IMG/VR virus record: IMGVR_UViG_3300009031_000221
Coordinates: 256,001 to 320,000 of that record
DNA: 64,000 nt
Reading direction: 5' to 3' (one strand)
Origin: a virus
Taxonomy: Duplodnaviria; Caudoviricetes
Shown: positions 1 through 64,000 of the stretch, piece by piece
How positions within the stretch are numbered: the first letter of the stretch is position 1
Layout: each line of letters begins with the position of its first letter
Translations under genes and position numbers: made by a program
The notes under the pieces: generated by a model
What the model was told of the DNA's origin: nothing
Databases searched by the model: none
Seen by the model: the letters and a program-made list of their open reading frames with translations, nothing else

Positions 1-70
1 GGACTAGGAGGGAATCGAACCCTCTGACAATCGGCTTGCAAAGCCAATCCGCTACCCCATAGCCAAGCCC
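1..70 (-). tRNA. tRNA-Ala(TGC), 3' end cut by window edge
   Basis: T-arm GAGGG-TTCGATT-CCCTC; anticodon arm TTGGC-TTTGCAA-GCCGA; G3:U70 Ala identity pair; D-arm and position 8 atypical. Confidence 0.65.
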
Positions 71-74
71 ATTG

Positions 75-151
75 TGGCGACCCCTGTCGGACTTGAACCG
101 ACGACCTCTTGCGTGACAGGCAAGCGTTCTAACCAACTGAACTAAGAGGCC
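75..151 (-). tRNA. tRNA-Asp(GTC)
   Basis: Canonical cloverleaf, loop CT-GTC-AC, encoded CCA. Confidence 0.95.
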
Positions 152-159
152 ACAATAAG

Positions 160-303
160 ATCCCTGACTGGATTCGCACCAGCGACCTCCCACGCCATAG
201 TGGGTGCTCCACGGTCTATTCCTTCCATGGGGGCACTTGGTTACCCTTCCGCGGTGGCAACCGAATACATTCCCATTTATTGAATGCCTTGAGCTACAAG
301 GAT
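160..303 (-). ncRNA. tRNA-like RNA with 81-nt structured D-loop and abnormal anticodon loop
   Basis: Acceptor ATCCTTG/CAGGGAT, TA linker, D-stem GCTC/GAGC enclosing 210-290, stem CCCAC-TATGGC-GTGGG, T-arm GCTGG-TGCGAAT-CCAGT. Confidence 0.7.
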
Positions 304-378
304 GGCGGGACTGAAGGGAATCGAACCCTCCTACAGGACATAGACAGTGTCCTTGCGCCTCCAGGCGCATCCAATCCC
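303..378 (-). tRNA. tRNA-Asp(GTC), atypical isodecoder
   Basis: Cloverleaf with CCA, loop CT-GTC-TA (U37), G8, extendable D-stem TGCGCC/GGCGCA, G73. Confidence 0.8.
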
Positions 379-528
379 ATTAACGGACAAAGCTCATCGG
401 CCAATGGCCTTGCTTCTACAGTAGCTTCACCGACTGGTTCCACTTTTCGTCTTGCAAATTTGCAACCTTGCAAGATACCCATCAAGGCACCGTCATGCCT
501 TCTGAGTGACGGCGTCGTGTCGTCACCT

Positions 529-603
529 TGGTGGGCTAGGTGGGAGTCGAACCCACAACCAACAGATTAAGAGTCTGCTGCGCTTCCATTGCGCCACTAG
601 CCC
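529..603 (-). tRNA. tRNA-Lys(CTT)
   Basis: Cloverleaf, loop CT-CTT-AA, CCA. Confidence 0.95.
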
Positions 604-608
604 GATTT

Positions 609-688
609 GAGTAGCCTAGGTCCTCAGTTATTCCCCGGCAAGGAGGACTCCACGCACGCCGGGTCAGATGTTTCCATGTCAACTACTC
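609..688 (-). ncRNA. Putative structured RNA with H-type pseudoknot inside a closing stem
   Basis: GAGTAG/CTACTC closing stem, ATG-GAAA-CAT hairpin, interleaved CCCGGC/GCCGGG and GTCCTC/GAGGAC stems. Confidence 0.45.
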
Positions 689-723
689 TGGGAAACCCAC
701 GCATCGTTCTCCCCTTGAGGAGA

Positions 724-800
724 TGGTCGGGGTAGCCGGATTCGAACCGACGACCACTAGTCCCCCAGACTAGTGCGCTACCAGGCTGCGCTATACCCCG
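724..800 (-). tRNA. tRNA-Pro(GGG)
   Basis: Cloverleaf, loop CT-GGG-GG, CCA. Confidence 0.95.
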
Positions 801-937
801 ATTTCCAGCTATCCCTCGTGTACTTTGAGATCAAGTTTATCATGGGAGGTCGGGCGTAAAGGCCTCTCCTCTTCGATTCACCCCCATGCACGGAAGCTTC
901 AACCCATGACACCGCTCTGGATTAGCGGCTAGATCCT

Positions 938-965
938 ATCTACGCACTTCTCGGGGAAAGTAAGT
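938..965 (-). promoter_or_regulatory. Phage promoter motif CTTAC-N15-CGTAG
   Basis: ACTTAC-TTTCCCCGAGAAGTG-CGTAGAT, inside the tRNA array. Confidence 0.75.
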
Positions 966-983
966 CCCCGGTTATCATTAAAG

Positions 984-1056
984 TCAGGGTAGAGAGACTC
1001 GAACTCTCAACCTCATGCTCCCAAAGCACGCGCTCTACCATTAGAGCTACACCCTG
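984..1056 (-). tRNA. tRNA-Pro(TGG)
   Basis: Cloverleaf, loop TT-TGG-GA, no encoded CCA. Confidence 0.93.
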
Positions 1057-1068
1057 ATTACTAGACAC

Positions 1069-1142
1069 GGCTGGGGATGAAGGGGTCGAACCTTCGTTGA
1101 CGGAGTCAGAGTCCGGTGTCCTGCCAATTAGACGAATCCCCA
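1069..1142 (-). tRNA. tRNA-Gln(CTG)
   Basis: Cloverleaf, U1:A72, loop CT-CTG-AC. Confidence 0.92.
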
Positions 1143-1152
1143 ATTAACTTAG

Positions 1153-1227
1153 CGCCCACGGCAGGATTCGAACCTGCAACCTCTTCGTTCGTAGCGAAAC
1201 GCTCTATCCAAATTGAGCTACGCGGGC
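1153..1227 (-). tRNA. tRNA-Arg(ACG)
   Basis: Cloverleaf, loop CT-ACG-AA. Confidence 0.95.
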
Positions 1228-1329
1228 ATATTTCCCGGCTTTCCATCGTGGCCCCGAAGGAAAGTGTGCTGTAAGTGGTCCCCGGCAATGACCGGTTCAA
1301 GACTTCAAGCATCGCCCCGGGTGGGCGAT

Positions 1330-1403
1330 TGGCTGGGGTACAAGGATTCGAACCTTGATAAGCAGCTTCAAAGGCTGCCGTCCTGCCGTTAGACGATACC
1401 CCA
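1330..1403 (-). tRNA. tRNA-Gln(TTG)
   Basis: Cloverleaf, loop CT-TTG-AA, CCA. Confidence 0.95.
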
Positions 1404-1410
1404 ATATCTA

Positions 1411-1484
1411 GGTACTCCCAGAAAGAATTGAACTTTCATCGCACGGATATCAGCCGTGTGCTCTAACCGTTGAGCTATGAGAGC
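1411..1484 (-). tRNA. tRNA-Ile(GAT)
   Basis: Cloverleaf, loop CT-GAT-AT. Confidence 0.92.
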
Positions 1485-1485
1485 A

Positions 1486-1560
1486 TGGAGCGGACGACCG
1501 GATTCGAACCGGCGACGATTTGCTTGGCAAGCAAGAATTCTACCACTGAATTACGTCCGC
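1486..1560 (-). tRNA. tRNA-Gly(GCC)
   Basis: Cloverleaf, loop TT-GCC-AA, CCA. Confidence 0.95.
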
Positions 1561-1571
1561 ATAGACTAACC

Positions 1572-1647
1572 GGTCGGAATGACAGGATTTGAACCTGCGA
1601 CCCCTTGCTCCCGAAGCAAGTGCGCTACCAGGCTGCGCTACATTCCG
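1572..1647 (-). tRNA. tRNA-Pro(CGG)
   Basis: Cloverleaf, loop TT-CGG-GA. Confidence 0.95.
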
Positions 1648-1650
1648 ATT

Positions 1651-1699
1651 ACAGGTTCCGTACCCTCACGAGTATGGGTCGGGCTACCTGTGGAGCCCG
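1651..1699 (-). ncRNA. Perfect 6+6 bp H-type pseudoknot with hairpin in loop 3
   Basis: CGGGCT/AGCCCG and ACAGGT/ACCTGT interleaved, ACCC/GGGT hairpin; ends 3 nt before tRNA-Pro(CGG). Confidence 0.5.
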
Positions 1700-1708
1700 T
1701 CACAACAA

Positions 1709-1784
1709 GGCTTACCCTGTGGGAATTGAACCCACGACATCCTGCTTAACAGGCAGGCACTCTGACCATCTGAGTTAAGGGCAA
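1709..1784 (-). tRNA. tRNA-Asn(GTT) copy A
   Basis: Cloverleaf, loop CT-GTT-AA, G73. Confidence 0.92.
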
Positions 1785-1841
1785 GATCGCTAGGTATTTA
1801 TCAGGGTGTCTCAAACTGCCGAGATTCGATGGCAGGAGATA

Positions 1842-2498
1842 TTATCCGCGACGGTCACGATTGATGTCCGACCAGTTACTGGGGCCTGCCATTTCTTCTT
1901 CGTCTTTCTTCTTGATATTCCATTTCGCAGGTTCTTCTTTACGAGAAGGCGCTTTGACAGGTTCGTCCTTCTTAGCCCTATCCGCCCGTTCCTTCTTCAT
2001 CTTTTCTTCGTGTGCCTTGTCGCTCTGTTGCGCCTTGTCCTTCTCCGACCATTCCTTCACATCCGCATCTTCCTTCTCGCGTTGATTCTTGCGCTCGATC
2101 TTATCAACATGGTCCTTGGCGAGGTCTTGCGGGCTCTTCTTAGCAGGAGAACCTTTACCCTTTGCTTTGTCAATCAGACTCTGCGGGGGCTTCTTGGCAC
2201 CCGGATGATCCTTCCGATACTTCTCCCAAAGACCCTTCAAACCATCTAGCAGCCCGGCATCATGCCCGGCAGCGGCAAGCCGAAGTGCCGGGATGATCTC
2301 ACTACGTGACGCAGGGTTTTCGCTAGCTACCCTAAGCAGGGATTCACGGAGGAATGCAACCTTGTTGCCGTCATCATCCTTGTCATCTTCACCCTTGTCA
2401 TCTTCACCTGCCGCCTGACGGAGGATGGGGATTAGATGCTGGCGGATGCCGTCGGGATTGTTATGTGCTAGGCGTAACAACTTGTTATAAAGTGACAT
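1842..2498 (-). CDS. Hypothetical protein with duplicated helical motif and Lys/Glu/Asp-rich tail
   Basis: LLRLAHNNPDGIRQHLIPILRQAA and LLRVASENPASRSEIIPALRLAAA; GGAGA upstream of ATG 2498. Confidence 0.75.
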   Translation of the reverse strand: MSLYNKLLRLAHNNPDGIRQHLIPILRQAAGEDDKGEDDKDDDGNKVAFLRESLLRVASENPASRSEIIPALRLAAAGHDAGLLDGLKGLWEKYRKDHPGAKKPPQSLIDKAKGKGSPAKKSPQDLAKDHVDKIERKNQREKEDADVKEWSEKDKAQQSDKAHEEKMKKERADRAKKDEPVKAPSRKEEPAKWNIKKKDEEEMAGPSNWSDINRDRRG

Positions 2499-2600
2499 TT
2501 CCAAATCTCCGAATTAGGGGCATCCCCATAGCAATCATTGCTGACGGGCATGTTACCTACTGGATGTTTGGCTATAGAACCAATATTGATTCTAGGGAAA

Positions 2601-2676
2601 GGCTTACCGGGTGGGACTCGAACCCACGCACAACAAGGTAACAGCTTGTCGCTCTAAGCCGCTGAGCTACCGGTAA
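2601..2676 (-). tRNA. tRNA-Asn(GTT) copy B
   Basis: Cloverleaf, loop CT-GTT-AC, G73. Confidence 0.92.
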
Positions 2677-2692
2677 AACGTAGGCTTAATGC

Positions 2693-3178
2693 CTACAAGG
2701 TGGTGTGCATGCCCGCATGTACCTCACGGTGACATCGACAGCATAGCAAGTCACATTTGTCTAGTTCCGGTTGGACGGTATCCCATTTGCGATAATGCCC
2801 GTCCCGGAGGGAGAATTCCTTGCCCGCCGGATCCCTATGATGGAAATCCAGGGCGTCCGCACACTTAGCATAACCACATATTGAACATTTCCCGCCTTTG
2901 TATGCTAGAGCCTTAGCCTTGATTCGTTTCCGTACTTCCATGACGGAACATGAATTGCACTTGGATCGGTGGTGTCCCGCTGTGCGATTATAGATGTAAT
3001 CTCGATCACATGTAAGGCAATGTCCAACCGTATCGTCATCCATAGGAATCCGTCTCGTATTGTGCATCCCGAAAGGTGAACACGTGAGGCAATACTTTCG
3101 ACTGCCCAGATTCTTGTGTTCGCCGTTAATGATGACTCGAGTTGAGAACTTCGAGTCGCATTTCTTACATACAGGCAT
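2693..3178 (-). CDS. HNH endonuclease (Cys-rich, free-standing)
   Basis: CSICGY..C...LDFHH.DP..KEF...ELDKCDLLCCRCHREVH. Confidence 0.85.
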   Translation of the reverse strand: MPVCKKCDSKFSTRVIINGEHKNLGSRKYCLTCSPFGMHNTRRIPMDDDTVGHCLTCDRDYIYNRTAGHHRSKCNSCSVMEVRKRIKAKALAYKGGKCSICGYAKCADALDFHHRDPAGKEFSLRDGHYRKWDTVQPELDKCDLLCCRCHREVHAGMHTTL

Positions 3179-3237
3179 GATTGTAACCTAGTGCTATAGG
3201 TTAGCACACTCTAGCACTAGGCATAAACAATCTATTG

Positions 3238-3311
3238 GGCTCCCCGAGTAGGATTCGAACCTACGACTATCGCATTAACAGTGCGAAACTCTACCGCTGA
3301 GTTATCGGGGA
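3238..3311 (-). tRNA. tRNA-Asn(GTT) copy C
   Basis: Cloverleaf, loop CT-GTT-AA, G73. Confidence 0.95.
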
Positions 3312-3317
3312 ATCTTA

Positions 3318-3394
3318 TGGGGTGAACGATGGGATTTGAACCCACGTAGACTTGCTTCACAGGCAAGCGCCTAAACCACTCGGCCACGTTCACC
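3318..3394 (-). tRNA. tRNA-His(GTG)
   Basis: Encoded G-1 opposite C73, loop CT-GTG-AA, CCA. Confidence 0.95.
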
Positions 3395-3858
3395 ACCGGA
3401 GGCGATGACCGTTCCTGGCTTAATACCAGGATACAGGTCATCGCCTTCGCAATGCTCATTCAGTTGTCAAAGACCCTGTCCCGTTTCCGGTGGCAGAGCG
3501 TATTCAACCCCCGTAGAGATTGAATGACGGGGCGTTGCACAAAGCATTGCCCCAAAATGCAGAAGGCCGGGTCACCCTTCGGTGCCCGGCCTTCATCGCG
3601 TCCAGTTGTTCGGACGGTCAGAAGTCGGGCACCCCCTGCGGATCGCGGCCATTACCTTCGCGGGCGGCGGCGACTGCATGTGGGGGATTGCTAATCCCTT
3701 CGGGCATGCAGGGGCAAGCAAGTACGACAATCGCTTTCGCGACGGTCGTTTGCTGCTTTTGCCTATGTCCGAAGAATACAAACACGTCCTACTCCTAAAT
3801 GTCCCACCGGCATTCCGGTGTTCAACATGACCCATGAAGCCAGTTCCCCGTGGGGATG
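3395..3858 (-). ncRNA. Large unidentified structured RNA or leader at the head of the tRNA array
   Basis: Dense hairpins, e.g. 14-bp stem 3562-3594; GAAA and GAAG tetraloops on minus strand; no credible ORF. Confidence 0.5.
3469..3483 (-). promoter_or_regulatory. rrn-type boxA-like antitermination element
   Basis: TCTTTGACAACTGAA on the transcribed strand, 75 nt before the first tRNA. Confidence 0.55.
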
Positions 3859-4401
3859 TCAAGCGCTAATCGACGCTTCCGGCAAATAAAATCCCTTCGA
3901 TCGAATTTCGGTCAGAACTGAGTTGGGGACCATCCCCTCTACCTCATGAATCCTGCCACTTCGGATGGAGTCCCGTACCAAGGTGCTTCGCTCTGGCCCC
4001 TGATCGGGAACCACTAGCAACTCTACCATCTTGGTAATGTCATCCCATCGGCGCCATTTGCTGTGGCACTCCAGGTTGTCAGGCCCAATGATCATTACGA
4101 ACTGGGCGTGGGTGTAATTACGGACAAGGAATTCTACGAAGTCCACCGTATAGGTGATATCGAGCGCCTTCTCCATACTGTTCACCCTGACGGGCGAATG
4201 CATTCCGAATACCTGTTCGATTGCGAGTGTTGTCATTCGCAATCGATCTTCAAACGGAAGCATGTCCTTACCGAATGAGTGCTTCCACGCAGGATGCACC
4301 CACAGAGAATCGAGGTTCCCTACAGCCATGGCATGAGTCATGACCTTCAGGTGCCCAATGTGTGGGGGGTTGAACGCCCCTCCATACAATCCGATCCTCA
4401 T
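3859..4401 (-). CDS. nadD: Nicotinate-mononucleotide adenylyltransferase
   Basis: GLYGGAFNPPHIGH (HxGH), R..M, IIGPDNL..W..W, STLVR. Confidence 0.88.
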   Translation of the reverse strand: MRIGLYGGAFNPPHIGHLKVMTHAMAVGNLDSLWVHPAWKHSFGKDMLPFEDRLRMTTLAIEQVFGMHSPVRVNSMEKALDITYTVDFVEFLVRNYTHAQFVMIIGPDNLECHSKWRRWDDITKMVELLVVPDQGPERSTLVRDSIRSGRIHEVEGMVPNSVLTEIRSKGFYLPEASISA

Positions 4402-4442
4402 TACATCGTCCTTGTGACCCCTCGCTCGGGGGCCACATTGGT

Positions 4443-4470
4443 ATCTACGCACTTCAGTCAGGAAGTAAGT
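4443..4470 (-). promoter_or_regulatory. Phage promoter motif upstream of nadD
   Basis: ACTTAC-TTCCTGACTGAAGTG-CGTAGAT. Confidence 0.8.
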
Positions 4471-5160
4471 CTACACCTCGAAATAAACCCCGACCTCAGT
4501 CAGACGGGCATATGCGTCACGGTCAAAGCTGTACATCTTCGCACCCTTACGTCCCGTAGCACTTGTCTCCCGAAGCACCCCGTAGTTCAGGATCTTGCGG
4601 CGAAAGTTCCGCCGATCGATGGGGCGTGCCAAGACAATCTCATAGAGGCGCTGCAATTCCAGCAACGTGAACTCCTTGGGCAGGAACTCGATGCCGATCG
4701 GATGCCACCGAATCTTGGCGCGGAGCCGCTTGATCCCCGTGGCGATGATCGCGGAATGGTCAAAAGCAAGGGGGGGAAGTTTATCTACCGACCACCACAC
4801 GGCTTCTTTCGCGTCGTCCGCACCTTTCACCGCAGCAGTCTTGATCAATGCCATGTATGCCATCGAGATGACACGACCGCGAGGGTCACGGTCGGGGTCA
4901 TCGAACAGTGCCAGTTGTTCCATATAGGAGGCAACGAGCCCTGTTTCCTCCCCAAGTTCCCGATGAACTGCGGCAAGGGAAGTCTCTTTCTTTCCGATAT
5001 CAACGAAGCCGCCGGGCAAAGCCCAGTGCCCGTAGAAGGGTTCCCCTTCCCGGCCACGGAGGATCAAGAGGATCTTCAGGGCGTGTTCGGCAAAGTCTAC
5101 GCCGAAGACAACGGCATCTACCGTGTGAGATGCTTGTTCATGTTTGTAAGTGAATGGCAT
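4471..5160 (-). CDS. nrtR: NrtR-family Nudix + winged-HTH regulator (ADP-ribose sensor, possibly active pyrophosphatase)
   Basis: TVDAVVF, WALPGGF, RELGEETGL, RDPRGRVIS, LAFDH, FTLLELQRLYE, DRRNFRRK. Confidence 0.92.
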   Translation of the reverse strand: MPFTYKHEQASHTVDAVVFGVDFAEHALKILLILRGREGEPFYGHWALPGGFVDIGKKETSLAAVHRELGEETGLVASYMEQLALFDDPDRDPRGRVISMAYMALIKTAAVKGADDAKEAVWWSVDKLPPLAFDHSAIIATGIKRLRAKIRWHPIGIEFLPKEFTLLELQRLYEIVLARPIDRRNFRRKILNYGVLRETSATGRKGAKMYSFDRDAYARLTEVGVYFEV

Positions 5161-5169
5161 TGGGTATCC

Positions 5170-5742
5170 TTACAGGAGGTTGAGGGCTTTGAAGATTTCC
5201 ATGTACACGTGATACTCATGATCCGTGAACATGACGAAGGTGATCTCATCCATGTCCCATTCATCCGCAAGGCAAGCGCTTGCCGCCGCGAATGCCCCCG
5301 TCGTGATCGGGCATCCGTAGATGCCGCAGGAAATCGCGGGGAATGCAATGGTGTAGATGTCGTGTTGCTTGGCGGTCTTGAGGCAGTTGAGGTAGGTATT
5401 GACCAGGGCGACTTCAGGCATGATGTCATCGGGGAGAATCTCACCCGGGCGGCTTTTGCCTTGGCGCTCGAAAACGGGGCCAACCGTATGCAGGATGCGA
5501 TGCACATTGAGGTCATGCCCGCCGGTAACCTTCACGTCGCTGATTTCGCAACGAACTCCATTGGTGACGGGGAACTTCTCGCACTCTTCGCGGAGACCTG
5601 GGCCTGCAGCACGATGAATGGCACCATCCACGCCACCCCCGCCTAGCAGGCTCGGATTGGCGGCGTTGACCACGGCATCGCCAGTGAACTTGGTAATGTC
5701 CCCTTGGATGATTCGAATGTTTAGGCCCGGGTTCCGTTTCAT
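5170..5742 (-). CDS. Macrodomain protein (YmdB-like ADP-ribose hydrolase)
   Basis: GDITKF.GDAVVNAANPSLLGGGGVDGAIHRAAG, HTVGP, AFPAISCGIYG. Confidence 0.95.
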   Translation of the reverse strand: MKRNPGLNIRIIQGDITKFTGDAVVNAANPSLLGGGGVDGAIHRAAGPGLREECEKFPVTNGVRCEISDVKVTGGHDLNVHRILHTVGPVFERQGKSRPGEILPDDIMPEVALVNTYLNCLKTAKQHDIYTIAFPAISCGIYGCPITTGAFAAASACLADEWDMDEITFVMFTDHEYHVYMEIFKALNLL

Positions 5743-5776
5743 GGTTGCTCCTGGGAGGCAGTGCCCCCAACGATAT

Positions 5777-5804
5777 GTCTACGCCGGTAGATCATAAAGT
5801 AAGC
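5777..5804 (-). promoter_or_regulatory. Phage promoter motif upstream of macro-nrtR
   Basis: GCTTAC-TTTATGATCTACCGG-CGTAGAC. Confidence 0.75.
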
Positions 5805-6393
5805 CTTCCCCGTAGGCTTTTGCCGGATGATGTTGAACGGCAATGCCAAGACTAGGCTGAATCGGGGTATCCTTGATTGGGCCTTCTTGCATGCCGTGCC
5901 GCCGATGCTGGAAGCAGTCGCTAGTAAGGCTGCCATGCGCCATGATGCCATAGGCACGGACACGCCCATGCCATCTACCGTTGACATTGACGCAGTGCCC
6001 TACGTCCCCTGACTCTCGTTTGAACCAACCACAGTCATTGCATGAACCATCGATTTCCTGCATCCATATGATGTGTTCCTTGTAGAGCGGGCGGCAACCC
6101 TTATGGATGAGGAACCACGTAGGCCACCAATATCCTGCAAGGATGTCCGCTTCGGACCTATCGGCAACGGGTTCACTGCACAGGTAGCATTGCGTGCCTG
6201 ACCAGACTGCCCAATTACGTTGACCTTGGATCCAAGCCAGGACATGGGGCTTCTTGCCGTCCTTCACCTCGAGTTCCCGGGCGACCTCAGAATCTTCAAC
6301 CCCACGACGTGCCATCTGGCGTTCGGTTTCAGGATCCGTGCCGTCAAAGACAAGGTTGAAGAATCTATCCCGGTCATTCTTGGTGTCTATCAT
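5779..6393 (-). CDS. Hypothetical protein with CxxC motifs
   Basis: 204-aa ORF in operon orientation. Confidence 0.65.
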   Translation of the reverse strand: MIDTKNDRDRFFNLVFDGTDPETERQMARRGVEDSEVARELEVKDGKKPHVLAWIQGQRNWAVWSGTQCYLCSEPVADRSEADILAGYWWPTWFLIHKGCRPLYKEHIIWMQEIDGSCNDCGWFKRESGDVGHCVNVNGRWHGRVRAYGIMAHGSLTSDCFQHRRHGMQEGPIKDTPIQPSLGIAVQHHPAKAYGEGLLYDLPA

Positions 6394-6401
6394 GGATTGG
6401 G

Positions 6402-6782
6402 TTACTCCTTGACAGGAACTGCCTTGATGGAACCATCCGTGTTTCGTGCAATAGCGACGTACACGACTTCCGCCGCAGTCACGGACACGGGAACGACCTC
6501 CCCATCCCGGCTGGATTCAACTTCCACCTTGACATGGATGGACGTAGTTCCAATCTTGATCAAGCTTGTCCAGAAGGTCACAACTTCCCCGACCTTGACG
6601 GGACTCTTGAACACGACCTCCTTGACTGCCATCGTGGCAACGTCATGCTTGGTGTGCAAGCGTGCCTCAACGGCTCCCGCCAAGTCAATCTCCGCCAGGA
6701 TTGCACCGCCGAAGATTTCCCCACGATGGTTCGTATCACGGGGAAGGAGGATACGCCTAATTGAAATGTTACGATTTTCCAT
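6402..6782 (-). CDS. Hotdog-fold acyl-CoA thioesterase (YciA-like)
   Basis: LPRDTNHRGEIFGGAILAEIDLAG, FKSPVKVGE, IGTTSI.V.VEV, YVAI. Confidence 0.9.
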   Translation of the reverse strand: MENRNISIRRILLPRDTNHRGEIFGGAILAEIDLAGAVEARLHTKHDVATMAVKEVVFKSPVKVGEVVTFWTSLIKIGTTSIHVKVEVESSRDGEVVPVSVTAAEVVYVAIARNTDGSIKAVPVKE

Positions 6783-6972
6783 TGTTTCCTACCTTGGTTA
6801 CAGGTTTGCGTTCCGTGAGAACTCGATCCAGACACTGGCTGAAACGTCCCCAGGCGGGCTTATCATACTCGGGTGACTCATGGCAATGCCCCCATAGTAG
6901 ATGAAGCAGATGTCGGACTTCCGCATCCAATTCCACATCTTTCAATTCATTGACACTCTTGGGATCCGCCAC
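6769..6972 (-). CDS. Hypothetical protein
   Basis: Short ORF coupled to neighbours. Confidence 0.55.
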   Translation of the reverse strand: MADPKSVNELKDVELDAEVRHLLHLLWGHCHESPEYDKPAWGRFSQCLDRVLTERKPVTKVGNNGKS

Positions 6973-6980
6973 AATTCCTC

Positions 6981-8726
6981 CTACTTCATCTTCAGTTTGA
7001 GCACCTTGTTGCCCTGGTATGCAACAAGGGATCCGGCATGCTTTGCCAGGATCATATCACTGGACAGGGCTTTGTCTTCCACCGTCTTGACGGACGGTGA
7101 CCCCTTACGTACGGAGAACATTTCGAGTTTGTCATCCTCGTTGAGGCAAATGCACACCCCGTTATCCAGTGTGACGAAGTTCAAGTCCATGAGGCTGCTA
7201 GGGACAACCCGCACGTCATAGGTGTCATCGGAATCGAACCGGAACACTTGACGATCGTACTTGCCTGCCTTTTCCGTAAGCACCATCAGGACGCCTTTGT
7301 CAAACTTGGCGTATACGATACGGAATCCGTCAAGTTCATTGACGCGAACCTGATGGGCGGATCCCGAATTCACGAACATGGAAACGTAAGTCGCCCCAAG
7401 CATGGATTGAATGGCCACGCCAGAGTACATATGCGTAGCGTGAGGCATGACATTTGCCACGGCCTTGGTAGATGCAATCACCTGTGCCCCAGCATCCGTC
7501 AGGATAACCTCATGGATCTGTTCATTCGTGCGGACGTAGATCCGACCGTCATAGGACATGGCATCTTTCACGTCCAAATCAAACGGGATTACCGCACGAT
7601 CGCTCAAGTTGTACAACATGAGCTTGGTTCCCTGTATCCCGCCAACCACCGCCCGATTGGCCTTATTGGTATGCCCACACACGGACACATGGCTAAATGG
7701 AACCGGGACAAGGCCATTGCCCAGATACACCTGGGTCGTTGTCGTCATGACGGGATTGCCCCCAGGAATCGTGCTGCCATACAACCCCGTAACAGGGAAC
7801 GGCAAGTCCCACAATTCCGAGATGTCGATGAGCGCTCCCATAATCGCTTTGACCGTCGGGACGAACATGATAACGCCCGTCATTCCCGCAGTGTGTGGGG
7901 GGATGCACCGCTTGCCCTGGACAAACATCGCTTCGTACCATTGCAGGTATTCACGGGGGATAGCGGTCAAGGGATAGGCGGAAGTTGGAACCCCAACTTC
8001 CGGATGCATGACTGAGATGTTCCCCTTCATGCGGCGCCGGGTGACGGCAAACGCATCATCATCCGGGTCTGTAGGAAGCTTGCCCCGGAATTCCGCTTTT
8101 GATCCGTGGTACTTGCCACGGTATGGATGGATGCCCATGAACATCTGGAAGGACAGGATGCCAAAGGAATACCAGTCCGACAGGGTCGTCCATTGGTGTC
8201 CCTGAACGGACCAATCCCGAATGGATTCCATGATTGCTTGTGTGGGGTAGCCCTTTGTCTGGTAGCTATCCACGTCGATGAAGAACACGTCATCGAACTT
8301 CTTGGGAACCATGAAGTTCATTTCGTTCAGGTCAACGATCAATGTGCCAGTTTGGTGAATGCCGTTGATGCTTTCCTGCATCTTGGCAACCAACTCAAGC
8401 ATCATGTCCTGGGTGATACCTTCCCGGTCACGGAAGGCACGCGGGAACAACTGGCATAGAGGATAACCCCCATCGATGAAACGCATCGTGTAGCCCACGA
8501 CAGCGCCCTTGGCGTCTACCAGCATGTCCTGTGGACGAATGACCCGGGGATCTTTGATGGCAGCAAGCTCATGGAACTTGCCAAGAGGGATCATCTTGGA
8601 AGGGTCGTGGTAGATCTTGTATGCCGTATGGCCCTTGACATAAACGGAACCTTCTCCCCCTTGGGCGAGGTAATCCTTTTGTGTCAAGTCAACGGTAATG
8701 CCTGACCCTTTGATGAATACCTTCAT
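6981..8726 (-). CDS. Ser/Thr kinase-like protein (YegI/TerY-P type) with C-terminal beta-rich region
   Basis: LAQGGEGSVY, AYKIY, H....IVDLNEMNF, FIDVDSYQ, SDWYSFGIL.FQ...GIHPY.G. Confidence 0.85.
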   Translation of the reverse strand: MKVFIKGSGITVDLTQKDYLAQGGEGSVYVKGHTAYKIYHDPSKMIPLGKFHELAAIKDPRVIRPQDMLVDAKGAVVGYTMRFIDGGYPLCQLFPRAFRDREGITQDMMLELVAKMQESINGIHQTGTLIVDLNEMNFMVPKKFDDVFFIDVDSYQTKGYPTQAIMESIRDWSVQGHQWTTLSDWYSFGILSFQMFMGIHPYRGKYHGSKAEFRGKLPTDPDDDAFAVTRRRMKGNISVMHPEVGVPTSAYPLTAIPREYLQWYEAMFVQGKRCIPPHTAGMTGVIMFVPTVKAIMGALIDISELWDLPFPVTGLYGSTIPGGNPVMTTTTQVYLGNGLVPVPFSHVSVCGHTNKANRAVVGGIQGTKLMLYNLSDRAVIPFDLDVKDAMSYDGRIYVRTNEQIHEVILTDAGAQVIASTKAVANVMPHATHMYSGVAIQSMLGATYVSMFVNSGSAHQVRVNELDGFRIVYAKFDKGVLMVLTEKAGKYDRQVFRFDSDDTYDVRVVPSSLMDLNFVTLDNGVCICLNEDDKLEMFSVRKGSPSVKTVEDKALSSDMILAKHAGSLVAYQGNKVLKLKMK

Positions 8727-8729
8727 GAT

Positions 8730-9011
8730 CTACTCCTCCAAATCGCCATTAGGGTCTTGAAGAGGGACTACCTCATCAAGGGCTCCCGCAAATGGGAGGG
8801 TGAGTTGCTTCGTTGGGATGTAATAGGTTGATCCCTCGCCGTAGTAGATATCCCAATCCTGATTGTTCCATCGAATATGAGGAGGAATGGGATCCTCGAA
8901 ATCTGCCCACTTGAAGATTCCTTGGCTGGAATCGACGAAAGGGATGTTATGCACATGCCAAGACATGACCAGTCCTTTCGCCCCGAAGACGCAAGTAAGC
9001 ATTGCGCTCAT
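8730..9011 (-). CDS. Hypothetical protein
   Basis: Short ORF in operon; start uncertain. Confidence 0.45.
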   Translation of the reverse strand: MSAMLTCVFGAKGLVMSWHVHNIPFVDSSQGIFKWADFEDPIPPHIRWNNQDWDIYYGEGSTYYIPTKQLTLPFAGALDEVVPLQDPNGDLEE

Positions 9012-9372
9012 CCTCGATCAATCCCGTATTCCAACCCTCGATACCCATGTTCCGATCGATGGTATCCTGTGCCGCCTTGGGCAGGGACTCATAGTTCAGA
9101 GGGCGGCGCAGGGCCAGTTCGAAACTCAGGTGGTACTTGGGCGGCTGTGCGAGCGGCAACGCATGCGTGATGGTGTCGTTGACGTTCATGCAAACCCCTT
9201 GGCCCATCGTCCCATTCTCGTTGACTTCCTGGGCAGACTCCGCACCGGTCTTGATCAGGGTAATCCAGGCAGGGTGATCATAGTTCGAGAAGACATCTCC
9301 CCAACCCTGAAACCAAGTGCCGATTGGAAGGTCTTTGAAATTCATGGCGTGACCCCTTGCTTGGATTTCCAT
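8947..9372 (-). CDS. Hypothetical protein
   Basis: ORF in operon; start probably 9345. Confidence 0.6.
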   Translation of the reverse strand: MEIQARGHAMNFKDLPIGTWFQGWGDVFSNYDHPAWITLIKTGAESAQEVNENGTMGQGVCMNVNDTITHALPLAQPPKYHLSFELALRRPLNYESLPKAAQDTIDRNMGIEGWNTGLIEDERNAYLRLRGERTGHVLACA

Positions 9373-9644
9373 TCATCTTTGGTAGGCAGTTGCGCCTTCA
9401 CATCATCCGTGAGTTCCCCGACAGATGTGATACGGTTGTAGCATGAAAATTCCGGCATTGGGTTTTCCGCTTCACATTCCGGGCATGTGAAGCATACCTC
9501 TCGCTTTTGCCATTTCCAGAAGAGGAACCCTCGCGGGGCCTGCACGACGTAGATGTCTTCAACAACCACTTCCAACAGGGAAGTGCAATGATGGCATAGC
9601 CATCGTTCTCGCCAAACCGTGTTTTTCCCGCCGATTACTCTCAT
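9342..9644 (-). CDS. Zn-ribbon hypothetical protein
   Basis: CHHC...CPEC; overlapping start and stop with neighbours. Confidence 0.6.
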   Translation of the reverse strand: MRVIGGKNTVWRERWLCHHCTSLLEVVVEDIYVVQAPRGFLFWKWQKREVCFTCPECEAENPMPEFSCYNRITSVGELTDDVKAQLPTKDEWKSKQGVTP

Positions 9645-10429
9645 GGGGTTTCCTCCGTTTCAATAAGGATTGCCCCGACTGAGAAATCATCGTAATGATC
9701 CCAGCCTTGGTTTTTGCAGTAGGAACCCAGGAACCGTTTGGCACGGCGTACCATGAATTCCCCCGCGTTTGATTGCACGGCAATCACTTGGGCCACGATG
9801 TCCTGAACTGAAACAGGGTCATGACCCTTGCGGAAGCTAACCATCCCATCCGTAGAAAGGACGGCAAGGTCGTATTCCGACTTATACAGGGACAAGGACA
9901 AACCATCCCGCGGCCTGCCTCGCTCTGTTGCGCCATTGGCATAGGTGATGATGGGTTGGTAATTGTCCAACTGCATGAAGGAGGCTTCTCGATCCAAGTC
10001 AATCATGTAGTTCGGGTAGAAAGGCGCACCGTTGGGGTACTCAACCTGAACGATTTCAACTTCCCCCGTCCGCCGGCGGCAAGCCAGCACGCCATCCCCA
10101 TACATATGAACTTGGATAGTATTTCCGTCAAAATGCTCATAGGCTACCAGGAGCGTTGCATCCAAGCAGTAGGAGGGCATGAGCATTGCCCCCGCCCAGG
10201 TTCGGGCTTGAGCAATGATGGATTCGATGTGGAAGGGGATGCCTTGGATGATGAAGTATTCCGCAGCCCGTACGAGGAAACGTGCCCCGATGTCCGTATC
10301 CTTGGAGGACGAACAACCATCGGACACAATGGCATAGGCACGCCCATCCTTGGTCTTGCCGGTACGGACGTAGTCCTGGCAAACCGTATGGGAAGAACCA
10401 ATTGCGAAGTATCCGTCAGCGTGCGTCAT
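9641..10429 (-). CDS. PP2C-like protein phosphatase (YegK type)
   Basis: G.SH.VCQDY, IVSDGCSSS, DATLL, GDG, LSTDG, DDFS. Confidence 0.88.
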   Translation of the reverse strand: MTHADGYFAIGSSHTVCQDYVRTGKTKDGRAYAIVSDGCSSSKDTDIGARFLVRAAEYFIIQGIPFHIESIIAQARTWAGAMLMPSYCLDATLLVAYEHFDGNTIQVHMYGDGVLACRRRTGEVEIVQVEYPNGAPFYPNYMIDLDREASFMQLDNYQPIITYANGATERGRPRDGLSLSLYKSEYDLAVLSTDGMVSFRKGHDPVSVQDIVAQVIAVQSNAGEFMVRRAKRFLGSYCKNQGWDHYDDFSVGAILIETEETP

Positions 10430-10604
10430 GATTATCCCCCTGCTTCTTTGCCTTCTCTTCATCGTAACGTTTCCGCAAATCCCTTGCATGTTGGCAATAT
10501 GGGCGTGCCCCGAAGGAATCGGTTTCCGGTTTCACATTGAAGTGCTGGCAAAGTTCCAGGTATTCTTCGGTATCATCTTCTACTACGGCTTGCCCACATG
10601 ACAT
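10416..10604 (-). CDS. Hypothetical protein
   Basis: Short ORF in operon. Confidence 0.5.
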   Translation of the reverse strand: MSCGQAVVEDDTEEYLELCQHFNVKPETDSFGARPYCQHARDLRKRYDEEKAKKQGDNHDAR

Positions 10605-10616
10605 GATGTTTTCCTA

Positions 10617-11339
10617 TTAGTCTGTGCCTTGGAACCCATGGCGAATCCGCCGCCGATCCCGGCTATTCCACTTAGCGATGTCGTTCAAAGCATCTTGGGC
10701 GCTTGCCATGTCCGCGAACAATGCTTCTTCGGCACCGTCATCGTTCCCGTCAATTCGGACTTTGACGGGCTGCTCAACCGATGGGTACAAGGACACGTCG
10801 ATCTTGTACAAGGACTGCTCATACTTGGATCGCTCAAAGGGCGTCATTTCAGACAACGCCTCCGTCAGCATTTCCTCGGTCAATTGTGACCCTTGGCACA
10901 CTGTATCGCCGATCTTGCACAGGAGGCGTGCCTTGTACTTCTCGCCGATCCGGTACGGCAAGTTGTAGAACGACGTTCGATTCCGTGCTACCGTATGCTG
11001 GATGTTTTGAGCGGTCGTGGGCAGGTCATACGGCACAAGGTCGTCCATCCCATCCCAGTCTTCGTAGTCGGTATGCCCTTCCGCGATGGTAATCTCCCGA
11101 CGACCTTTACGAACTGTGTACGTGCTGTAGTCGGTGATGCTGACGCGACCATAGTTGCCCGGCCAAGCCCCACCCGGAACCCATTCGCCTTCGGGGAACT
11201 GCAGCATCAGTATTGTGTCGCTATCCCTTTCGGTCTGACGATCGAGGTATTCCAGCAGCTTCCCATCCGTGAGTTCCTGGAGGAACTTCTCACGGTATGC
11301 CTGGGGGGTCATTAGGCGGTCATTTGGAAGGTTTCGCAT
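10617..11339 (-). CDS. Hypothetical protein
   Basis: 240-aa ORF in operon orientation. Confidence 0.7.
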   Translation of the reverse strand: MRNLPNDRLMTPQAYREKFLQELTDGKLLEYLDRQTERDSDTILMLQFPEGEWVPGGAWPGNYGRVSITDYSTYTVRKGRREITIAEGHTDYEDWDGMDDLVPYDLPTTAQNIQHTVARNRTSFYNLPYRIGEKYKARLLCKIGDTVCQGSQLTEEMLTEALSEMTPFERSKYEQSLYKIDVSLYPSVEQPVKVRIDGNDDGAEEALFADMASAQDALNDIAKWNSRDRRRIRHGFQGTD

Positions 11340-11340
11340 G

Positions 11341-11652
11341 CTAGGCCCCCTGAGTCACGCTGCCGACGATAGCGGGACGCCACTCAAGCAACTGCTCGCG
11401 GGTCAGCGAAACCGTCTTGCGATTCAGGCTGCCCACGCCAATGGTGACGATGAGCGGAGCCCGGTTGTTGTGGAGGTGCTTGTTGTCCGCACAAGCACGC
11501 TTGCGCTTCACGTCTCGTTCCTTGACGACGCCGCAGCGATGTCCGGTCTCCTTGGTCTGATAGCGGACGATATCGCCAGCCTTGATGTCCCGGAATTCCG
11601 TTTCGGACACGGGGAGCACTTTCTCAGTTGCGATGACGATACGGGCGTTCAT
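11341..11652 (-). CDS. Hypothetical protein
   Basis: Downstream of promoter motif at 11696. Confidence 0.6.
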   Translation of the reverse strand: MNARIVIATEKVLPVSETEFRDIKAGDIVRYQTKETGHRCGVVKERDVKRKRACADNKHLHNNRAPLIVTIGVGSLNRKTVSLTREQLLEWRPAIVGSVTQGA

Positions 11653-11695
11653 GGGATTCTCCAGGCAGGGATGTCGTTTGCCCCCTGCACACCCT

Positions 11696-11723
11696 ATCTA
11701 CGCTAGACTTTAGGAAAGTAAGT
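11696..11723 (-). promoter_or_regulatory. Phage promoter motif
   Basis: ACTTAC-TTTCCTAAAGTCTAG-CGTAGAT. Confidence 0.8.
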
Positions 11724-11724
11724 T

Positions 11725-12063
11725 CTAGGTCCAATGAATGACTGGGATGCCGTGAGTCCACTGTCCCACATTCGTATGATCCTTCTGGGTTGCTGTCCCG
11801 TCTACCACCCTATTGAACAATTCCTTCACCGGAGTGGGCGGGTCTACTACCACGTACTTGTTGGTGTTCGTAGCCGTTACCGTGGATACCGATGCAGTAG
11901 CTACCTGCTTGGTATAGACCACCCGGAGGCGTTGCAACTTCAGCTTTGGGCTAATTGCGAGTACGCGGTATAGAATCATTCCGTATTCAGCGGCAGTGTT
12001 GCCCTTGCCACCCGTAGCTACCCAGCTACCAGGATAGATCCCTTGTCCGATGAAGTCTTGCAT
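11725..12063 (-). CDS. Hypothetical protein
   Basis: GGAGA RBS, 112 aa. Confidence 0.65.
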   Translation of the reverse strand: MQDFIGQGIYPGSWVATGGKGNTAAEYGMILYRVLAISPKLKLQRLRVVYTKQVATASVSTVTATNTNKYVVVDPPTPVKELFNRVVDGTATQKDHTNVGQWTHGIPVIHWT

Positions 12064-12081
12064 GGGATCTCCTCAGTATCT

Positions 12082-12117
12082 CCCATGGGGAGGCTCATGG
12101 CTGAGCCTCCCCATGGG
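12082..12117. repeat. Perfect 16-bp inverted repeat (hairpin) downstream of the vWA gene
   Basis: CCCATGGGGAGGCTCA-TGGC-TGAGCCTCCCCATGGG; no U-tract. Confidence 0.85.
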
Positions 12118-12123
12118 GAAGTG

Positions 12124-12870
12124 CTAGAAGGTCAGGGACTGCGATCCGCCGCCAGTGCCCAGAGCCTTCGACTGGCTGCTCATGCTGAGCGAGATGAATC
12201 CGCCGACCTTGGCGAGGGTCTTCTCATCCGCGTCACCAATGGCAACGTACTGCTGGAATCCCGCCTCATCCTTGAAGGCCTGGAGGTAGGAGTTCAGGGA
12301 ACCCGTAGCGCCAACGCCGATGAGGACGGACATCAAGGACTCGAGGGCCTCCGAGTGCGTGGCCTCCGCGAATGCATCCTTGCACATCTTCGCCGTAGAC
12401 CGGGACATGTTGTCCTCGCCGTCCGTGATAACGAAGATGGCGGCATTCACGGTGTAATCGTGGGACGACAACTGCTTGCCGTACTCGATGCAGGAATGCA
12501 CCGCCTCGTAAACCGCATCGTACAGGCACGTGTACCCGCCGGGGACGCAGGAATCCACGTAGTCCAACTCGTTGCAGTTCGGCAACGGCTTGAACCCGTG
12601 ATACTCCTTGAGTTGCGTATCGAACGTCACAACGCGAAGCATCATGCTATCGGCACGCGGGTTGAGGCGGCACGCCTTCACGATCTCGGCGAGGGCGGAT
12701 TCCATCTGCTTGCGGTAGCCTGCAGTGGAACCGGAAACGTCCACAACCACAACGCCAAGGGTGTACATCTCCGCGCCAAGTGCTTTGATATCCGCAGCAG
12801 TGAACGCGAAGGTCGAACCCCCGATATTGTGTGTTGCCATTGCAACACTGTCATCAACAAACTTGGGCAT
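12124..12870 (-). CDS. vWA domain protein (TerY-like)
   Basis: MIDAS VDVSGST, GGYTCLYDAV, FVITDGEDN. Confidence 0.88.
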   Translation of the reverse strand: MPKFVDDSVAMATHNIGGSTFAFTAADIKALGAEMYTLGVVVVDVSGSTAGYRKQMESALAEIVKACRLNPRADSMMLRVVTFDTQLKEYHGFKPLPNCNELDYVDSCVPGGYTCLYDAVYEAVHSCIEYGKQLSSHDYTVNAAIFVITDGEDNMSRSTAKMCKDAFAEATHSEALESLMSVLIGVGATGSLNSYLQAFKDEAGFQQYVAIGDADEKTLAKVGGFISLSMSSQSKALGTGGGSQSLTF

Positions 12871-12941
12871 CTCTATTCTCCTTTCAATCATGTCCATAAG
12901 GCTTGGGGCAGAGCCTATCCCTACCCCAAGCCCTAGGAGAA

Positions 12942-13853
12942 CTAGGCCAGGAATTCAACCGTGGTGCTGGTCTTCATGCCCTTCTTGAGCATGTCCTGAA
13001 CGAACGCATCGCCGAGGAAATCGAACCCGCCCACGTTGGAAGTCGCATCCGTGAGGAGGACGAGCTTCTCAACGTACTTCGGGTTGCTGAAGCAGCTTGC
13101 GATGTCGCGGCCCGTGTTGGCAACGCAGTGCGAAAGCGCCTCGCCGCCCAAGGCGATGATGTCGGCCTCTTCCAGCGACGTGATCAGGTTGGTGTTGACC
13201 TGGGTCGAAGGGTCATTCGGATCAGGGACTTCCGCCTTGACTCCCGAAAAATGCTCCGTCCAGGGGTTGTTCCCCTTGACAACGTAGTTCACGCGGGCGA
13301 ACTGCTGGATCTCCCATTCGCACAGAGCCTTGGACAGTTCATCCACGATGCTCCAGCCCCAGGTACCGACAACGCAGTGGATCGGCCAAATGACGTGAGG
13401 GTAACGGCCCTTGAGCGCCAGCGCCTCCAGGTAGCCGAAGCTGCCCGTGCCCTTGTCCGAACCCGCCTTGCGAGCCGGGCCACCGCTATGCAGCATGGAC
13501 GGCAGGAAGGTCGTGTACTCCTCATCGGTGTAGACCGGGGCGCCCGTGCTGAAGTCGATCTTCACGATCCGCTTGCCGTCCGGGTGAATGCCCAAGGCGG
13601 TGAAGGGGGTCGGGAGGGCGCCATCACCCACGCGCTTCCACCAATTCGGGCGCTCGATGCCGATCGACTGGTGGGAGTCCAACGTGACGGTGATGTCATC
13701 GATGCGGGAGCCGAGGCGATTGATCATGGTGGCGAAGCGAGCGCAGTCCGCCGCAGCACCGGGAACAACCAAGGTTCCCTTGTTGCCATGACCGTCGTCA
13801 GCCACAACGAAATCCTTCTGAGGGTCAACGATAAAAACGTGCGTCTTCAACAT
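12942..13853 (-). CDS. pncA: Nicotinamidase-like cysteine hydrolase (isochorismatase family)
   Basis: IVDPQKDF, TLDSH, WPIHCV, VKG.N..TEHFS, GEALSHCV catalytic Cys. Confidence 0.8.
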   Translation of the reverse strand: MLKTHVFIVDPQKDFVVADDGHGNKGTLVVPGAAADCARFATMINRLGSRIDDITVTLDSHQSIGIERPNWWKRVGDGALPTPFTALGIHPDGKRIVKIDFSTGAPVYTDEEYTTFLPSMLHSGGPARKAGSDKGTGSFGYLEALALKGRYPHVIWPIHCVVGTWGWSIVDELSKALCEWEIQQFARVNYVVKGNNPWTEHFSGVKAEVPDPNDPSTQVNTNLITSLEEADIIALGGEALSHCVANTGRDIASCFSNPKYVEKLVLLTDATSNVGGFDFLGDAFVQDMLKKGMKTSTTVEFLA

Positions 13854-13904
13854 GGTATTTGTCCTTCTATCTATGTCCCCCGGAGGGGACTGTTGCTACC
13901 TGCT

Positions 13905-13932
13905 ATCTACGAGGATGTCCCGTAAAGTAAGC
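13905..13932 (-). promoter_or_regulatory. Phage promoter motif upstream of pncA-like gene
   Basis: GCTTAC-TTTACGGGACATCCT-CGTAGAT. Confidence 0.8.
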
Positions 13933-13937
13933 CTTGC

Positions 13938-15029
13938 CTAGATGCCGTAATCGGCGAAGTTGTCCGACAGGATGCCCTTCATAACCAGATCCGTACGGCA
14001 ACCCAACTGCGGGATGTTGGGATTGAGCTTGTGGCGGGTCTGCTTCTCGGCTTTGCGGGCACCCTTGAGCAGTGCCTCGAGTTGATCGTAGCCCAGCCCC
14101 GCATCCTTGAAAGCGTCACTGAAGACCGCACGACCCAACAAGTCCCGCATATCCTCCTGCGACAGGGTATCCCCGAACAGGACATCCTCGTTGGTCTTGC
14201 AATCCAGGATGATGTTCGAAACATTCTCATCCAGGAACCGGGCCACCCGCTCGATGGTGCCGATCTTGTAGACCTTGCCGGTGTCAGGATCGAGCTTGCC
14301 GTACGTGAACGCAGCGCCTGTCCAGTTCTTGATCTCCGACTCATCGTTGTGGGTGTCACCATTGCCCCACAGGTCCGCCGAAGGGATGGCACCGATGGTT
14401 TCCGCATAGGCAGCCTTGGCGCCCGTGTTGCCATTGTAGCCCTCAAGGGTTTCGCCCAGCTCGAAGCACAACTGGTAGACCTCGGCCTTCGAGAGCATCG
14501 CAATGGGGTTCGAATCCACTTCCCCATCGCCACCCTTCTGGTAGAAACGCAGGAAGCGATCCTCGCACTCGTTGCCCGTACCGTGACGAATGCCGCCACC
14601 CGTAATGCGGTTGTAGCCACGGCCAAGCGGGGCACGCAGGCACGAACGAACGCTACCCAGGATGGTCGGGTCGGCAGCGAGGCGGGCTTCAATCTCCGCC
14701 ATGTCGAATCCCGCCGCCTGCAAGGTGCGCTTGATCTCCGCAAGGATCGTGTTGTAGGACTCCGTGAAGTCGCCAACCGCCAACTTGCAACCCAAGGCAT
14801 TCGCAAGGCGAATCGCCCGGGCGGTCTGGACGGGATTGGAGTTGATGGCGAGGTGCGCCAACGTGACGTTCTCGGCACCCTGTGCAATCACGAGAAGTCC
14901 CGCCAAGGCAGCGGAATCGATGCCGCCGGACAAGTCCAACTCGGCACGCAAGATGCCCGCATCGGCATGCATCTTGCGAATGGCATGAACACGATTTTGC
15001 AATAGGGCTTTGGGATTCAAAACTGGCAT
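13938..15029 (-). CDS. nadE: NH3-dependent NAD+ synthetase
   Basis: LSGGIDSA PP-loop, N/S.R..LR, GTGNECE, FYQKGGDG, PIAMLSKAEVY, PSADLW; no glutaminase domain. Confidence 0.9.
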   Translation of the reverse strand: MPVLNPKALLQNRVHAIRKMHADAGILRAELDLSGGIDSAALAGLLVIAQGAENVTLAHLAINSNPVQTARAIRLANALGCKLAVGDFTESYNTILAEIKRTLQAAGFDMAEIEARLAADPTILGSVRSCLRAPLGRGYNRITGGGIRHGTGNECEDRFLRFYQKGGDGEVDSNPIAMLSKAEVYQLCFELGETLEGYNGNTGAKAAYAETIGAIPSADLWGNGDTHNDESEIKNWTGAAFTYGKLDPDTGKVYKIGTIERVARFLDENVSNIILDCKTNEDVLFGDTLSQEDMRDLLGRAVFSDAFKDAGLGYDQLEALLKGARKAEKQTRHKLNPNIPQLGCRTDLVMKGILSDNFADYGI

Positions 15030-15069
15030 GGGGCAATCTCCTTTTGTGTGGCGGTATTCGCCTTGTGTT

Positions 15070-15097
15070 AGCTACGCAGGCACTGGGAAAAGTAAGT
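15070..15097 (-). promoter_or_regulatory. Phage promoter motif upstream of nadE
   Basis: ACTTAC-TTTTCCCAGTGCCTG-CGTAGCT. Confidence 0.8.
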
Positions 15098-15990
15098 CAC
15101 ATAGGGTGTAATGTTTTCACCTGAATCAGGGCAGGAGCCAACTCCGCAGCTTTACGGGCATTCGGATGGCTATCGGTAACGATGATCTGGTCAATGCATG
15201 ACTTGCGGAATTTTTCAACCGCATTCCCTACGAAGACCCCGTGAGTTGCGGCGCACCTAACAGTCAAGGCACCGCGATCCTTGAAGGCCTGGGCTGCTTT
15301 GATCATCGATCCACCCGTAGCAATCATGTCATCAAAGATGACCACATTGCATCCATTTACGTTATCGCCAAGGACGTTCAGGATTTTGGTTTCCGAACCG
15401 GACAGGCGCTTCTTCTCGATGTGTGCAAATCCAACGCATGCAGCATCCGCCAACTTCTTGGCCTCATACACACCGCCATCGTCTACCGTGGCATATACGA
15501 GAGGGTGGACAGGCTGATCCATCCGGGTACTGCGAATCGCACGCTCGAGTAATGGACGGTAGATCAGGTTCTTCGTGACAACCGGGCCTTCAAAGTAGTG
15601 GAGGACGAGATCCTTGTGGAGTTCCACGAAGTACAACCGGACGCCAGGGAATACATTGCCCAGGCCCGACCATTGACGGGCTTGGAACTTCGCCAGTGCC
15701 GCAAATTCGCCGTCTACCCGTTCGGAACGGGCATGGCGGAAGTAGGTGTTGATCACAGAGAAACGATGTGGCCCTTGGCTGGCAATCTCATACGCCGCTG
15801 CCAAGAACAGTTCCGATGCTGCAGCCGAAGAACATTCGCCAATCAAGCAGATTTCGTCGTCAGGGGAGATCATCGGAATGGATACCGCATTCTCCCCATC
15901 CGGGAAGGTCTTGATGACAACCCGGTTGTCGTAGCCAATGTTAGCCCCATAAGGGATCGAATCCGGCATGTAGATATTACGCAGTGCCAT
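15097..15990 (-). CDS. prs: Ribose-phosphate pyrophosphokinase (PRPP synthetase) family
   Basis: FPDGE, YFRHARSER, VELH, D.GG, KKR, IFDDMIATGGS, ATHGVF. Confidence 0.88.
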   Translation of the reverse strand: MALRNIYMPDSIPYGANIGYDNRVVIKTFPDGENAVSIPMISPDDEICLIGECSSAAASELFLAAAYEIASQGPHRFSVINTYFRHARSERVDGEFAALAKFQARQWSGLGNVFPGVRLYFVELHKDLVLHYFEGPVVTKNLIYRPLLERAIRSTRMDQPVHPLVYATVDDGGVYEAKKLADAACVGFAHIEKKRLSGSETKILNVLGDNVNGCNVVIFDDMIATGGSMIKAAQAFKDRGALTVRCAATHGVFVGNAVEKFRKSCIDQIIVTDSHPNARKAAELAPALIQVKTLHPM

Positions 15991-16002
15991 GACGGTAGCT
16001 CC

Positions 16003-17457
16003 TTATCCCAGGTTGGCCTGGATTTGGTCCTCAATGGCCTGTGTCATCGGGGAGAGGGATGTAATGATGTTGCGGGGTTCATCGAAGTCGTAGCAACTGA
16101 TGGGGTGGTAATTCTCCACGGTCTCGCCTTCCTGAGCGATGAGGTGAATCAAGTCCCCGCCGAAGCCATAGATCTCCAGGATGACCGGTTTGCCGGTGAT
16201 GCTCTTCTTACCCTTCGATCCCGAGAACTTCTGCTTGGGATCCCCCGCCGACATCGCCAACTTGTACGCCGCCGAAGCCACGTCCCGGTTGTAAGGGGTC
16301 AAAGCCGGTTGCGACGTGAAGAATCCACCGTAGCCGTACAACCGCTTCTCCCGAGGCCAACCGTGGGAATCGCAGAAGGCTTCGTTCTTGGCGGTCTTTT
16401 CCGCATTGTAGCTATCCTCGAAGGGCAGCATGGGGTAGATACCCAGCTTGTCGCAGCCCTCTTTGATCAGCAAGAACTGTTGATCCTGATCCCCCGAATC
16501 GAATCGCATCGAACATGGACGATCCGGGTCTTCCGCCATGACTTCCAGGGCAGCGGGGATACCCTTGTTCATGGGGTCGGTTGTATCGAACAGGTAGGAT
16601 GGAGGCTCCGGCCGCATGTCACGGATAGCACGGTAGCCATGACGGTCATCCGCATTCTTGCCCCCCCACCGCATTTGGTGCTCATGCCCCGTCGTACCGA
16701 CCGGAATCATGTACAACTTCCATGCTCCGAAGACGTTGGAAGTCTTGCGAATGCCGAGGTTCTCGCACAACTGCAACACCATCAGGTGCTGCTGCATGCA
16801 GGTTGCCGCCCGAAGGCCAACCTCAAATGCCCGATGTGCGTCACCCTTCAGAGCAGCGATGACCGCCTGAATGTTGGTCTTCACACGGGCAAGGTATCCT
16901 TCCGTATCCATGGTGATATGGATCTCGATATCCCGACCCAGCATAGCGGCGACCGCATCGCGAGAGGCCAGAACGATATCCGCTTCATCTTGGCAAGTTA
17001 CCGTGAATTCGGTTTCCCCCTTCTTGATTGCCGTGGCAATCTGGATGGGGTACTGCAGCATGATCATCTTGTCTTCCAACCAGGACACCAAGAAGGATGC
17101 GCCACGGTTGGTCAGGACGGGTTCGCCCTTGCCAATCCATGCACCCTTGGGCGGGCACACGACATGAACAGGGCGCTGCAATGCCATATCCATTGCCGTG
17201 GTCATGGGGTAGCCATTCGCCGTCAGGAACCCCGCCTCTTTGGTGGATGGCAGGGACGGAAGCATGAACTGCACGATGGCATTCAGGTCGAAGGGATTGT
17301 AGAACGGCCCGCCCCTACGGAAGCAAAGGGCGAAGATTTCCTCCCGGAGCGGGAACCCTGCCTGTGCCATGGCAAGCTTGTAGGCATCCACCATCAAGGC
17401 AGACGCCTTCTCCTGGCCTAGGATTGCTTTGGCGATTCGATATTCGATGGACTCCAC
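16003..17457 (-). CDS. pncB: Nicotinate phosphoribosyltransferase (PncB type)
   Basis: DAYKLAMAQA, EVGLRAA, TSNV, GTTGH, LFDT, RFDSGD, AYKL; GTG start after AGGAGGT. Confidence 0.85.
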   Translation of the reverse strand: MESIEYRIAKAILGQEKASALMVDAYKLAMAQAGFPLREEIFALCFRRGGPFYNPFDLNAIVQFMLPSLPSTKEAGFLTANGYPMTTAMDMALQRPVHVVCPPKGAWIGKGEPVLTNRGASFLVSWLEDKMIMLQYPIQIATAIKKGETEFTVTCQDEADIVLASRDAVAAMLGRDIEIHITMDTEGYLARVKTNIQAVIAALKGDAHRAFEVGLRAATCMQQHLMVLQLCENLGIRKTSNVFGAWKLYMIPVGTTGHEHQMRWGGKNADDRHGYRAIRDMRPEPPSYLFDTTDPMNKGIPAALEVMAEDPDRPCSMRFDSGDQDQQFLLIKEGCDKLGIYPMLPFEDSYNAEKTAKNEAFCDSHGWPREKRLYGYGGFFTSQPALTPYNRDVASAAYKLAMSAGDPKQKFSGSKGKKSITGKPVILEIYGFGGDLIHLIAQEGETVENYHPISCYDFDEPRNIITSLSPMTQAIEDQIQANLG

Positions 17458-17474
17458 TCCGCACCTCCTGGTAT

Positions 17475-17514
17475 GTGTGTATACAGGACACACTGTATCG
17501 TGTCAAGCGGACAC
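17475..17514. promoter_or_regulatory. Tandem palindromes matching the NrtR operator core GT-N7-AC
   Basis: GTGTGT-ATACAGG-ACACAC (17475-17493) and GTGT-CAAGCGG-ACAC (17500-17514) between promoter and pncB RBS. Confidence 0.6.
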
Positions 17515-17535
17515 ACCAACAAATCATCCTAGGAC

Positions 17536-17563
17536 ATCTACGCAGACGGTGTGAAAAGTAAGT
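17536..17563 (-). promoter_or_regulatory. Phage promoter motif upstream of pncB-prs
   Basis: ACTTAC-TTTTCACACCGTCTG-CGTAGAT. Confidence 0.8.
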
Positions 17564-17576
17564 GTGGCCTTGTCAG

Positions 17577-17604
17577 GCTTACTATTCGAAAGTTCAGCGT
17601 AGAT
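17577..17604 (+). promoter_or_regulatory. Phage promoter motif (divergent partner) upstream of ardC-like gene
   Basis: GCTTAC-TATTCGAAAGTTCAG-CGTAGAT. Confidence 0.8.
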
Positions 17605-17639
17605 GATATGTGGCACGGATGATGCCGAGGAGACGGACG

Positions 17640-18560
17640 ATGGCAACGAAAACATTCGAGAAGCGTGACCATTACGCAACGGTCACGGATCAGATCGTGG
17701 CAGCCCTGGAAAAGGGTGTGGCGCCGTGGGTGTGCCCGTGGGACAAATCGCAAGGGATGCCGCACAATGGCTCCAATGGCCATCAGTACCAGGGCATCAA
17801 CGTGTGGCTGTGCTGGGCATCTGGTTTTGCCGATGCCCGCTGGTATACGTTCAACCAAGTTCGCGAGTTCGGCGAGTCATGCGTCCGCAAGGGCGAGAAG
17901 GGCACGCACATCGTCAAGTGGCTGTTCCTGGACAAGGACGAGACGAATGCGGATGGCAATGCCGTCAAGCGGCACATCCCCATGCTCCGCACCTTCGTGA
18001 TCTTCAATCACGCCCAAATCGATTGGGAGGCGGGCAAGGAGCCCAAGCTGCCGGAAGCAAAGCTGGAATTCGACCCGGCTACGGTGTGTGCGGGTGCCGC
18101 ATCGCTGTTGGGGAAATCGGGTGCCAAGGTTGAGCATGGCGGGGCACGGGCTTACTACAGCCCGAGTCAGGACAGCATCACCTTGCCGGTGACTTCGACC
18201 TTCAATACGCCGGAAGGCTATTGGGCAACTATGCTGCATGAGTTGACTCATTGGACGGGTCACGAAAGCCGTTGTGATCGCAACCTGTCTGGCCGGTTTG
18301 GCAGCCACATGTATGCCGCTGAGGAACTCGTGGCGGAAATGGGTTCGGCGTTCCTGTGTGCAGAACTGAAGATTCAGGGCGGGTTGCAACACCCCGAGTA
18401 CATCGCTTCCTGGATCAAGTGCCTCCAGGGTGACAAGTACGCCATCTTCACGGCGGCTCGCCTGGCAAAGGAAGCGGCGGAGTTCCTCAAGGGCGCCAAT
18501 GCCGAGGATGATACGGCGGAACCGGAAGCAGGCGTTACGGAAATGGACCAAGTCGCCTAA
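17640..18560 (+). CDS. ardC: ArdC-family antirestriction protein (ssDNA-binding + zincin-like domain)
   Basis: LEKGVAPWVCPW, YQGINVWL, WYTFNQ, VRKGEKG, AYYSP..D.I.LP, HELTHWTGH, YAAEELVAE. Confidence 0.93.
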   Translation: MATKTFEKRDHYATVTDQIVAALEKGVAPWVCPWDKSQGMPHNGSNGHQYQGINVWLCWASGFADARWYTFNQVREFGESCVRKGEKGTHIVKWLFLDKDETNADGNAVKRHIPMLRTFVIFNHAQIDWEAGKEPKLPEAKLEFDPATVCAGAASLLGKSGAKVEHGGARAYYSPSQDSITLPVTSTFNTPEGYWATMLHELTHWTGHESRCDRNLSGRFGSHMYAAEELVAEMGSAFLCAELKIQGGLQHPEYIASWIKCLQGDKYAIFTAARLAKEAAEFLKGANAEDDTAEPEAGVTEMDQVA

Positions 18561-18565
18561 TAGAG

Positions 18566-18593
18566 ACTTACTTTCCCCTGCGACAGCGTAGAT
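18566..18593 (+). promoter_or_regulatory. Phage promoter motif
   Basis: ACTTAC-TTTCCCCTGCGACAG-CGTAGAT. Confidence 0.8.
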
Positions 18594-18629
18594 GATACGT
18601 GCCCCGCATGGGGTTAATGAAGGTCGCAG

Positions 18630-18899
18630 ATGAGCAACATTGGATGGCCCGCAGCACGCGAACCGAACAATCCCGCACACGTATTCTACATGTACGGAAT
18701 TGCGGGCAACCCTAACGGCGAATGGGAACTTGTTGAGAACAAGCGGGAATGGACGGCAAACGGAAGCCGCAGCCTGTCCGATCGCTTCATGGGCACAGTC
18801 TACGGCAATGGCAAGAAAGGCTGGCAGAAGGCCAATGCCGCCCTGTCAACGATGAACAAGGACATCAAGCGTCCTGCTACTTGTCCTGCGGATCACTGA
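18630..18899 (+). CDS. Hypothetical protein
   Basis: Follows promoter motif. Confidence 0.6.
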   Translation: MSNIGWPAAREPNNPAHVFYMYGIAGNPNGEWELVENKREWTANGSRSLSDRFMGTVYGNGKKGWQKANAALSTMNKDIKRPATCPADH

Positions 18900-18929
18900 T
18901 CCGTGAACAAATGTAAATAGAGGTCAATC

Positions 18930-19502
18930 ATGCGTGGATCATCCGCACACATTTCGTTGCGTCAGCACCGCAACAACGCGCCCAATCTCCTATTGCCCGA
19001 ATTTCAGCGGGGCATCGTGTGGACTGCCGAACAGGTCATGTCCCTGATCGATTCCGCCGAACGGGGCTACCCCTTGGGGCAGTTGCTTGTGTGGGAGGTC
19101 TACGAGGGTTCTATCCGCCGGCAGTACGTACTGGACGGTCAGCAACGCCTGACCGCTCTGACGGGTCGCAAGGTCGGGGAAACCCAGGCAACTTGGGACG
19201 TGTGGTTTGACATGGATGCCAAGGGTTGGGTGCTGGGCAAGCCGAAGCGGGGTTTCCCGCTGTGGCCTATGGACAACCCCATGGATGATTTGCACGTCAT
19301 GGAGGAGGCCGGGATATTCACCGATCCCTATGGGAAGCAAGCGTGCCAACGTCGGGATGACCTGAACTACTGCACCAACTTCCCGGCCTTTGTGGTCGAA
19401 GGTGGGACGACCCAGGATGTGTTGGAAATGTTCCTGCGGATCAATACGGGCGGAACTCCTTTGGATCCCAAGTTGGTTCAGTGGCTGAAGGAAAAGAAGT
19501 AG
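18930..19502 (+). CDS. Stand-alone DUF262 (GmrS/ParB-like) protein
   Basis: PEFQRGIVW, GYPLGQLLVW, LDGQQRLTAL, MFLRINTGGTPL. Confidence 0.88.
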   Translation: MRGSSAHISLRQHRNNAPNLLLPEFQRGIVWTAEQVMSLIDSAERGYPLGQLLVWEVYEGSIRRQYVLDGQQRLTALTGRKVGETQATWDVWFDMDAKGWVLGKPKRGFPLWPMDNPMDDLHVMEEAGIFTDPYGKQACQRRDDLNYCTNFPAFVVEGGTTQDVLEMFLRINTGGTPLDPKLVQWLKEKK

Positions 19503-19530
19503 ACTTACTTCCCCGTTTAGCAGCGTAGCT
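19503..19530 (+). promoter_or_regulatory. Phage promoter motif
   Basis: ACTTAC-TTCCCCGTTTAGCAG-CGTAGCT. Confidence 0.8.
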
Positions 19531-19568
19531 ATGATGCGGGCACGGACGATGCCCTAAAGGAATCAACG

Positions 19569-19865
19569 ATGGGAAGGCATAACAACACCGGACTTCATCA
19601 ACTGCGGGTGGCATTCCCCAAGGAAGCCGGTTGGGTGGTGCGAGGCATCGGCAGCCAAGCTGCGGAAGTGTGGCACCCTTTGGATTACGTCGGCCTGATC
19701 AGTCAGGACAAGACGACGGGCAAGTGGGCGTGTACGCACAATGCTTGCATGAACGATGGGGATGAGCGCTTCCGCTTCGATTCCCCCAAGGCTGCGGCGT
19801 ATGGCTACTACAGCCGCTTCCCGGACATCGCCAAGCCCGGAACGTTGGCGGCGCTTCAATCATGA
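19569..19865 (+). CDS. Hypothetical protein
   Basis: AGGA RBS, follows promoter motif. Confidence 0.6.
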   Translation: MGRHNNTGLHQLRVAFPKEAGWVVRGIGSQAAEVWHPLDYVGLISQDKTTGKWACTHNACMNDGDERFRFDSPKAAAYGYYSRFPDIAKPGTLAALQS

Positions 19866-20134
19866 GCATCTTCCGCCGTCTATGGCCTAGGCCAGATCCA
19901 GGCCCATTCACTCGGCCTCCCTTGGTAGATCGGGTAACTCGCTTGGATACTGCCTTGGCGAAAATCGCGGAGGAGGAATTCCACGGGAAGGTGAAGCAAG
20001 TTTACTTCGGGCATCCCATGTTGGGCGTACAAAGCCGGATCCTATTCGGATTCAATGGTGAATGGCTGGCGGAACTCCGGGAAGATACGGATGGTTCATT
20101 TTTCCGAGTTCGGTTGGAATCACACGAAGGATAA
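19862..20134 (+). CDS. Hypothetical protein
   Basis: ATGA-coupled to upstream ORF. Confidence 0.55.
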   Translation: MSIFRRLWPRPDPGPFTRPPLVDRVTRLDTALAKIAEEEFHGKVKQVYFGHPMLGVQSRILFGFNGEWLAELREDTDGSFFRVRLESHEG

Positions 20135-20137
20135 TCT

Positions 20138-21157
20138 ATGCGAACTGCTTCTGCTGTAGCTGTCATCGTTCAAGATGAAAAGGTACTTCTCCTCGAGCGT
20201 GCCCCAGGAGATTACGCATTCCCAGGTTGGTGTCTGCCAGGTGGTCACATCGAATCTGGAGAAACCCCCGAGGAGGCATGCCTCCGGGAACTCGGGGAAG
20301 AGACGGGACTGACGGGCAAAATCATTGGCACGTTGCCGGATCGGTTGGCGCATTCCAAGAATGGATCCTATGACATCAAGGTGTTCCGCGTCGAACTGGA
20401 TGACCCCAAAGCAAAGGTCGTTCTGTCGCATGAACATTCCCGGTACCAGTGGCTGGAATTCGTGGATGCGTTGACGAATTGGCAACTAGCCGGGAACGCA
20501 ACGCGATCCATTGTCACGGAACTGCGGATCCCTCGCCATGTTCTCTACTGGCCTTTGCTGGGATATCAGCCCATGTTCCCGGATGAGATCGGCATGTTCG
20601 GGGTTGAACGTCGACATGAACATCATTCCGGCATTGACCTTTACTGTGAACTGGGCACAAAGATCATCGCCGTCGAAGATGGGGAGGTCATCGCCATCGA
20701 ACATTTCACGGGACCTTTGTCTACTCCCACTTCCCCTTGGTGGAATCCGACGCAAGCCGTCCTTGTCAAGGGCAAGAATGGTGTGGCGGTCTATGGGGAA
20801 ATCACTGCCCTGGTAGAAGTCGGGCAGAAGGTTCGCGGGGGTGAGGTCATCGGCATCGTGAACAAACCCGTACTGCGTCACTTCAAGGGACGCCCCACGG
20901 TGATGATGCACTTTGAGTGGCTGGAAATCTGGGCAACCAAGTCCGAAACGTGGCCCTTGAACGAACTGTGCCCGGATACGCTCCTGAGCCCTGGGATGAT
21001 CTTGTGCCTTGCGGCAGGTTGCGTGGCGCCTTCAAAGTTCGATTTGTCCAAGTATGACGGCAAGAAGTTCAACGATCCCACGTCCCTTCACAAGGCTAGC
21101 CCTTGGTGGGCCGTTTGGGGTGGAGCACCTGACTTACTTCTAATGCTTGATGCGTAG
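20138..21157 (+). CDS. Nudix hydrolase fused to an M23 peptidase-like domain
   Basis: GGHIESGETPEEACLRELGEETGL; HSGIDLY...AVEDGEV...MMHFE. Confidence 0.82.
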   Translation: MRTASAVAVIVQDEKVLLLERAPGDYAFPGWCLPGGHIESGETPEEACLRELGEETGLTGKIIGTLPDRLAHSKNGSYDIKVFRVELDDPKAKVVLSHEHSRYQWLEFVDALTNWQLAGNATRSIVTELRIPRHVLYWPLLGYQPMFPDEIGMFGVERRHEHHSGIDLYCELGTKIIAVEDGEVIAIEHFTGPLSTPTSPWWNPTQAVLVKGKNGVAVYGEITALVEVGQKVRGGEVIGIVNKPVLRHFKGRPTVMMHFEWLEIWATKSETWPLNELCPDTLLSPGMILCLAAGCVAPSKFDLSKYDGKKFNDPTSLHKASPWWAVWGGAPDLLLMLDA

Positions 21158-21159
21158 CT
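21132..21159 (+). promoter_or_regulatory. Phage promoter motif
   Basis: ACTTAC-TTCTAATGCTTGATG-CGTAGCT. Confidence 0.8.
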
Positions 21160-21211
21160 AGCCTGACTCCCATCATCAACCGGGTAGAAGTACCTGGAGG
21201 ACAATATACAC

Positions 21212-23704
21212 ATGGCAAATTACATTCACGTCAATTCCCCATCGTACACGCAACGGGGGAATGATCGGCACGCTCACAATACGAAGAGCGAGAATATCCA
21301 TCTGTTCCTGAAGGAACACTACCCGGACGTGAATCGGCAAGGTGGCGTTGTGTATACCGGAAAGGCACAGTTGCCGAAAGTGGATCTGTCTGAGGATTAC
21401 GCCTACGCTGTTTTTGATGGGACTGTGGATTGCCATCTTTTCGGCGAACATATCTTCATTGGCGCATGGGATACCTATCTCCGTGAGGAAGGCCCGTTGG
21501 ACAAGAAGGGTCGTCCGACCTTTCTCCCTCAGCCCCGTTATGAACGGGTGGATACGGTTCCTGTTACGATTGAAGTGATTGGTGAAGCCTTCACGAAAGA
21601 AATCCTGCATGAGGAATGGAATGAAGTGAACCGGAAGTGGGTGCAAAGTACTTCCCTGCATACCTATAACCTGACGGACGATGAAGGAAATGCCACGATC
21701 CAGGTGCCAATGGCATATCTGAACCTGCGCTTCTCGGCTGCGGCTGCGGAATCGCAGGATGGGACGTTTGCTTTCTGTCAGCCTTGGAGCGGCGTTGCCG
21801 TGTTGGATCCTGATGGAGGCCCCGAAGTCACGGTCACATCGAATTTCTACGGGATGACGCGGACTTGGAAGGAGTCATTGCTGTTCAAGGTGGTAATAAC
21901 TCGGACGCTACGTCCGACCTCACCGTACAGTTACTATGGGAACAATCCAAGCTACTACGATTTGAAGTCAGTCCATGATCCCATGCCTTCTATGCAACGG
22001 CACCTGAAGAAGAGCATCCTTACGGATGGCAAGGATGCATGGTGGGATCGGTTCTTCAAGATCAATCCCGATCTCGCCAATCTGGCAGTGGATCCTGACA
22101 AGGGACTTGCAGCGATTTTCAAGAAGAAGGACATCAAGGCAAATATGGAACGCCTTGCCGCAGATGACCCTACGGGGTTCGCATTCTTCCAGTGGCTCCG
22201 TGACGGGCGTACCAAGGAAAAGCGGTGCAACAACAACCTGTTGGTTGCGATGCTGAACACGGTCGGTACGGATTTCGACAAGCTGAAGGCGGCTCTTCGT
22301 GATGCACGCAACGAGGCATTCACGGAAGATGGGATCGATGGTGTGTCATCGTATAGGGCTTCGGAGAATTGGCAGGCGGACAAGTCAAACAGCCAGGATT
22401 TCTGGTTTGGCACCCGCCGGCGGATTTGCTTGTCCTTGCCTGGTTCCAAGGAACGGAATGACGATCTTGCCGCAAAGGCGGATTGGTCCAAGCAGAAGGA
22501 TTTGGGCAAGCAGGCGGATGGTCTTGGCGTTGATGAGGGCAAGTTCCCGCTTCTCCGCAAGGCAATCGTGGAGGGCAAGATCCCCACGGCGATCTTCCGG
22601 CAGCCCAACATGTCCCCTGTCAACATGGAGTTCCCCATCTGGGAGAAGTCCTTGGCACGTCCTGGATGGGACAAAGTGATCTATGAAATCACTGCTGACG
22701 CAGGTCGGCGTGGTACGTACGATCGCGATGTCACGCCTTACTTGGCGTTCCTGTTCCGCATTGAAAAGTACCTGGATCGCCACGCTCCCGGTTCCAACAA
22801 GAAGAGTTGGAAGGCGATGCCTACGTATGTTGAGTCGCAGTGGGCTCTTGAGATGGATGATGATGCCGGTACCGGCACCATCAAGCGCCGGTCGGCATTC
22901 ACCCCTGTTGCGGATAATGACACCCTCGTTATCACGGTGCCTTACGTTGCCGTGTGCGTTTCGGGTGTGCGTACGCAGTGGTGCTATTCTCAGTACTACC
23001 ACGTCTTCGAGGAAGGCATGACCGACCCGGAGAGCGGCGGCATTGTGGTCAATGATTATGAGGAGAAGCTGAACGGGCGGGATGACTACGGTCTGTGCTA
23101 CTACACCTTGACGGGAACGGATACCGCACGGGGTTATCCGACCCTCCTCATCATCTTCGAGCGGTTGCGTAGCCATGTCGAGATCCAGCCGCAAGCTGGG
23201 ACCAAGAAGGTCCCGGGTCTTGTGGGCTATGGTATCCAGGAGAAGACCCGCGTTCACTTCCACCGGGTTCGTCCGTGTCGTTCCAAGGATGGCATCATCA
23301 CCCCGGCATGCAAGTTGGTGGAGGCGTGCTATCAGTTCATGGCTGGCAACGTTCCCGCAACGGATATCGCTGCACAGCAGGGTGACCTCATGTTCATCCA
23401 ATGCACCAATGATCCCATCAAGGCGGGGGCAAAGGTTGCGGCGGAAGTTCAGGAAGGTCGGGCACTGGAATTCGAGTCCCACAAGTTCCTGCCCTTGGGC
23501 GAGAACGGCTTCATGAGGCTCTACGAAAGCGAGGCCAAGCAGCCTGCCAATCGGTTGGGATTTTTGTGGGCGCCGAATGGCTTGAAGGTTGAACACCCGG
23601 AGCATGAGAACATCCCCGCCTTGGCGGAAGGGTGGTGGGAAATCCGCCGGGCTAAGTCATGGGAAGCAAACCCGAAGGCCATTTGGAGCCGCACGATCGA
23701 TTAA
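21212..23704 (+). CDS. Large hypothetical protein (830 aa) with C-terminal QGD...HPEH...G.W domain
   Basis: Long ORF, GGAGG RBS. Confidence 0.85.
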   Translation: MANYIHVNSPSYTQRGNDRHAHNTKSENIHLFLKEHYPDVNRQGGVVYTGKAQLPKVDLSEDYAYAVFDGTVDCHLFGEHIFIGAWDTYLREEGPLDKKGRPTFLPQPRYERVDTVPVTIEVIGEAFTKEILHEEWNEVNRKWVQSTSLHTYNLTDDEGNATIQVPMAYLNLRFSAAAAESQDGTFAFCQPWSGVAVLDPDGGPEVTVTSNFYGMTRTWKESLLFKVVITRTLRPTSPYSYYGNNPSYYDLKSVHDPMPSMQRHLKKSILTDGKDAWWDRFFKINPDLANLAVDPDKGLAAIFKKKDIKANMERLAADDPTGFAFFQWLRDGRTKEKRCNNNLLVAMLNTVGTDFDKLKAALRDARNEAFTEDGIDGVSSYRASENWQADKSNSQDFWFGTRRRICLSLPGSKERNDDLAAKADWSKQKDLGKQADGLGVDEGKFPLLRKAIVEGKIPTAIFRQPNMSPVNMEFPIWEKSLARPGWDKVIYEITADAGRRGTYDRDVTPYLAFLFRIEKYLDRHAPGSNKKSWKAMPTYVESQWALEMDDDAGTGTIKRRSAFTPVADNDTLVITVPYVAVCVSGVRTQWCYSQYYHVFEEGMTDPESGGIVVNDYEEKLNGRDDYGLCYYTLTGTDTARGYPTLLIIFERLRSHVEIQPQAGTKKVPGLVGYGIQEKTRVHFHRVRPCRSKDGIITPACKLVEACYQFMAGNVPATDIAAQQGDLMFIQCTNDPIKAGAKVAAEVQEGRALEFESHKFLPLGENGFMRLYESEAKQPANRLGFLWAPNGLKVEHPEHENIPALAEGWWEIRRAKSWEANPKAIWSRTID

Positions 23705-23746
23705 CAAACCCCAGGCCAGGGTAACAACAGGCCAATAAAGGAAGCA

Positions 23747-24388
23747 ATGGACGCGAATCGTACTTTCATCAGTGTTGTTCTTGACCGCTCCGGTTCTATG
23801 GCATCTACGCAAAAGGACACCATCGGAGGTTTCAACACCTTCGTGGCTGCACAAAAGGCTGTGCCGGGCAAGGCGGATCTGTTCCTCGTTCTGTTCGATC
23901 ATGAATACAACATTCTGTACGACATGGTTCCGTTGGATCAAGTCGAGGATCTCACGGTGGCAACCTATGTGCCTCGTGGAGGCACCGCCCTCTTGGACGC
24001 CATTGGTCGTACCCTGATGGATTTGCGTGCTAGGATTGCGGCGCTTCCGGAGGATGAACGCCCGGGCAAGGTCATCGTTGCCATCATCACGGATGGCGAA
24101 GAGAATTCGTCCAAGGAATTTAACCATCCTCAGGTTCTGGCCATGCTCAATGCATGCCAGCAGGCGCCTGATTCCTGGGAGGTTGTGTACTTCGGCGCCA
24201 ATCAGGATGCGATTCAGGTCGGGGCTTCCTACGGGGTGAAGGCTGCAAATGCCGTCCACTACGTAGCGGATGCGGAGGGGACTCAGCGTTCCTACGGGGA
24301 TCTGTCCTTGCGGGTTACCCGGTCACGGACTTGCATGTTCCCTGACGGCATTGGCGGCAGTGACAAAAAGGAAGAAGGAACCTTCTAG
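23747..24388 (+). CDS. vWA domain protein
   Basis: VLDRSGSM, PRGGTALLDAIG, IITDGEENSS. Confidence 0.9.
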   Translation: MDANRTFISVVLDRSGSMASTQKDTIGGFNTFVAAQKAVPGKADLFLVLFDHEYNILYDMVPLDQVEDLTVATYVPRGGTALLDAIGRTLMDLRARIAALPEDERPGKVIVAIITDGEENSSKEFNHPQVLAMLNACQQAPDSWEVVYFGANQDAIQVGASYGVKAANAVHYVADAEGTQRSYGDLSLRVTRSRTCMFPDGIGGSDKKEEGTF

Positions 24389-24397
24389 GAGTACCCC

Positions 24398-25129
24398 ATG
24401 TCATCGATCATCATTGGTAAATTCGGGCCTTCTGCCTGTCAAATCCTGGAAGCCGCTATTGCGGTGGCTTCTCGTCCAGACACCAAGTTGGTTGTCAAGT
24501 CCATGCCTGAAGGTTCCACCGTATTGGGCGGGGCTGAATGGGGCGGTCGGCGCAAGAAGGACTACGAGCGTGGTCTTGGCTACCTGCATGAGTTGTCCGA
24601 ACGGATGAACCTGAAGAATCAGGTATTCCTGGGTGGTGCGTGTGGTGTGCCTTGGCGTGAAGATGCCATCAAGGAATTGGATGCCCGGGGTTGTAGTTAT
24701 TACAACCCTGAGGTTGCCGACTGGGATATCCAGGATGCGGCCTTGAAGGCGAACGGATTGAAGGGCGGCATTATGGAACTGGAGGCGATTCACAAGACGT
24801 CATCCTATGTCCTGCTGTTCGTCTTCGATCCCGGTACCCGTGCCCTTGCCACCTTGAACGAGTGCGTCGAGTTCATGATGGCGGGGAAGCAAAAGATGGT
24901 CATCGTTGAGGCCTACGTAGCGCCTGGAACGATTATCGGTGGTCAACTCGTGACCCTTGAGGAAGCCACTGACATCAACGAGGCCCGGGAGCGGTTGTTT
25001 GCCTTGGCGGACAATCATGGCATTGCCGTCCTGTCAACGGTGGCAGACGCAATCAATGAATGCGTCGATTTGCTTCAGGAAATGGCCGAAGATGTCGAGA
25101 TTGAAGAAGCAGAGGATGTTGCAGCATGA
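24398..25129 (+). CDS. Nucleoside 2-deoxyribosyltransferase-like protein
   Basis: VFLGG.CG..WR, YYNP.V.DW, E...K......LFV.D..T.A.ATL.E. Confidence 0.6.
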   Translation: MSSIIIGKFGPSACQILEAAIAVASRPDTKLVVKSMPEGSTVLGGAEWGGRRKKDYERGLGYLHELSERMNLKNQVFLGGACGVPWREDAIKELDARGCSYYNPEVADWDIQDAALKANGLKGGIMELEAIHKTSSYVLLFVFDPGTRALATLNECVEFMMAGKQKMVIVEAYVAPGTIIGGQLVTLEEATDINEARERLFALADNHGIAVLSTVADAINECVDLLQEMAEDVEIEEAEDVAA

Positions 25130-25557
25130 GCATTGGACCTCCCCGCCCTCACCTGGGCATCAACACGGATACCGTTCACTTGATGGCCTTGGATGATCAA
25201 CTCCGGCAGTTGAATCTATGGGTAACTGCGGCACGCACAACTGTCCAGGTTCTGCTGGCTAAGCGTGCCCCTGAACCACAGCCTGAACCTATCATGACTT
25301 CGCATCCGTTTTCGCCTCCTCAGTTATTGGACGCGGATCCGCCCGAATATTCCCGTGTACAGGAACCTACCAAGGCAGCCTTGATGGAACAAGGGCTTGC
25401 CCTTGATATCCCTGAAAGCGTTCTCCGGGATCCCAAGTACTTGAATGGGACTTCCCGTCCTTCCAAGGAAGGGTTGAAGGCCACGCAAGTATTCCTCGGG
25501 CAAGTCAAGGCATTGAAGGCTGCAGGGCAGGATCCATCTCCCCTGTGGGAGGCCTGA
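25126..25557 (+). CDS. Hypothetical protein
   Basis: ATGA-coupled ORF. Confidence 0.55.
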   Translation: MSIGPPRPHLGINTDTVHLMALDDQLRQLNLWVTAARTTVQVLLAKRAPEPQPEPIMTSHPFSPPQLLDADPPEYSRVQEPTKAALMEQGLALDIPESVLRDPKYLNGTSRPSKEGLKATQVFLGQVKALKAAGQDPSPLWEA

Positions 25558-25596
25558 GGATTTTCGGTATCTATCCGATAGAACCCTAGTGGTGGA

Positions 25597-26217
25597 ATGA
25601 TTGAACCCATTCCTATTCCACCACTAGGAGCCCATCAAATGTCAGCTACCAAAATATGTAAGTGCTGCGGTATCGATAAACCGGTGTCTGACATGACACC
25701 TAGGAAAAAGAACGGTAGAACGTATTTTACAAACCATTGCAAGAAGTGTGAAAGCCTGCGAACGCAGGGGTGGCAAAAAGGTAATCCTGAAAAGTACCAA
25801 GCACTTCAAGAAAGCACCAAACTTCTACATAAACATATCCGGGTTCACCAACGGGATAGGGCTATCCTATTTGATAGCCGACACACAGACAAAAAGTCGG
25901 GTTTAATCAACGATCTCGACAGGAAATTCATCCAGGGGGAAATCCTAAAAGGGTGCTATTATTGTGGGGATACGCAGATTCAGATGACTCTTGATCGAAT
26001 AGACAATACGGTGGGACATTTGAAAACTAATGTTATGCCATGTTGCATCCGTTGCAATGTCACCCGCAGAAACATGCCCTATGAAGCCTGGTTGGTTGTT
26101 GCTAAAGGAATGCGGGAAGCACGGCAAAGGGGCCTATTTGGGAACTGGGCTGGATCATCTACAAAAGCAAACCCTGAGGAGCTTACTTTTGATACATCGG
26201 GCGTAGATCCTACATAG
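25597..26217 (+). CDS. HNH-like homing endonuclease
   Basis: CYYCG...TLDRIDNTVGH...NV.PCC.RCN; AT-richer than flanks. Confidence 0.8.
   Translation: MIEPIPIPPLGAHQMSATKICKCCGIDKPVSDMTPRKKNGRTYFTNHCKKCESLRTQGWQKGNPEKYQALQESTKLLHKHIRVHQRDRAILFDSRHTDKKSGLINDLDRKFIQGEILKGCYYCGDTQIQMTLDRIDNTVGHLKTNVMPCCIRCNVTRRNMPYEAWLVVAKGMREARQRGLFGNWAGSSTKANPEELTFDTSGVDPT
26181..26208 (+). promoter_or_regulatory. Phage promoter motif (embedded in 3' end of HNH gene)
   Basis: GCTTAC-TTTTGATACATCGGG-CGTAGAT. Confidence 0.75.
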
Positions 26218-26223
26218 GGCACA

Positions 26224-26904
26224 GTGCCCGGAGGTTCTTCGATGAATACCCCAGCGCAAGATGTTGTACAACGGCACATCAAACAACTGGCAGTTATGCG
26301 TGGGTGGCTCGATGGTCGAGGATACTTCAAAGCAGCGGACGCCCTGGAATTTGTAAGGGGTTTGGAACAAGGGACAAGAAAAGATAATTTGACTCCTAAG
26401 TTTCACCACCAGTTGAGCATTGCCCGGTTGGTTGCGACCCTGGCGCCGCACCTTGCCATGCCGGAAGAGACGCTGGCGGCTGCGTTCCTGCATGACGTAC
26501 TGGAAGACCACAGTGACAAGGTCACCCGTGGAGACCTGGAAGCCCGCTTTGGCAAGGTCATCGCTGACGCCGTGTGGAAGCTCAGCAAGAAGTGCGGCGG
26601 ACTGGTCAAGACCTACGACCTCTACTTCGCGGAGATGGCTACATGCCCCATCGCAAGCATCGTGAAAATCGCTGACCGGGCGCATAACGTGCAGACCATG
26701 GTCGGCGTGTTCACGATTGCCAAGCAGAAGGAATACTTGGCGGAAGTGGACACCTACTTCTTCCCCCTGATTCGCCAAGGTCGCCGCAACTTCCCTCGCC
26801 AGTACGGCGCCTACGAGAACATCAAGATCCTGTTGCGGAGTCAGGCCCGCCTGATTCGCCAAATCCATGAGGCCATGCCGAAGGACGCCAGCCATGAATG
26901 TTGA
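26224..26904 (+). CDS. HD-domain (p)ppGpp hydrolase-like protein (SpoT/Mesh1 type)
   Basis: RKD..TP...H, AAFLHDVLED, VWKLSK, VKIADRAHN. Confidence 0.88.
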   Translation: MPGGSSMNTPAQDVVQRHIKQLAVMRGWLDGRGYFKAADALEFVRGLEQGTRKDNLTPKFHHQLSIARLVATLAPHLAMPEETLAAAFLHDVLEDHSDKVTRGDLEARFGKVIADAVWKLSKKCGGLVKTYDLYFAEMATCPIASIVKIADRAHNVQTMVGVFTIAKQKEYLAEVDTYFFPLIRQGRRNFPRQYGAYENIKILLRSQARLIRQIHEAMPKDASHEC

Positions 26905-27292
26905 TGCTATGATCAATCTTGCCAAACCCCTTGTTCCTAGGATGAGGGCTCAAGAGGCACAGCTAGCGGATCAAAGAGTGGCAGCCGCAAAGGCTTTCGA
27001 ACAAGATGTCATTTCCGCGATTCCGATAGTTGAAAAGATCCTTCAAAAAGCGTTGGAGGAATCCGCTAAAACGGGGGGTCTAGTCGACATATCGTTTATG
27101 CACGAGAGTGATGATCTTAGATGCCACCTCGTCTACCAGGATCTTTTTGCAGTAAAGGAAGCCGTGCGTCGAGTATTGGTGGAAACCAATGATAAGGTGC
27201 GCCCACAGGGATTTTCAATTCATATCGACACGTTGTCCACCGCCCGGGGGGAAACCCGAGTCCGGCTTAAGCCATCCTGGGTACGCCGCTAG
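26894..27292 (+). CDS. Hypothetical protein
   Basis: ORF in operon. Confidence 0.55.
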   Translation: MNVDAMINLAKPLVPRMRAQEAQLADQRVAAAKAFEQDVISAIPIVEKILQKALEESAKTGGLVDISFMHESDDLRCHLVYQDLFAVKEAVRRVLVETNDKVRPQGFSIHIDTLSTARGETRVRLKPSWVRR

Positions 27293-27302
27293 GAGGATCG
27301 CC

Positions 27303-27722
27303 ATGAATGCTGAACCCCTTGTCCCACTCACCCTGACCTCCGATGAGGTGCGGTGGCTGAACTTGCCCGCCATCAACCTGACCCAGTTCTACCGTGACGA
27401 ACACGGCATGGATTGGAATGCTTGGCACTACTTCCCCAGTTCGGGAAGGGCTATGGATCCCGACTTCTACCCAGGGCAATTCTCCGATGGGCATAGCCAT
27501 GGGGATTGCCACATGGAAGGGCCGCATGAGGGTTGGACTCTCATCAACAAGTCTGAAATTAAGATGTTTACCATCAAATACATCGTGGCCATGAAGCGGG
27601 AACTGGAAGCGGTGCAATTGGAATTGCACAAGGCGGCACGTTCGAAGAAGCAGGTAGACCGGCAGAAGGCTGCTGGAATGCTGAGTGCCCGGTTGAACGA
27701 TGTCATCCAGATGCTTAGGTAG
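27303..27722 (+). CDS. Hypothetical protein
   Basis: AGGAGG RBS. Confidence 0.65.
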   Translation: MNAEPLVPLTLTSDEVRWLNLPAINLTQFYRDEHGMDWNAWHYFPSSGRAMDPDFYPGQFSDGHSHGDCHMEGPHEGWTLINKSEIKMFTIKYIVAMKRELEAVQLELHKAARSKKQVDRQKAAGMLSARLNDVIQMLR

Positions 27723-27774
27723 GTACGATATCTGTCCCGATAGGGTAACGGAATAAACCTGTGAGGAACCGAAA

Positions 27775-28275
27775 ATGACGTATTGGAAGTTTGTGCGACG
27801 TAACGTAATGATGTTCGTGATGAGCATGGTGATCTTCGCCCTGATCCTCGGAATTTTCTCCAACATTTCGAAGCTGGCGGAAACCATTGCAACCCGTATT
27901 GGAATCGCCAATACCTACCACGGCAGCTTCTACGTAACCATGGCGCTGTTGGCGATTGGCATCATTATCGGCATTGCCCTTGCACCCTTCACCGCCAAGC
28001 GGCTATTCAATCACGACCTGTTGGCGCCGAAGACTCCTCCGGTTATATCAGGCACTCGTATTGTTCCCCGTTGCCCAAACAGGGCCTCCCGTTGGAAGCA
28101 CGTCAAGCGTGGAACCTACTACATCGTGGATTTCCTTGCGGAGGGCAAAGGTGAAGGGATGGATGGTAAGCATTATGTCATCTATCACGCTGTGGTAGGA
28201 TATGGTTCCTATGCACGAGAACTCGCGGAGTTCATGGACGGGCGCTTTGTGCAAGAGGAACTTCCGAATGTTTGA
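27775..28275 (+). CDS. Membrane protein with C-terminal DUF1653-like SH3 fold
   Basis: Two hydrophobic helices; WKHVKRGTYY...VIY...YAREL.EF..GRF. Confidence 0.6.
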   Translation: MTYWKFVRRNVMMFVMSMVIFALILGIFSNISKLAETIATRIGIANTYHGSFYVTMALLAIGIIIGIALAPFTAKRLFNHDLLAPKTPPVISGTRIVPRCPNRASRWKHVKRGTYYIVDFLAEGKGEGMDGKHYVIYHAVVGYGSYARELAEFMDGRFVQEELPNV

Positions 28276-28900
28276 ACTGAACTGCACCACCGATCGCTAC
28301 GATGACATCTACGCGCCCTGGTTGGCCCGTGAATCGAATCTATTGAAGCTGTCCGGTTATCGACCGGGTGACGCCTTCCTAGACCTCTGCGGAGGCTCTG
28401 GAGGCGTTGCCAAGGAAGCGATCAAAATGGCTTCCTACGGAGAAGTAGATCTCCTGGATCTGAACCCCCGCTGCGACAACAAGTTTGTTCGATGCCACAA
28501 AGGGCGGGCGGAAGACGCCTATCAGATATTCAATCCCGGACAGTTCGACGTGGTCATTTGCCGTCAAGGCCTAGGATACCTGCAGTTGGAACCTACCTGT
28601 TATGCCATGGCGCAGATCATCAAGCCGGGCGGCAAGTTCGTGTTCAACACGTTCAAGAAGCCCACTCGGTTTGGTGTCAAGAACTACCAGTTCGACGGAT
28701 GCGTCTACGATGAGGTTCACCTGTATCTGTTCGGGCGTATCATCCATCTTCAGCACAAGCAGGATAATGCTAGCGATGTTACGATGTTCCGCTACCACAG
28801 CCCTGAGGAAATCCTTGATGCGGTATCCCCTTGGTTCAACGTGGAATTAGTGACATCGAAATCATCATTGCGTTGGGTTTGCACAAGGAAACCGAAATGA
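28268..28900 (+). CDS. Class I SAM-dependent methyltransferase
   Basis: FLDLCGGSG, LLDLN, GRAED, FDVVIC, IIKPGGKFVF. Confidence 0.88.
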   Translation: MFELNCTTDRYDDIYAPWLARESNLLKLSGYRPGDAFLDLCGGSGGVAKEAIKMASYGEVDLLDLNPRCDNKFVRCHKGRAEDAYQIFNPGQFDVVICRQGLGYLQLEPTCYAMAQIIKPGGKFVFNTFKKPTRFGVKNYQFDGCVYDEVHLYLFGRIIHLQHKQDNASDVTMFRYHSPEEILDAVSPWFNVELVTSKSSLRWVCTRKPK

Positions 28901-29586
28901 AAGTCTACAAGCTGACGGATCCCAAGATGTGTACCTACGGGAGATGCCAATGGCACATTGACATCCCTCGGGTTACATCTGGGGAAAGGGGCTTGTGTGG
29001 CGGGGGTTGGCTCCACTGGTATACGGATCCCAAGTTGGCGTTGTTCTTGAATTCCATTCACGGGCAATTCGAACGGGAATACCTCAGGCTGTTTGAGGCG
29101 GAAGCCGAGGGCCGAATCTTGCATGACAAGCCCTTCAAGGGAGGGTCAACCAAACTGACCCTCACAAGGGAAATCACGGATTTCCAACGCCCCACGGATG
29201 AACAATTCATCTACTTTGGCATCCTTTGTGCCAAGCACGTCTACAAGGACGTGGAATGGAATGCTTGGGCGGATAGGTGGATTTGTGGAGATCGCTCCAT
29301 GAATATGTCCTGGGAGGCTGAGAAGGTATCGTATGTTGCCAACTGTGCATATGAGTATCGAAAGGATTATGCCGCGAAATCAGCATTCTTGGCTGCAAGG
29401 GCAGCGTTGTCTCACTTCGATGGAAGGGTGCATATCTACCACGCATCAAGGGCTGCTGACTATGCTGTCAAGTCGTACGGGTTTCGGAAATTGTCAATGT
29501 TCATGACTTCCTTGAAGTGCGCGAATTTCATCAATCTGAAATCCATTGCGGATCGGGCATTGGAATACGACATCAACAAACTGTAA
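28897..29586 (+). CDS. Hypothetical protein, distant relative of the MKAYWFS paralogues
   Basis: MKVYKL..., C..GWLH, LFEAE..G, Ala-rich helical tail. Confidence 0.7.
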   Translation: MKVYKLTDPKMCTYGRCQWHIDIPRVTSGERGLCGGGWLHWYTDPKLALFLNSIHGQFEREYLRLFEAEAEGRILHDKPFKGGSTKLTLTREITDFQRPTDEQFIYFGILCAKHVYKDVEWNAWADRWICGDRSMNMSWEAEKVSYVANCAYEYRKDYAAKSAFLAARAALSHFDGRVHIYHASRAADYAVKSYGFRKLSMFMTSLKCANFINLKSIADRALEYDINKL

Positions 29587-29595
29587 GGGGCAATC

Positions 29596-30132
29596 ATGGA
29601 TTTCGATACCTACTTCAAGTTGCACCCCGAAGCCCTCATCCCTTACGGGGATTGGATTCGACCATCCGAGAAATACCAGGCCATTCGGGCGGGTGTCCTT
29701 CAGTTCAATGATGACACCGCGTGCTGCTGGGGGGGCCCTTTCCCTGGCAATGTCGCAGGCTTTAGCCTCTACGATGTTCGGGTTGCGTATCCCAGTTACA
29801 AGGGCAAACCCCTTGCGGAAGCCCATGCCACGGCCTTGGTGCAAGTCGCAAAACTGAAAGAATCGGATATGCGGTATGAACACCAGCCGTATTGGGCAGA
29901 ATTGTTTGCTCGAGTCCAAGCAGGAGATGCCGCCGCAATCCATGTCATCAATGAGTGGGGAACCCTGGAGCATCCGTTCACGCTTCACGTATTCGGTAAT
30001 GATGACTGCAGCTACTCCAAATGGTTCGCAACGCAGGCTGAAGCCGAAGCTGTGTTGGACCTGCTTGAGGCAGGGCAACCCCTAGATATGTTCAAGGACT
30101 TCCACCCATTCTATTTTGTGTTCACCAACTGA
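29596..30132 (+). CDS. Hypothetical protein
   Basis: 178-aa ORF with RBS. Confidence 0.7.
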   Translation: MDFDTYFKLHPEALIPYGDWIRPSEKYQAIRAGVLQFNDDTACCWGGPFPGNVAGFSLYDVRVAYPSYKGKPLAEAHATALVQVAKLKESDMRYEHQPYWAELFARVQAGDAAAIHVINEWGTLEHPFTLHVFGNDDCSYSKWFATQAEAEAVLDLLEAGQPLDMFKDFHPFYFVFTN

Positions 30133-30138
30133 GGCACC

Positions 30139-31296
30139 ATGAAAGTCTTGATTACCGCCGGCCCCGTCTATGGGAGGCTTGACGACAACAAGTTGGTCAG
30201 CAACCGCTCCCGTGGCATATGGGCAGAGAAGTACGCGGAACGCCTATGTGATCAAGGGCACGACGTTACGCTATTGGTTGCGGATACCTACCCTGAGCCC
30301 ATGTGGCACGGAATCCTTCATCGTATCGGGGATCCCGTGCCAAAGGTCCTTCGGCAAACGGGGTTTGATGACTACCGTGCCCAGTGCATGGCGTTGGCGC
30401 CGGAGATGGATGTTGCCATTATGGCAAGCGCTGTCGTCAACTGGATCCCGGCGGAACCCATCAAGGGCAAGATGACCACCAAGGGCTACAAGCCCGGTGA
30501 CCGGGTCAACATTCCGTTCTACTTGGCCCCGCATGTCATTGACGAGATGAAGAAGCTGAATCCCCGTATAACATTGGTCGGTTGCAAGATGACTTCGGGG
30601 GCTGAATACCAAGACATGATTGATGCCGCCTACGATGTCATCCTGCACGCCAAGGCGAATGTTGTCGTAGCCAATGACCTGACGCACGGTCTCAAGGATA
30701 AGTTCCTCGTCTACCAGGACAAGACCGTCGTCCCTTACCGAAAGGACTTCAAGGGTTTATTCCGTGACCTGGATGCCGTATTGGCAGATGAACATTACCA
30801 TACGAAGGTGACTTCACCCGGGTCTTTCACAAAGGTTGAGGGCGGATCCACCTTTGACCGTATCGTGGCCAAGTACTGGGATCGGTTCATCCATCGTTCT
30901 GCTACGGATAACATGGTGCTCGGATCGATTTGTGTTCCACAGGGCGATAATGAAACGTGGCACACATGGCTCCTGTCCCCACGGGAGAAGGGCGGAAAGT
31001 CCTTTATTAGCTATGATGCGTCAATCGTAGTAGACATCGATGGCAGGGAAATCAAAACCGATGGATGCAAGGCAACCTTGAATGCCCCACTTCTCACCCG
31101 TGTTTGCGGCAAATACCCCACGGCAACCGCTATCCTGCATTTGCACGAACAACTGCCGAATGTCCCGACTGTCCCCTATGCCCCACCGGGTACTGTAAGG
31201 GACAATGACCGGGAGATCCCTGGGCCGATATTCAACATCGAAGGGCATGGATTTATTGCATGCTTGGATGATAACCTGGAAATCTGGAGAGTTTGA
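30139..31296 (+). CDS. CoaB-like (phosphopantothenate-cysteine ligase) domain fused to class II aldolase-like C-terminus
   Basis: VLITAGPV...D....SN.SRG, IMASAV..W.P...GK, P.VI..., LVGCK, VVAND; C-terminal AILHLH. Confidence 0.7.
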   Translation: MKVLITAGPVYGRLDDNKLVSNRSRGIWAEKYAERLCDQGHDVTLLVADTYPEPMWHGILHRIGDPVPKVLRQTGFDDYRAQCMALAPEMDVAIMASAVVNWIPAEPIKGKMTTKGYKPGDRVNIPFYLAPHVIDEMKKLNPRITLVGCKMTSGAEYQDMIDAAYDVILHAKANVVVANDLTHGLKDKFLVYQDKTVVPYRKDFKGLFRDLDAVLADEHYHTKVTSPGSFTKVEGGSTFDRIVAKYWDRFIHRSATDNMVLGSICVPQGDNETWHTWLLSPREKGGKSFISYDASIVVDIDGREIKTDGCKATLNAPLLTRVCGKYPTATAILHLHEQLPNVPTVPYAPPGTVRDNDREIPGPIFNIEGHGFIACLDDNLEIWRV

Positions 31297-31469
31297 ACAC
31301 CATGAAAGAGTACCTGATTCGCTGTGCCCTGAATGACCTCTTTTCTTGCCGCCCTTTAGATCCCAGCAACCCGTGGGATGCGTTCTTGCTCAAGTGCCGC
31401 GATGATATAGATGAAATCGTCCTGAATGATTTTAATAGGATTTGTGCTGAAATATCTGGGAGGTAGCCA

Positions 31470-32033
31470 ATGCGAGTTGCAGTCTATGCCGGTAGCTTTG
31501 ATCCCCCGACCCTTGGGCATATGGATATCATTCGTCGGGCTGGGGAGCAATTCGATAATGTTGTCATCCTTGTGGCATGCAATCCCGCCAAGAAAACGGG
31601 AATGTTCAACCAGATGGAACGAATGAACCTTCTGTATAGCCTCCTCATGGAGGAGTTGGGGGATGCGGGCACGCATCTTATCTGGCGGCACTCGAATGAC
31701 CCTATCCTGGAATCGGAGCCCAAGTACATGATTCGGGCTATCGGTGAAGATGTGGCAACGGTTAATGTTGCACGGGAGATGGGGGCGCATACCGTCATCC
31801 GGGGTTTGCGATCCATGATGGACTTCGAGAAAGAATTCGGGATGGCACTGGTCAATCGCAAACTGGCGCCAACGGTTGACACGGTATTCCTCATGACGGC
31901 ACATGAACACATGTTCACGTCATCATCAACCGCAAAGGAAGTTGCCTTCCTGAAGGGCGACTTGACATCGTTCGTTCATCCGTGGGTTGCACAGCAAATG
32001 ATGCAAAAGCTCGAGGCCGCAAGGCATGCCTAA
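31470..32033 (+). CDS. coaD: Phosphopantetheine adenylyltransferase
   Basis: AVYAGSFDPPTLGHMDII, NPAK..MF...ER, IRGLR..DF..E..MA..N, SSS..KEVA. Confidence 0.9.
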   Translation: MRVAVYAGSFDPPTLGHMDIIRRAGEQFDNVVILVACNPAKKTGMFNQMERMNLLYSLLMEELGDAGTHLIWRHSNDPILESEPKYMIRAIGEDVATVNVAREMGAHTVIRGLRSMMDFEKEFGMALVNRKLAPTVDTVFLMTAHEHMFTSSSTAKEVAFLKGDLTSFVHPWVAQQMMQKLEAARHA

Positions 32034-32427
32034 GACCCGTGTTGCGATTGTGGGATCCCGAAATTTCAACAACCCCGCATTAATCACGGCCTTTGTCAAC
32101 AGGCTTGCCGTCAAGCTCGATGCACAGAATCTGGTTGTGGTATCGGGCGGGGCAAAGGGTGTAGACTCCTATGCGGAAGCGGCGGCTCGATCCCTTGGCA
32201 TCGAAGTAGAAAGCATCAAGCCTGACTGGGCAACCTACGGGAAGCGAGCCGGGTTTCTACGGAACACCACCATTGTAGAACATGCTGATCGTATTGTGGC
32301 TTTTCATGACGGAATTAGTCGGGGCACTATGGACACTGTTTGGAAAGCCTTCGATTCGGGGAAACCCGTAGTGGTTTTGAATGATGAAGGTCACATAGTC
32401 CCTCAAGATAAGTGGCCCCCTCGATAG
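32026..32427 (+). CDS. SLOG-superfamily (YspA/DUF2493-like) protein
   Basis: IVGSRNF, VSGGAKGVD..A, W..YGKRAG..RN, AF.DG.SRGT. Confidence 0.85.
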   Translation: MPKTRVAIVGSRNFNNPALITAFVNRLAVKLDAQNLVVVSGGAKGVDSYAEAAARSLGIEVESIKPDWATYGKRAGFLRNTTIVEHADRIVAFHDGISRGTMDTVWKAFDSGKPVVVLNDEGHIVPQDKWPPR

Positions 32428-32483
32428 ATTTGACATATTAATCAATATCGTTCCTCGCGTGGGGGTATAGCCATGGAGGTTTC

Positions 32484-33266
32484 ATGAGAGCTATTGATTT
32501 GACGGGTACTCAATTTGGCAAACTTACAGCAATACGGGCAACTTCCGAAGGTTCTATTCGGAAGTGGATCTGTCGTTGTACGTGTGGTACGGAAGCGGCT
32601 TATTCCACGGGGCAACTAAATTCAGGAAAGCGGCAAAGCTGCGGATGTTCTAGATTCATGAACTTGGAGGGACAGGTTTTTGGTTCATTACTTGTATTGC
32701 ATGAAGATGTAAACGCCAAAACGCATAGAACCAAATTTCTATGCCAGTGTGTTTGTGGGGGAAACCGCTTAGTTGAAGGCACTAAGTTGAAAAATGGAAG
32801 GGTTCAAAAGTGTCTTCTTTGTGCGAAATCTGTAGATAGATCCAGCAAATACCGATTGCCGGACGGACAAGCATTGATTAATCGGGCATTTGCTAGCTAC
32901 CAACACAATGCCCGTACTAAGGGGTTAGCTTTCAATCTACCTAAGGAAATCGCGCTTGAATTATTTGCTCGTGATTGTTTCTACTGTGGTTCTCCGCCGT
33001 CAAACACCCTCACGCATCCAAAGCATAGAGGATCATTTACCTATAATGGCATAGATAGACTAGATAATTCGAAAGGGTATGAACCGGAAAATTGCGTGAC
33101 ATCTTGCCAAATATGCAACTTCATGAAGAACTCTTGGCATGTTGATGCATTTCTGACAATAGTTCATCGCATTGCCAATACGTGTTCACATGTGATAGAT
33201 AATACCGACATGCCAAAAAGCACACCCCTAACGAGACGAAAATCTAGCTGGCCTCAGCCCACTTGA
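32484..33266 (+). CDS. Homing endonuclease (two CxC...SCGC-type repeats + HNH-like domain)
   Basis: DLTG.QFGKL, CRCTCG, SCGC, CFYCG, GIDRLDNSKGY...NCV..C..CN. Confidence 0.85.
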   Translation: MRAIDLTGTQFGKLTAIRATSEGSIRKWICRCTCGTEAAYSTGQLNSGKRQSCGCSRFMNLEGQVFGSLLVLHEDVNAKTHRTKFLCQCVCGGNRLVEGTKLKNGRVQKCLLCAKSVDRSSKYRLPDGQALINRAFASYQHNARTKGLAFNLPKEIALELFARDCFYCGSPPSNTLTHPKHRGSFTYNGIDRLDNSKGYEPENCVTSCQICNFMKNSWHVDAFLTIVHRIANTCSHVIDNTDMPKSTPLTRRKSSWPQPT

Positions 33267-33307
33267 TTTGTGGGTATTGTTTCTGAACATCTAAAGGAAT
33301 ACAAGAC

Positions 33308-34123
33308 ATGGCACACGAACCTGACGCTATTTGCACCGGCACCTATGTACGCAGTGAATATGATGCAGAAGATCTTGGGCATCTAGTTCACGATGAATAC
33401 ACCTATTGCCCGGTTCATGATCCTAGCACATTGAAAAAGGATACGCCCCATCCGATGGATATGTCGGCACCAATCATGGTGGAGTTCCTTTGTGATGAAC
33501 TGTCCAGAACGGACAACACCATCAAATGCGATGTGAAGCAGGCTTTCAAGGATGCAGCACAAACCATCAAAGACTTGCGGGAAGAAGTGGAATATCATCG
33601 GCAAATGAATGCCGATCAAGGGCATTTGATTTGGTGGGCTCTGCGGAAGGCTTTGTACGGTAGGGAAAAGGGCGGGCCGGACTCAAATAAGATCCCCGAC
33701 ATCATCTCAGGGATGCCCCAGGAATGGGAAGTAGTTCAGGAAGCCATCAAGCGATTGGAAGATTCCGACCCTCCATTCGGTTTGGACGCCTACCAGCTTG
33801 GTTGCGCTACGACGGCAAATTATCCTGAAGCCGGAACCGGTTCCATTGCAGCCATTACCTACTGTGTTCTCGGCTTGACCGGTGAAGCCGGGGAAGTCGC
33901 AGACAAATGGAAGAAGGTCATTCGGGGTGACCATGGAGAGGGTGTATTGACTCCTGAAGTCAAGGCATTGATGATCAAGGAAGTCGGGGACACCACGTGG
34001 TACGCCGCTAGGTTGTCCGCTGAACTTGGCGCCCGCCTTTCTGAAGTAGCTCAAGGGAACTTGGATAAGCTCGCATCCCGCAAGGAACGGGGCGTAATCA
34101 AGGGTTCTGGCGACTTGCGCTGA
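33308..34123 (+). CDS. Protein with C-terminal MazG-like NTP pyrophosphohydrolase domain
   Basis: LGLTGEAGEVADKWKK, KEVGDT.WY, N..KL.SR..RG. Confidence 0.85.
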   Translation: MAHEPDAICTGTYVRSEYDAEDLGHLVHDEYTYCPVHDPSTLKKDTPHPMDMSAPIMVEFLCDELSRTDNTIKCDVKQAFKDAAQTIKDLREEVEYHRQMNADQGHLIWWALRKALYGREKGGPDSNKIPDIISGMPQEWEVVQEAIKRLEDSDPPFGLDAYQLGCATTANYPEAGTGSIAAITYCVLGLTGEAGEVADKWKKVIRGDHGEGVLTPEVKALMIKEVGDTTWYAARLSAELGARLSEVAQGNLDKLASRKERGVIKGSGDLR

Positions 34124-34126
34124 TAG

Positions 34127-34154
34127 ACTTACTTCATGTGAATGCGGCGTAGAT
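34127..34154 (+). promoter_or_regulatory. Phage promoter motif upstream of PheRS
   Basis: ACTTAC-TTCATGTGAATGCGG-CGTAGAT. Confidence 0.8.
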
Positions 34155-34161
34155 CCATCCC

Positions 34162-35208
34162 ATGAAGAACAACTGCACAGAACATATTTTAAGTCACATG
34201 CCACGGGCTAAACACCGTAGGCACAATCATCCTATCGAGATTGTCAAGCGTTTGGTGGCGGAACAATTCCCGGGATTCTTCCTGAGGGATACGTTCTCTC
34301 CTTTCGTTTCAGTCGTAGATTGTTTCGATCGTCTGCGGATTCCCGCAGACCACCCTTCTCGAAGTATGTCCGATACGTACTACTTCGATGATGAAACTGT
34401 TCTCCGTACACACATGACGGCGCACACTGTTCCGATGGCTGACACTCGTAAAGGGGAGGGTCTAGCATCTTTTCTCACCTGTGGCGAGGTCTACCGTCGG
34501 GACGAGATCGACCGGACACACTATCCTGTGTTCCATCAACTGGATGGCTTCTGCGTCACGCCCAATGCTGCCGAGGATCTCCTAGCACGATTGCTTGGTG
34601 TTGCCAAGGCTTTGTTCCCCAATGTCCCCGTTCGAGTCCTGCACGAAGGGGTAGATGCGGGGATCTACTTCCCGTTCACGACACAATCCATCGAGATTGA
34701 AGTGGAACTCAACGGTCAATGGGTTGAAATCCTGGGGGGTGGTGTCGTTCATCCTGACATCATGAAGGCCATCGGGCGCAAAGGTGAAGAGGCCTGGGCG
34801 TTCGGTATGGGGTTGGAACGAATCGCCATGGCCATCTGGGACATTCCAGATATTCGTCTGTTCTGGTCGATAGACTCGAGGTTCCTTGATCAGTTCAGCT
34901 ACGAATCAAGGGCACCATTCAAGCCGTTCTCGAATCATCCCGTATGCTACAAGGACATTGCCTTCTGGTATGACGGTGAAATCCAGGACAATGACCTGTA
35001 TGAGATTGTTCGGGGTATTGCCCCGGACATCATCGAACAGATCAAGCTGCTGGATACATTCACGCATCCGAAGACAGGGCGGAAGTCCAAGTGCTATCGG
35101 ATGGATTTCCGCGATCTCTACCGGACATTGACCAATATAGAAGTCAATGATATCAATGACAAGATTCGAGAGGCAGCGGCATTGACTTTGAATGTCGAAC
35201 TGCGGTAG
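34162..35208 (+). CDS. pheS: Monomeric (mitochondrial-type) phenylalanyl-tRNA synthetase
   Basis: FD.L.IP.DHPSR..SDTYY, LRTHMTAH, VYRRDEID..HYPVFHQ, YFPFT, EILG.G, AFGMGLER, C-terminal ferredoxin-fold anticodon domain (KD..FW, HPKTG..S.CYR). Confidence 0.92.
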   Translation: MKNNCTEHILSHMPRAKHRRHNHPIEIVKRLVAEQFPGFFLRDTFSPFVSVVDCFDRLRIPADHPSRSMSDTYYFDDETVLRTHMTAHTVPMADTRKGEGLASFLTCGEVYRRDEIDRTHYPVFHQLDGFCVTPNAAEDLLARLLGVAKALFPNVPVRVLHEGVDAGIYFPFTTQSIEIEVELNGQWVEILGGGVVHPDIMKAIGRKGEEAWAFGMGLERIAMAIWDIPDIRLFWSIDSRFLDQFSYESRAPFKPFSNHPVCYKDIAFWYDGEIQDNDLYEIVRGIAPDIIEQIKLLDTFTHPKTGRKSKCYRMDFRDLYRTLTNIEVNDINDKIREAAALTLNVELR

Positions 35209-35215
35209 CCCTTAG

Positions 35216-35243
35216 ACTTACTTCTGCATGATTGAGCGTAGAT
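35216..35243 (+). promoter_or_regulatory. Phage promoter motif
   Basis: ACTTAC-TTCTGCATGATTGAG-CGTAGAT. Confidence 0.8.
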
Positions 35244-35280
35244 GATGTAGGACCTGCAATATGCGGGCGTATAGGAATCT

Positions 35281-35865
35281 ATGACCCAGTTCTCATTCAC
35301 ACTCTCGATCGCATCCCTTGCCCGAACCTTCGCCATCTGGGCGCATGGGGACCAGAAATATGGGGACTTGCCATACGTCCATCACTTGGACGAGGTCGTG
35401 GAGGTTCTCAAGGAGTACGGCTACACGGACGATGATTCGTTGGCGGCGGGCTACCTCCATGATGTGCTGGAGGACAGCAAGATTGCCCGCTACGATGACC
35501 TCGGCTTCGTGTCGCAGGAAGTTCGCTACGCCCTGATGTTTTGCAAGGATGCGGAGGGTCACAACCGCGTCACCCGCAAGGCCGCGACCTATGAGCGATG
35601 CCATCGGGATATCGGGCGGTGGTTGCTGAAGCCCCAGTGCCTGACCTTCGCCCAGGATCCTGATTCCATGGCGTACATCCCCCTTGCCATCCGTACGAAG
35701 GTCGCTGACCGCATCGCCAACGTCCGTAGCAGCAAGGGCACGAAGTCGAGCCTGTTCCACATGTACAAGAAGGAGCGGGACGCATTTCGCTTGGGCTTGT
35801 ACACTCCCGGCGTTTGTGACGCCATGTGGGTCGAATACGATCAACTCCTGGGGGCGCAGGGATGA
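35281..35865 (+). CDS. Second HD-domain alarmone-hydrolase-like protein
   Basis: AH.DQKYG..PY..H..EV, AGYLHDVLED, KVADRIAN. Confidence 0.88.
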   Translation: MTQFSFTLSIASLARTFAIWAHGDQKYGDLPYVHHLDEVVEVLKEYGYTDDDSLAAGYLHDVLEDSKIARYDDLGFVSQEVRYALMFCKDAEGHNRVTRKAATYERCHRDIGRWLLKPQCLTFAQDPDSMAYIPLAIRTKVADRIANVRSSKGTKSSLFHMYKKERDAFRLGLYTPGVCDAMWVEYDQLLGAQG

Positions 35866-36770
35866 ACGGCATTAACCCCAAGGACATCCCGTACCAGTTC
35901 TCCCAGGTAACAGGGGGACATGCGGAACATGTATCCAAAACGGTGGTGAATCCGGAAGCCCGCTTCCGGGCTCATCCCGTTGGGGCTGCCTACATCCACA
36001 GCTACTATGGCCCCTATGGTTCCAATGATCGCGATTCATTCCGATGGGATGACCACTGGAATCATGTTGACCCTAAGATCTTGCTTGCGGTCTTCACCAT
36101 GGAAGAGTGCTGCCGTCTTTGGACGGATTGCATCTTCATGTCCGACATGTCCAAGTACTGCGAAGATGAACACACGCTCCTGTGGAAAATCAACAATATC
36201 CACTGGCAGTTTGGGTGCCAGCGTAGCTGGAATCTCCTTGTGCGGAACTTGGATGCATTGAAGCGGCTGGACTTCGGCGTGCCGGGGTTTGACGTGCGAA
36301 TCACGCATCCGTGCTCCATCAACATGGTAGGCAGGGCTGCACATGGCCCCTACCTGTACTTGGATGGGGCGCTTGGATTGCTGTTGTACTACAAGGGGGA
36401 ACACGTCCTGACGGTTGGTTTCTCGGTGAATACCGATGGGGTCTACATCGCACAAGTACAACTCCGGCAGAAGAAGGGCAACCGTTTCATCTACAAGCTT
36501 CCCGATCATTACATGGACATGGTATTGGACATGTTCAGGCGTGCTTTCCATGAGGATGACCTGTGGCTCGTGGAAGGGAAAAGCGCTGCTGCCGCAGTGG
36601 TGCGATCCTACGGCAACGGCCCGCATAACGTCACGCCAGAAGTCGAACAACGTATCGTATCGTTGTACAATCGCCCGTTGAGTTCATTCAACAGGACAGA
36701 GCCCGCTTATCAGAGTGGGCGTAATTACACCCGGTTAGTCCCGGCCAAGACCCAAGCACTCGCCGCTTAG
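35862..36770 (+). CDS. Hypothetical protein, weak VirK/YbjX-like stretch
   Basis: L.L.YKGEHVLTVGFS...VYIAQVQ; family call weak. Confidence 0.6.
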   Translation: MNGINPKDIPYQFSQVTGGHAEHVSKTVVNPEARFRAHPVGAAYIHSYYGPYGSNDRDSFRWDDHWNHVDPKILLAVFTMEECCRLWTDCIFMSDMSKYCEDEHTLLWKINNIHWQFGCQRSWNLLVRNLDALKRLDFGVPGFDVRITHPCSINMVGRAAHGPYLYLDGALGLLLYYKGEHVLTVGFSVNTDGVYIAQVQLRQKKGNRFIYKLPDHYMDMVLDMFRRAFHEDDLWLVEGKSAAAAVVRSYGNGPHNVTPEVEQRIVSLYNRPLSSFNRTEPAYQSGRNYTRLVPAKTQALAA

Positions 36771-36780
36771 GAGATTCGTC

Positions 36781-37041
36781 ATGATCAGTTCATTGCTGCC
36801 TGTCAAGGCATTCGATCAGTACACCGTTGCCGAACAAGAGTTCATCGATCAGAGGACTCGTCAGTTGACGACCAACTGGGCGGATCAACAAATCCAGTTC
36901 GGAACCATGCCCAAGGATGATGGCAGGGGGTTGGGATTGGTCTACTTCGAGTACGCCAAAGCCAAGAAGTGGCTCAATGCTGACGGCACCAAGTTGACTT
37001 CCGCCGGCCTCATGGTTGCCGCCCGCTTCCTGAAGCGCTAG
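36781..37041 (+). CDS. Hypothetical protein
   Basis: GGAG RBS. Confidence 0.55.
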   Translation: MISSLLPVKAFDQYTVAEQEFIDQRTRQLTTNWADQQIQFGTMPKDDGRGLGLVYFEYAKAKKWLNADGTKLTSAGLMVAARFLKR

Positions 37042-37304
37042 GTCGTAATTCATGGACAAGGTAATCCTCCTCGCCGTTGTGTACCGGGGTCAATCAACAT
37101 TGCAAGCATGAGGAAATTCTCCTGCTTGGAATCATTGAAGGACTATATTGAAACGAATCAAGGGCCCGCATCTTCCACCCTGGTAGCCAGCTTGCATCAT
37201 CGTAGATTAGGCAGCTGGTCGGCTTGGTGGATCGAAGACGGGCACCGGAATATCGAATCCAAGCGTTTGACCCTTGATGAAATGAAGCAAGTCGGCCTTC
37301 GCAG

Positions 37305-38105
37305 CTAGGCTACTTCGACATGTGTTATCCGTACCTTGTGTGGATTGAACATTGCCACTTCGGGCACGTTATCTACAAGACCTGTCCCATAGTAGACAAC
37401 ACAGTCAAACCCCTTCTTCCTAGCAGCCCTTGCCTGTGCCCGGTTCGCAGTGACCAAGGTATTTTCGGCACGGACTGAAACCGTGTATACCTTCGGACGA
37501 TACTTGTCCGCGTCCAAACCTGCTTCTTCAAGTTGATCATACGCCCAATCGGGCATGCCTGTGCTTTGGCTGAACAAAGATAACGCCCCATCATCCTCTA
37601 TGGATGACTTGAGTTTGCTCCCGATGATGAAACGGCAAATGTCGGCAATTGTATTCGGGTCTACCCCGCCAGCTTCCTTCTCGAGGGCTTCTCCGTAATC
37701 GTCCCCTGGGCCAAGTCCGAAGTAATCCCGAGTCCAAATATCCCAAGCATCATCCCCATGCGTGTATAGCTGTTGCATGAAAGCGCCGGCGGCGTGGTTC
37801 TTCCTCTTCAAGTCATCAATGATAGATGGTTCGAACCCGATGTTCCTGTTAGCGTTGGCATACTTTTCGGCTACATGTTTGGAAGGAGTCAAGAATATGC
37901 CGACACCATAGTAGCTGTCCACTAGCTCCTGACGGCTCTTTTGCAAGTCGAATGTCTGAAATGTCTTGGTTGTCCCATGATAGAGGGTCACGTTTTGTGA
38001 TTCTGTCAAGCCTTCAAGGCCCCAATCTTCCAACCTGAATGTCCTAGCAGCGTGGAATGCCGAAGCTATGAATCTGGATGCGACGTTTTGATACGAAGGT
38101 CTCAT
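37305..38105 (-). CDS. ADP-ribosyltransferase-like protein
   Basis: LYHGT..F..FD, G.GIFLT...A..YA, YTVSV, GFDCVV, EVAMF. Confidence 0.7.
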   Translation of the reverse strand: MRPSYQNVASRFIASAFHAARTFRLEDWGLEGLTESQNVTLYHGTTKTFQTFDLQKSRQELVDSYYGVGIFLTPSKHVAEKYANANRNIGFEPSIIDDLKRKNHAAGAFMQQLYTHGDDAWDIWTRDYFGLGPGDDYGEALEKEAGGVDPNTIADICRFIIGSKLKSSIEDDGALSLFSQSTGMPDWAYDQLEEAGLDADKYRPKVYTVSVRAENTLVTANRAQARAARKKGFDCVVYYGTGLVDNVPEVAMFNPHKVRITHVEVA

Positions 38106-38130
38106 ACCTACTCTGGTCTATAGGGTCTCT

Positions 38131-38158
38131 ACTTACTTTTCCCACGGGATGCGTAGCT
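38131..38158 (+). promoter_or_regulatory. Phage promoter motif upstream of rIIA
   Basis: ACTTAC-TTTTCCCACGGGATG-CGTAGCT. Confidence 0.8.
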
Positions 38159-38194
38159 AGGATGTATGACCAATGATCCTAAAGGAAGTGCCGG

Positions 38195-40291
38195 ATGCAA
38201 GTTGCCCTAAGCAATCGTGATGTCAAATCAAGTGGTGTAGAAGCTCGTGGTACCTTTGGCATTAGCCACAAGGCACAAGCCCACATCATGACCATCTTGC
38301 GGGATACATTATATTCCGACAAGGTTTTGGCAGTCCTTCGTGAGTATGCTTCGAATGCCTGGGATGCACACAAGCAGTCCGGTAAGGGCCACATTCCTAT
38401 CGAAGTCATGATGCCTACAGCAATGAGCCCGAACTTGGTCATTCGTGACTTTGGTATGGGCATGTCGGAAGACACGGTATTCAACGTGTTCACGCAATAC
38501 GGAGACAGCACTAAGCGCGAGACGAATGACGCTGTGGGCATGATGGGCATCGGTAGCAAGTCCGGCTTCGCCTACTCCGATTCCTTCACGGTGACCTCGT
38601 GGCATGACGGAACCAAGAAAGTCTACATCGCTGTCCTGGATGATTCCGATGTCGGCGAGATCAACAAGATGCACGAGGAACCCTGCGACTTCGATGAAGT
38701 CGGTGTGGAGATCCAGATCGCCGTCCGCCCGGCGGACATCTATGAGTTTCAACGCAAGGCGATCAAGTTGTTCCCGTACTTCTACCCAACCCCCAAGATC
38801 AACTTGGAGATGCCCAAGTACAACCGGAACGTGACAACCCACGGATTCTTTTCCATCAACCGGGAAGAAGATGGGTGGATTGCCGTTCAGGGGTGCATCC
38901 CTTACCGTATCAATATCGCTCAGGTTCAGCCCGAGTTGGAAGCTGCCGGAATTTGGGACGCCCTGTCCCGTACCACCGGCGGATTGTTCTTCCCTATCGG
39001 CGGCGTTCAGGTCAGCGCTTCCCGTGAGGAACTCAAGTACAGCACTTCAACCAAGAAGGCAATCGTTTCCAAATTCACGGAAATGATTGAGTCCTACATC
39101 GCAGACGTGCTTGAAGTCCTGAACAAGGATGATCTTTCCGATTGGGAAAAGCGGCAGAAGGCTTGCTTCATGGAACATACCATGAAGATCGGTATCCCTG
39201 CCAAGTACAAGGATTGGGCACGCTATCAGGTGAACCTCTGGGGTCAAGGGACGGAGCATAAGGAACCGCAAACATTCATTCTTCTTCGTGGCAACTCCCA
39301 AACTAACAGTATCGGTGTGGATGTTCGGACTCGATTCGTCATCAAGGATGATCCTCGTTCCATGGAAGGGTTTCGGTTGGAACCCTCCGATGTAGTAGTT
39401 CGTTCTTTGCGGGATGCGCCTATTGATGCTGTGGTCGATGAATTGGAAACCTACATCGCTTTGAATCACCTGACGGGCATTCGGATTGCCCGAATCTCGG
39501 ATATGAATTGGAACCAGCCTTACCGATCACAGGCAATGCAAAGGAAGCAACAAGGTCCCGTCAACCAGAAGTACTTGGTCAAGAGCTTCCAGCTAAAGGA
39601 TGACACGCTCAACCGTTCCACGCTGTCTGAAAACTGGGATATTGTAACCCGGGAACCAACGGATGAGGACGTGTTTGTTATCATTGAGGCTTTCAAGGTT
39701 CCGGACGTGTCTGACTTTTACCGGCAAATGGTGAAAGATCGGGAAGCTGCCAAGGCCTTGGGCTTCACCATGCCCACGGTCTACGGCTATAAATCGACGG
39801 AGAAGACCCCCATCAAGGTCAAGGATTGCAAGGGCACGGAATACACGAAGTGGCGTGAGAAGTTCATCATGGACATGATGACTCCGAAGCGGATTGAAGT
39901 CCTTCAGCAACTCCGGTGGTCTACGTTGTTCCACGATATGCACGCCTGGGAGATTGCAGACCGCGGGGATCTTCCTGTGATTACTGCGGATCTGCGGAAG
40001 AACCTGGGAGAGCATCCTGTGACTCTCATGTTCGAGAAGCACGCGAAGTCCAAGGTGCTTCTCGCGGGATTGCCCCACGGCATTTCCACACACCTGTTGC
40101 ATCTGTTGGCAGGCGTGACATTAGAAGTCCCTTTTGACGGGCGTAATGCCTACAAGGCTGTGACAGACAACTATCCCCTCATCGCAGTAAGCGGCGGGGT
40201 TGCCCTCCTCTGCAAGGAACATCGTTTGCACTGGATGAATTACATCAAGCTGGTTGATCAGGTAGCTGCAATCGCTGCCCATAATGTGTAG
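38195..40291 (+). CDS. rIIA: rIIA-like protein (GHKL ATPase N-terminus)
   Basis: LYSDK..AVLREY.SNAWDAH, IRDFG.GM, YG.STK..TN...G.MGIGSKS.FAY. Confidence 0.85.
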   Translation: MQVALSNRDVKSSGVEARGTFGISHKAQAHIMTILRDTLYSDKVLAVLREYASNAWDAHKQSGKGHIPIEVMMPTAMSPNLVIRDFGMGMSEDTVFNVFTQYGDSTKRETNDAVGMMGIGSKSGFAYSDSFTVTSWHDGTKKVYIAVLDDSDVGEINKMHEEPCDFDEVGVEIQIAVRPADIYEFQRKAIKLFPYFYPTPKINLEMPKYNRNVTTHGFFSINREEDGWIAVQGCIPYRINIAQVQPELEAAGIWDALSRTTGGLFFPIGGVQVSASREELKYSTSTKKAIVSKFTEMIESYIADVLEVLNKDDLSDWEKRQKACFMEHTMKIGIPAKYKDWARYQVNLWGQGTEHKEPQTFILLRGNSQTNSIGVDVRTRFVIKDDPRSMEGFRLEPSDVVVRSLRDAPIDAVVDELETYIALNHLTGIRIARISDMNWNQPYRSQAMQRKQQGPVNQKYLVKSFQLKDDTLNRSTLSENWDIVTREPTDEDVFVIIEAFKVPDVSDFYRQMVKDREAAKALGFTMPTVYGYKSTEKTPIKVKDCKGTEYTKWREKFIMDMMTPKRIEVLQQLRWSTLFHDMHAWEIADRGDLPVITADLRKNLGEHPVTLMFEKHAKSKVLLAGLPHGISTHLLHLLAGVTLEVPFDGRNAYKAVTDNYPLIAVSGGVALLCKEHRLHWMNYIKLVDQVAAIAAHNV

Positions 40292-40327
40292 AACATAACG
40301 GACCCCTATTACAACTCAGAGGACACC

Positions 40328-41278
40328 ATGACCAAGATTTCATATACCATCACCAACGAATCCATCAGCGTCTTTTATGAAGGCCAGATGCACACCGTCC
40401 AGAACGGGACGCCCAACTTCAAGGGGCTGCAGCAGGCAATTATCAACGATGACTTCGATAGCATCCCCAAGTTCCTCACGGTTGCCAAGACCGTCGAGTC
40501 ATGGGCTCAGGGAGACTTCAAGGTCGAAGGCGAGAAAGTCCTGTACCAGGGCGAGGAACTCCCAAGCGAACTGAATGCCCGCATCCTTGCAATGGCCGCT
40601 CAGGGTTCCGACCCCAAGGGATTGCTGAAGTTCTGGGAGCGCCTGCAGTTGAACCCCTCCATGCGTTCCGTGGAGCAGCTCTACACGTTCCTCGTTCACG
40701 AGGGTATCCCCATCACCGATGATGGCTACTTCCTCGCCTACAAGGGCGTCCGCCATGACTACAAGGATGTCCACTCTGGCACGATCGACAACTCCCCGGG
40801 ATCTGAGCCCTTCATGGCACGTAACAAGATCAGTGATGATCCCCGCCAGCCTTGTCATCAGGGATTGCACGTTGGCGCCTTGCGTTACGCCAAGAGCTTC
40901 GGCCCTACGGTAGTCATCTGCCAGGTAGACCCGGCAGACGTTGTTTGCGTCCCCTACGATTCCAGCGCGGAAAAGATGCGGGTATGCCGGTACAAGGTCA
41001 TCGGAAACTACGGTTCCAAGCTGGATAACGTATCCATCGACGCGGCGGACTTGCCTCAGGTTGACGCCAAGACGCCCAAGGCTTCCAAGGCTGCCAAGGG
41101 AAAGCCTGTCAGCACCTCGAAGTTCGCCATCATGTCGGAAGCGGATCTCATGGAGCAGCACCTTGATGCACTCCGTAGCTACGCTGCCAATGAACTCAAG
41201 ATCGTGGGCGCATCGAAGATCCCCGGTGGCCGGTTGATGCTGGTCAAGCGGATCATCGAAGTTCGCGGCGAGGCGTAA
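40328..41278 (+). CDS. rIIB: rIIB-like protein
   Basis: NPS.RSVEQLY.F, ITDDG.FLAYK.V, C..GLH, V.P.DVV.VP.D....K.RVC.Y; follows rIIA. Confidence 0.88.
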   Translation: MTKISYTITNESISVFYEGQMHTVQNGTPNFKGLQQAIINDDFDSIPKFLTVAKTVESWAQGDFKVEGEKVLYQGEELPSELNARILAMAAQGSDPKGLLKFWERLQLNPSMRSVEQLYTFLVHEGIPITDDGYFLAYKGVRHDYKDVHSGTIDNSPGSEPFMARNKISDDPRQPCHQGLHVGALRYAKSFGPTVVICQVDPADVVCVPYDSSAEKMRVCRYKVIGNYGSKLDNVSIDAADLPQVDAKTPKASKAAKGKPVSTSKFAIMSEADLMEQHLDALRSYAANELKIVGASKIPGGRLMLVKRIIEVRGEA

Positions 41279-41281
41279 GTC

Positions 41282-41608
41282 ATGGCATCTAAATGGGACG
41301 GCAAAATTCCATTTGATGCAAATGGACGCCTATTGCCATACATTGACATGTACCATTGCAAAAACAACCTTGTGACTTGGAAAGACAACTTCAAGTTTGG
41401 TGCCGCTCTGCATGTGTCACATGCTTCAAGGGGTATGTATGCTGTCAATATCATCATGAAGGATGATGCAGACATACCGTATCCTTTGTCCCTTGCGGAT
41501 TTCATGAAGGTGGTGCCCAAGATGACGTTAGGGCGCATTGTAGCTCAGTGGACGTACGCCAAACGGGGTCAAAACTTCTTCTGCACTCCCGTCGAAGGAA
41601 CCTACTAA
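41282..41608 (+). CDS. Hypothetical protein
   Basis: ORF in operon. Confidence 0.6.
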   Translation: MASKWDGKIPFDANGRLLPYIDMYHCKNNLVTWKDNFKFGAALHVSHASRGMYAVNIIMKDDADIPYPLSLADFMKVVPKMTLGRIVAQWTYAKRGQNFFCTPVEGTY

Positions 41609-41610
41609 CC

Positions 41611-41913
41611 ATGCCATGCTGCGAATTTGCCCCCGAGAAGGATGATCTCCCAGGATTGATCCGGCATATGAAGGGTTCGCACCCGGAAATGACCGAAGAA
41701 ATCCAGACTTTGTCCGAAGAAATGGCTGGTTACGTGCGGGAAAGGTGGAAGGATACCTTTGGAGGCCCCCTGCAAGTCGACTTCGTGTGCATGAACCCTG
41801 CGAAGATGGAACTTCTCATGGCCACGATGGAGATCAGCGACCTTGTGCCCATGAGCTACGGTATGATGCCCGCTATTGGCCCGAATCGTTTCCGAGTTAT
41901 GATCGAGATCTAA
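41611..41913 (+). CDS. Hypothetical protein
   Basis: ORF in operon. Confidence 0.55.
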   Translation: MPCCEFAPEKDDLPGLIRHMKGSHPEMTEEIQTLSEEMAGYVRERWKDTFGGPLQVDFVCMNPAKMELLMATMEISDLVPMSYGMMPAIGPNRFRVMIEI

Positions 41914-41924
41914 AGGAATAATTC

Positions 41925-42617
41925 ATGAAGGCATATTGGTTCAGCAGTAATGGGGAAGCGAAGTATGGCACCGTGAAGGACTACCTTATAGGCCAAACCT
42001 ACAAGGTAGAAGGGGAAATCAAGCCTTGTTCCCACGGGCTTCATGCCTCCGTATATCCCTTCGATGCCTTGGGATATGCAGGACGTGGGCGTACATTGGA
42101 TATCGTGGAGCTTGGCGGAACCGTTGTCTCGGGGAACCCAGACAAACATGCCGCAAGTGAACGTACACATGTTCAACGTATTGATGCTACTGATATGCTC
42201 CAGGAGTTCGCCCGGTGGTGTGCATTGAGTGTGGCTTACCAATGGCCCGAAATGCCTGCAATCATCCGGCAATACCTTGAAACCGGAGATCGGGAGCTTC
42301 GTAATGAAGCTGCCACTTGTCACAATACCATTATGGATTCATGTGATTACGGCACGCAATCGTCATTGCGGGCTTCTGATGCCACCTACTACGCCTTCTA
42401 TGATATCGGTCTGGCGGCTCTTGGGGCGGAATATGCAGCCCAATCTGCCTTTGACGGGGAGGTTGAGTTCTACAGGAATGCACACGACGTAGATGATCCC
42501 GATTATGACTCCAATTTCCGGGACAAGATCCGGCAAAAGCAAAGGGACAAGTTTCAGGAACTCGCGGACAAGTACTTCGCACAGGCATTGACATATGCAA
42601 ACCCCGATCAAGTGTAA
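41925..42617 (+). CDS. MKAYWFS paralogue 1
   Basis: PCSHGLHAS, RIDAT...EFARWCAL, YLETGD shared with ORFs at 53347 and 54018. Confidence 0.8.
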   Translation: MKAYWFSSNGEAKYGTVKDYLIGQTYKVEGEIKPCSHGLHASVYPFDALGYAGRGRTLDIVELGGTVVSGNPDKHAASERTHVQRIDATDMLQEFARWCALSVAYQWPEMPAIIRQYLETGDRELRNEAATCHNTIMDSCDYGTQSSLRASDATYYAFYDIGLAALGAEYAAQSAFDGEVEFYRNAHDVDDPDYDSNFRDKIRQKQRDKFQELADKYFAQALTYANPDQV

Positions 42618-42917
42618 TGAATGCCAACAGATCCTGTTGTCCGTATGGCCTCTAGGGGATCCACGGGGGATCATATCTATGACCGGGTTCCAAGAGGATA
42701 ACGGCCCGCATGACCCAAATGTCCGCCAGGCACCAAATGTCCCTGGGCCTATCCGTTCCACAGCAATTCATGTTTTCGGTCATGAAGATTACGTTAGGAT
42801 CCTCGTCCGATGCGACAAATGCAGGTACGGTGAAGGCAGCCTAGACATCCCACGCCCAATTCGGGCAAAAACCAGTCCAAAGAGGCCCATTTGGGCATTT
42901 TGGCGCAAGGATCCCAA

Positions 42918-43259
42918 ATGATGATCGTTGACTTGACCAAATACCTCGAGGAAGCCATCCAAGGTGGCATCCGTACCGCCAAAATGGCAGAAGTTGCGGC
43001 AAATGATGCCGTTGCTTCCGCAGGAATCGACCCGGAAGCCCTTGTACACGCCGCCCAGGCTGCACAAGCCGCTACCGGGGCGCATGCCATCGTAGCGAAC
43101 ATGATCGCATCCATCCTGCCCTCACCGGATGAGGGCGGGGATTGCCTGGATTGCGACTGCGATGACTGCAATGACCATGACAAGTGTCCTGGAGATGACT
43201 GTGAAGGGTGCTGTGGATGCGACTCCGATTGCCCATGCGGCGGAAGGACGATCAACTAA
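42918..43259 (+). CDS. Ala-rich helical protein with Cys/Asp-rich tail
   Basis: 11 Cys within 33 C-terminal residues. Confidence 0.6.
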   Translation: MMIVDLTKYLEEAIQGGIRTAKMAEVAANDAVASAGIDPEALVHAAQAAQAATGAHAIVANMIASILPSPDEGGDCLDCDCDDCNDHDKCPGDDCEGCCGCDSDCPCGGRTIN

Positions 43260-43261
43260 CC

Positions 43262-43429
43262 ATGTATGAATACAAAGTCGTTGAATGTACGGGAGCGGGA
43301 AACGTGGCATCTGCATTGAATGCCCATGCCCTATTGGGTTGGCGTCTTGTCAGCACTTATCAGCCTGAACATCGGGAATCTGGCGGCGCCATCCCAGTGT
43401 GTCTCATTTTGGAACGCCCGAAGGTCTAG
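43262..43429 (+). CDS. DUF4177-like small protein
   Basis: YEYKVV, LN..A..GWRLVS. Confidence 0.65.
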   Translation: MYEYKVVECTGAGNVASALNAHALLGWRLVSTYQPEHRESGGAIPVCLILERPKV

Positions 43430-43432
43430 TAC

Positions 43433-44002
43433 ATGACAACCTACATTTCTATCGACATCGAGGCAGACGGACCCATCCCGGGCTCCTATTCGATGATGTC
43501 CCTCGGGGCTGCAGCATTCCAACTGGACAACAATGATCCAGGTTGGAAGATGATTGCCACATTCAAGCACAACCTCCTTCCTCTGCCCTCGGCGCAACGA
43601 GATCCGGACACCATGAAATGGTGGGGTAAACAAGGCCCCGCTTGGGAACGGGCTACCGTTGGGGCTATCGATCCCGGCCAAGCCATGAATGAATTCGTAG
43701 CTTGGTGCAAAGCGCTCCCAGGGCCACTAGTCCTTGCAGGCTATCCCATTACCTACGATTTCCAGTTCGTCTACTGGTACACCGTCATGTTCACCGGATA
43801 CCCGACACCATTCGGATTCCAAGGGCTAGACATCAAGACCTTGGCCTTTGACCGCATGGGATGCTCCTTCAAGGATGCCGCAAAACGAAACATGCCCAAG
43901 CGCTGGTTCCGTAATGCTCCCCCGCATACGCATGATGCTCTGGATGATGCTATCGGCCAGGGCATCCTTCTCATGAACATTCTCAATGATGAGGCACCAT
44001 GA
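43433..44002 (+). CDS. DEDDh 3'-5' exonuclease (Rv2179c-like)
   Basis: SIDIEADGP, YDFQFV, HTHDALDDA. Confidence 0.85.
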   Translation: MTTYISIDIEADGPIPGSYSMMSLGAAAFQLDNNDPGWKMIATFKHNLLPLPSAQRDPDTMKWWGKQGPAWERATVGAIDPGQAMNEFVAWCKALPGPLVLAGYPITYDFQFVYWYTVMFTGYPTPFGFQGLDIKTLAFDRMGCSFKDAAKRNMPKRWFRNAPPHTHDALDDAIGQGILLMNILNDEAP

Positions 44003-44286
44003 ATCCAGTTTGCGAAACTTGTAGCGGAAGATGCTGCACATTCAAGGAATTCGGCATTTGGCAGGATGTTTTCCACGGCAATATGAGGGCCAATCACCAT
44101 GATTGCCCCGATTGCAAGGATGGCACCAAGCCGAACCTCACCAAGAAGGGGCAACCCCGGAAACGGGTAGCCAAACTTGCAGTATTGACGCCGGAACAAG
44201 CTGCGGCTGAGAAGAAGGCCTTCTTTGAGCAATACCCCAAGGTCAAAGAGTACTTCGTGCAACACGTAGATCCCGACGCACAATGA
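43999..44286 (+). CDS. Hypothetical protein (CxxC motifs)
   Basis: ATGA-coupled ORF. Confidence 0.55.
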   Translation: MNPVCETCSGRCCTFKEFGIWQDVFHGNMRANHHDCPDCKDGTKPNLTKKGQPRKRVAKLAVLTPEQAAAEKKAFFEQYPKVKEYFVQHVDPDAQ

Positions 44287-44516
44287 TCTCGCCAGAAGAA
44301 CTTGCTCGCCTTCGGAAGATCGAACGTGTTGCAAAGGCTACCGTCAAAGCATTGCTGACCAATGAGGACAATGATCCTGATTGGGGGGATCAATGGATGA
44401 CGCTAGACGTAGAAGCCTTATGGAAACTGGTCGCTGTCATCAATCCTGATGCAGCACAACGTAACGAGGATGCCATCAGGGCAATTGAAACTCGTTGTGG
44501 GAGGAAACGCCAATGA
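44283..44516 (+). CDS. Hypothetical protein
   Basis: ATGA-coupled ORF. Confidence 0.55.
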   Translation: MISPEELARLRKIERVAKATVKALLTNEDNDPDWGDQWMTLDVEALWKLVAVINPDAAQRNEDAIRAIETRCGRKRQ

Positions 44517-44740
44517 AACTCATTATCAAAGCACACAAAGGGAAATTCCGTATATGGAATGTCACGCACGGTGGATGGCATAAGGTATTGGGCAAGCCCG
44601 TGGACTACCCAAGCCGCTATAAAGCCCAGTTTTACGTCAATCTATACCACAAAAACAACCCCGATACTGGATCGCAAACCCCTCCAAGTGCGTAATTGAT
44701 CATGCCCAAATAAGGGCTCAACACCATCGGAGTTCTATAC

Positions 44741-46216
44741 ATGTCTTCTCATCTATTTGGCATTCGTGCCACCGTCAAACTTCCAAAAGAAACCCAATGG
44801 GATCTGTTTGTCCCATTCACCCCCCAAATCGCAGTCCTCGAGGCACAACGCGACTCCAATAACCCGAACGAATACGCCAAATATGCCAAATTCGTAAGGG
44901 ATTTGAGGGCGATTGATTCTCTCAAGAACGTCGGATCACTCAACCTGACGGACAAGTTCACGCACCTGAACATCATCTCCGGTTATCCCGGGGACGCACA
45001 AATGGGCGCTATCATGTCATGCTTCGTTCATGATATGCCCTTCCTGAAAGATCACATGGATGATCTGTGGGATCGCCTGGACAAGGAAAAGGCCATGTGC
45101 TTCTTCCTCATCCAGCAAGACACCCGCTCCGCAAAGGACTTCCTCCAGGCTATCCAGGAAGCATCCAAGATGGTCGGCGAAACCAAGGCATGGTTGGTAG
45201 ACACCGATGCCCTGGATGATCGCTACCTCGTGCAAATGGATCATCCTGATGAGGCCTTCCAGAAGAACCTCCCCAAGCAAATTCATCGGTTCCGTAGGAC
45301 GAACAACACCCACTGGACGGTAGATGAACTGGGCGCCTTCAGGGCTTCCCTGGGTAAGGAGCTTCGTGTCCGCCACACGGAGGATCAGGAATCAGCTTTC
45401 GAGGAAAGCTTCCTCCGTATCGCAAAGAATGTCCGCGATCAGGCAACCCCCGGCAACAAGGAGCGCTCCCTGAGCGCTATCCGTGGCCGCATGTACCTCG
45501 ACGCCCGCTCAAGCACTGATCCCGTATTCTTCCGCCTCCTCAATACCGCTACCAGGATGGGCGGGGCAGAAGGTAGGGTGAAGTTCAATATCCTGGATGA
45601 CGTTGAATTCAAGACCCCTGCGGTGTCTTACACCGTAGAGGAACTCCGTCAGGCACACAATATCGAACAGGCTTCCGATAAGGTGACGACCATCGTAAAT
45701 GCCCCTGAACCCGTCATGGCACCCACGACGACTCTCAGTCAGGCTCTGGATGATCTCGCCCCTCAGGTCGTCACCAAGCCCCTCTCCGATTCACCGGCAA
45801 CCCCTGCCGCTATCGCAGCCATCAAGGAAACCCTTCCCACGGTTATCCCTGCAGATCAGGACACCGCAGCTATGGCAGCAGCACGTCAGGCTCTCAGGGA
45901 CTTGGAAGTCAATGAACTCCTCCGGACGGAACTCTCCTCCTTCAAGCATGACCCCTTCATGTACACGAAGAATGGTGGCCTGACCATCCAGGGTAAACGG
46001 GTATTCCTCCTGCCCGTCAATGACCCCCTCTGGGATGTCGTCCTCGCCGAAATCGTGACCCTTATCGCACACGTGCGGGATCTTATCGCGACACAGGAAG
46101 AAACCAAGGCACTGGCCAAGGCGGAAATCGAGCGCAAGCAGCACGCTATCAAGGCCAACTCCTTGGGTAATCGTATCCTTGAACTCCTCTCCGGTCTCCT
46201 CCCCAAGAAGATCTAA
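44741..46216 (+). CDS. Hypothetical protein (491 aa, Pro/Ala-rich linker, coiled-coil tail)
   Basis: Long ORF with GGAG RBS; C-rich codons. Confidence 0.8.
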   Translation: MSSHLFGIRATVKLPKETQWDLFVPFTPQIAVLEAQRDSNNPNEYAKYAKFVRDLRAIDSLKNVGSLNLTDKFTHLNIISGYPGDAQMGAIMSCFVHDMPFLKDHMDDLWDRLDKEKAMCFFLIQQDTRSAKDFLQAIQEASKMVGETKAWLVDTDALDDRYLVQMDHPDEAFQKNLPKQIHRFRRTNNTHWTVDELGAFRASLGKELRVRHTEDQESAFEESFLRIAKNVRDQATPGNKERSLSAIRGRMYLDARSSTDPVFFRLLNTATRMGGAEGRVKFNILDDVEFKTPAVSYTVEELRQAHNIEQASDKVTTIVNAPEPVMAPTTTLSQALDDLAPQVVTKPLSDSPATPAAIAAIKETLPTVIPADQDTAAMAAARQALRDLEVNELLRTELSSFKHDPFMYTKNGGLTIQGKRVFLLPVNDPLWDVVLAEIVTLIAHVRDLIATQEETKALAKAEIERKQHAIKANSLGNRILELLSGLLPKKI

Positions 46217-46217
46217 C

Positions 46218-46442
46218 ATGAAGTACTCGACCCTGTACATGGCGAAGTCTATGGGTGACATGACATTCACCCCTGAAGCCCTGGAATTCGCCAAAGAGGA
46301 TCTCCTCAAGAAGGGTGCCATCACCGTCACCTTGCCCAACGGGACTAAACAAACCGTATCCCTTGGGCAAGGTGACGTGCGTATCACGGATCAAGGCTTG
46401 GAACTCACCCTTGAAGTCCCTACTTCATTAAATCCGTTATAG
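46218..46442 (+). CDS. Hypothetical protein
   Basis: Directly after previous stop. Confidence 0.55.
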   Translation: MKYSTLYMAKSMGDMTFTPEALEFAKEDLLKKGAITVTLPNGTKQTVSLGQGDVRITDQGLELTLEVPTSLNPL

Positions 46443-46468
46443 GGCCTATAAAACCACCCTGAGCGGGG

Positions 46469-46966
46469 GTGGTTTCCATGATTCCAGGACAACTAAATCA
46501 AGCACAGAAGGGCGGTGGTTGGGCAGACTATAATGATGGTCCCCCACAAGCCATCATTGCGGATGTATGGACCCCATTGGTAAACAATGGGCTTGGACCA
46601 TTGACACAATTAGCATTCATGCCAAAGGGGGTCACTCAGTTGTGGGACACTGGCACGAATATGCTGGATTTATCCGGTTTGCGGGTTGGGGACATCATCC
46701 GACTCCGAACCGACTTGGTGGTCACCCCCACCGTGAACAACTCCTATTTCCATACTCGAGTATGGTTCCTAGGTGACGGAGGTTGGTCCTTGGAAAAACG
46801 AAATGCTCGTTTGGATAGCGGCGCGGGCATTGGTTACTCGATGATTGAAGACCTGCGGTTTTACATCGGATCTGAAAGTACCCGAACTTCAGGGGCACGT
46901 ATTGATGTAAGTTGTGGTTCTGATGCAAGTATTCAAGTCAATGGTTTCTTCATTTCCCTGGGTTGA
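46469..46966 (+). CDS. Putative virion beta-sandwich protein
   Basis: Gly/aromatic beta-rich composition; next to Ig/LamG genes. Confidence 0.55.
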   Translation: MVSMIPGQLNQAQKGGGWADYNDGPPQAIIADVWTPLVNNGLGPLTQLAFMPKGVTQLWDTGTNMLDLSGLRVGDIIRLRTDLVVTPTVNNSYFHTRVWFLGDGGWSLEKRNARLDSGAGIGYSMIEDLRFYIGSESTRTSGARIDVSCGSDASIQVNGFFISLG

Positions 46967-46975
46967 GGTGTCGTC

Positions 46976-47545
46976 ATGGCAATTCGCATCTACTATGATC
47001 CACTCAGTGGGCACGTTGTGTTTTACCCATCAAATGTAGACCCCAAGCCTACGTTCTGTTTGCATGCCTACGGTAATGACGACGGGTTGACGATTGATAT
47101 CCTAGCAACATATACAATAACCCGATTGGAAGTCGCCAATTATCCATGGACAGAAATCCAAGACATCAATGGGGATCCTGCGGGGGTCACCATAAATGAT
47201 GTCGTGAACTATTTGAATTCCCAATTCGAGGCATCAGGTGGTGGGGCAATTCCGGTCATTACATCCCCTTTGACCTCCAATGTGGTTGAGGGCCTGGCAT
47301 ATATCTACGCCATTGAGGCCGATAATTCCCCATCTTTGTATTTGGCTTCAGGGCTTCCGGAAGGATTGGTATGCAACCCCGTAACAGGCATCATATCAGG
47401 CGTAACCTCCGCGCTAGGCCCCCATGCCATATTGATTTCAGCCATCAATGCCTACGGTGGAGATACGGAAACGTTGAAGTTTCAGGCGGCTATCACAATA
47501 CATACTCAATCAAATTCCGCGACCATATCTACCAGCACCACCTGA
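46976..47545 (+). CDS. Protein with putative Ig (He_PIG-type) domain; probable N-terminal half of a frameshifted gene
   Basis: YAIEA.NSP..Y.ASGLP.GL..NP.TGIISG. Confidence 0.7.
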   Translation: MAIRIYYDPLSGHVVFYPSNVDPKPTFCLHAYGNDDGLTIDILATYTITRLEVANYPWTEIQDINGDPAGVTINDVVNYLNSQFEASGGGAIPVITSPLTSNVVEGLAYIYAIEADNSPSLYLASGLPEGLVCNPVTGIISGVTSALGPHAILISAINAYGGDTETLKFQAAITIHTQSNSATISTSTT

Positions 47546-48192
47546 CAGTCGATACGGATGCTGCCATCAACGATGGTTCCAACGATCCGTGGTCAATTTC
47601 TGCATGGGTCTACATGCGAAACATCAATACATTCATGGATCTGTTTTCACAAGGACTCATCACAGGTCAATATCGACACATTTACATGGACAATACAGGT
47701 CATGTAATCCTAAAGTTCTACCGTACCGGAACCCTGAGAACCTACCGGTCGGATACGGCATTGACGGCAGACACATGGATGCATATATCCGTGGTCTATG
47801 CCGCGGCTCCTTCATGTGCAATCTACTTCAATGGGGTAGCTCAAGCAGTTACCCTAGTGGATAACACCTTGGTAGCGGAATCCAAAGGTACAACCAATAT
47901 GCGAATCGGCCGTGGCACCGGGGCGGTTACGGATGCCTATTGGATGGACGGTTTTTTGGATGAATGGGTTTATTGGAACATCGCCCTGTCCGCAGGACAG
48001 GTAACCACCATATACAATGGTGGTGTTACACACGACCTGTCCCTGCTTGCTTTCGCGGCAAATATGGTTCAATGGCTATTGATGGGTGATGGCGACTCAT
48101 ACCCAACGTTGAATGACAATTCTATTGGAAACGGACACCCCGCAACCATGATCAACATGACAGCTCTGAATATTGTCAGCTTCACACCCTAG
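47371..48192 (+). CDS. LamG/concanavalin-like domain; probable C-terminal half of the same gene
   Basis: WSISAWV, WMHISVVY, IYFNGV, IGRG, MDG.LDE...WN.ALS..QV..IYN.G; first ~33 aa look off-frame. Confidence 0.75.
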   Translation: MQPRNRHHIRRNLRARPPCHIDFSHQCLRWRYGNVEVSGGYHNTYSIKFRDHIYQHHLTVDTDAAINDGSNDPWSISAWVYMRNINTFMDLFSQGLITGQYRHIYMDNTGHVILKFYRTGTLRTYRSDTALTADTWMHISVVYAAAPSCAIYFNGVAQAVTLVDNTLVAESKGTTNMRIGRGTGAVTDAYWMDGFLDEWVYWNIALSAGQVTTIYNGGVTHDLSLLAFAANMVQWLLMGDGDSYPTLNDNSIGNGHPATMINMTALNIVSFTP

Positions 48193-48448
48193 ATAAATAC
48201 CTAGCAGCAACCCGACGGTAATCCAAATTCAACCTAGTCCCTCCATAGGGACTAGGCTCCTCCCGTATCGGTACACGCTTCAACGTTCGCATATTGCCCC
48301 AGGACGCCTGCGCCTCATCTGACTGCAGCCCACTCGCATACAACGGCAATCCCTTGCTACGGGCCAACCACCGTGCCCCAAACAAGTACAACGCTCGCCC
48401 TATCCCCTGCCGCCTCATCTGATATACCGGACCCGTTGACTTATCCAT
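48182..48448 (-). pseudogene. N-terminally truncated GNAT-like fragment
   Basis: RRQGIGRALY motif A near the start, S..QSDEA.A.W; in-frame TAG three codons upstream. Confidence 0.45.
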
Positions 48449-48457
48449 TCCACCCTA

Positions 48458-48700
48458 TTCAAAATCGACCCCCAAAAAAATACCCCCAGCGGTACCAGGC
48501 AGATATTGATTTCACGTTCCCTTTTGAAATCGACCCCTATATCCCTCCAGAAATCTGACCCGCCCTTTCACCATAGACGTAGGACACAATAGGAATAAGC
48601 CCCTACCTATCTAGCTATCCCCCCAGAGAACGAACCCCTAGCTAACACCCGCCCGTCAGGGCATTGTAGATGTGGGTTTCAAGACCGTTTCAAAATCGAC
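48458..48700. repeat. Non-coding C-rich region with dispersed AAATCGAC repeats
   Basis: TTCAAAATCGAC at 48458 and 48689, GAAATCGACCC at 48526, GAAATCTGACCC at 48550. Confidence 0.6.
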
Positions 48701-48777
48701 TTCCTCAAAATAGGTACGGATTCAATACGGCCTTTTTGGCAAGGTACCATCCCCCGAATAGTTTACTATCCGGTATT

Positions 48778-49746
48778 TCAATATGACGTGGTGGTCGGGG
48801 AGATGCCATAATACAGAATCTGTTGCTTGACAAGACCTTCATAGACACCAAATCGATTTGCTATAATGGGTATTGGTACCCCTTGATCAATTAATACTTG
48901 AATTATTTCTTTTGGCAAACTGAGTTTGGGCCTGCGTCCTGTATATGTACTTGTGACCAAGTGATGGAGGTCTGCATCAGGCCATGTCCGCTGCCTACCT
49001 TTGGTATTACCAAGGGTGGATAGCGCTGTATGGATAAACCCTATAGGGACCTTCATACCCAGGGCTATATGCTTAGGGGTGCTGCCTGCATCGGTCAGTT
49101 GTCGTACTAGTGCTAGGTCAATCATGCTATTGACTGCATCCATGTCACGACAAAGAAACCCTGCCGCTAACTTATAGCGTAGGGTATCCAGGATATAAGG
49201 CTTGATGATATCGAGGAAGGCACGTGCTTGGACTTCTCCTCGAACCACGATACGTGATGAAGTCCCAACCTCAGCCATCGCTTGAATGCCGAAGTGTGCA
49301 AGGATGGCAAGGGCTACGTCATGACTACGTTCATGACATGAGAACGAGGGCCAGTGTTGGTGCATGCCGTCATCCATATACCACACTGCTAGGGCTAAGG
49401 GTGTCATCATAGGTATGACAGACTCATGGAACTTCTTACGGAGCTTGCCGTCACATGATGGCGTAGAATTGGCATAGAACATTTCCCACCAAGGAAGCAA
49501 TTCATCGTATTTCCGTACACGGAAGCCTACAGCCCCTTGATGAGTAGCCTTCTTTGGGGGTACCTCTGTTAATGTTCCTGCATAATCGCCCCAGTATGCC
49601 ATCTTCCACAGGACATATTCCAACTGCCCCTTGGCATGGAATTCACTATAGGACGCACCTGTGGCGCCACGGCCTAGGGATCCATCCCCAAGCATGGATC
49701 CCAGTAATATTGATTGTAGTGGTTCGGTCAAAACGAGATTTTTCAT
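48778..49746 (-). CDS. Free-standing LAGLIDADG homing endonuclease with C-terminal HTH-like region
   Basis: ILLGSMLGDGSL and LAVWYMDDG. Confidence 0.88.
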   Translation of the reverse strand: MKNLVLTEPLQSILLGSMLGDGSLGRGATGASYSEFHAKGQLEYVLWKMAYWGDYAGTLTEVPPKKATHQGAVGFRVRKYDELLPWWEMFYANSTPSCDGKLRKKFHESVIPMMTPLALAVWYMDDGMHQHWPSFSCHERSHDVALAILAHFGIQAMAEVGTSSRIVVRGEVQARAFLDIIKPYILDTLRYKLAAGFLCRDMDAVNSMIDLALVRQLTDAGSTPKHIALGMKVPIGFIHTALSTLGNTKGRQRTWPDADLHHLVTSTYTGRRPKLSLPKEIIQVLIDQGVPIPIIANRFGVYEGLVKQQILYYGISPTTTSY

Positions 49747-49954
49747 ACCATCAGGATACGCCTAATCACATCATTAGTCAAGATGAGATAATAAACTATG
49801 TGCCGATTACCAAGACGTTGATGCTCTATAGGGGTCAAAACCTAACCCATTTGGTATACCAAATGCCCCAGATAAATAACTCCGCCCTAATAGTATTAGG
49901 GGGTTAGTCTATTTCGAGTATTCGAGGTAGGTTTTGGCCCCTAAGGGAGCATCA

Positions 49955-49984
49955 ATATATTCGGCCCAGATATATTCGGCCCAG
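49955..49984. repeat. 15-bp tandem repeat x2
   Basis: ATATATTCGGCCCAG twice; CCCAGATAAA also at 49867. Confidence 0.75.
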
Positions 49985-49989
49985 ATAAA

Positions 49990-50916
49990 CTAGGACATGA
50001 AGGGGCTGAGTGTCCAGTTGCCGATAGTCTGGCGTAGGAACACTAGGGCACGGGATACAGTGGCCTTGCTGATGCTGAGGGACTGAGCTATCTCACCCCT
50101 CTCATATCCCTCAATGACCATAGGTAGGATACGTAGGGCCGTGGCCTCGAGTGCTTGGTCCTTCTTTGTAGTACTCTGTTCCTTGATGTACGTAATGAAA
50201 TCCCGCATCAGGATAGGGTCATGTACCTGTACACTAGAACCACCACCATTGAACTGCGTCTTGCCACAGGCATCTGCTACGTCCATCGACACAGCCTGCC
50301 CATCCTCATAGCCAATGATCCCTATCTGCTCAACAGACCTCTGCCTTGATACCTTGCGATGGTAATTCGACAGGATGCATCCTGCTACCATGTGGACGTA
50401 GTGCCCAAAGCTAGACTTCGCAGGATCCCACGCACACGTGCCACTGTTGCGTACCAGGAGCCCCTTATAGACCTCCTGCAATACATCCTCAGGCTCATAC
50501 CCCATCGCATAGATACGCCTGCCATACCCCGCAAATAACAACTTCGCTACCTCATGCCCTCTTCTCTGCAAATCTATCCCCTGACTCGGACTCTTGGCCC
50601 TAGGGGTATTTGGGGCTACCGTATTTGGGGCTACCGTAATTGATGTAGGCGATAGAGGCCCTGTAGCAAACATATCCAATATGGGAAACCCAGTAGTTAA
50701 TTGATTTTCGTATTTCCCCTGCCGGAAATACCTGTCCCATGTCCAATGCCTAGCCTCAGGATGTCCTGTCAATCCAATGAGTAACTGCCGTTTAGTGGGG
50801 AATACTTTTCCCTGAGCCTTGTATTTCCCATCAGGCAATAGGGCAATGGGAATGGCACCATCCTCATATCTGCTATAAATGGTAGATACCAAGCCAGTAT
50901 CAGCAACGGTTAACAT
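49990..50916 (-). CDS. ECF-like sigma-70 factor with N-terminal extension
   Basis: Region 2: EDVLQEVY..L...WDP.KSSF.HYV..VA...L.NY.RK; region 4: EGY...EIAQSL.ISKATV.RAL. Confidence 0.75.
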   Translation of the reverse strand: MLTVADTGLVSTIYSRYEDGAIPIALLPDGKYKAQGKVFPTKRQLLIGLTGHPEARHWTWDRYFRQGKYENQLTTGFPILDMFATGPLSPTSITVAPNTVAPNTPRAKSPSQGIDLQRRGHEVAKLLFAGYGRRIYAMGYEPEDVLQEVYKGLLVRNSGTCAWDPAKSSFGHYVHMVAGCILSNYHRKVSRQRSVEQIGIIGYEDGQAVSMDVADACGKTQFNGGGSSVQVHDPILMRDFITYIKEQSTTKKDQALEATALRILPMVIEGYERGEIAQSLSISKATVSRALVFLRQTIGNWTLSPFMS

Positions 50917-51195
50917 AGGTAGGCCCCCATAGACAATTTCCAGATTCTGTTGTTCGCGACTAGTTTCATTTTGTGTGGGGGTTTATTTGGCGCCCCGACA
51001 TATCCTTGGACCATCTCGCGGAACCCTGTGATTTGACAAGAACAGGGTTCAGGCGTGTCTGGTGGAAGTAGTACACTACTCGGAGAAGTAAGTCAAGGAA
51101 AGGGATGGAAAGGGGGTAAGAAGGGGGATATTTGTCTGGGTGATTTCTGGACGTAGTCTGTATAGGTGTTGTAGGGGGTAATGTGATATGACCCT

Positions 51196-51669
51196 ATGGT
51201 GTCTAATACCCAAACTGGAGGCGAAACGAGGATGGCGGCATATACGGATAGAGTGACGGTGATACGGGAGTTCAATACTCTGGGAGATTTGATGTGGCAG
51301 TTTCGCACGTGTGCCTGTGCGAAGCATCTCCTGGGCTACAATTCGAAGAAGTCGTGGTATTGCGGTACTTGCAAGATAGTTTTGGACCCGCCGGCGACGT
51401 GGTGGCCTGGGTTTATCTGGGACCATGTAGAGGGATGGTTTGGGGGAGACGTGGGGACGTGTTGTAAACGTGGTCATCCTTACGCAGAGCATACGTTGGC
51501 AGAGATCGCGGCGACGTATGACCCTCCTAGGGATCCTGACGAGTTGTTTAAGGCCTTGTTGGGATCTGGGGGTCACAAGGATTTGTTTCGGGTGATGACC
51601 GGGCTTTATCCTGTGGAGTTTGACGAGGACGGCAACGTAGAAGTACTTGAGGAGAAGGGCGATGAGTAA
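51196..51669 (+). CDS. Hypothetical protein (Cys motifs)
   Basis: G/T-rich codon usage; start may be 51229. Confidence 0.6.
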   Translation: MVSNTQTGGETRMAAYTDRVTVIREFNTLGDLMWQFRTCACAKHLLGYNSKKSWYCGTCKIVLDPPATWWPGFIWDHVEGWFGGDVGTCCKRGHPYAEHTLAEIAATYDPPRDPDELFKALLGSGGHKDLFRVMTGLYPVEFDEDGNVEVLEEKGDE

Positions 51670-52240
51670 TTGGTGGTTGACTTGGTATTTGACGTCTGAT
51701 TTCCTACCGAAGGCGGATAGGGTAGTCTTGGGGTGGTATCCGGATTGTGATTGGAGGCCTGGGGTTGTCTATGCGGTGTGCAGGGTCGAGTTTGACGGGC
51801 GTTCGGATGAGTGGCAGTCCGTGAATTTGAACATCAACATGCGGGACATAAAGAATCCGACTGGGGCTCCTTTGTATTGGCAGGAGTTGCCTACGGGGCC
51901 TGGGGGAGAGGATCCGTATGCGTCATGGGACCAGCAAACGGCTCATTATGAGATGCGGGTAAGCAAGCAGAAGTACGAGAGTGACCTTGTAGCGGCGATT
52001 ATGGGTAGCGATGGGGTAGAGAAGCGGGATTTCCGTATACAGCAAGTATGCCCAATGGAGTATCAGGGCATCGATACGGTGTGTTTGTCGTTTCACGATT
52101 ACACGGATCTACGGAAGTATCGTCGGGATTGTTTGCATGATGTAAATGACAATGAGGGGGATCGGGGCAAGTTGTTTGAAACGTCTGTATTGGTATCAGG
52201 GCAGGTACCATCAGGGACGATGTGGTGCGTCTTGAAGTGA
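51662..52240 (+). CDS. Hypothetical protein, tandem paralogue A
   Basis: VLGWYP, APLYW..LP.GP.GED.YA, GVEKR.F shared with next ORF. Confidence 0.75.
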   Translation: MSNWWLTWYLTSDFLPKADRVVLGWYPDCDWRPGVVYAVCRVEFDGRSDEWQSVNLNINMRDIKNPTGAPLYWQELPTGPGGEDPYASWDQQTAHYEMRVSKQKYESDLVAAIMGSDGVEKRDFRIQQVCPMEYQGIDTVCLSFHDYTDLRKYRRDCLHDVNDNEGDRGKLFETSVLVSGQVPSGTMWCVLK

Positions 52241-52252
52241 AGGAGAAGGGCG

Positions 52253-53011
52253 ATGAGTAACCTTGACAACAATAGTGACAAGTGGATTTCGGTATTGGAG
52301 ACGTTGCCTATAGACTGGCGATTTGTGTTGGGTTGGTATCCATCGGAGGATCCGAACGGGATCAACACGGTGTTTCGTTCTGAGGGGCGTTGGTGGGGAA
52401 TCAACCTGTGCAATTCGAGGTTTGGCAATGGTGATTGTGCTGCTCCTTTGTATTGGCGATATTTGCCGTCTGGGCCTAATGGGGAGGATGTCTATGCGCC
52501 GCACCCTGCGATAGCGGAGAGGGCAACGGCCTGGATCAAGGCGGAGGCGCTTGTGGCAGCGATTGTGAAGGCTGAGGGCGACGGAGTCGGGGTAGAGAAG
52601 CGAGAGTTTGGTAGTGTCCTGTCTCCTGATACCGATTGGAAGGAGATTGAAACGATATGTTTGTCCTTACCTGATTACTTGCATATTCGGCGTAACCATT
52701 TCGTGTCATTGACGGGTGTAAATGACACGAAGAGTGAACGTGGGGAGTTGTTTGGTGCGAATGACGGGGCATCCGGTACGCCTGGACAGATCCCGTGCCC
52801 AATCAGATGCCATTTGACGGCCTTCATCTACCGTCAGTCCCTGGGGCATGGCCAGTTCGATCATGTCCATGATGATCAGGACGTTCCCATCGTACATTTG
52901 CAGGTTTTGGATCCTCTGATCAACCACGAGGTCGAAGATCGGGCCATAGAATGTCTGCATGACCTGAATGCGAGGATCGTAATCCCGGCTGAATACCAGA
53001 TTGGCAACTGA
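52253..53011 (+). CDS. Tandem paralogue B; homology ends near 52750, then reads antisense to next gene
   Basis: Matches paralogue A to ERGELF, then diverges. Confidence 0.65.
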   Translation: MSNLDNNSDKWISVLETLPIDWRFVLGWYPSEDPNGINTVFRSEGRWWGINLCNSRFGNGDCAAPLYWRYLPSGPNGEDVYAPHPAIAERATAWIKAEALVAAIVKAEGDGVGVEKREFGSVLSPDTDWKEIETICLSLPDYLHIRRNHFVSLTGVNDTKSERGELFGANDGASGTPGQIPCPIRCHLTAFIYRQSLGHGQFDHVHDDQDVPIVHLQVLDPLINHEVEDRAIECLHDLNARIVIPAEYQIGN

Positions 53012-53317
53012 CCGCTCAGGGTCAAGGAACAGAACTCGGTTGTTTGGATCCTTGTCAATCCACCCCTTGGCGATTGCACGAAGAACTGTCGTTTTCCCCG
53101 TGTTCGCCTCGCCTGCGATAACATGGTCATTGGCGAAGGTACATTCATTTATCAGGCTACGGCCACCATCACCGTAAATGACGCCGAAGTTCATCGCCTT
53201 GGCCATTTGCCGATTCCGCTTCGGGTCAACCTTGGCCTCAACGGCACGGGGCAGGAAAGGCACAGCCATTGCGGCCAGGGCAGTGGCGAGGAAGTTACGG
53301 CGTGTCGGGTTCGTCAT
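52706..53317 (-). CDS. Chimera: Tat-like signal + PolA motif-B peptide + RecA/DnaB-like ATPase
   Basis: TRRNFL..., RQMAKAMNFGVIYG, GEANTGKT, LIIMD, GCPVI..QL. Confidence 0.7.
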   Translation of the reverse strand: MTNPTRRNFLATALAAMAVPFLPRAVEAKVDPKRNRQMAKAMNFGVIYGDGGRSLINECTFANDHVIAGEANTGKTTVLRAIAKGWIDKDPNNRVLFLDPERSVANLVFSRDYDPRIQVMQTFYGPIFDLVVDQRIQNLQMYDGNVLIIMDMIELAMPQGLTVDEGRQMASDWARDLSRRTGCPVIRTKQLPTFTLRVIYTRQ

Positions 53318-53346
53318 GGGGAGTCCTTGTATGTAGATCGATCTAT

Positions 53347-54021
53347 TTACGCAATTGGCGGGGCAATTAGGTCTACCTGATTGAACGCCGCCTCGATCAT
53401 TTCGTTGAACTTGGCACGCTGAATTGATTTTGCCTCATCATAGCGAGCTTCAATGCCAGTGTTGGTACGAAAGCCTCGTTCAGCAAATGCCTCTCGGGCA
53501 GCGCGGGCGGCGCTACGACATTCACGAACAACACTGCTAGGGGTATATCCCGTTGAAGCATGCACGGCAGCAAGGCTGGCTTGATAACCTGATTCAGTAC
53601 GGGTATTCAGCATGGCTTCGTATGCTATCTCACGTGATTCGGCACGAATGGTTTCATCCCCTGTTTCCAAGTAACGCTTGACAAGCTCAGGGCAATCCCA
53701 ATCGGAAACAACCTGAAGGACACACCAACGGGCATATTCACGGAGGGTTGAAGTTGCATCAATCCGTTTTAGGTGCGTCCGTTTACTTGCGGCAACCTTA
53801 TCCCCATGATGTTCTACGATGGTTCCGCCTAGTTCTACTAGGTCAAGCGTTGGGCTACCTGCGGCTGCATAATGCAGTGCGTCGTACGGGTCTACTGAGG
53901 CATGCAGGCCATTGTGGCAAGCAGTGATTTCGCCTTCCTGAATGTAGGGCTCAGGGCGAACCTCATAGATGATAGTGCCGTGCTGTGCAAGCCCTTTGTT
54001 ACTGAACCAGTAGGCTTTCAT
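53347..54021 (-). CDS. MKAYWFS paralogue 2
   Basis: ACHNGLHAS, RIDAT..REYARWC, YLETGD. Confidence 0.8.
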   Translation of the reverse strand: MKAYWFSNKGLAQHGTIIYEVRPEPYIQEGEITACHNGLHASVDPYDALHYAAAGSPTLDLVELGGTIVEHHGDKVAASKRTHLKRIDATSTLREYARWCVLQVVSDWDCPELVKRYLETGDETIRAESREIAYEAMLNTRTESGYQASLAAVHASTGYTPSSVVRECRSAARAAREAFAERGFRTNTGIEARYDEAKSIQRAKFNEMIEAAFNQVDLIAPPIA

Positions 54022-54653
54022 GGAGTTTCCTTGGCGAATGCTGCATCGATCATTTCGTTGAACTTGACACGGAGAGGAATGATGGCGATTTCATCCGCGA
54101 TTGTATGTGAAGTTGTAGCGTCGACGACAGCGTATGCGGCTTCTTCCGCATCCCCTGCGACAACGTTAGGGTGACATGCCATGCAGGCAGCCCTATTCGC
54201 ACGATGAACAACCGTACGATCACCCTTTACCATAAGCACCCTATTAGCATCATAGACGGCCTTGTATGCCTTCTTCTGAAGGGTAGGATCCCCCGTTTCC
54301 AGGTATTGCTTGACAACTTCCGGACATTCCCAAAGGTGAATGACCCGAAGGGCACACCAACGAGTAAACTCACGGATAATCGGAAGGGCATCGATACGCT
54401 TGATGTGCGTACGATGGCTTGCCACGTACTTGTGATTCAATCCTATACCGTGTTCCTTGATCTGGCCATCAAGCTCCACGATATCGACCATGTTCCCATT
54501 ATTGGCGAACAACAATGCTTGGAAAGGATCCTCACCGGCATGGAGCCCGTGTATACAAGGGACAACAGGCTCATCCTCTACAAAGGGCTCAGGGCGAACT
54601 GTGTAGGTGTTTCCGTGGGATCTTCCACCCTTGCTAAACCAATAGGCTTTCAT
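54018..54653 (-). CDS. MKAYWFS paralogue 3
   Basis: PCIHGLHAG, RIDA...REFTRWCAL, YLETGD. Confidence 0.8.
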   Translation of the reverse strand: MKAYWFSKGGRSHGNTYTVRPEPFVEDEPVVPCIHGLHAGEDPFQALLFANNGNMVDIVELDGQIKEHGIGLNHKYVASHRTHIKRIDALPIIREFTRWCALRVIHLWECPEVVKQYLETGDPTLQKKAYKAVYDANRVLMVKGDRTVVHRANRAACMACHPNVVAGDAEEAAYAVVDATTSHTIADEIAIIPLRVKFNEMIDAAFAKETP

Positions 54654-55216
54654 GCTTTTTCCTCACTCGATGGTTGCGTCATCCCACGGTCGAAGATCTC
54701 TACGTCAATGCGTTCTCCTGCCATGGCGGATTCGGCGGAATTCTTGACGCCCTGGTTTGCAACACCTCGCACGTATTCGATGATATCGGACAGTTTGTTC
54801 AAGGAATTCCGTGCGTCCTCATAGAGGGCTACGAATTGTTCGTTATCGTTGGTTACCCAACGGCGAATAGGGCTGCCATTTTGGGCTCTTGTAGATCCTA
54901 CTGCAAACTCCCCAAAGCCATACACCTTCATGGCGTTCTGGGTGCATTCAATGGTGGAAATGATCATATCTACATCGGTCAGGATGGTACGGGAAGTGTA
55001 GGCATGTCCGGTACGGACAAGCTTTTGGATGACATCTCGCCGAGTGAGGGCGATGAACATGGGGTTGTAATCCCTTGGAAGCTCAAACACATTCGTTCCC
55101 GCCATGGACTTCCATCGCACCATCCGTTGTTCAGCGGTTGTCCGTGACAGGACAGATACGCCCTTGAGAGCCCCAATGACAAGAAGGATGGCGATGAGGA
55201 TTCCAAGAAATTCCAT
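54650..55216 (-). CDS. Membrane-anchored hypothetical protein
   Basis: N-terminal hydrophobic helix. Confidence 0.7.
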   Translation of the reverse strand: MEFLGILIAILLVIGALKGVSVLSRTTAEQRMVRWKSMAGTNVFELPRDYNPMFIALTRRDVIQKLVRTGHAYTSRTILTDVDMIISTIECTQNAMKVYGFGEFAVGSTRAQNGSPIRRWVTNDNEQFVALYEDARNSLNKLSDIIEYVRGVANQGVKNSAESAMAGERIDVEIFDRGMTQPSSEEKA

Positions 55217-55252
55217 GACGGGTGTAGCTCCAATGCAGTCCGTTATTCTACG

Positions 55253-55522
55253 CTACCACTTGATGATCCAGGAGGTACTTTTGGGTTGGGACGTGTACGT
55301 GGGTTGGAATCCACGTTTTAGTAGATCCGCTTTGATGGATTCGGCACCATCGTCAACAAAGTCAAGATCGATACATACTAGGTTGAGGTGTGGATGTGTT
55401 TTCACCTGATTGCGGATCCTCTGATCGATGGCCCGCAAAGCGTCATTGATATTATTTGTGGAGTACTGCTGTGCCAACAGTTTTACCCCCGCAGCAGTCA
55501 GAAGATTATCATCCATGTGCAT
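55253..55522 (-). CDS. Hypothetical protein
   Basis: Follows promoter motif. Confidence 0.6.
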   Translation of the reverse strand: MHMDDNLLTAAGVKLLAQQYSTNNINDALRAIDQRIRNQVKTHPHLNLVCIDLDFVDDGAESIKADLLKRGFQPTYTSQPKSTSWIIKW

Positions 55523-55549
55523 TATCCTTATGAAGGTATCCCCAGGACG

Positions 55550-55577
55550 ATCTACGCAGGTTGGGCTAGAAGTAAGC
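55550..55577 (-). promoter_or_regulatory. Phage promoter motif
   Basis: GCTTAC-TTCTAGCCCAACCTG-CGTAGAT. Confidence 0.8.
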
Positions 55578-55584
55578 CCCGCGA

Positions 55585-56043
55585 TTAGACCTTGGGCTTG
55601 CCGTTGGTCAGATGGGCCAGGAGCGCCGCGAACTCGAACTTGTTGAGCCGACGGTCATCCGGCAAATCCTTCAGGCGCAACAAGATTTCGCTTTCGTCAC
55701 CCTTGGCGACGTTGAGGAATGCCAGGTCTTCCTCGGCGATGTCCACTTCCCACAGGGGACGGGCACGCTTGCCGACGAAGACGTAGGGCAAGTCGGAACC
55801 GGCGTAGGAACTGGAATGCCCGTGGTCGGGGACTTCGCCGCCCGGGGAGTGCATGTTGAAGGTTTCGCACACAACGACCTGATTTTCCCACATGACACGC
55901 AACGTGGTGCCCTCGGGGATGATCAGGGCATGCTTGCGGTCATGCGTGCCGGAGGCGGAAATGGACTCCTTGCGCTGGATGAAGCGGAAGCCCCAGTCAT
56001 TGCCCTCTGCCAATCGAATGAATTTCATCGGTTCCTCCACCAT
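55585..56043 (-). CDS. Hypothetical protein
   Basis: GC3-rich ORF after promoter motif; start probably 56028. Confidence 0.7.
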   Translation of the reverse strand: MVEEPMKFIRLAEGNDWGFRFIQRKESISASGTHDRKHALIIPEGTTLRVMWENQVVVCETFNMHSPGGEVPDHGHSSSYAGSDLPYVFVGKRARPLWEVDIAEEDLAFLNVAKGDESEILLRLKDLPDDRRLNKFEFAALLAHLTNGKPKV

Positions 56044-56082
56044 GTAGTTCGTGTGACAGGGTTTAGTCCATGTCTACACGTC

Positions 56083-56110
56083 ATCTACGCGATGGTTCCG
56101 GTAAGTAAGT
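56083..56110 (-). promoter_or_regulatory. Phage promoter motif
   Basis: ACTTAC-TTACCGGAACCATCG-CGTAGAT. Confidence 0.8.
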
Positions 56111-56279
56111 CATCCAAACAGAACGTAGTAGACGCTAGCGATAACGGTAAGCCCTACCACGAATCCTAGGAGCCTATAGCGTGTAGGGGAATAGGATACC
56201 TTGGTGGCTGGTGCGTCTGCCAAAGCTTCGTCCAACTGGGCATCGATCTCAGCGCTTGTCATGACCTTCATGCGACGTG

Positions 56280-56564
56280 TCATAGTGCCCTCGTGTCCTG
56301 TTCGGTTACTTCTGCCAGCCAATCCCGAAATCCTGTATTAGCCCACGGCATTGCAAGCCGATTGGTTTCATTCTTCAGGGTGCTAAATGACATCTTGAAT
56401 GGGTCATTCTGACCAAACAAGTCCAGATAGGCACGCTCCCATAACCGGCGTTGATCGGGCAAGCATCCATCTATGGCAGCTAGTTGCACGGCACGATAGT
56501 AAACAAAGGGATGTTTGAATTCCCCTTTATTTGCAAGCACACGTTCAAGATAGCCCGGTGTCAT
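56280..56564 (-). CDS. Hypothetical protein
   Basis: ATGA-coupled ORF. Confidence 0.55.
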   Translation of the reverse strand: MTPGYLERVLANKGEFKHPFVYYRAVQLAAIDGCLPDQRRLWERAYLDLFGQNDPFKMSFSTLKNETNRLAMPWANTGFRDWLAEVTEQDTRAL

Positions 56565-56941
56565 AGCGGGTCTTCCTCAATGTCATGCTGTGTCCCAAGG
56601 CAAAGGAATTCCAGTTCATCATGGATGTGATCCAGTTGGGCCTGCCGATACTGGGTCGCAGCGGCGATCAACATGATCTTCCTGGGACTCGAGTGATCGA
56701 ACAGCAATCCATAGTAGCCCAAAGCATCGGTAGACGCTTCCGCCAACTTCGTTGCAAGCTCGAGCACATCAGGCGTAGGAGGCCAGTTGAAGAAGTTCAT
56801 GACTGCCTCAGGCGTTTTCGTGACCGGATGCCCCGTACGACGCAGAAACTGCCCTGCATCCAACACACGGTTGCGGCCTTTGGATTCGTCGCTCTGCATG
56901 TAGGCGGAGATCAATTCAGATGTCAAGTAATCGTCAATCAT
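56561..56941 (-). CDS. Hypothetical protein
   Basis: Coupled ORF. Confidence 0.6.
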   Translation of the reverse strand: MIDDYLTSELISAYMQSDESKGRNRVLDAGQFLRRTGHPVTKTPEAVMNFFNWPPTPDVLELATKLAEASTDALGYYGLLFDHSSPRKIMLIAAATQYRQAQLDHIHDELEFLCLGTQHDIEEDPL

Positions 56942-57602
56942 TTGTGTATCCTTTATAGTGCGGGAACAAGGCGGAACGCGCTTGAATCCCTAGATTCTGT
57001 CCTCTGCAATCATCAAGGGGTTTGGTCGCATGCTTCCAAGGATTCCCGATAATGTCCTGTTTTTCCATAGGGGAGTCGGAATAGTATGCTGCCATGCCCA
57101 GTTGAGTGAATAGCACACTCACAGGTCCCTCCTGGGTATCCGAAATAGCTACGGGGTGTACCTGAATAGGGATACAAACTTGATTGACTCGTGGGTCAAT
57201 CTCGCGGGCGGTTCCCACCAAGGCAGTGATGCAGTCGTTCAATGAAATCCGCAGTGATTCAATGGCATTATTGGCAATAACCTCCATTGAATCACTGGGG
57301 TTTGTGTTGTATGCCAGTTCAAATAGCGGGATAGTTACCCTCCTGCCTGTCCGGTTCTCTAGAATATCGTTCCCATCCTCCCCGAGGAAGAATACAGGTG
57401 TGTTCGGATCTTTGTCATAGATAGGGGCACATCCTGAAGGCAAATCATCGAAATGAACGTGAATGGACTCCCATAGGATACCCTTTGGAAGGATGTTTGC
57501 TTTAGATACCAGGGGAGTGGCAAGGGATGATCGGGTTTGGAAGCCGAGAATGGCAGCGATCGATACTCCCAATGTATTGTGGAGGAATGTTCGACGATTC
57601 AT
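56934..57602 (-). CDS. Tat-like signal peptide fused to a possible major-capsid-protein fragment
   Basis: MNRRTFL + h-region; LP.G..PIYDKDP...FFLGEDG.DIL....RRV.IPLFELA.N recalled from large-phage capsid proteins, not verified. Confidence 0.6.
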   Translation of the reverse strand: MNRRTFLHNTLGVSIAAILGFQTRSSLATPLVSKANILPKGILWESIHVHFDDLPSGCAPIYDKDPNTPVFFLGEDGNDILENRTGRRVTIPLFELAYNTNPSDSMEVIANNAIESLRISLNDCITALVGTAREIDPRVNQVCIPIQVHPVAISDTQEGPVSVLFTQLGMAAYYSDSPMEKQDIIGNPWKHATKPLDDCRGQNLGIQARSALFPHYKGYTND

Positions 57603-57614
57603 GATCCCGTATCC

Positions 57615-57941
57615 TTATAGCGTGAAGGCGTATGGTCCCGTGGTCATAGGGACTTCCTTGACTGTACCGTATTCCTGCCGTGCCCATTGGCGGAGCAAAC
57701 GCCCAGGTTCGTCCGATGTACCCTCAATGAGATCCCAACGGACTGGAGGTCCGTCCACGTCCCCTTCATCATTTGTCGTGTCAATGACAAATTGTTCGAC
57801 TTGGTACATGTAGTCTATACCCGTTCGCCCCCCAACCATTGCGTACAAATTTCCTGGGGGTTCCGATGCGTCATAAATCTTCAAGAACATGCATTCCTCC
57901 TTAGTGCACGATGGGTTGCCCCATTTTGACCGGTAACCCAT
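57615..57941 (-). CDS. Hypothetical protein
   Basis: Probable start at MFLKIY after AAGGAGGA. Confidence 0.55.
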   Translation of the reverse strand: MGYRSKWGNPSCTKEECMFLKIYDASEPPGNLYAMVGGRTGIDYMYQVEQFVIDTTNDEGDVDGPPVRWDLIEGTSDEPGRLLRQWARQEYGTVKEVPMTTGPYAFTL

Positions 57942-58416
57942 CGTTCACGTCATGGACCGCGTAGGGTTCCGCCAATGGGTACGATTGAGCTATCCTTAGG
58001 GATGTTTCCAACAGGTCAGGGGTTGTCATATCAATCGCTTCTTTTCGCCGTTTACGATCTTTTTCATCGTTCAAAGTCCAAAGCGTCTTCGTGGATCGCC
58101 CCATGAATATTTCATGTTGGAGGATCTCAAAATTGGGACCAACAAATACACGGGCTACCAATGTGGGTGTCGGGGGTTCTTCATACCTCCCCAAAACGAA
58201 CATCCATATGCCGTCAAAACATGAATCAATGCTTATGCGAACCCACTTCTCTGGCATGGCATCACAGAGGTGATTTGTGGCAGCATGATCGGTTTTTGGC
58301 ATATTATTTTCCATGATTCCGTCGATTCTTCCCAATTGCCCGCGTCTTGATGTCGTCATGGATGACATAGACCGTAGCGATGAATTGTGCTGTCGTGATG
58401 ATACCGATAAGGGCAA
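57901..58416 (-). CDS. Hypothetical protein
   Basis: ORF in operon; start uncertain. Confidence 0.55.
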   Translation of the reverse strand: MPLSVSSRQHNSSLRSMSSMTTSRRGQLGRIDGIMENNMPKTDHAATNHLCDAMPEKWVRISIDSCFDGIWMFVLGRYEEPPTPTLVARVFVGPNFEILQHEIFMGRSTKTLWTLNDEKDRKRRKEAIDMTTPDLLETSLRIAQSYPLAEPYAVHDVNDGLPVKMGQPIVH

Positions 58417-58466
58417 TGCTACTTACGGTGAGTGCCGTAATGCTAGCTGCCTGCTTGATGGATTTT

Positions 58467-58907
58467 CTACTGAGCCTCATTGGTTTCTTCCTTCTTCTCA
58501 ATGCCCTGCATAGAGGCCATCAGGTTTATGGCGAAGATCCCAAAGGCATGACTCTCCGGTGAGTCATCAGGCGGAATGAACAGCCTTGGGTGTCCTTCCG
58601 CGATGGCCTTAGCCCTTGCCTTGGCCTCTAACGTGTACCAAGCAGGCAACTTGTGCCGATAGTTGGAAGTCGGGCCAGTGATGCACACCAAGTTCAGCAG
58701 GGTGGCACGATCAACGTCTACCGCATCAAGGATGGCATTCAGACCTTCGCAGTCATTGAGCATCCCGTTGAACATGATGTCTTGAATCGCCTCATATTCT
58801 CCGTCCGTCATATCCTCTTGCGAATAGAAGTTGATGGATTCCAGTGTTTCAGATGGCGTCATTTGATTTCCTCTTTCAGTTCGCCCATGGGTTGGAGATC
58901 CTTCCAT
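58467..58907 (-). CDS. Hypothetical protein
   Basis: Probable start MTPSET after GAGGA. Confidence 0.6.
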   Translation of the reverse strand: MEGSPTHGRTERGNQMTPSETLESINFYSQEDMTDGEYEAIQDIMFNGMLNDCEGLNAILDAVDVDRATLLNLVCITGPTSNYRHKLPAWYTLEAKARAKAIAEGHPRLFIPPDDSPESHAFGIFAINLMASMQGIEKKEETNEAQ

Positions 58908-59065
58908 TTTTCAGCCCCGGCGGAGGTCTCACGAAAGCTTATGATCGTTACGTCTACCCTGTAACCGTCAGGTGTGGAGTAGACGTAGGTAGGACAACCT
59001 CGGTTTGCCATGTCGGCACTATAGAATCCGTAGATCTTATTGCGTTTGCGGAATATGCGACACAT
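58859..59065 (-). CDS. Hypothetical protein
   Basis: First ORF after promoter motif. Confidence 0.55.
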   Translation of the reverse strand: MCRIFRKRNKIYGFYSADMANRGCPTYVYSTPDGYRVDVTIISFRETSAGAEKWKDLQPMGELKEEIK

Positions 59066-59088
59066 GTACCATAAACCTCTTCAGATTG

Positions 59089-59116
59089 ATCTACGCATAC
59101 ACGGGTTGAAGTAAGC
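59089..59116 (-). promoter_or_regulatory. Phage promoter motif
   Basis: GCTTAC-TTCAACCCGTGTATG-CGTAGAT. Confidence 0.8.
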
Positions 59117-59189
59117 CTATGCCCCTAGTTCGTTTATACACATTACCTCTGTAGAGACCCTCCTATATTGTAGGGCGCGGGAGGTTATT

Positions 59190-60068
59190 TTGGCTGGCGA
59201 AATCAAAGGAACCCAGATTAGCAATGAATCCATTGCTAAAACACACATGACTGTTGGGTTGCAGGGTGAACTTGATGCCAAGGCATTGGATTCGGCTGTC
59301 CTTAAGAAGGACGGATCCGTTGTTCTGACTGGGCCGTTGGCGGGAATCGCGGGTGTAGGGCCTACAGACCTCGTCACTAAATCCCAGTTGGATAGTGTTG
59401 CCGGCGGATCCCTAATCCGCAATCAAGTGCTAGATTCCCTGGCTGCTCAACCGGGACACGTTGAAGGCGCTCGATACCTTGCCACTGCTACAGCAGGCGA
59501 TTGGGTCATCAATCACCTCTATACGTCTCTTTTGGGCGTGTGGGTGGATGATGGCGCACCGGTTGTTGGTTGGCTGGTCTATGACATCGCGGCGGGGGAT
59601 TGGAAATATTTCGATGGTGTTAATTGGATACCGAATTTCCAAGGGTTTCAAGTAGTTCATGCAGGGAACGGTCTAACAGAAGACGGTGCCAAAAACTTCA
59701 ACGTGAATGTAGACGGCACTTCCATTCAGATCACCGGCGGCATCCTGGAAATTGTACCCAGTACCACAGCGCCCTTTGAGGCTATTATTGAATCCGTTCT
59801 AAGCCCTCACACGGCAATTGAATCTATGGTTCTTGTCAATCCTCCGGTTGCTATTGCTTTCACTGTCAACCTGCCGGCGGGGGCAACACATGCTACGAAG
59901 CGTGTAACCGTCAAAGATAAGAAAGGGATGTGCTCGGATATAACTACCCAAATCACCATCAATGCTTTTGCCGGGGAAACCATTGACGGGGATGCAAGCA
60001 TACAGATTGACAACAATAAAGCGGCTGTGTCGATGGTGTTTAGTGGCACCGAATGGAGTGTGATATGA
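59190..60068 (+). CDS. Putative tail-fibre/virion protein (DUF2793-like middle, tail-associated C-terminal domain)
   Basis: GARYL..A.GDW...GWLVYD.....YFDG.NW; TVNLP.......VTVKD.G......ITI....ETIDG...W.V. Confidence 0.65.
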   Translation: MAGEIKGTQISNESIAKTHMTVGLQGELDAKALDSAVLKKDGSVVLTGPLAGIAGVGPTDLVTKSQLDSVAGGSLIRNQVLDSLAAQPGHVEGARYLATATAGDWVINHLYTSLLGVWVDDGAPVVGWLVYDIAAGDWKYFDGVNWIPNFQGFQVVHAGNGLTEDGAKNFNVNVDGTSIQITGGILEIVPSTTAPFEAIIESVLSPHTAIESMVLVNPPVAIAFTVNLPAGATHATKRVTVKDKKGMCSDITTQITINAFAGETIDGDASIQIDNNKAAVSMVFSGTEWSVI

Positions 60069-61255
60069 GTTACCCAGGTTCTAACGTTCGTGTGGCTCAA
60101 TATGATGGTTCGATGTTTGGGGGTACTCGTGCCCACCAAGATTTAGCTGTATTTGAACGATTGCATGACTATCCGGGCGTTGCAACTGCATATGACACGG
60201 AATCCTACGGATTTGATACGGGTGGTGTCGTGGGTACGGCAACACATGTACCTAACACAGGATCCATTCGTCTGGCTTTGTCTGATGCTACGGTATCTAA
60301 GAAAGCTCGTTTACGGTCACACGATATCATCCGGTATCAACCGGGATGCATGCCTATTGTTCAAATGACGGGGGTGTCATCATCCAATGCAGGCATGATT
60401 TTGAAGTGTATTCGTCGGACATCCACGTCGGGTGTTCCTGTGGATAACGTTGAAGCGACCATTGCAGGCATTGATGCTGCAACCGAGAATAGGTATGAAC
60501 TTCGGTATGCCTACCTTGGTGTTCAAGGTGTTCAGTATTACGTCAATGGAAATCTGGTCCAAAACTCCATTTTGGCGGGAACATTGACGGTTCCTTTCAT
60601 GAAGACCCCACATTTGCCCATATCAGTTGAGATCCAAACTTTGGTCGATGGTTCACAAGTAATTCGACTTGGGGTTTTCGATGACTCTGATGGGTTGTTC
60701 TTTGAATGGTCTCGTGCCGTTGGGTCTGCCGCTGCATTTTCCTATGACTACAAATGTTCGTCAGGTCGATTGATTGGGGGGTCGGTATATCCGTTCCATA
60801 CTTATGGGATGACCAGGGCTACAACAGGTACGGGGGCTGCAATGATCCCATTGTTCAGTATTCGCCCAAAGGCGACTTTGAACGGTATCCCCTCCCGTGT
60901 TCAAATATTCCCGACTCAGGTTTCTTTCTTTAGTGAGTCTCAACCCGGTGCTTTGGCAATCATTATGAACACAACCTTAACAGGGCCTACATGGGTATCC
61001 GCTTCCCCTAGCCCTGCCGTGGAAGTGGATGTTGCCGCTACTCTTGTGGCCGGGGGGACTACTTTGTGGCAAGTAGGGCAAGGTGCCAATCAACAATACA
61101 CCTATGATCTATCCAAGCTATTCACCTTGATTGGTATCAAACTTCGTCACCAAGCCTTCACGGGGACTGAGGATATCCTAACTTTCGCCGTTCAACGGGA
61201 AGGGGCTGTCAATTTTGATCCCCGTGTGACAGTAACCTGGGACGAATTGCGTTAG
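60065..61255 (+). CDS. Putative virion structural protein
   Basis: 396-aa beta-rich ORF, ATGA-coupled to tail-like gene. Confidence 0.65.
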   Translation: MSYPGSNVRVAQYDGSMFGGTRAHQDLAVFERLHDYPGVATAYDTESYGFDTGGVVGTATHVPNTGSIRLALSDATVSKKARLRSHDIIRYQPGCMPIVQMTGVSSSNAGMILKCIRRTSTSGVPVDNVEATIAGIDAATENRYELRYAYLGVQGVQYYVNGNLVQNSILAGTLTVPFMKTPHLPISVEIQTLVDGSQVIRLGVFDDSDGLFFEWSRAVGSAAAFSYDYKCSSGRLIGGSVYPFHTYGMTRATTGTGAAMIPLFSIRPKATLNGIPSRVQIFPTQVSFFSESQPGALAIIMNTTLTGPTWVSASPSPAVEVDVAATLVAGGTTLWQVGQGANQQYTYDLSKLFTLIGIKLRHQAFTGTEDILTFAVQREGAVNFDPRVTVTWDELR

Positions 61256-61509
61256 CGCCAATGTCTAGCGGGGAGCCGTAAGGGATAAATAGCACGCGGT
61301 AGCTCGTGTGGCGTACAAGGTTGCGTCTGGGACCAATCCTGTCGTTTCGGATTTTCGTAATAGCTGATCACAGGCCCAAACTGAGTATGGGGTTTGGGCA
61401 CGTATCGTTTGTGCCTGTATTCCATCCCATGATCCCCACATCAATAAGCACATCGTGGCTACGGAAGCCCCGACGATCCAGATCCCCATTTTGGTACTCA
61501 TTGTAACCC

Positions 61510-61722
61510 CTACGTGTGTGCAACCCAATACCCGCCCGGGTGCTTGGTCAACAATACATACTCTGCGGTGGGGAGCTTGAACCGGACTCCCGTGGCACCC
61601 ACGGCGGTATCCGCATGTTTCATTGCATCCCGAAGGGTCGGATGGATAGTATATGTCGCGTCCACATAGTGAACCCAGGCCTCAAACTTGGCAGGGCCTA
61701 GATTGGGATCAAAACTTGACAT
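61510..61722 (-). CDS. Hypothetical protein
   Basis: Coupled small ORF. Confidence 0.5.
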   Translation of the reverse strand: MSSFDPNLGPAKFEAWVHYVDATYTIHPTLRDAMKHADTAVGATGVRFKLPTAEYVLLTKHPGGYWVAHT

Positions 61723-62063
61723 TATTTCTTCTCCTGTAGGATGTCTTGCAGGCCTTTGTAGGGGTCGGCGTGGGCTAGATCGCCTTGGGCAGAATCTGTC
61801 CGGTACTTCTTCGGCACGTCATCATAGGGAAGACGGAGATCAAGCTCCCGGTCAATCCATAGAAGGCCAGGATCTCCTAAGTGCGTGGTATAGATCAACT
61901 GTGCCTCTTCAAGGCTATTCGTTTCCCACTTCCCTTCTACGGGGACGAGAAATGGCCCAGAAAGGCTTGTCCATGTCAGAACGTATCGAGCGTGCGGGTT
62001 CGGCATTGGGCGTGTCATAGGGCTATTCCTCCACGGTAGACGCGAATCCCCACTCGAGGGCAA
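61722..62063 (-). CDS. Hypothetical protein
   Basis: Coupled small ORF; start uncertain. Confidence 0.5.
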   Translation of the reverse strand: MPSSGDSRLPWRNSPMTRPMPNPHARYVLTWTSLSGPFLVPVEGKWETNSLEEAQLIYTTHLGDPGLLWIDRELDLRLPYDDVPKKYRTDSAQGDLAHADPYKGLQDILQEKK

Positions 62064-62307
62064 GGACTAGTTCAAGGGCAACCTTCTCTTTCGTCATGGG
62101 CTCTTCTTTGTAATCCTCAATGTACTTGTCAACCTCATTGCACAGGTCATCGAAGGACAAGGACTTTGTGGAATCGAGCATGTGGACGATGAATCCGCAC
62201 TTGTCCCACGCATCGGATACCGCATAGTTTATGCCAGTCCCGTAGATTCTAAAATGCGGTTTCAAATCGCCACTGATATCATGTGTGGAACGGATGAACT
62301 TCGCCAT
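62023..62307 (-). CDS. Hypothetical protein
   Basis: TAATG-coupled ORF. Confidence 0.6.
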   Translation of the reverse strand: MAKFIRSTHDISGDLKPHFRIYGTGINYAVSDAWDKCGFIVHMLDSTKSLSFDDLCNEVDKYIEDYKEEPMTKEKVALELVLALEWGFASTVEE

Positions 62308-62519
62308 TAGTCTAACTCGCTATGGGGGATGAGTTTAGGTATCACTTGCTGTGCCATGAATATCCAAAGACCTTCAGGCCAGCAATCTAAATCCCCATCT
62401 GGGAGGTCTGAATTAACTGGGCATGGCCAGTACTTCGTTTTGACCCTTTGATCGATGGTGTCCGTATCCAGCATCTCTATTGTGCGTGTACTGGATGATT
62501 GATAGATTACAAGGAACAT
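62307..62519 (-). CDS. Small paralogue of next ORF
   Basis: LPDGDLDCWPEGLWI...V.P. Confidence 0.6.
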   Translation of the reverse strand: MFLVIYQSSSTRTIEMLDTDTIDQRVKTKYWPCPVNSDLPDGDLDCWPEGLWIFMAQQVIPKLIPHSELD

Positions 62520-62758
62520 CAGGGTACCTTCCAGGTCGTGATCATCTGCACCGGACGGGGGAGTACCAAGTCACCCTTGATGATCCATACGCCCAAAGGC
62601 CAGGATTCAATGTCACCGTGAGGTAGGGTGTCACTGCAGAACTTCTGTTCCCCATCCATACCCCACTCATTGAGCAAGGATTCAAGCTTGGTTTGATCCA
62701 TATGCTTGATGGTGAGTTCGTCGGGAGTCCGTTCGATGACAACATAATTTAGCCGCAT
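62519..62758 (-). CDS. Small paralogue of previous ORF
   Basis: LPHGDIESWPLGVWI...V.P. Confidence 0.6.
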   Translation of the reverse strand: MRLNYVVIERTPDELTIKHMDQTKLESLLNEWGMDGEQKFCSDTLPHGDIESWPLGVWIIKGDLVLPRPVQMITTWKVP

Positions 62759-62806
62759 GACGCTTGTTCCTTTTTAGCGGGTATGGTTCTAGGCATGGAG
62801 GTGCCT

Positions 62807-63814
62807 ATGTCTGATCTACCCAATATCATCGAATTCGCAGCTAGCGTTCTCGATATTCATCTAACACCCGTTCAATGTGTCATATTGAAAGCACATTACG
62901 GTATCCCGTTGGATACAGAGACCCTGTTTGAGATATGTACGCCCCAACTGGCGACGGGGCAATTTATCGTAAACACCTGGACGGAAGCAAAGTACTTGGA
63001 ATACTTGTACTATGAAGGCAGGTCGAATATCCGAGAGGTAGACCACGAACGGCGGGAACTCGTCTTGGCGAGCGGCAGACGGAGTGGCAAGGGGATGCTT
63101 GGGTGCATCATTGCTGCCTATGAGGCATACAAGTTGGCATGGAAGGGCGATCCGCAGGCCTACTACGGTTTGCCCCCAAGCACCGTCCTACAGATTCTGT
63201 TGGTGGGTACCGACAAGGATCAGGCGGGGCTCATTCTTCATGAGGTCAATGGATTCCTCCGTAGCACTCCCCTGAATGACCATCGTGCGAACAATACGCA
63301 GACCTACATGCGATTCCAGACACGGAAGGACATTGATACCTACGGGTCATGGGTGGATGACTTGACGGCAAAGGCCTCTATCAAGGTGACTGCAACGTCT
63401 AGCAATCACCAAGGGCTTCGTGGAGCCGGCAATATTTGTGTCATTTTAGATGAGTTGGCACATTACAAGGAAGCCGAGAACGTCTACCATGCCATCATGC
63501 CTTCGATCATGCTCTTCTCCAAGAAGGCGGAGGACAAGCGCACACCCGTTGGCTCATGTGAAGGGCGTTTGGTAAGCCTGTCAACCCCGAATGGGAAGCG
63601 TGGCATGTTCCACAAGTTGTTCATGGCGGGATTCAATGAAAAGCGTAGCGACAACATGCTGTGCTTGCAAATCCCGACTTGGGAAGCGAATCCGTCTATT
63701 CCGATGGAATTCTACACGGAAATGTACGAACGTCAGCCCAAGTACTTTGGCGTGGAATACGGGGCACACTTCGTAGACCTGTGTTGCCCTCAGTGCGGGT
63801 GCGAATTGGCCTAG
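62807..63814 (+). CDS. Terminase large subunit-like protein, ATPase domain only
   Basis: LTPVQ..IL, LVLASGRRSGKG (Walker A), VILDELAH (Walker B), LSTP.G..G.F, PTWE.NP, F..EYGA.F, then stop. Confidence 0.8.
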   Translation: MSDLPNIIEFAASVLDIHLTPVQCVILKAHYGIPLDTETLFEICTPQLATGQFIVNTWTEAKYLEYLYYEGRSNIREVDHERRELVLASGRRSGKGMLGCIIAAYEAYKLAWKGDPQAYYGLPPSTVLQILLVGTDKDQAGLILHEVNGFLRSTPLNDHRANNTQTYMRFQTRKDIDTYGSWVDDLTAKASIKVTATSSNHQGLRGAGNICVILDELAHYKEAENVYHAIMPSIMLFSKKAEDKRTPVGSCEGRLVSLSTPNGKRGMFHKLFMAGFNEKRSDNMLCLQIPTWEANPSIPMEFYTEMYERQPKYFGVEYGAHFVDLCCPQCGCELA

Positions 63815-63999
63815 GCCTTATTCGGATTATTCCGAGTGCACCATGCCAGGTATTCATCAAAATTGATTCCCGTAATTTGTTGGATAAGCACGCTAACGTC
63901 TCCCAGATGAGCGTCACCAAGAATCATCATGATCTTGTAGATTTGATCCTTGGTTTCTAGCTGCGGTTGGATTGCGGCGCACCATGCTTTCTTGATCGT
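63811..63999 (-). CDS. 3' end of a convergent hypothetical gene (partial)
   Basis: Open frame TIKKAWCAAI...NNPNKA*; stop shares CTAG with terminase-like stop. Confidence 0.55.
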   Translation of the reverse strand, partial: TIKKAWCAAIQPQLETKDQIYKIMMILGDAHLGDVSVLIQQITGINFDEYLAWCTRNNPNKA

Positions 64000-64000
64000 A

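Follow-up and report, generated by a model that had tools for sequence, protein, structure and literature searches.

Phage tRNA-like non-coding RNAs and tRNA pseudogenes are already known kinds of element. The tRNA operon of phage T4, for instance, gives rise to "species 1 and 2" (rnaC, rnaD), stable RNAs of about 120-140 nt that are not tRNAs and have no known function; they are an analogy only to the gene described below. Y RNAs of the YrlA type (RF02553) are non-decoding tRNA mimics on which RNase P, CCA-adding and modification enzymes can act, and their genes lie within about 4 kb of that for Ro60, on the same strand (PMC4201824). A GNCGAAN0-1G motif is located near their 5' end, in the stem formed by the two ends of the RNA (Chen et al. 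2014, PMC4201824), and Yrn1 of D. radiodurans has been modelled with an "anticodon" loop of 6 nt (PMC4201824). Finally, Crenarchaeota and a red alga, Cyanidioschyzon merolae, have been described to possess tRNA introns located in the D-loop (PMC3241643, PMC3728597).

The element analysed here lies in a window of 64,000 nucleotides (G000:C1:256001-320000) of a 536,053-bp IMG/VR phage record, G000, which CheckV rates as complete; coordinates preceded by G000 are those of the whole record, and the others are those of the window. The phage was detected in four public groundwater DNA runs, which are perhaps its source, and, with a small share, in one lake run; the search returned no RNA run holding it. 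Huge phages have tRNA genes by the dozen, and in this record ARAGORN called 68 tRNA-type genes, one of them a UUA suppressor and another with a 4-base anticodon, as well as a tmRNA. The latter is of the bacterial type, so the host is presumably a bacterium. The tRNA set is redundant; for instance, Asn(GUU) and Phe(GAA) have three genes each, and Lys has five. No tRNA-Cys was found among the 68 calls, the other 19 amino acids being all covered, and the relative G001 carries two tRNA-Cys(GCA) genes. In addition, two genes for RtcB RNA ligases were found, at G000:234779-236017 (-) and G000:463333-464388 (-), with 301 and 211 bits, respectively. The first adjoins a tRNA cluster, and the second lies about 3 kb from a His-like, non-decoding tRNA look-alike whose anticodon loop is oversized (G000 ~467.46-467.57 kb).

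The window begins with 3.4 kb of a long array of tRNA genes on the minus strand. Within it, a tRNA-like gene of 145 nt, including its discriminator C159, occupies positions 159-303 (-); it is called X hereafter. Its tRNA body with a long hairpin in the D-loop makes it an unusual variant of the known kinds, and our literature search found no paper on such an arrangement.

Anatomy, fold and chance occurrence

All 21 pairs of the X cloverleaf form, with only two G-U pairs among them, one of which belongs to the acceptor stem of 7 bp. The D-stem has 4 bp, and the anticodon and T-stems have 5 bp each, the former with its strands at 204-200 and 193-189 around a loop at 199-194, and the latter at 183-179 and 171-167 (Table 1). 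U8 and A9 link the acceptor to the D-stem, A26 precedes the anticodon stem, and the variable loop is AGGUC; U8, A14, A26, G53, U54, C56, A58 and C61 are all kept. Three anomalies were detected, all of them confined to loops. Instead of a D-loop of around 7-11 nt with free G18 and G19, X has the long insert, whose outer stem takes up the GG at 288-287. The anticodon loop departs from the 7-nt form with U33 and a purine at 37, being 6 nt long, or 8 nt should the closing C-G pair open. Finally, G55 was found in only 5 of the 464 tRNAs parsed in the related phage group. Because of the 6- or 8-nt anticodon loop, the G55 and the burial of the D-loop GG in a stem, X is not, judging from its sequence, a working decoder.

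Table 1. Features of X and of the two genes that flank it (window positions).
Feature	Position	Strand	Basis
X, whole tRNA-like gene	159..303	-	sequence, fold, chance control
X acceptor stem, 5' strand AUCCUUG	297..303	-	sequence + fold
X acceptor stem, 3' strand CAGGGAU, then discriminator C159 + UUA, no CCA	160..166	-	
X D-stem, 5' strand GCUC	291..294	-	sequence + fold
X D-stem, 3' strand GAGC	206..209	-	sequence + fold
X D-loop insert, 81 nt	210..290	-	
X insert apical loop ACCGCGGAAG, palindrome CCGCGG	246..255	-	fold; read from sequence
X anticodon arm CCCAC/GUGGG, 6-nt loop UAUGGC	189..204	-	sequence + fold
X T-arm GCUGG-UGCGAAU-CCAGU, G at position 55	167..183	-	sequence
Upstream neighbour, second non-canonical tRNA, encoded CCA	304..379	-	sequence + fold
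Downstream neighbour, canonical tRNA-Asp(GUC)	75..151	-	ARAGORN/Rfam scans

Most of this anatomy had been outlined in an earlier note made from the letters of the window. The acceptor, D and anticodon stems and the T-arm that it described as canonical do pair on the minus strand, with UGCGAAU as T-loop, and both the abnormal anticodon loop and C73, which corresponds to C159, are read directly from the sequence. Its 81-nt structured D-loop is borne out by sequence and fold alike. In addition, the first base of X, A303, is indeed shared with the upstream tRNA-like gene, being also the A of its CCA. At the other end, 7 nt separate C159 from the tRNA-Asp gene, and no promoter-like or terminator-like site was found near X, which is tightly packed on the tRNA strand between two tRNA genes. 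That X encodes no CCA is not unusual for this phage, in which only 20 of 63 tRNAs do so.

These features bear on two readings of X that we consider almost equally likely. According to the first one, which we tentatively favour, X would be a non-decoding, lineage-specific RNA built on a tRNA scaffold. According to the second one, which is nearly as probable, X would be a decaying paralogue of a tRNA, passively transcribed and functionless, that suffered an insertion in its D-loop, lost a base of its anticodon loop and had its U55 mutated. Three independent defects at near-universal positions (D-loop, 7-nt anticodon loop and psi55) are what such decay could leave behind. However, no stem pair is broken, even though helices make up about two thirds of the body, and three random changes falling all in loops would be unlikely (a rough estimate of about 0.04). 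The intact 21 pairs, the restriction of the three anomalies to loops, the compact placement and the ordinary absence of CCA are instead consistent with a tRNA-scaffolded RNA.

The minimum-energy structure of X (RNAfold) includes the acceptor, D and anticodon stems, and the complete cloverleaf, T-arm included, costs only 0.5 kcal/mol more (-52.4 vs. -52.9). In this minimum-energy fold, the insert forms one long, interrupted, rod-like hairpin of about 24 bp, through the successive helices GGCAUUC with GAAU.G.CC, AUGGG with CCCAU, GUAUU with AGUGC, and GGUUGCC with GGUAACC, and with a purine-rich 5x5 internal loop (AAUAA/GGAAG). The insert lies wholly within the D-loop, and 2 nt and 3 nt separate the base of its hairpin from the D-stem. 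The earlier note had drawn two hairpins here, GCATTC/GAATGT and GGTTGCC/GGTAACC; both pairings exist, but a single long hairpin folds better than two separate ones. A well-formed hairpin placed exactly within the loop argues for the scaffolded RNA and against decay. In contrast, the stability of the folds is only marginal, both for the whole element (z = -1.6) and for the insert alone (-25.5 kcal/mol, z = -1.9, with 10 of 200 shuffles equally stable), and these z-scores weigh on the side of the decaying copy.

In order to know how often such an architecture appears by chance, we performed a scan for sequences that combine a T-arm and a 7-bp acceptor with D- and anticodon stems and a long D-loop. 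The scan returned a single match in the real 536-kb genome, which was X, none in the reversed genome, and two in ten shuffled genomes searched on both strands (0.2 per genome). In addition, X fills exactly a gap of the same-strand tRNA array. Given the scan result and this precise location, chance was excluded, and the architecture of X is more than a chance occurrence, a result that adds to the case for a scaffolded RNA.

The standard tRNA models, which had been suggested as a check in the earlier note, do not recognise X: ARAGORN made no call on it with default settings, and Rfam gave no RF00005 match, either at the gathering threshold or with E-values up to 10. When the insert was trimmed in silico, ARAGORN accepted the body as a tRNA at its default threshold in 22 of 63 trims, with AUGG as a 4-base "anticodon". 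This acceptance is compatible with the scaffolded RNA and also with an interrupted tRNA gene. A tmRNA_permuted row of Rfam at 259-330 (16.8 bits, E = 2.1) was dismissed as noise.

The earlier note had in fact proposed a non-canonical intron in the D-loop. Under such a reading, the insert or part of it would be excised and the halves joined by RtcB to yield a tRNA of about 70 nt, and the presence of two RtcB ligases in the phage, one of them beside a tRNA cluster, speaks for it, as does the acceptance of the trimmed body. Nevertheless, no bulge-helix-bulge was found at the insert borders, in agreement with the failure of the earlier note to fit a clean one, and the weak sites of this type elsewhere in X (two) are fewer than the mean in shuffles (3.8). 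Neither is there a tRNA splicing endonuclease gene (PF01974) in the phage genome itself. No Rfam family of group I or group II introns or of small ribozymes matched over 159-303 with E-values up to 10, and a group I intron would not fit into 81 nt. Moreover, the body left after excision would still have a 6- or 8-nt anticodon loop and G55, and so would not be a normal decoder. The introns of Crenarchaeota and C. merolae also interrupt the D-arm region of a recognisable tRNA gene, but they are bounded by bulge-helix-bulge motifs and removed by an endonuclease to give a normal tRNA, whereas X has no such motif at the insert borders, its phage no such endonuclease, and its body is abnormal even without the insert. 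We consequently regard an intron as highly improbable. As a separate matter, ARAGORN in intron mode called a tRNA-Gly(CCC) with poor stems and an intron of 93 nt at 159-340; this call is an artefact, the T-arm that it uses being that of the upstream gene.

Relatives, look-alikes and ancestry

To search for relatives, a covariance model (R1) was built from the single sequence of X. In the phage itself and in its relatives G001 and G003-G005, the model matched only canonical tRNAs of 72-75 nt. Likewise, only canonical tRNAs were found in 35 loci around Ro60-like genes and in 28 whole related phage records, with no recurrence of X in the latter. A script for cloverleaves with an insert in the D-loop found X alone among all the related loci examined. 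DNA patterns, exact and stem-tolerant, were built for the T-arm/acceptor, the odd body loops, the insert loops and the apical hairpin, and gave no match across IMG/VR, JGI metagenomes and GTDB genomes. Stem-tolerant patterns in which either the odd body loops alone or the insert loops alone were fixed also gave none in IMG/VR and JGI metagenomes, and the apical hairpin of the insert was not found in GTDB genomes. By blastn against GenBank phages, only matches of the T-arm to ordinary tRNAs appeared. In the nearest relatives, G001 and G002 (54% identity in a 581-aa marker protein), the order Lys(CUU) ... Asp(GUC) is kept, and two ordinary tRNA-Ile genes are found at the place of X.

X thus appears as an orphan in the collections searched. 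The search for homologues and covariation suggested in the earlier note yielded no insert-bearing homologue in any of them, and therefore neither covariation nor a signal of selection is available for X. The earlier note had also named the lack of expression together with that of covarying homologues as pointing to a decayed tRNA; as far as homologues are concerned, this is what was found, with none at all and hence none covarying. The orphan condition favours the decaying copy and counts against a scaffolded RNA. In contrast, short-word blastn within G000 found no paralogue of the insert and no donor sequence for it, which is a difficulty for decay through insertion. X was found unchanged in DNA contigs of three groundwater samples, which are not independent support, as all of them may be the source of the assembly. 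Over window positions 161-520, no variants were detected, the coverage consisting of the phage's own contigs only, and the foreign contigs that entered this comparison matched just canonical tRNAs.

In the same genome, tRNA look-alikes that bear a hairpin module, or handle, were found at G000 251766-253702, from 2.5 to 4.5 kb from X; there are at least six of them, each 139-150 nt long. Their acceptor and T arms are intact, and the long module is inserted in a loop, mostly in the variable region. In the 41 unique modules collected from 35 related loci, CUC(G), ahead of an inner hairpin, and ACA[AC]G, behind the outer stem, are invariant, and the family recurs in dozens of phages. Our literature search found no paper on these look-alikes. 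Their array contains as well a 213-aa ORF with a PD-(D/E)XK endonuclease domain, at G000 253924-254565 (-), corresponding to L023:13924-14565. Downstream of X by 6.2 kb and on its same strand, a 668-aa ORF (G000 247951-249957 (-), or L023:7951-9957) encodes a putative Ro60-like protein, so considered from a weak C-terminal vWA match and from its homologues, which are 49-59% identical in the best aligned segment and are present in 35 huge-phage loci, each one with flanking handle-bearing look-alikes.

X resembles these look-alikes in being a cloverleaf of similar length class with a hairpin inserted in a loop, located in the minus-strand tRNA region near the Ro60-like ORF. In contrast to their conserved module, mostly in the variable region, its insert is located in the D-loop, has no homologue and lacks both motifs. 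CUC(G) and ACA[AC]G are absent from X in the required arrangement, and "ACA", as read from the sequence, occurs nowhere in it. A sequence-only handle model (R2) matched the handle-bearing neighbours and not X, although it is a weak test, since RNAalifold gave no consensus pairs on the MAFFT alignment and two true neighbours reached only 4-6 bits. Membership of X in the handle family was rejected because the invariant motifs are missing, with the R2 result, sequence-only and weak as it is, pointing in the same direction. Without these motifs or an R2 match, no partner protein can be proposed for X.

Regarding the YrlA Y RNAs, no match of RF02553 to X was obtained with E-values up to 10, and every YrlA row that Rfam reported for the window lies away from X, over a pair of ordinary tRNAs. 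The GNCGAAN0-1G motif is also absent from X. Whereas the ends of YrlA pair into the Ro60-binding stem, those of X form a normal acceptor stem, and its extra helix is in the D-loop; thus, its assignment to YrlA was rejected, the 6-nt "anticodon" loop common to X and Yrn1 being a point of likeness. A broader possibility is that X could be a diverged Ro60-associated mimic, of the YrlA type or of the handle family, with its docking stem moved to the D-loop. The same-strand position 6.2 kb upstream of the vWA-containing ORF, the length class common to X and its six handle-bearing neighbours and the similar shape of the insert (outer stem, internal loop and inner hairpin) agree with this origin. Against it stand the missing handle motifs, an R2 model that matches the neighbours but not X, and the negative results for RF02553 and its motif, so that we see it as improbable.

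The parentage of the tRNA body was also considered. The earlier note had considered a His(AUG)-like reading of the anticodon loop, and one comparison points weakly in this direction: the top R1 match in the 35 Ro60-like loci was a tRNA-His of a related phage (50 bits) that shares with X the D-stem GCUC/GAGC, the variable loop AGGUC and C73, its anticodon loop being UUGUGGC vs. UAUGGC in X. Other data did not agree, as in its own phage the tRNA-His scored just 26 bits, below Arg(ACG) with 40.7 and Pro(CGG) with 41.5, plain alignment of the body ended in a tie among Pro, Arg, Val and His, and position -1 of X is C, not G. Furthermore, C73 is present on other isotypes of this phage and is thus not specific to His, and a Thg1-like enzyme, relevant to a His-like tRNA without G-1, is absent from the phage. 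Therefore, given the low rank of the phage's own His and the tie, no single isotype can be assigned as ancestor, and a His-like ancestry suggested by these comparisons is a weak lead. As for the acceptor/T-arm minihelix, 26 of its 31 nt are identical to those of a tRNA-Arg(GCG) gene located 1.1 kb away. This identity fits a local duplication and hence a decaying copy.

A grafted RNA or a decaying copy

RNase P and 3'-end processing recognise the acceptor/T-arm minihelix. If X is a tRNA-scaffolded RNA, it would probably be co-transcribed with the flanking tRNAs, and, because this minihelix is intact, RNase P and the 3' tRNA-processing enzymes would release it from the transcript as an RNA of tRNA shape, about 145 nt long. 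The elbow contacts G18-psi55 and G19-C56 would be lost on both sides, and the hairpin of the insert would project from the elbow in place of the contact between D- and T-loops. The tRNA body would thereby supply processing and stability, and the hairpin could be the functional cargo, binding a protein or another RNA. The handle-bearing look-alikes would follow the same plan, X carrying a different, unrelated cargo at another graft site.

The genome itself lends some support to such a scaffolded RNA, as the six or more handle-bearing look-alikes, the putative Ro60-like ORF, the two RtcB and the His-like look-alike suggest that non-decoding tRNA-scaffolded RNAs are habitual here. On the other hand, the neighbouring handle family is conserved in dozens of phages, unlike X, which lacks the CUCG and ACA[AC]G motifs and has no R2 match. 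The alternative of a decaying copy is helped by the heavy redundancy of tRNA genes and by the other long spacers present in the array, which imply that non-functional DNA is tolerated there.

X may be a decoy or a tRNA-scaffolded non-coding RNA, as proposed in the earlier note. A more specific version of this, in which X would be functional and newly arisen as a tRNA mimic, with a fully processed tRNA body and its elbow replaced by a rod of about 24 bp ending in a palindromic CCGCGG loop, is unlikely. In such a case, X would be a candidate decoy for host tRNA-targeting defences or tRNA-handling enzymes, or else a second, handle-independent partner RNA of the Ro60/RtcB RNA-repair set, and it would show phages turning spare tRNA copies into new small RNAs through the grafting of hairpins. 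If functional, X would be the first case known to us of a graft at the D-loop/elbow. It would also offer a snapshot of the origin of such RNAs, in which a spare tRNA keeps the parts required for processing and stability and gains a hairpin in a loop.

If X is instead a pseudogene, it would be a useful negative control for the handle-bearing look-alike family. It would also be a caution for annotation, since standard tRNA finders miss it and the intron mode of ARAGORN miscalls a tRNA-Gly. Functional or not, X as a single copy neither opens nor closes a larger question.

Neighbouring elements and other genes

Other genes of the phage were noted along the analysis. A PolyA_pol/CCA-adding-type nucleotidyltransferase domain (62.6 bits) was detected at G000:148264-148713 (-), inside an unusually long frame of 1808 aa. 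The ORFs of the window include, in this order, one that is NAD synthase-like, at 13938-15029 (-), and one with a DFP domain (pantothenate-metabolism flavoprotein C-terminal domain), at 30139-31296 (+).

Upstream of X, a 149-nt spacer separates the tRNA-Lys(CUU) gene from the odd tRNA adjacent to X (window 380-528 (-)). It folds into multiple hairpins with -49.1 kcal/mol and a z-score of -1.93, and no match was obtained in it either with Rfam or with the handle model R2.

In the odd tRNA itself, at 304-379 (-), the acceptor has 7 bp, the D-stem 6 bp around a loop of 4 nt, and the anticodon stem 6 bp around the loop CUGUCUA, which presents GUC followed by U37. This tRNA was missed by ARAGORN with default settings and by RF00005, the Sec model gave it 35.9 bits, under its cut-off of 47, and its fold has a z-score of -2.65. 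A tRNA-like element of about 110 nt was observed in the relative G002, at L010:2058-2170 (+), and it is also present in G001. Besides an 8-bp acceptor and a 5-bp T-stem, this element has a D-arm hairpin that is extended and a single arm that is long and irregular, and it received no call from ARAGORN; its 3' end, GGGGGUUCGAAUCCCUCCCUUCAGUCCA, resembles that of the odd tRNA at 304-379.

Follow-up and report, generated by a model that had tools for sequence, protein, structure and literature searches.

Eighteen copies of a strict bipartite motif, CTTAC-N15-CGTAG, occur in a 64,000-nt window (the whole stretch of DNA analysed) of a 536,053-bp groundwater virus genome, and they probably represent the principal class of promoters in a huge phage (536 kb, lytic-type), read by a phage ECF-like sigma factor on the host core polymerase (probability about 0.7, judged from sequence). 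Motif statistics, placement and orientation, the sigma fold of one ORF and the motifs of relatives were read directly from the DNA, and from these we infer that transcription starts at the motif and which sigma reads it. The genome sequence was present in DNA runs of one groundwater study only.

The window copies (10 on the minus and 8 on the plus strand) compare with a chance level of 0.03 and a maximum of 1 in 100 dinucleotide shuffles. They are the same 18 sites listed in a first-pass annotation, whose coordinates include 1-2 extra flanking bases and whose described flanks (A or G before CTTAC, T then T or A after it, and A or C then T or C after CGTAG) hold for all 18. The copies and their targets are as follows.

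938-966 (core 940-964), minus strand: predicted start about 932, toward tRNA-Pro(ggg) 724-800, then tRNA-Lys, Asp and Ala
4443-4471 (core 4445-4469), minus strand: predicted start about 4437, toward 3859-4401, cytidylyltransferase-like (NMN adenylyltransferase-like)
5777-5805 (core 5779-5803), minus strand: predicted start about 5771, toward Macro-domain gene 5170-5742, then NrtR-like Nudix gene 4471-5160
11696-11724 (core 11698-11722), minus strand: toward 11341-11652, 103 aa, no assigned function
13905-13933 (core 13907-13931), minus strand: toward 12942-13853, 303 aa, no assigned function
15070-15098 (core 15072-15096), minus strand: toward NAD synthase gene 13938-15029; this copy lies immediately past the stop codon of the PRPP-synthetase-like gene 15097-15990
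17536-17564 (core 17538-17562), minus strand, left arm of a divergent pair: toward 16003-17457, 484 aa, no assigned function
17576-17604 (core 17578-17602), plus strand, right arm of the pair: toward an ArdC-like anti-restriction gene ending at 18560
18565-18593 (core 18567-18591), plus strand: toward 18630-18899, 89 aa
19502-19530 (core 19504-19528), plus strand: toward a small gene ending at 19865
21131-21159 (core 21133-21157), plus strand: toward 21212-23704, 830 aa, without a family match
26180-26208 (core 26182-26206), plus strand: toward an HD-domain gene ending at 26904
34126-34154 (core 34128-34152), plus strand: toward a PheRS-alpha-like gene (tRNA-synt_2d and FDX-ACB) ending at 35208
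35215-35243 (core 35217-35241), plus strand: toward HD_4 gene 35281-35865
38130-38158 (core 38132-38156), plus strand: toward rIIA 38195-40291, then gene 40328-41278
55550-55578 (core 55552-55576), minus strand: toward 55253-55516, 87 aa
56083-56111 (core 56085-56109), minus strand: toward 55585-56028, 147 aa
59089-59117 (core 59091-59115), minus strand: toward 58859-59065, then 58467-58862

A motif search of the whole genome, which the same annotation had suggested, returned 127 exact copies, and the 15-nt spacer that it called invariant was found in each of them, including all 18 in the window. When CTTAC/CGTAG pairs were scanned genome-wide with spacers of 10-21 nt, 127 of the 131 pairs had a 15-nt spacer, three had 11 nt and one had 16 nt, and no other length in that range occurred. 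Weight-matrix scores of the 130 sites were bimodal, with 126 at 24 bits or more and four at 18-24 bits, and a scan of the shuffled genome gave no site of at least 10 bits. In full the element reads G-R-CTTACTT-Y-Y-N10-GCGTAGAT, and a Y-R step comes 7-8 nt past CGTAG; the positions of GCGTAGAT are each conserved at 84-99%, and, with the C of CTTAC as position 1, a pyrimidine stands at position 32 (86%) and a purine at 33 (87%). GRCTTACTTYY would serve as the -35 element and GCGTAGAT as the -10 element, with a constant separation between them, and the transcription start is probably the purine 8 nt past CGTAG. Cellular ECF promoters typically carry an AAC core in the -35 element. The ECF-type character proposed earlier for this motif stands for its two blocks, single rigid spacing and CGT-type -10, but not for the -35, which is GRCTTACTT with a TTAC core. 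An AAC-type -35 does exist within the clade, since relative G002 has GGTAAC.

Although the coding density of the genome is 88.7%, 125 of the 130 sites are intergenic, and at 106 of 130 a co-oriented ORF or tRNA begins no more than 80 nt from where transcription is predicted to start, the distance from position 33 to the start codon having its mode at 28-39 nt. In the window, co-oriented genes begin 18-73 nt past the predicted start, except at site 964 (minus), which is aimed at tRNA-Pro. As previously noted, every window copy points into the adjoining gene or tRNA array (18/18), NAD salvage, ArdC, PheRS-alpha-like, HD and rIIA genes all lie behind copies, and two copies stand back to back (17538-17562, minus; 17578-17602, plus), one of six divergent pairs of identical geometry in the genome. 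Portal and terminase genes are in motif-free regions. Position, orientation, fixed spacing and the Y-R step thus support the view that the motif acts like a promoter. It does stand at the borders of many short gene cassettes, as might a directional site bound by a phage regulator, or a signal for cassette junctions or recombination, but the motif is non-palindromic, always faces the same way as the gene or tRNA that it precedes, keeps a fixed short distance to the start codon, forms divergent pairs between divergent genes, and has two conserved blocks at promoter-like spacing ahead of the Y-R step; a non-promoter role is accordingly very improbable.

The window encodes one sigma candidate, with a putative promoter of its own.

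49990-50916, minus strand: ECF-like sigma factor gene, 308 aa
51068-51096, minus strand: candidate host-type promoter of the sigma gene, spotted by eye; TTGACT (51096-51091), 17-nt spacer, TACTAC (51073-51068)

Its product has an extra conserved domain (about residues 10-70), a disordered linker (74-110), region 2 (about 116-196) and a region 4 helix-turn-helix (about 251-307), and has over 600 homologs, many of them from contigs of huge phages. A profile built from 30 homologs matched sigma-H (3mzy, E 1.8e-5) across regions 2 to 4, and TIGR02937 (sigma70-ECF) matched residues 131-298 (E 8e-6). Foldseek comparison of the AF2 model (mean pLDDT 82) to the PDB returned sigma factors for 50 of 50 among the matches listed, the best being ECF SigH and SigE (probability 0.99). 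Region 2 is seen in the model, where helices 116-196 superpose on ECF sigma region 2, and Pfam Sigma70_r2 gives a weak match (E 0.036); region 4 is seen in Pfam Sigma70_ECF and GerE matches at 262-297 and in model helices 251-307. Since the ORF scores under the curated cut-offs of every sigma model (Sigma70_ECF, 17.9 vs 21.1 bits; TIGR02937, 25.5 vs 42.9 bits), it is a divergent relative, not a curated-rule member. Profile and predicted structure place ORF 49990-50916 in the sigma-70 family as a genuine, though divergent, protein of two-domain ECF type, in agreement with its earlier designation as ECF-like. TTGACx-N17-TAnnAn was found by eye upstream of the gene in three phages (this one and the orthologs in two relatives). 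In five of the six phages (G000-G003 and G005) the sequence immediately upstream of the gene is free of motif copies, and in G004 the ortholog has a copy on its own strand 1.9 kb upstream.

Two further sigma-like genes are present elsewhere in the genome.

Genome 194060-195196, plus strand: second sigma-like gene, 378 aa, with a winged-helix N-terminal domain and sigma regions 2 and 4
Genome 365569-366348: third sigma-like gene, inside the regulon

Their presence makes "obvious", the word first applied to ORF 49990-50916 as reader, too strong, because the second gene is conserved (in G001-G004) and is likewise located outside the regulon, with a conserved host-type promoter. ORF 49990-50916 is still the most likely reader, at roughly even odds. 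The main alternative, in which the 194060-195196 protein reads this phage promoter class and ORF 49990-50916 serves another, is rather unlikely, with a real share of the probability nonetheless. The AF2 model of the 194060-195196 protein (pLDDT 81) has sigma factors as nearly all of its top Foldseek matches, and its ESM Atlas neighbours, by features and structure, are sigma families. The gene is a lone plus-strand gene, and motif copies are absent within 8 kb of it in four phages, and its host-type promoter, with a TGG extended -10 (TTGACT-N16-TAAAGT, TATTGT or TATGGT, i.e. TAnnGT, in three phages), is better conserved than that of the window sigma, which fits an immediate-early sigma that turns on the large class. 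However, the protein resembles sigma factors less (Foldseek E 0.07-0.8; TIGR02937 E 0.067), its profile has no sigma match in the PDB, and its family is small (33 homologs vs more than 600). It is also much more diverged in G003 and G004, though both keep strict motifs, and, as a soft argument, the RAA-x-L core of its region-4 helix is constant across phages with differing -35 elements. The recognition helices of both candidates vary between phages with an identical -35 element.

Five relatives and one fragment each carry an ortholog of the window sigma together with their own strict motif variant, and these variants are dispersed and fixed in spacer.

CTTAY-N15-AGTAG: 57 copies
GGTAAC-N15-AGTAG (G002): 36 copies
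GTTCA-N16-CCGTA: 22 copies
GGGGGTTCC-N15-CCGTA: 26 copies
GGTTAC-N15-TCCGT: 25 copies
GGGCTTA(C/G)-N15-GCGTAGATC: variant of the closest fragment

In the closest fragment, the sigma region-4 helix is nearly identical to that of ORF 49990-50916. Outside this genome, the exact motif turned up only as chance singletons, both in IMG/VR and in the genomes of 185,579 bacterial and archaeal species, and the extended motif was never repeated within a bacterial genome of the 185,579 species. The regulon had been attributed to a phage or a host ECF sigma; since each ortholog-bearing relative has a motif variant of its own, a phage-encoded reader is favoured. Exploitation by the phage of a host ECF sigma, with the phage sigma-like genes serving other promoters, would suit the ECF layout of fixed spacer and CGT-type -10, but it is improbable: both half-sites vary between related phages, the extended motif is present at most once per species genome, cellular ECF sigmas are normally kept inactive by anti-sigma factors and read looser motifs, and 126 of the 130 sites are near-perfect, as a dedicated phage factor would give.

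Pfam beta and beta' RNA polymerase domains had no match in the phage genome, and a search for a T7-type RNA polymerase returned nothing for the phage or for its own controls and so carries no weight. Given that no phage-encoded RNA polymerase was detected, the phage-sigma promoters are probably used through the host polymerase in three steps. Host polymerase with its primary sigma would first read a few early genes, including phage sigma factors, from TTGAC-type promoters; a phage ECF-like sigma would then join the host core polymerase; and the resulting holoenzyme would fire about 130 short transcription units, comprising tRNA arrays, NAD salvage, anti-restriction, rII, HD, macro-domain and PheRS-like genes and many small unknown genes. 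More tentatively, and with somewhat less than an even chance, a clade of huge groundwater phages may drive the greater part of its accessory genome through a private pairing of sigma and promoter, co-diversified by lineage (CTTAC/CGTAG, CTTAY/AGTAG, GTAAC/AGTAG, GGTTC/CCGTA) into a mutually orthogonal ECF-like series, in which the conserved N-terminal domain of the sigma, to which no function is assigned, may dock on or modify the host polymerase and the second early sigma shares the programme.

The predicted start points provide a transcription map for an uncultured 536-kb phage, in which about 130 sites define short units (tRNAs, NAD salvage, anti-defence and unknowns) set apart from the structural and replication core, which relies on different signals. 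With its more than 600 homologs, the sigma family is frequent on contigs of huge phages, so the same approach should uncover the promoters of many such contigs. Motif variants specific to each lineage are testable sigma-promoter specificity pairs and may serve as orthogonal expression parts.

That a phage sigma can have promoters of its own is well established, and here the principle is probably applied on a very large scale. 'Group 2' jumbo phages without their own polymerase encode sigma and small helix-turn-helix factors and redirect host polymerase (Iyer et al. 2021, PMC7824862); that survey covers proteins, the parts consulted making no mention of cognate promoters, and here a promoter class and its divergence across relatives are set out. 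A further close parallel is Salmonella phage 7-11, whose sigma gp47, built of regions 2 and 4, joins the host core polymerase at eight promoters of late structural genes that share the private two-part sequence GTAAtg-N16-aCTA and start transcription 6-9 nt past it, the gp47 gene itself relying on host sigma-70 transcription (PMC8948821). The 7-11 genome is far smaller, whereas the 536-kb genome described here has about 130 putative promoters serving tRNAs and accessory or take-over genes. Cellular ECF (group 4) sigmas such as B. subtilis SigW and M. tuberculosis SigH and SigL (PMC6372665) are likewise two-domain proteins made up of regions 2 and 4. Their promoters, like the motif here, have a rigid spacer and CGT in the -10. 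ORF 49990-50916 differs by an additional conserved domain of about 70 aa at its N terminus and by a long linker, and the phage regulon is far larger and more uniform, with TTAC, not AAC, as its -35 core. Coliphage phiEco32 gp36 displaces host sigma on host core polymerase and directs it to a phage-specific element; it is without a region-4 match, reads the single element tAATGTAtA and requires the co-factor gp79 (PMC8948821), whereas both half-sites are strictly conserved here. The phiEco32 complex (9m7y) ranks 21st among the Foldseek matches of the ORF 49990-50916 model.

The 18 copies of the promoter-like motif CTTAC-N15-CGTAG that a first-pass annotation had listed in the window were all recovered at the same coordinates, exactly 18 being found against a mean of 0.03 in dinucleotide shuffles. 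The source record (IMG/VR, 536,053 bp, 52% G+C, complete by CheckV, from groundwater metagenomes), of which the window is bases 256,001-320,000, holds 127 exact copies with the 15-nt spacer, and among the other spacers in the tested range of 10-21 nt there are three copies at 11, one at 16 and none elsewhere. Alignment of the copies extends the element to G-R-CTTACTT-Y-Y, ten unconserved bases and then GCGTAGAT; numbering from the C of CTTAC (position 1), 86% of copies have a pyrimidine at position 32 and 87% a purine at position 33, the predicted transcription start, and a G-rich patch follows. A weight-matrix scan of the whole genome was bimodal, with 126 sites of at least 24 bits and four at 18-24 bits, and a shuffled genome yielded zero sites of at least 10 bits. 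Apart from its copies in full sites, RCTTACTT is found only 7 times in the genome, compared with roughly 28 predicted from base composition alone, which suggests that the stray half-site is avoided elsewhere and that there may be selection against stray -35 elements. A search for sequencing runs returned four DNA runs from one groundwater study, with no RNA run among them, and transcription start sites at the motif are predicted from sequence.

Genes were called with a crude codon log-odds model (716 genes, 88.7% of the genome covered), by which 125 of 130 sites are intergenic; at 106 of the 130 a co-oriented ORF or tRNA starts no more than 80 nt from position 33, and the start codon most often lies 28-39 nt away. 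As previously proposed, the window copies point into neighboring genes or RNAs: all 18 face an adjacent co-oriented gene except the site at 964 (minus), which faces tRNA-Pro (724-800) and the tRNA array beyond it. Six divergent pairs are present in the genome, including 17538-17562 (minus) with 17578-17602 (plus), and their C(1)-to-C(1) distance is 15-17 nt in five and 23 nt in the sixth. The NAD, anti-restriction, PheRS, HD and rII genes to which the regulon had been ascribed are matched by the genes found downstream in the window:

cytidylyltransferase-like gene (NMN adenylyltransferase-like, NMNAT-like)
Macro-domain gene, then an NrtR-like Nudix regulator
NAD synthase gene, adjoining a PRPP-synthetase-like gene
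ArdC-like anti-restriction gene
two HD-domain genes
PheRS-alpha-like gene with an FDX-ACB domain
rIIA
several unknown genes

The NMNAT-like, Macro-domain, NrtR-like Nudix, NAD synthase and PRPP-synthetase-like genes form a NAD-related cluster (3859-5742 and 13938-15990, minus), and four promoter copies (4469, 5803, 13931 and 15096) are found inside these stretches or next to them. The PheRS-alpha-like gene (34198-35208, plus), a single chain of class II core and FDX-ACB anticodon-binding domain, is an unusual auxiliary gene for a phage, adjoins the HD-domain genes and comes with a promoter copy of its own. Sixty-eight tRNA genes and one tmRNA are packed into about 50 kb (genome 208343-259393, the end of which is window 1-3393), where several tRNA arrays are headed by promoter copies. 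Along the genome the copies are dense at 200-536 kb, with few or none at 0-20, 40-100 and 140-200 kb; the motif-free stretches encode the portal, large terminase, RecD-like helicase and ribonucleotide reductase, and hence the motif class is one for tRNAs and accessory genes and not for the structural and replication core. A conserved 5' leader hairpin was rejected (over 126 sites the first 45 nt fold at a mean of -9.1 kcal/mol, vs -8.5 for shuffled leaders). Many window leaders have a short GC-rich hairpin at the predicted 5' end, among them 4437-4414 (minus), 18599-18614 (plus) and 26214-26229 (plus).

Pfam gave no hit in the genome to multisubunit RNA polymerase catalytic domains, which makes host polymerase with a specificity factor the likely enzyme; a search for T7-type polymerase was uninformative, as it gave no signal in any control genome either. 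The specificity factor had been sought in an ECF-like sigma factor gene, which lies among the following window features:

49990-50916 (minus): ECF-like sigma factor gene, 308 aa ("window sigma")
50707-50887: its N-terminal domain
51096-51068: host-type promoter-like site before the gene
48778-49746 (minus): LAGLIDADG homing endonuclease gene, directly downstream
49781-49753: promoter-like site TTGACT-N17-TATCCT of the LAGLIDADG gene

Homologs of the window sigma number more than 600, and several are carried by contigs of 200-520 kb. Single-sequence matches (Sigma70_ECF, GerE) are sub-threshold only, a profile of 30 sequences aligns with sigma-H (PDB 3mzy) over the span of regions 2 to 4 (E 1.8e-5), and TIGR02937 (sigma70-ECF) matches residues 131-298 at E 8e-6, under the model cut-off. 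With an AlphaFold model (mean pLDDT 82), 50 of the 50 PDB matches listed by Foldseek are sigma factors, ECF SigH and SigE on top (probability 0.99), at E-values kept borderline by a different orientation of the two domains. We accept the protein as a divergent two-domain sigma factor on its profile, TIGR02937 and fold matches, although it misses the curated cut-offs and by those thresholds is not a family member. No match to the sigma region was obtained by megablast against the phage collection. Residues ~10-70 form a conserved N-terminal domain followed by a disordered linker; neither could be assigned, the domain matching no family or fold. The domain, a small beta sheet and helix with the pattern LYSRY..DG..PV...ARQLLI.LTGHPEARHWTFDRYFR, is found throughout the sigma family, and the database gene call misses it by starting at an internal Met (171 aa). 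Region 2 is nearly invariant in the family and region 4 variable, which, as a soft argument, would fit a conserved -10 core and a variable -35 element.

The exact motif is private to this phage (G000), since only chance singletons were found elsewhere in IMG/VR and in genomes of 185,579 bacterial and archaeal species, one per species. Window-sigma relatives are encoded at 57 IMG/VR loci. Five whole contigs were compared, each with a single ortholog and a bipartite motif of its own, dispersed and with a fixed spacer, and a sixth case, the 24.6-kb fragment L204, is a closer relative with a common rIIA, rIIB and NMNAT-like neighborhood.

Table. Relatives with a window-sigma ortholog (contig; size; sigma identity; motif; copies)
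G001; 436 kb, terminal repeats; 43%; CTTAY-N15-AGTAG; 57
G002; 402 kb; 38%; GGTAAC-N15-AGTAG; 36
G003; 297 kb; 36%; GGGGGTTCAAC...CTCCGTAT; 22
G004; 180 kb; 36%; GGGGGTTCC-N15-CCGTA; 26
G005; 105 kb; 53% over region 2 only; GGTTAC-N15-TCCGT; 25
L204 (fragment); 24.6 kb; 56%; GGGCTTA(C/G)-N15-GCGTAGATC; 4

The motif sequence varies from phage to phage with the architecture and the GTA core of the -10 element kept, which argues for a phage-encoded, co-evolving reader and not a host ECF sigma, the other reader considered at first pass. The region-4 helices of the L204 and window sigmas are almost identical (SKATISRALTYLRQ vs SKATVSRALVFLRQ). Apparent repeats in the 20-kb loci L050, L057, L084, L099 and L069 were discarded as tandem coding repeats or tRNA genes. 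In L204, the closest relative, a promoter copy at 11266-11290 (minus) lies about 800 nt past the sigma ortholog on its 3' side and faces back at it, with no called gene between, and could drive an antisense or small RNA.

Further candidate readers were obtained by scanning the genome with sigma region models (genome coordinates):

194060-195196: second sigma-like gene, 378 aa
193859-193888: host-type promoter upstream of it
365569-366348: 259-aa protein, third gene of a motif-headed operon
161786-162391 (minus): 201-aa protein, two region-4-like helix-turn-helix domains without region 2
395994-396083: homing-endonuclease-type protein, rejected
497316-497426: excisionase-like protein, rejected
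255188-255751 and 208728-209117: resemble HNH-type nucleases, rejected

The four rejected helix-turn-helix candidates, from sigma-region and Pfam scans, are nuclease-linked or excisionase-like and none is a sigma. The 259-aa protein belongs to the motif regulon, being third in a motif-headed operon, and the closest complete relatives lack a full-length ortholog of it. The 201-aa protein (50-71% identity across the clade) is encoded within the structural-gene block and could be a late transcription factor. The second sigma-like protein (model pLDDT 81) matches mostly sigma factors, weakly, and its ESM Atlas neighbors are sigma families; its orthologs extend to G003 and G004, where they are much more diverged.

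Directly upstream of the window-sigma gene there is no motif copy in five of six phages, and in three (the window, G001 and L204) a candidate host-type promoter, TTGACx-N17-TAnnAn, precedes it. An "orphan" -35 at 51093, considered as a motif half-site, better fits the TTGACT -35 of this promoter. The second sigma-like gene lies outside the regulon, and its host-type promoter, conserved in three phages (also G001 and G002) as TTGACT-N16-TAAAGT, -TATTGT or -TATGGT, each with TGG just before the -10, appears more convincing; the promoters of both genes were spotted by eye. Sites of TTGACA type, similar to the one of the LAGLIDADG gene, accompany two other endonuclease or helix-turn-helix genes (around genome 396181 and 497475).

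Profile-profile comparison of the two sigma families aligns the region-4 helix-turn-helix alone (probability 45%), and comparison of recognition helices with motif changes (six phages for the window sigma, five for the second) does not separate them because both follow phylogeny. The window sigma is favored, with a probability of roughly one half that it would read the motif, because it is nearer to canonical ECF sigmas, its much larger family shows good conservation in all phages that have a motif of this kind, and its pattern of conservation by domain parallels that of the motif. The second gene, with its better promoter and position outside the regulon, is the main alternative, at a clearly lower probability, and its competition means that the window sigma is no longer the obvious candidate it was called at first pass.

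A phage sigma with its own promoters is not new in principle. The closest studied case is Salmonella phage 7-11, whose sigma gp47 acts on eight late promoters of the form GTAAtg-N16-aCTA, with transcription beginning 6-9 nt downstream, and the related gp36 of phiEco32 reads a single element (PMC8948821); sigma factors are also known from jumbo phages that lack an RNA polymerase (PMC7824862). The present case departs from these systems in its scale (about 130 near-perfect promoters), in the gene class served, in the extra N-terminal domain of the sigma and in a promoter divergence that is visible across the clade. Added here are the whole-contig comparison with relatives, the candidate-reader test and the host-type promoters before both sigma genes.

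A second promoter-like motif, TCGGTAG-N6-(T/G)AT, has about 15 intergenic copies, placed 45-80 nt ahead of start codons and mainly in places without the main motif (e.g. before ribonucleotide reductase, 1770-aa and 726-aa genes), often with GGTAG(G/A) 20-23 nt after it. Copies are located at genome 51954, 58174, 101855, 115359, 189431, 201727, 207906, 381886, 449104, 466905, 488909, 508374, 511906 and 529812, none in the window, and the core is unchanged in G001 (8 copies) and G004 (11).

Follow-up and report, generated by a model that had tools for sequence, protein, structure and literature searches.

A huge groundwater phage encodes a predicted deamidating NAD+ salvage gene set with an NrtR-type regulator and candidate operators

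Genome context and layout of the NAD block

The window analysed here is a 64,000-nt stretch (bases 256001–320000) of a single virus record of 536,053 bp (IMGVR_UViG_3300009031_000221), a phage genome from groundwater metagenomes with a CheckV completeness of 100% that encodes 68 tRNA genes and one tmRNA. As an earlier sequence-only reading had described, pncB, prs, nadE, a pncA-like gene, macro, nrtR and nadD are co-oriented, all on the minus strand between positions 3859 and 17457. The block is not contiguous, with ~7.2 kb and 11 ORFs, none with an evident role in NAD metabolism, separating pncA from macro. These include, likewise on the minus strand, a TerY-like vWA-domain protein (12124–12897; weak VWA_2 match, under cut-off), a PP2C-type phosphatase (9641–10489; PF13672, 38.9 bits, cut-off 24), a 581-aa kinase-like protein (6981–8726; weak matches to Pkinase and the lanthionine-synthetase kinase domain), and a YciA-like hotdog thioesterase (6402–6782; PF03061, 43 bits; NF007970, 72 bits, under cut-off). 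The vWA gene directly follows pncA in all phage loci surveyed, and the PP2C and kinase-like genes are syntenic in eight and nine, respectively, of the 10 fetched phage loci. The thioesterase gene lies immediately before nrtR in locus L016 and occupies the equivalent position in L017 and L018, both of which end short of any visible nrtR.

A motif scan located the phage promoter CTTACTT-N12-GCGTAGA on the minus strand before pncB-prs (17537–17562, start 17562), nadE (15071–15096, start 15096), pncA (13906–13931, start 13931), macro-nrtR (5778–5803, start 5803), and nadD (4444–4469, start 4469). The five copies previously noted in front of the NAD genes are thus present, but a sixth occurs inside the block ahead of a 103-aa ORF (start 11722, minus strand) and the motif is not specific to NAD genes. 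It is a general promoter of this phage genome-wide, with the spacing of CTTACTT-N12-(G)CGTAG[AC] fixed in 115 of 117 genome occurrences.

Enzymes of the pathway

The gene pncB (16003–17457, minus strand; longest ORF extending to 17493) has a called product of 484 aa, a divergent PncB-type nicotinate phosphoribosyltransferase (PRTase) for which profile searches returned no Pfam or PHROG match. Its score against TIGR01513 (56 bits, E 2.8e-15) is under the model cut-off, and the Nampt/Namat model NF006629, on which Namats score 469–594 bits, gave no match. The AF2 model (pLDDT 94.6) matched PncB structures over its full length (2im5, 3os4, 1vlp, 1yir, 4hl7, and 1ybe; VIA Z 27.5–30.3, 360–370 residues), whereas against Nampt, NadV, and Namat structures the barrel alone was matched (Z 13–16.6). 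The catalytic motifs VDAYKLAM, KTSN, GTTGHEH, and RFDSGD are invariant or nearly so among 30 homologues; all four PncB signatures named in the sequence-only reading (DxYxxxM, TSN, GTxxH, RxDSG) are therefore present, but RxDSG also occurs in Namat and does not discriminate. Judged by profile and modelled fold, the PRTase belongs with PncB, as had been proposed, and is neither a Nampt nor a Namat, an assignment of class from which the choice of substrates (nicotinate or nicotinamide, PRPP or ADPR-PP) cannot be read. Its homologues number 747, many on contigs of 0.2–0.5 Mb.

Adjoining pncB across a 12-nt gap, prs (15097–15990, minus strand) encodes a 297-aa ribose-phosphate pyrophosphokinase-like protein, short at both ends, that exceeds the TIGR01251 cut-off (135 bits, cut-off 113) and matches E. 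coli Prs (4s2u, E 3.7e-25). In the profile comparison of Prs with Adps suggested earlier as a check, HMM scores did not split Adps (106–123 bits) from the Prs-like protein (135 bits), but the tree and loops place it outside Adps. In the tree it falls within a huge-phage clade (100/99) sister to stand-alone cellular Prs, the genes of which are its closest cellular relatives, and five Adps make up a clade of their own (100/98). The Prs-type loops DDMIxTGG(S/T) and KKR are kept, and the Adps loop K-x-R-[ND]-x-x-T-G was sought in the protein and is absent. Whether ribose 5-phosphate or ADP-ribose is the substrate cannot be read from sequence.

The NH3-dependent NAD+ synthetase-like NadE (13938–15029, minus strand; 363 aa; PF02540, 49 bits, cut-off 21) has an SGGIDS PP-loop, PDB matches exclusively to NH3-dependent NAD synthetases, and Atlas neighbours that are NAD synthetase clusters, mainly viral. 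NadD (3859–4401, minus strand; PF01467, 48 bits), a nicotinate-mononucleotide adenylyltransferase-like protein, is 180 aa from the ATG at 4401, the likelier start because a GTG at 4452 overlaps the promoter; it possesses a GGAFNPPHIGH motif and matches B. subtilis NadD (1kam, E 1.2e-14) and the NadD equivalogs (up to 98 bits, under cut-offs). Both proteins match their families. The nicotinamidase-like cysteine hydrolase (12942–13853, minus strand; 303 aa with a ~100-aa insertion) has no Pfam match in the window copy, though many of its 1992 homologues, numerous on contigs of 0.2–0.5 Mb, match PF00857. Residues D10, D59, H61, K193, and C243 are invariant across 25 homologues, giving a predicted D/K/C triad and a D-x-H motif of the type that binds metal in nicotinamidases, and the best Foldseek matches of its AF2 model (pLDDT 79) are nicotinamidases (3v8e, 2wta, 1ilw, 3pl1). 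None of the pathway enzymes reached an NCBIfam equivalog cut-off, which counts against the pathway reading.

In the co-occurrence survey that had been called for, pncB-nadE-pncA were adjacent in all 10 fetched phage loci (eight distinct), and NadD is also kept in the module. Prs occurs in three of nine distinct phage clusters, window included, and is missing from six of the eight distinct related clusters, so recycling of ADP-ribose carbon is not core to the module. In a Desulfatibacillum bacterium, members of the PRTase, PncA, and NrtR subfamilies found in the phage occur together in a plain pncB-pncA-nrtR locus that lacks the vWA/PP2C/kinase triad.

Regulator and candidate operators

The Nudix gene (4471–5160, minus strand), read earlier as the enzyme converting ADP-ribose to ribose 5-phosphate, is instead an NrtR-type regulator with a winged helix (PF21906, 69 bits, and PF00293, 56 bits, both over cut-off; NF050029, 150 bits, under cut-off), with PDB matches to AraR/NrtR (5bs6, 3gz5; E 1e-36 to 2e-29). 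Its REUXEEXGU core is intact (RELGEETGL), but the G-x5-E segment is longer by two residues, so ADP-ribose hydrolase activity is no more than possible. The earlier proposal of a complete deamidating Preiss-Handler pathway plus ADP-ribose recycling is supported in its first half, with PncA, PncB, NadD, NadE, and Prs all present, and not supported in its second. Beside nrtR lies a gene for a MacroD/YmdB-like Macro domain protein (5170–5742, minus strand; PF01661, 116 bits) that scores 159 bits, under cut-off, against the O-acetyl-ADP-ribose deacetylase model NF001664.

A palindrome scan identified two candidate NrtR operators in the pncB leader, GTGTC-CGCTT-GACAC (operator 1, 17500–17514) and, 23 bp from it, GTGT-N7-ACAC (operator 2, 17477–17491). 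The 536-kb genome contains just three GTGT-N7-ACAC sites, operator 1 among them, and the sequence of operator 1, GTGT[AC]C[GC]CTTGACAC, recurs at the corresponding position in L003, L004, and L011. Tandem candidates spaced 22–23 bp and ≤120 bp upstream of pncB occur in the window and in L003, L004, L011, and L016, four related phages with PRTases only 44–67% identical; a single GT-N7-AC palindrome lies upstream of the gene in the Desulfatibacillum bacterium. Operators upstream of pncB are absent in four of the eight distinct related phage loci (L012, L014, L017, L018), and when the window's sites were left out of the matrix they ranked only 14th and 153rd genome-wide; both points count against the regulon reading. 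So does the finding of candidates at pncB-prs exclusively, with plain promoters at nadE, pncA, and nadD. The leader RNA has an unremarkable fold (z +0.76) and no match in an Rfam search. Overall, the tandem palindromes point to ADP-ribose-inducible expression.

Proposed function and alternatives

We consider it probable that an NrtR regulon of bacterial type, serving NAD+ salvage by the deamidating (Preiss-Handler) route, was acquired by this huge phage. With the enzyme steps assigned from family membership, nicotinamide would be hydrolysed to nicotinate and NH3 by the PncA-like nicotinamidase, nicotinate joined to PRPP by the PncB-type enzyme to give NaMN, NaMN adenylated by NadD to NaAD, and NaAD amidated by the NH3-dependent NadE to NAD+; in the group's largest phages, PRPP supply would be supplemented by a streamlined Prs. 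The Macro protein probably converts ADP-ribose derivatives to free ADP-ribose. NrtR, expressed from a promoter of the phage itself, would occupy the tandem pair of GT-N7-AC operators within the transcribed pncB-prs leader and be released on binding ADP-ribose, thereby turning on the first committed step while NAD+ is undergoing cleavage; it may also split ADP-ribose into AMP and ribose 5-phosphate. Overall, NAD+ supply would be maintained while infection proceeds, both for NAD+-using functions of the phage itself and under host NADase defences, a counter-defence role that we infer. Two points count against the proposal: the route is costly, since ATP is consumed by Prs, NadD, NadE, and PncB-type enzymes alike, and hosts may already possess the same pathway.

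An ordinary auxiliary metabolic module, supplying NAD+ to phage consumers and a starved groundwater host without having been selected as counter-defence, and with NrtR as a homeostat as in bacteria, is somewhat unlikely, though it draws on several observations. The genome encodes NAD+ users of its own (two ORFs with PARP domains and the adenylation domain of an NAD+-dependent DNA ligase), the sample origin is groundwater, the module copies a bacterial housekeeping regulon, and numerous NAD+ consumers accompany NAD+ synthesis genes in jumbo phages (PMC11662467). The predicted ADP-ribose-responsive control and predicted co-transcription of macro with nrtR fit a response to NAD+ cleavage. Plain over-synthesis of NAD+ by NARP2 defeats NADase defences, so the metabolic and counter-defence readings overlap and are not mutually exclusive.

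A deamidated short cut resembling NARP1, with the Prs-like protein pyrophosphorylating ADP-ribose, the PRTase forming NaAD from nicotinate and ADPR-PP, and NadE finishing, is improbable. The prs-PRTase adjacency does resemble Adps-Namat, the HMM scores do not separate the families, and the Prs-like protein, like Adps, is truncated at the N-terminus and has no C-terminal regulatory helices. Against this, Adps is a distinct, well-supported clade, the loops are of the Prs type, the PRTase is related to Namat in the barrel only, NadD is retained, and the six distinct related clusters without Prs keep pncB-nadE-pncA. The presence of NadE supports passage through NaAD, because NadE is needed only on such a route; together, a PncB-type PRTase, a Prs-like protein outside Adps, and NadE with NadD argue for Preiss-Handler salvage and not NARP1. 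That the block makes or senses a nucleotide-like metabolite other than NAD+ through the vWA/PP2C/kinase triad, the thioesterase, and the divergent PRTase and amidase is hardly credible: the triad is embedded and syntenic across phages, and PncB and PncA diverge too far for Pfam to recognise them, but four independent enzymes form consecutive steps of one known pathway and the bacterial counterpart lacks the triad.

Comparison with known systems

The block had been put forward as a candidate third phage route to NAD+, a position overtaken by the publication of NARP3 (PnuC + NadR) in August 2026 (PMC13464706) and by a 2024 annotation-based report of full Preiss-Handler clusters (pncB-nadD-nadE) in jumbo phages, e.g., Kuafu_71 (Microbiome, PMC11662467). 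NARP2 (Nampt + Nmnat, phage KVP40) and NARP3 likewise start from a pyridine precursor and draw on PRPP or nicotinamide riboside to resynthesize NAD+, but are amidated two-gene routes with no reported regulator; searches of the 536-kb genome found neither Nampt nor PnuC. NARP1 (Adps + Namat) and NARP1-AP, which adds the Macro phosphatase Adpp (bioRxiv 10.64898/2026.01.28.702374) and provides a precedent for Macro proteins in phage NAD+ reconstitution, share a Prs-fold gene adjoining a type II PRTase, a nearby Macro gene, and NAD+ cleavage products as starting materials. Here, in contrast, the PRTase is PncB-type and not Nampt-like, Prs lies outside the Adps clade, and the predicted route runs via NaMN and NaAD, requiring NadD and NadE. 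The NAD-jumbo phages similarly cluster genes for every step from nicotinate to NAD+, but that report (PMC11662467) is based on annotation alone, and its accessible text describes no nicotinamidase, Prs, Macro, NrtR, or operators for the cluster. The pathway is therefore precedented in jumbo phages, and NrtR with its candidate operators is the part without a match in the phage literature searched, in which no description of an NrtR switch was found.

Neither the gene set nor the idea of ADP-ribose feeding ribose 5-phosphate and PRPP is new, both having been described for NrtR regulons of bacteria (Rodionov et al. 2008, PMC2330246), as were a GT-N7-AC core and release by ADP-ribose, with arrangements including nrtR-pncA-pncB-nadD-nadE in Clostridium acetobutylicum, nrtR-nadD<>pncA-pncB-nadE in Pseudomonas, and nrtR-prs-nadV in Shewanella. 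The phage shares their gene set, including a dedicated prs, the Nudix and winged-helix regulator, tandem GT-N7-AC sites, and, as proposed, the ADP-ribose derepression logic. Unlike them, the phage copy is interrupted by the vWA/PP2C/kinase triad, the thioesterase, and Macro, its PncB and PncA are divergent subfamilies unrecognised by Pfam, and it is viral, placed on phage-specific promoters.

Gene content and layout of the NAD block

The virus record is 536,053 bp long (52% G+C, 100% complete by CheckV) and encodes 68 tRNAs and a tmRNA in a cluster immediately upstream of the NAD block. This cluster occupies window positions 1–3393 and genome positions 208–259 kb, with its end adjoining nadD and a tmRNA tag of ANDNVEFTSFAAAA; a suppressor-like tRNA with a TTA anticodon occurs at genome 483473–483562. 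All seven co-oriented NAD genes named in the sequence-only reading were recovered on the minus strand, consisting of a phosphoribosyltransferase (PRTase, pncB; 16003–17457, 484 aa), a Prs-like protein (15097–15990, 297 aa), a NadE-like protein (13938–15029, 363 aa), a PncA-like protein with nicotinamidase motifs (12942–13853, 303 aa), a Macro protein (5170–5742), an NrtR protein with Nudix and NrtR winged-helix domains (4471–5160), and a NadD-like protein (3859–4401). The block is a genuine and coherent module that is widespread in phages, is predicted to perform deamidating NAD+ salvage, and is distinct from NARP1 (the Adps plus Namat pathway).

The ~7.2 kb separating pncA from macro encode a vWA protein, a PP2C phosphatase, and a kinase-like protein, in addition to a YciA-like thioesterase and small ORFs. 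The first three form a trio within the block (window 6981–12897; vWA, 12124–12897; PP2C, 9641–10489; kinase-like, 6981–8726), and most related phage loci preserve its order. The trio resembles the TerY-P triad (vWA, PP2C, and Ser/Thr kinase); two of the three domain matches are sub-threshold (VWA_2, 21 bits; Pkinase, 17 bits), with only PP2C_2 above its cut-off. The YciA-like acyl-CoA thioesterase (6402–6782, minus strand) has a counterpart directly before nrtR in the related phage locus L016 and in the same relative place in loci L017 and L018. Near the block, on the plus strand, are a GmrSD N-terminal (DUF262-type) protein (18930–19502) and a nucleoside 2-deoxyribosyltransferase-like protein (24398–25129).

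The bipartite motif CTTACTT-N12-GCGTAGA occurs in 117 copies genome-wide, 115 of which have identical spacing. Window copies are located at 964, 4469, 5803, 11722, 13931, 15096, 17562, 18567, 19504, 21133, 26182, 34128, 35217, 38132, 55576, 56109, and 59115. Six of the copies fall within the NAD block on its minus strand, and the five that had been reported in front of NAD genes were all found, directly before pncB, nadE, pncA, macro-nrtR, and nadD. It serves the phage as a general promoter and is no mark of the NAD genes. Across the whole genome its orientation tracks the gene strand, and a strict bipartite motif with strand-following orientation points to a sigma factor or RNA polymerase specific to the phage; neither sigma-70 promoters nor intrinsic terminators were enriched.

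The phosphoribosyltransferase is of the PncB type

The PRTase had no PHROG match and no Pfam match even at an E-value of 10, and it scored below the curated family cut-offs (Pfam PF04095 and the NCBIfam equivalogs), including a sub-threshold match to the NAPRTase model TIGR01513 (56 bits, cut-off 297), though a few of its homologues do match PF04095. A confident AlphaFold2 model (pLDDT 94.6), made with 30 homologues, aligned over its full length to six PncB structures (VIA-align; Z = 27.5–30.3, 360–370 residues, rmsd about 3 Å), compared to alignments confined to the barrel for Nampt, NadV, and solved Namat structures (Z = 13–16.6, about 190 residues). All four motifs put forward as PncB signatures (DxYxxxM, TSN, GTxxH with the phospho-His, and RxDSG) are present and conserved among homologues, but RxDSG is not distinctive, as it is common to Namat.

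Assignment as a Namat was rejected. A Namat is recognized as a Nampt-like protein, by a match to the Nampt-family model NF006629, that also carries the selectivity-clamp helix motif GSX(phi)X(phi)X(phi)TRD. Two genuine Namats, from phages SPbetaL1 and ULIM9, scored 469–594 bits against NF006629, and neither the PRTase nor any other protein in the genome matched it; by BLASTP the PRTase reached the two Namats only at E-values above 0.3, and the structural match to Namat 9w5w was to the barrel alone (Z = 16.2 over 189 residues). The full-length match to PncB structures, the barrel-only match to Nampt and Namat, the absence of an NF006629 match, and the motifs together place the PRTase in the PncB type (NAPRTase, with a type II PRTase fold), with nicotinate as the predicted substrate.

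Remaining enzymes of a proposed deamidating route

The PncA-like protein has the isochorismatase fold, the Asp-Lys-Cys triad (D10, K193, and C243), and metal-binding Asp and His residues (D59 and H61), all five positions being invariant among 25 homologues. The structural model, moderately confident at pLDDT 79, has nicotinamidases as its top structural matches; among ~2000 homologues, many match PF00857. The NadE-like protein possesses the PP-loop SGGIDS and scores 49 bits against PF02540 (cut-off 21), with a TIGR00552 score below the cut-off (50.6 bits, cut-off 63.65), and its matches in the PDB are exclusively NH3-dependent NAD synthetases. NadE is sensible only in a route via NaAD, and the NH3 freed by PncA may be the NH3 used by NadE. 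The NadD-like protein carries the motif GGAFNPPHIGH (H-x-G-H type), matches structure 1kam (E = 1.2e-14) and 11 NadD equivalogs (E ≤ 1e-9, all below their own cut-offs), and has bacterial NaMN adenylyltransferases as its best matches. A second NMN/NaMN adenylyltransferase was sought elsewhere in the genome and discarded, the other two CTP_transf_like matches being not NadD-like and the one scanned being CoaD-like. CoaD-like genes occur at genome 287482–287940 and 518752–519138.

The Prs-like protein falls outside the Adps clade

Separating Prs from Adps by profile, as had been suggested, did not work: against TIGR01251, Adps proteins score 106–123 bits and the window Prs-like protein 135 bits. 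As a marker of Adps, absence of the C-terminal Prs helices was likewise dropped. The Prs-like protein is trimmed at both ends, as are Adps, and its C-terminus (the alpha11-alpha12 module of canonical Prs) is short, but members of the cellular sister clade share this shortening, which makes the feature uninformative.

Five Adps, each adjoining a Nampt-like gene, formed one clade (100/98) apart from the window protein, which grouped with proteins of huge phages (100/99). The sister group of that clade consists of cellular Prs-like proteins (100/99), the genes for which stand alone with no NAD genes in their vicinity. The Prs-type DDMIxTGG(S/T) and KKR loops are kept, and the Adps loop K-x-R-[ND]-x-x-T-G is absent. 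The distribution is the most telling: apart from the window, prs occurs in just two phages, of about 520 kb, and it is absent from six of the eight distinct related clusters, all six of which retain pncB-nadE-pncA, so an obligate pair of the Adps-Namat kind is unlikely. On the separate Adps clade, the grouping with cellular Prs, and this distribution, membership of the Adps clade was rejected.

An NrtR regulator with conserved candidate operators

The gene to which ADP-ribose (ADPR) hydrolysis had been ascribed as a "Nudix" proved to be NrtR, with both the Nudix (PF00293) and winged-helix (PF21906) domains above cut-off and matches to structures 5bs6 and 3gz5 (E = 1e-36 to 2e-29). Compared to the canonical Nudix box (GX5EX7REUXEEXGU), the core EX7REUXEEXGU is intact (E-TSLAAVH-RELGEETGL), but two additional residues lengthen the stretch from G to E; the relatives in phage locus L016 and in Desulfatibacillum aliphaticivorans have the canonical spacing. 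In NrtR proteins, ADPR pyrophosphatase activity is tied to an intact signature (PMC2330246), so the phage NrtR may hydrolyse ADPR. A Nudix-M23 peptidase fusion (20138–21157, plus strand) lies 2.7 kb from pncB on the opposite strand, and L003, a relative of 520 kb, has a fusion of the same two domains beside the cluster, likewise on the opposite strand. It was set aside as an ADPR pyrophosphatase, being MutT-like in general with no specific ADPR-pyrophosphatase signal.

NrtR binds palindromic operators of 21 bp that are built around a GT-N7-AC core and are often in tandem (PMC2330246). Two GTGT-N7-ACAC palindromes, 23 bp apart (17477–17491 and 17500–17514), are located in the transcribed pncB leader, with the promoter on one side and the ribosome-binding site on the other, and account for two of the three such sites in the whole genome. 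The tandem pair recurs with a spacing of 22–23 bp in four related phages (L003, L004, L011, and L016), ≤120 bp upstream of PRTase genes whose products are only 44–67% identical to that of the window, and in L003, L004, and L011 the proximal site is almost the same. A single like palindrome occurs upstream of the homologous gene in D. aliphaticivorans, and four related phage loci had no candidate operators upstream of pncB. With a 21-bp weight matrix derived from the related sites alone, leaving the window sites out, the window operators rank only 14 and 153 genome-wide, so the operators are argued from where they lie, from their tandem spacing, and from their recurrence in other phages, and not from matrix score. 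The pncB leader had no Rfam match and a fold z-score of +0.76, giving no sign of a riboswitch or attenuator. A phage NrtR with conserved candidate operators predicts that expression would be inducible by ADP-ribose.

Distribution in phages and a bacterium

Homologues of the PRTase (n = 747) and the PncA-like protein (n = 1992) were recovered, many on contigs of 0.2–0.5 Mb, and with hundreds to thousands of metagenomic homologues the module is widespread among environmental huge phages. Pfam-based surveys would undercount it because two key enzymes, of the PncB and PncA types, are invisible to Pfam. Among the GenBank phage records available for searching, neither the block (DNA) nor the PRTase (protein) had a match. 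The window stretch itself is present in metagenome runs from groundwater, all belonging to one study, and in no RNA run. Ten phage loci were compared, of which eight are distinct (L013 repeats L012 and L015 repeats L014). As far as the loci reach, the gene order pncB-(prs)-nadE-pncA-vWA-...-PP2C-...-kinase-...-(macro)-thioesterase-nrtR-nadD is kept.

In D. aliphaticivorans (GCA_000429905.1, KE386982.1 129265–150689) the PRTase, PncA-like, and nrtR genes occur together, with identities to the window proteins of 45%, 45%, and 56%, respectively. The module is a whole bacterial NAD regulon, regulator and candidate operators included, that is common to cells and huge phages.

Purpose of the module and comparison with known systems

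One possible purpose for the module, an alternative to countering NADase defences, would be to supply NAD+ to enzymes of the phage itself, among whose genes are the adenylation domain of an NAD+-dependent DNA ligase and two ORFs with PARP domains (genome 425139–425843, minus strand; 447196–447510, plus strand; 454154–454390, plus strand). The NrtR and its conserved candidate operators raise the idea of an inducible counter-defence regulon, in which a virus with its own ADP-ribose sensor rebuilds NAD+ via deamidated intermediates, a reading we put forward tentatively and consider rather improbable as a whole. The two purposes are compatible. Under the counter-defence regulon, phage-made NrtR would keep the pncB-prs operon off until released by ADP-ribose, which is left behind when host Sir2, TIR, or SEFIR defences cleave NAD+. 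Such control would spare the phage the cost of constitutive over-synthesis that has been reported for NARP2 (Nampt plus Nmnat), and the embedded vWA/PP2C/kinase triad could add a second signalling layer. If true, a phage ADP-ribose-responsive repressor would be unusual, with a virus sensing a product of the host immune reaction and tuning its response. A literature search returned no paper in which a deamidated route was tested as counter-defence, and a search for NrtR with "jumbo phage" returned none describing a phage NrtR.

Reconstitution of NAD+ by phages is an active front of the arms race, with NARP1, NARP1-AP (NARP1 plus a Macro phosphatase; bioRxiv 10.64898/2026.01.28.702374), NARP2, and NARP3 (PnuC plus NadR, published in 2026; PMC13464706) described so far. 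The claim of a third route made in the sequence-only reading therefore holds in part: the predicted route is deamidating and distinct from NARP1, but NARP3 has been reported, as have complete Preiss-Handler clusters in jumbo phages, which a 2024 survey identifies by annotation (PMC11662467). The 2008 NrtR paper describes bacterial operons with exactly this gene set, dedicated prs included, and proposes that Nudix hydrolysis of ADPR feeds PRPP (PMC2330246). A 2022 survey of viral NAD+-ADPr systems gives NadV, NadM, and NadR as the only phage NAD+ synthesis enzymes and treats NrtR for cellular systems only. Overall, the pathway itself is a new variant of one already described, and what stands out against the known systems is the phage-borne NrtR with its conserved candidate operators.

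Follow-up and report, generated by a model that had tools for sequence, protein, structure and literature searches.

A conserved pair of palindromes in a huge phage probably serves as tandem operators of a phage-encoded NrtR ahead of a NAPRTase-like/prs unit

Repressors of the NrtR family typically bind 21-bp palindromes with a GT-N7-AC core that lie on a promoter or between the promoter and the start codon (PMC2330246). In Shewanella oneidensis, prs-nadV is preceded by tandem operators; the NrtR protein (SoNrtR) binds both operators and is released by ADP-ribose (Rodionov et al. 2008, PMC2330246). The effectors vary within the family and comprise ADP-ribose (ADPR), NAD in the case of NdnR of C. 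glutamicum and L-arabinose in the case of AraR (PMC4666351). BtAraR of Bacteroides thetaiotaomicron occupies two 21-bp sites that are 3 bp apart, with one dimer covering about 25 bp and two complexes appearing in EMSA (Chang et al. 2015, PMC4666351). For phages, an enzyme set termed NARP3 has been described that restores NAD+ and thereby acts against NAD+-depleting defence; the report in question describes no transcriptional sensor and refers to NrtR solely as a regulator of bacteria (PMC13464706). A limited literature search for NrtR in connection with phages likewise yielded no description of a phage-encoded NrtR switch, NrtR being treated as a bacterial regulator. A preprint reportedly presents NARP1 and NARP2 as further phage enzymes that rebuild NAD+ and counter NAD+-depleting defence.

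The locus compared to these systems here lies in a window of 64,000 nucleotides, by which we mean the whole stretch of DNA that was analysed, corresponding to bases 256001–320000 of a 536,053-bp virus record. Like Shewanella prs-nadV, it combines a repressor built of a Nudix plus a winged-helix domain with two adjacent palindromes before an operon of prs and a nicotinamide/nicotinate-type phosphoribosyltransferase. Unlike the Shewanella system, it is virus-borne, its transferase is divergent and NAPRTase-like instead of NadV, its box has another sequence, a second, phage-type promoter is found upstream, and binding and effector are predicted. With BtAraR it shares tandem 21-bp sites, which are 24 bp apart from centre to centre in BtAraR (3-bp gap) and 23 bp apart in the phage (2-bp gap), whereas BtAraR senses L-arabinose, controls sugar genes and has a cleft filled by Phe36, Leu67 and Gly89, where the phage protein holds Gly, Glu and Arg. 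Bacterial regulons with the box TTAGTGT-N7-ACACTAA resemble the phage locus in core, in the 23-bp tandem spacing and in the order -35, site 1, -10, site 2, but their commonest target is nrtR itself (autoregulation), whereas the only target in the phage is the NAPRTase-like/prs unit. From NARP1 (Adps, a PRPS-like ADPR pyrophosphorylase, + Namat) the locus appears to differ in that its enzymes resemble canonical Prs and a NAPRTase relative. An assignment of the pair to Adps and Namat is conceivable but found no support, as the matches of a PDB search were confined to canonical Prs (4e-25) and, weakly, a NAPRTase (6e-4), the presence of Adps/Namat chains in that PDB set being unconfirmed. Mechanistically, the locus would be nothing unusual among NrtR regulons of the kind known from Shewanella prs-nadV, its distinctive traits being carriage by a huge phage and its relatives, a single target and two promoters. 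Its features are the following.

17532–17567, minus strand: copy of the phage-type promoter motif ACTTACTT-N11-GCGTAGATG, located upstream of O1 and O2 (PWM score 34.4)
17500–17514, minus-strand reading GTGTCCGCTTGACAC: distal candidate operator O1 with the core GTGT-N7-ACAC, arms and position kept in 16 related loci
17501–17506, minus strand: -35-like hexamer TTGACA, overlapping the right arm of O1
17475–17493: proximal candidate operator O2, a perfect 6-N7-6 palindrome GTGTGT-N7-ACACAC with the core GTGT-N7-ACAC at 17477–17491
17478–17483, minus strand: -10-like hexamer TATACA inside O2, 17 bp after the -35-like hexamer, the usual final T being absent
17464–17469, minus strand: ribosome-binding site AGGAGG, 6 nt ahead of the GTG start at 17457
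16003–17457, minus strand: divergent NAPRTase-family phosphoribosyltransferase of 484 residues, first gene of the putatively regulated unit (TIGR01513, 2.8e-15, below cut-off)
15097–15990, minus strand: prs, ribose-phosphate diphosphokinase, second gene of the unit (TIGR01251, 2.7e-39, above cut-off; canonical Prs structures, 4e-25)
15066–15101, minus strand: phage-type promoter ahead of nadE, no operator
13938–15029, minus strand: nadE
13901–13936: phage-type promoter ahead of the pncA-like gene, no operator
5773–5808, minus strand: phage-type promoter ahead of the macro-domain gene and nrtR, no operator
5170–5742, minus strand: macro-domain gene
4471–5160, minus strand: nrtR, encoding the proposed repressor, Nudix domain followed by the NrtR winged helix (Pfam NrtR_WHD PF21906, 4e-19; NUDIX PF00293, 4e-15)
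4439–4474: phage-type promoter ahead of the nadD-like gene, no operator
3859–4452, minus strand: cytidylyltransferase-like gene, named nadD in an earlier sequence-only reading

The palindromes had been recognized in this sequence-only reading, in which they were interpreted as tandem NrtR-type operators before pncB-prs. Both were found exactly where the reading had placed them, between the phage-type promoter motif and the AGGAGG ribosome-binding site, and the nrtR gene it had named is real as judged by its two Pfam domains. The NrtR-type operators gained good support from the comparison (16 relatives and bacterial boxes), while the gene behind them is a divergent NAPRTase-family enzyme and not a canonical pncB. 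This protein gave no Pfam match and a weak match to the NAPRTase structure 2f7f (6e-4) in the PDB, and its homologues are labelled nicotinate phosphoribosyltransferase by their sources. The family counts hundreds of homologues, many of them on contigs of 100–530 kb, and its substrate is putative. Beyond nadE, the NAD island continues with a vWA/PP2C/kinase block and a thioesterase gene, followed by the macro-domain gene, nrtR and the cytidylyltransferase-like gene, and the presence of nadE together with pncA-like and nadD-like genes favours the Preiss-Handler route.

The operators sit within a divergent intergenic region of 185 bp, to the right of which runs an ArdC-like gene. On the minus strand, O1 reads GTGT-CCGCTTG-ACAC (17514–17500), and its 21-bp footprint would span 17497–17517. 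The core of O2 reads GTGT-CCTGTAT-ACAC (17491–17477) on the same strand, and its extended form GTGTGT-N7-ACACAC is unique in the 536-kb genome. The centres of O1 and O2 are 23 bp apart with a linker of 8 bp between the cores, which lie 16 to 55 nt ahead of the GTG start codon of the NAPRTase-like gene. A mechanical list of open reading frames sets this start at 17493, which we rejected because the Shine-Dalgarno sequence and the alignment of homologues place it at 17457. Measured against described NrtR operators, both sites are inverted repeats of about 21 bp whose GTGT-N7-ACAC core contains GT-N7-AC, they are located on or behind a promoter ahead of the start codon of an NAD-metabolism gene, the same genome encodes a cognate NrtR, and the sites recur before orthologous genes and at other members of the regulon.

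The phage-type promoter upstream of the operators belongs to a widespread class. The element GCGTAGATG occurs in 37 exact copies genome-wide, mostly ahead of genes, and the bipartite motif gives about 127 PWM matches above 12 bits, usually 35–50 nt before a start codon; further copies in the window are found, for example, at 17573–17608 and 18562–18597 on the plus strand and at 15066–15101 and 934–969 on the minus strand. Behind such promoters, a GGGCA...TGCCC hairpin is a frequent feature of the leader, as is a ribosome-binding site of the AGGAAC type. From this promoter, the leader of the NAPRTase-like gene measures about 77 nt compared to the usual 35–50 nt. The two palindromes also contain the hexamers TTGACA and TATACA, the latter of which is missed by a simple consensus scan because such a scan requires a T at position 6. 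A TTGAC-like -35 and a TAnnnn -10 element separated by 16–18 bp recur in 20 of the 26 distinct loci with tandem operators, in three registers relative to the sites, which argues that the embedded sigma-70-like promoter is real and would be occluded by proteins bound at the sites. The sequence-only reading had placed the sites behind the phage promoter; they do lie downstream of it, but they do not merely form a roadblock, as they overlap the conserved sigma-70-like promoter TTGACA-17-TATACA. Taken as a whole, the reading was partly supported: the comparison speaks well for its tandem NrtR-type operators, its pncB and its placing of the sites simply behind the phage promoter had to be revised, and its ADP-ribose switch is presumptive.

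Beyond this reading, two observations were made, namely the sigma-70-like promoter under the sites and the operator-free phage-type promoters at the other NAD genes. That no equally good sites precede nadE, pncA and nadD had been claimed before, and a genome-wide scan for pairs agreed in finding none comparable. Operator control thus appears to be confined to the NAPRTase-like/prs unit, and nrtR appears not to be autoregulated, since the promoter of the macro-domain gene and nrtR lacks an operator. In four related loci (L031, L038, L041 and L046), an element resembling GCGTAG/AGTAGT lies between the operators and the start codon, and the window has its phage-type promoter on the upstream side of the operators. 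Hence, the order of the two promoters may differ between phages.

We asked how often such sites would arise by chance. Single GTGT-N7-ACAC sites are uninformative in this respect: the window holds two of them compared to 0.72 expected, a count of at least two was reached in 17 of 100 shuffles, and the whole genome of 536 kb contains three sites compared to about 4.7 expected from tetramer frequencies. The single-site count was therefore rejected as evidence. In contrast, a pair at a spacing of 22–24 bp occurs only once in the 536 kb, even if two mismatches in total are allowed, and by our own estimate from tetramer frequencies a perfect pair would be expected about 1e-4 times per genome. It is the pairing, not the number of single sites, that is significant. 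The third genomic site (450374–450388, outside the window) lies about 70 nt inside an open reading frame of 226 codons (450306–450986, plus strand) and was treated as a chance occurrence.

As relatives we considered loci that encode a homologue of the regulated protein, to which a metagenome scan added 80 loci. The regulated protein has many homologues, several of which are encoded on contigs of 100–530 kb that share the gene order. Across 71 distinct homologue loci, which amount to 847 kb, 34 of the 44 GTGT-N7-ACAC sites fell within 135 bp upstream of the homologous gene, that is, into 1.1% of the sequence. Conservation in related phages had been named as a check on the palindromes, and the pair was indeed present at 22–24 bp in 16 distinct related loci, the proteins of which are 40–67% identical to that of the window, with N7 loops, linkers and flanks that vary freely. 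A pair and an NrtR in one and the same locus were observed in L039, L047 and L055, and we infer that L010, L013 and L014 also carry NrtR, since NrtR homologues of 79%, 74% and 56% identity, respectively, have longest contigs that agree in length with the contigs bearing the regulated gene. A relative with 57% identity has a short leader devoid of palindromes and no NrtR in the 37 kb around the gene, which, within these 37 kb, fits a joint absence of operators and NrtR. Searches at or near identity gave no counterpart: positions 15000–19000 had no match among 50,697 phage records, the double operator had no exact-pattern match in IMG/VR, and a peptide-pattern scan of IMG/VR for NrtR returned no confirmed match.

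This type of control is not universal, since many homologous loci are devoid of the GTGT pair or possess other palindromes in its stead, and some are without any. Other paired palindromes are found in more distant loci such as L015, which encodes an NrtR and in which TAGTGG-N7-CCACTA is present twice at a distance of 23 bp (about 7910–7960). L009 holds TAGTAT-N7-CTACTA plus TCGTAG-N7-CTACTA (about 3925–3975), and in L027 and L029 ACCCCT-N4-AGGGGT occurs twice upstream of the homologous gene, 23 bp apart and flanking a TTGACA. As these loci hold different paired palindromes in the same place and at the same spacing, the comparison suggests that operator specificity may have shifted inside one conserved layout. 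L016, a locus of 21.5 kb without operators before the gene, contains three GTGT-N7-ACAC sites inside coding regions (at 384, 8741 and 11234) compared to 0.33 expected.

The phage NrtR is encoded by a single gene in the 536-kb genome and possesses the build of its family, an N-terminal Nudix domain fused to a C-terminal NrtR-type winged helix. Its best match in the PDB is AraR (5bs6, 1.4e-36), and SoNrtR (3gz5) is matched at 2.1e-29; both alignments span the two domains, covering residues 14–219 for AraR and residues 12–201 for SoNrtR. The NrtRs of GTGT-type loci have the helix motif D-x-R-N-F-R-x-K/R in common, and in L015, with its TAGTGG arms, the N of this motif is replaced by T. We also collected 47 bacterial loci via NrtR alone (Planctomycetota, Verrucomicrobiota, Myxococcota and others), in which 36 GTGT-N7-ACAC sites were found compared to 7.5 expected. 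By our own count, 24 of the 36 sites are located no more than about 110 bp ahead of nrtR, frequently arranged as tandems spaced by 23 bp, with the box TTAGTGT-N7-ACACTAA and the layout TTGACtta-GTGT-N7-ACAC-TAnnnnTA-GTGT-N7-ACAC-taa. Seven of the remaining sites are located ahead of six canonical NAPRTase genes (pncB) or one NAMPT gene (nadV). The pair is conserved in the relatives, and bacteria that possess an orthologous NrtR show the same box just ahead of nrtR, pncB and nadV, so that the GTGT-N7-ACAC motif tracks NrtR.

For SoNrtR, structures are available as 3GZ5, 3GZ6 and 3GZ8, and the phage protein shares the loop length GG-x7-E of 3GZ5. SoNrtR contacts ADPR via Tyr10, Phe15, Arg41, Asn43, Lys76 and Arg98 (PMC4666351). 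According to our alignment, the phage NrtR keeps Arg41 as R35 and Arg98 as R94, and the positions of Asn43 and Lys76 are taken by Gly and Glu. The ribose contacts Arg86 and His131 of AraR are likewise kept (R91 and H135), and Gly, Glu and Arg replace the residues Phe36, Leu67 and Gly89 that close the nucleotide cleft in AraR. From E59 on, the Nudix box is complete (E59-x7-R67 E68 L x E71 E72 x G L; E-x7-RELGEETGL), for which reason the phage NrtR may hydrolyse its ligand. In many NrtRs, the catalytic part of the Nudix signature is lost. The phage protein may hence both sense and hydrolyse ADP-ribose.

From the sites, their conservation, their cross-genome link to nrtR and the promoter layout, a model for binding, repression and effector can be proposed. 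The palindromes are probably operators of the phage's own NrtR, which would repress the NAPRTase-like/prs unit and be released by a nucleotide arising from NAD+ breakdown, ADP-ribose being the most probable one. Two NrtR dimers would sit side by side on O1 and O2, 23 bp apart, where they would cover both the -35 and the -10 element of the sigma-70-like promoter and would also obstruct transcripts coming from the phage-type promoter just upstream, with repression of the two-gene unit as the outcome. Binding of the nucleotide to the Nudix domain would detach NrtR from the DNA and thereby turn on the unit. The nadE, pncA-like, macro-domain/nrtR and nadD-like genes would stay outside NrtR control through their own phage-type promoters. 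As the promoter of nrtR itself is unregulated, the repressor has to be synthesized once infection is under way, and at the outset it is missing unless a host NrtR of equal specificity substitutes for it. The unit would therefore be open at first and shut down later, save when the ligand is there or a host NrtR has acted beforehand. With ADP-ribose as the presumed inducer, the operon would be turned on only when a defence NADase fires. That the virus in this way senses the NADase activity of host immunity via ADP-ribose, the product of NAD+ destruction of the Sir2/TIR type, and turns on the costly PRPP-consuming step of NAD+ rebuilding only under attack, as an inducible counter-defence, is a possibility that we put forward tentatively. 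The phage NrtR could in addition reset the host's own NAD-salvage regulon, since bacterial NrtRs use the same box.

A different signal would leave the operators of this model in place. Instead of ADP-ribose, NAD+ (or NaAD or NADP) might act as a co-repressor as in NdnR of C. glutamicum, or another ribose-containing ligand might be bound, in which case the operon would follow the NAD+ level or another metabolite instead of the NADase product. The family offers precedent for this, with ADPR, NAD and L-arabinose among its effectors (PMC4666351) and with SoNrtR being released in vitro by NaAD, NADH and NADP as well (PMC2330246); two of the four alignable ADPR-contact positions differ in the phage protein, and its best PDB match is the arabinose-responsive AraR. 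We nevertheless consider such a signal rather unlikely, as the Arg residues that hold the phosphate and ribose of ADPR in SoNrtR are kept, the residues closing the AraR cleft are not, and the regulon serves NAD salvage like those of the ADPR-responsive members. More doubtful still is a reading in which the palindromes are mainly bound by another protein, be it a host NrtR with identical specificity or some unrelated regulator, and the phage NrtR acts elsewhere, for example on host promoters or in the hydrolysis of ADP-ribose. Bacterial NrtRs that are 44–53% identical to the phage NrtR do use the same GTGT-N7-ACAC core, so that cross-talk with a host regulator is possible, and the retained Nudix box would suit a hydrolase; however, site-carrying phage relatives encode their own NrtR, and the recognition-helix motif is common to phage and bacterial GTGT-type NrtRs. 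Operators of NiaR (TGT-N4-ACA or ACA-N5-TGT) or NadR (TGTTTA-N6-TAAACA) were rejected because the spacing in these boxes does not match the N7 found here and the genome contains no NiaR-type (3H domain) gene.

The inverted repeats could also act at the level of RNA, as hairpins in the 5' leader that affect stability or processing or function in a riboswitch-like manner. They do fall inside the transcript expected from the upstream phage-type promoter, and other leaders of this genome carry a hairpin. Folding of the leader was, however, no better than that of shuffled sequences (MFE -22.8 kcal/mol, z +0.43), the arms are always GTGT/ACAC in 26 loci with no compensatory changes, and many loci have their first site in the spacer between -35 and -10, upstream of any transcript start. 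On the grounds of the z value and of arms that never covary, we rejected a leader structure, which seems to us extremely improbable. The single-site count in the window, which is not significant on its own, would be compatible with palindromes that are there by chance or that persist as a functionless relic of a horizontally acquired bacterial gene. This explanation is very hard to reconcile with a pair whose spacing and position were retained although the regulated proteins are only 40–67% identical and the surrounding DNA has diverged.

The preferred reading, in which the phage's own NrtR represses the NAPRTase-like/prs unit, bears on how phages handle NAD+. In a huge phage, as in more than a dozen of its relatives, a bacterial repressor has been kept together with paired operators on one promoter, which suggests that counter-defence metabolism may be regulated by a metabolite signal and that the phage may rebuild NAD+ on demand. 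If ADP-ribose were not the ligand, the locus would still be a clean example of a regulon that a virus has taken up complete with promoter and operators. The bacterial comparison in turn fixes the box (TTAGTGT-N7-ACACTAA) and the targets (nrtR, pncB and nadV) of one NrtR subfamily across several phyla. In one of these bacterial loci, L101, whose contig was binned as Candidatus Riflebacteria, a PP2C phosphatase gene (132–1310) is immediately preceded by a GTGT-N7-ACAC site at 98–112. This site recalls the vWA/PP2C/kinase block of the phage NAD island, which has its own promoter and no operator.
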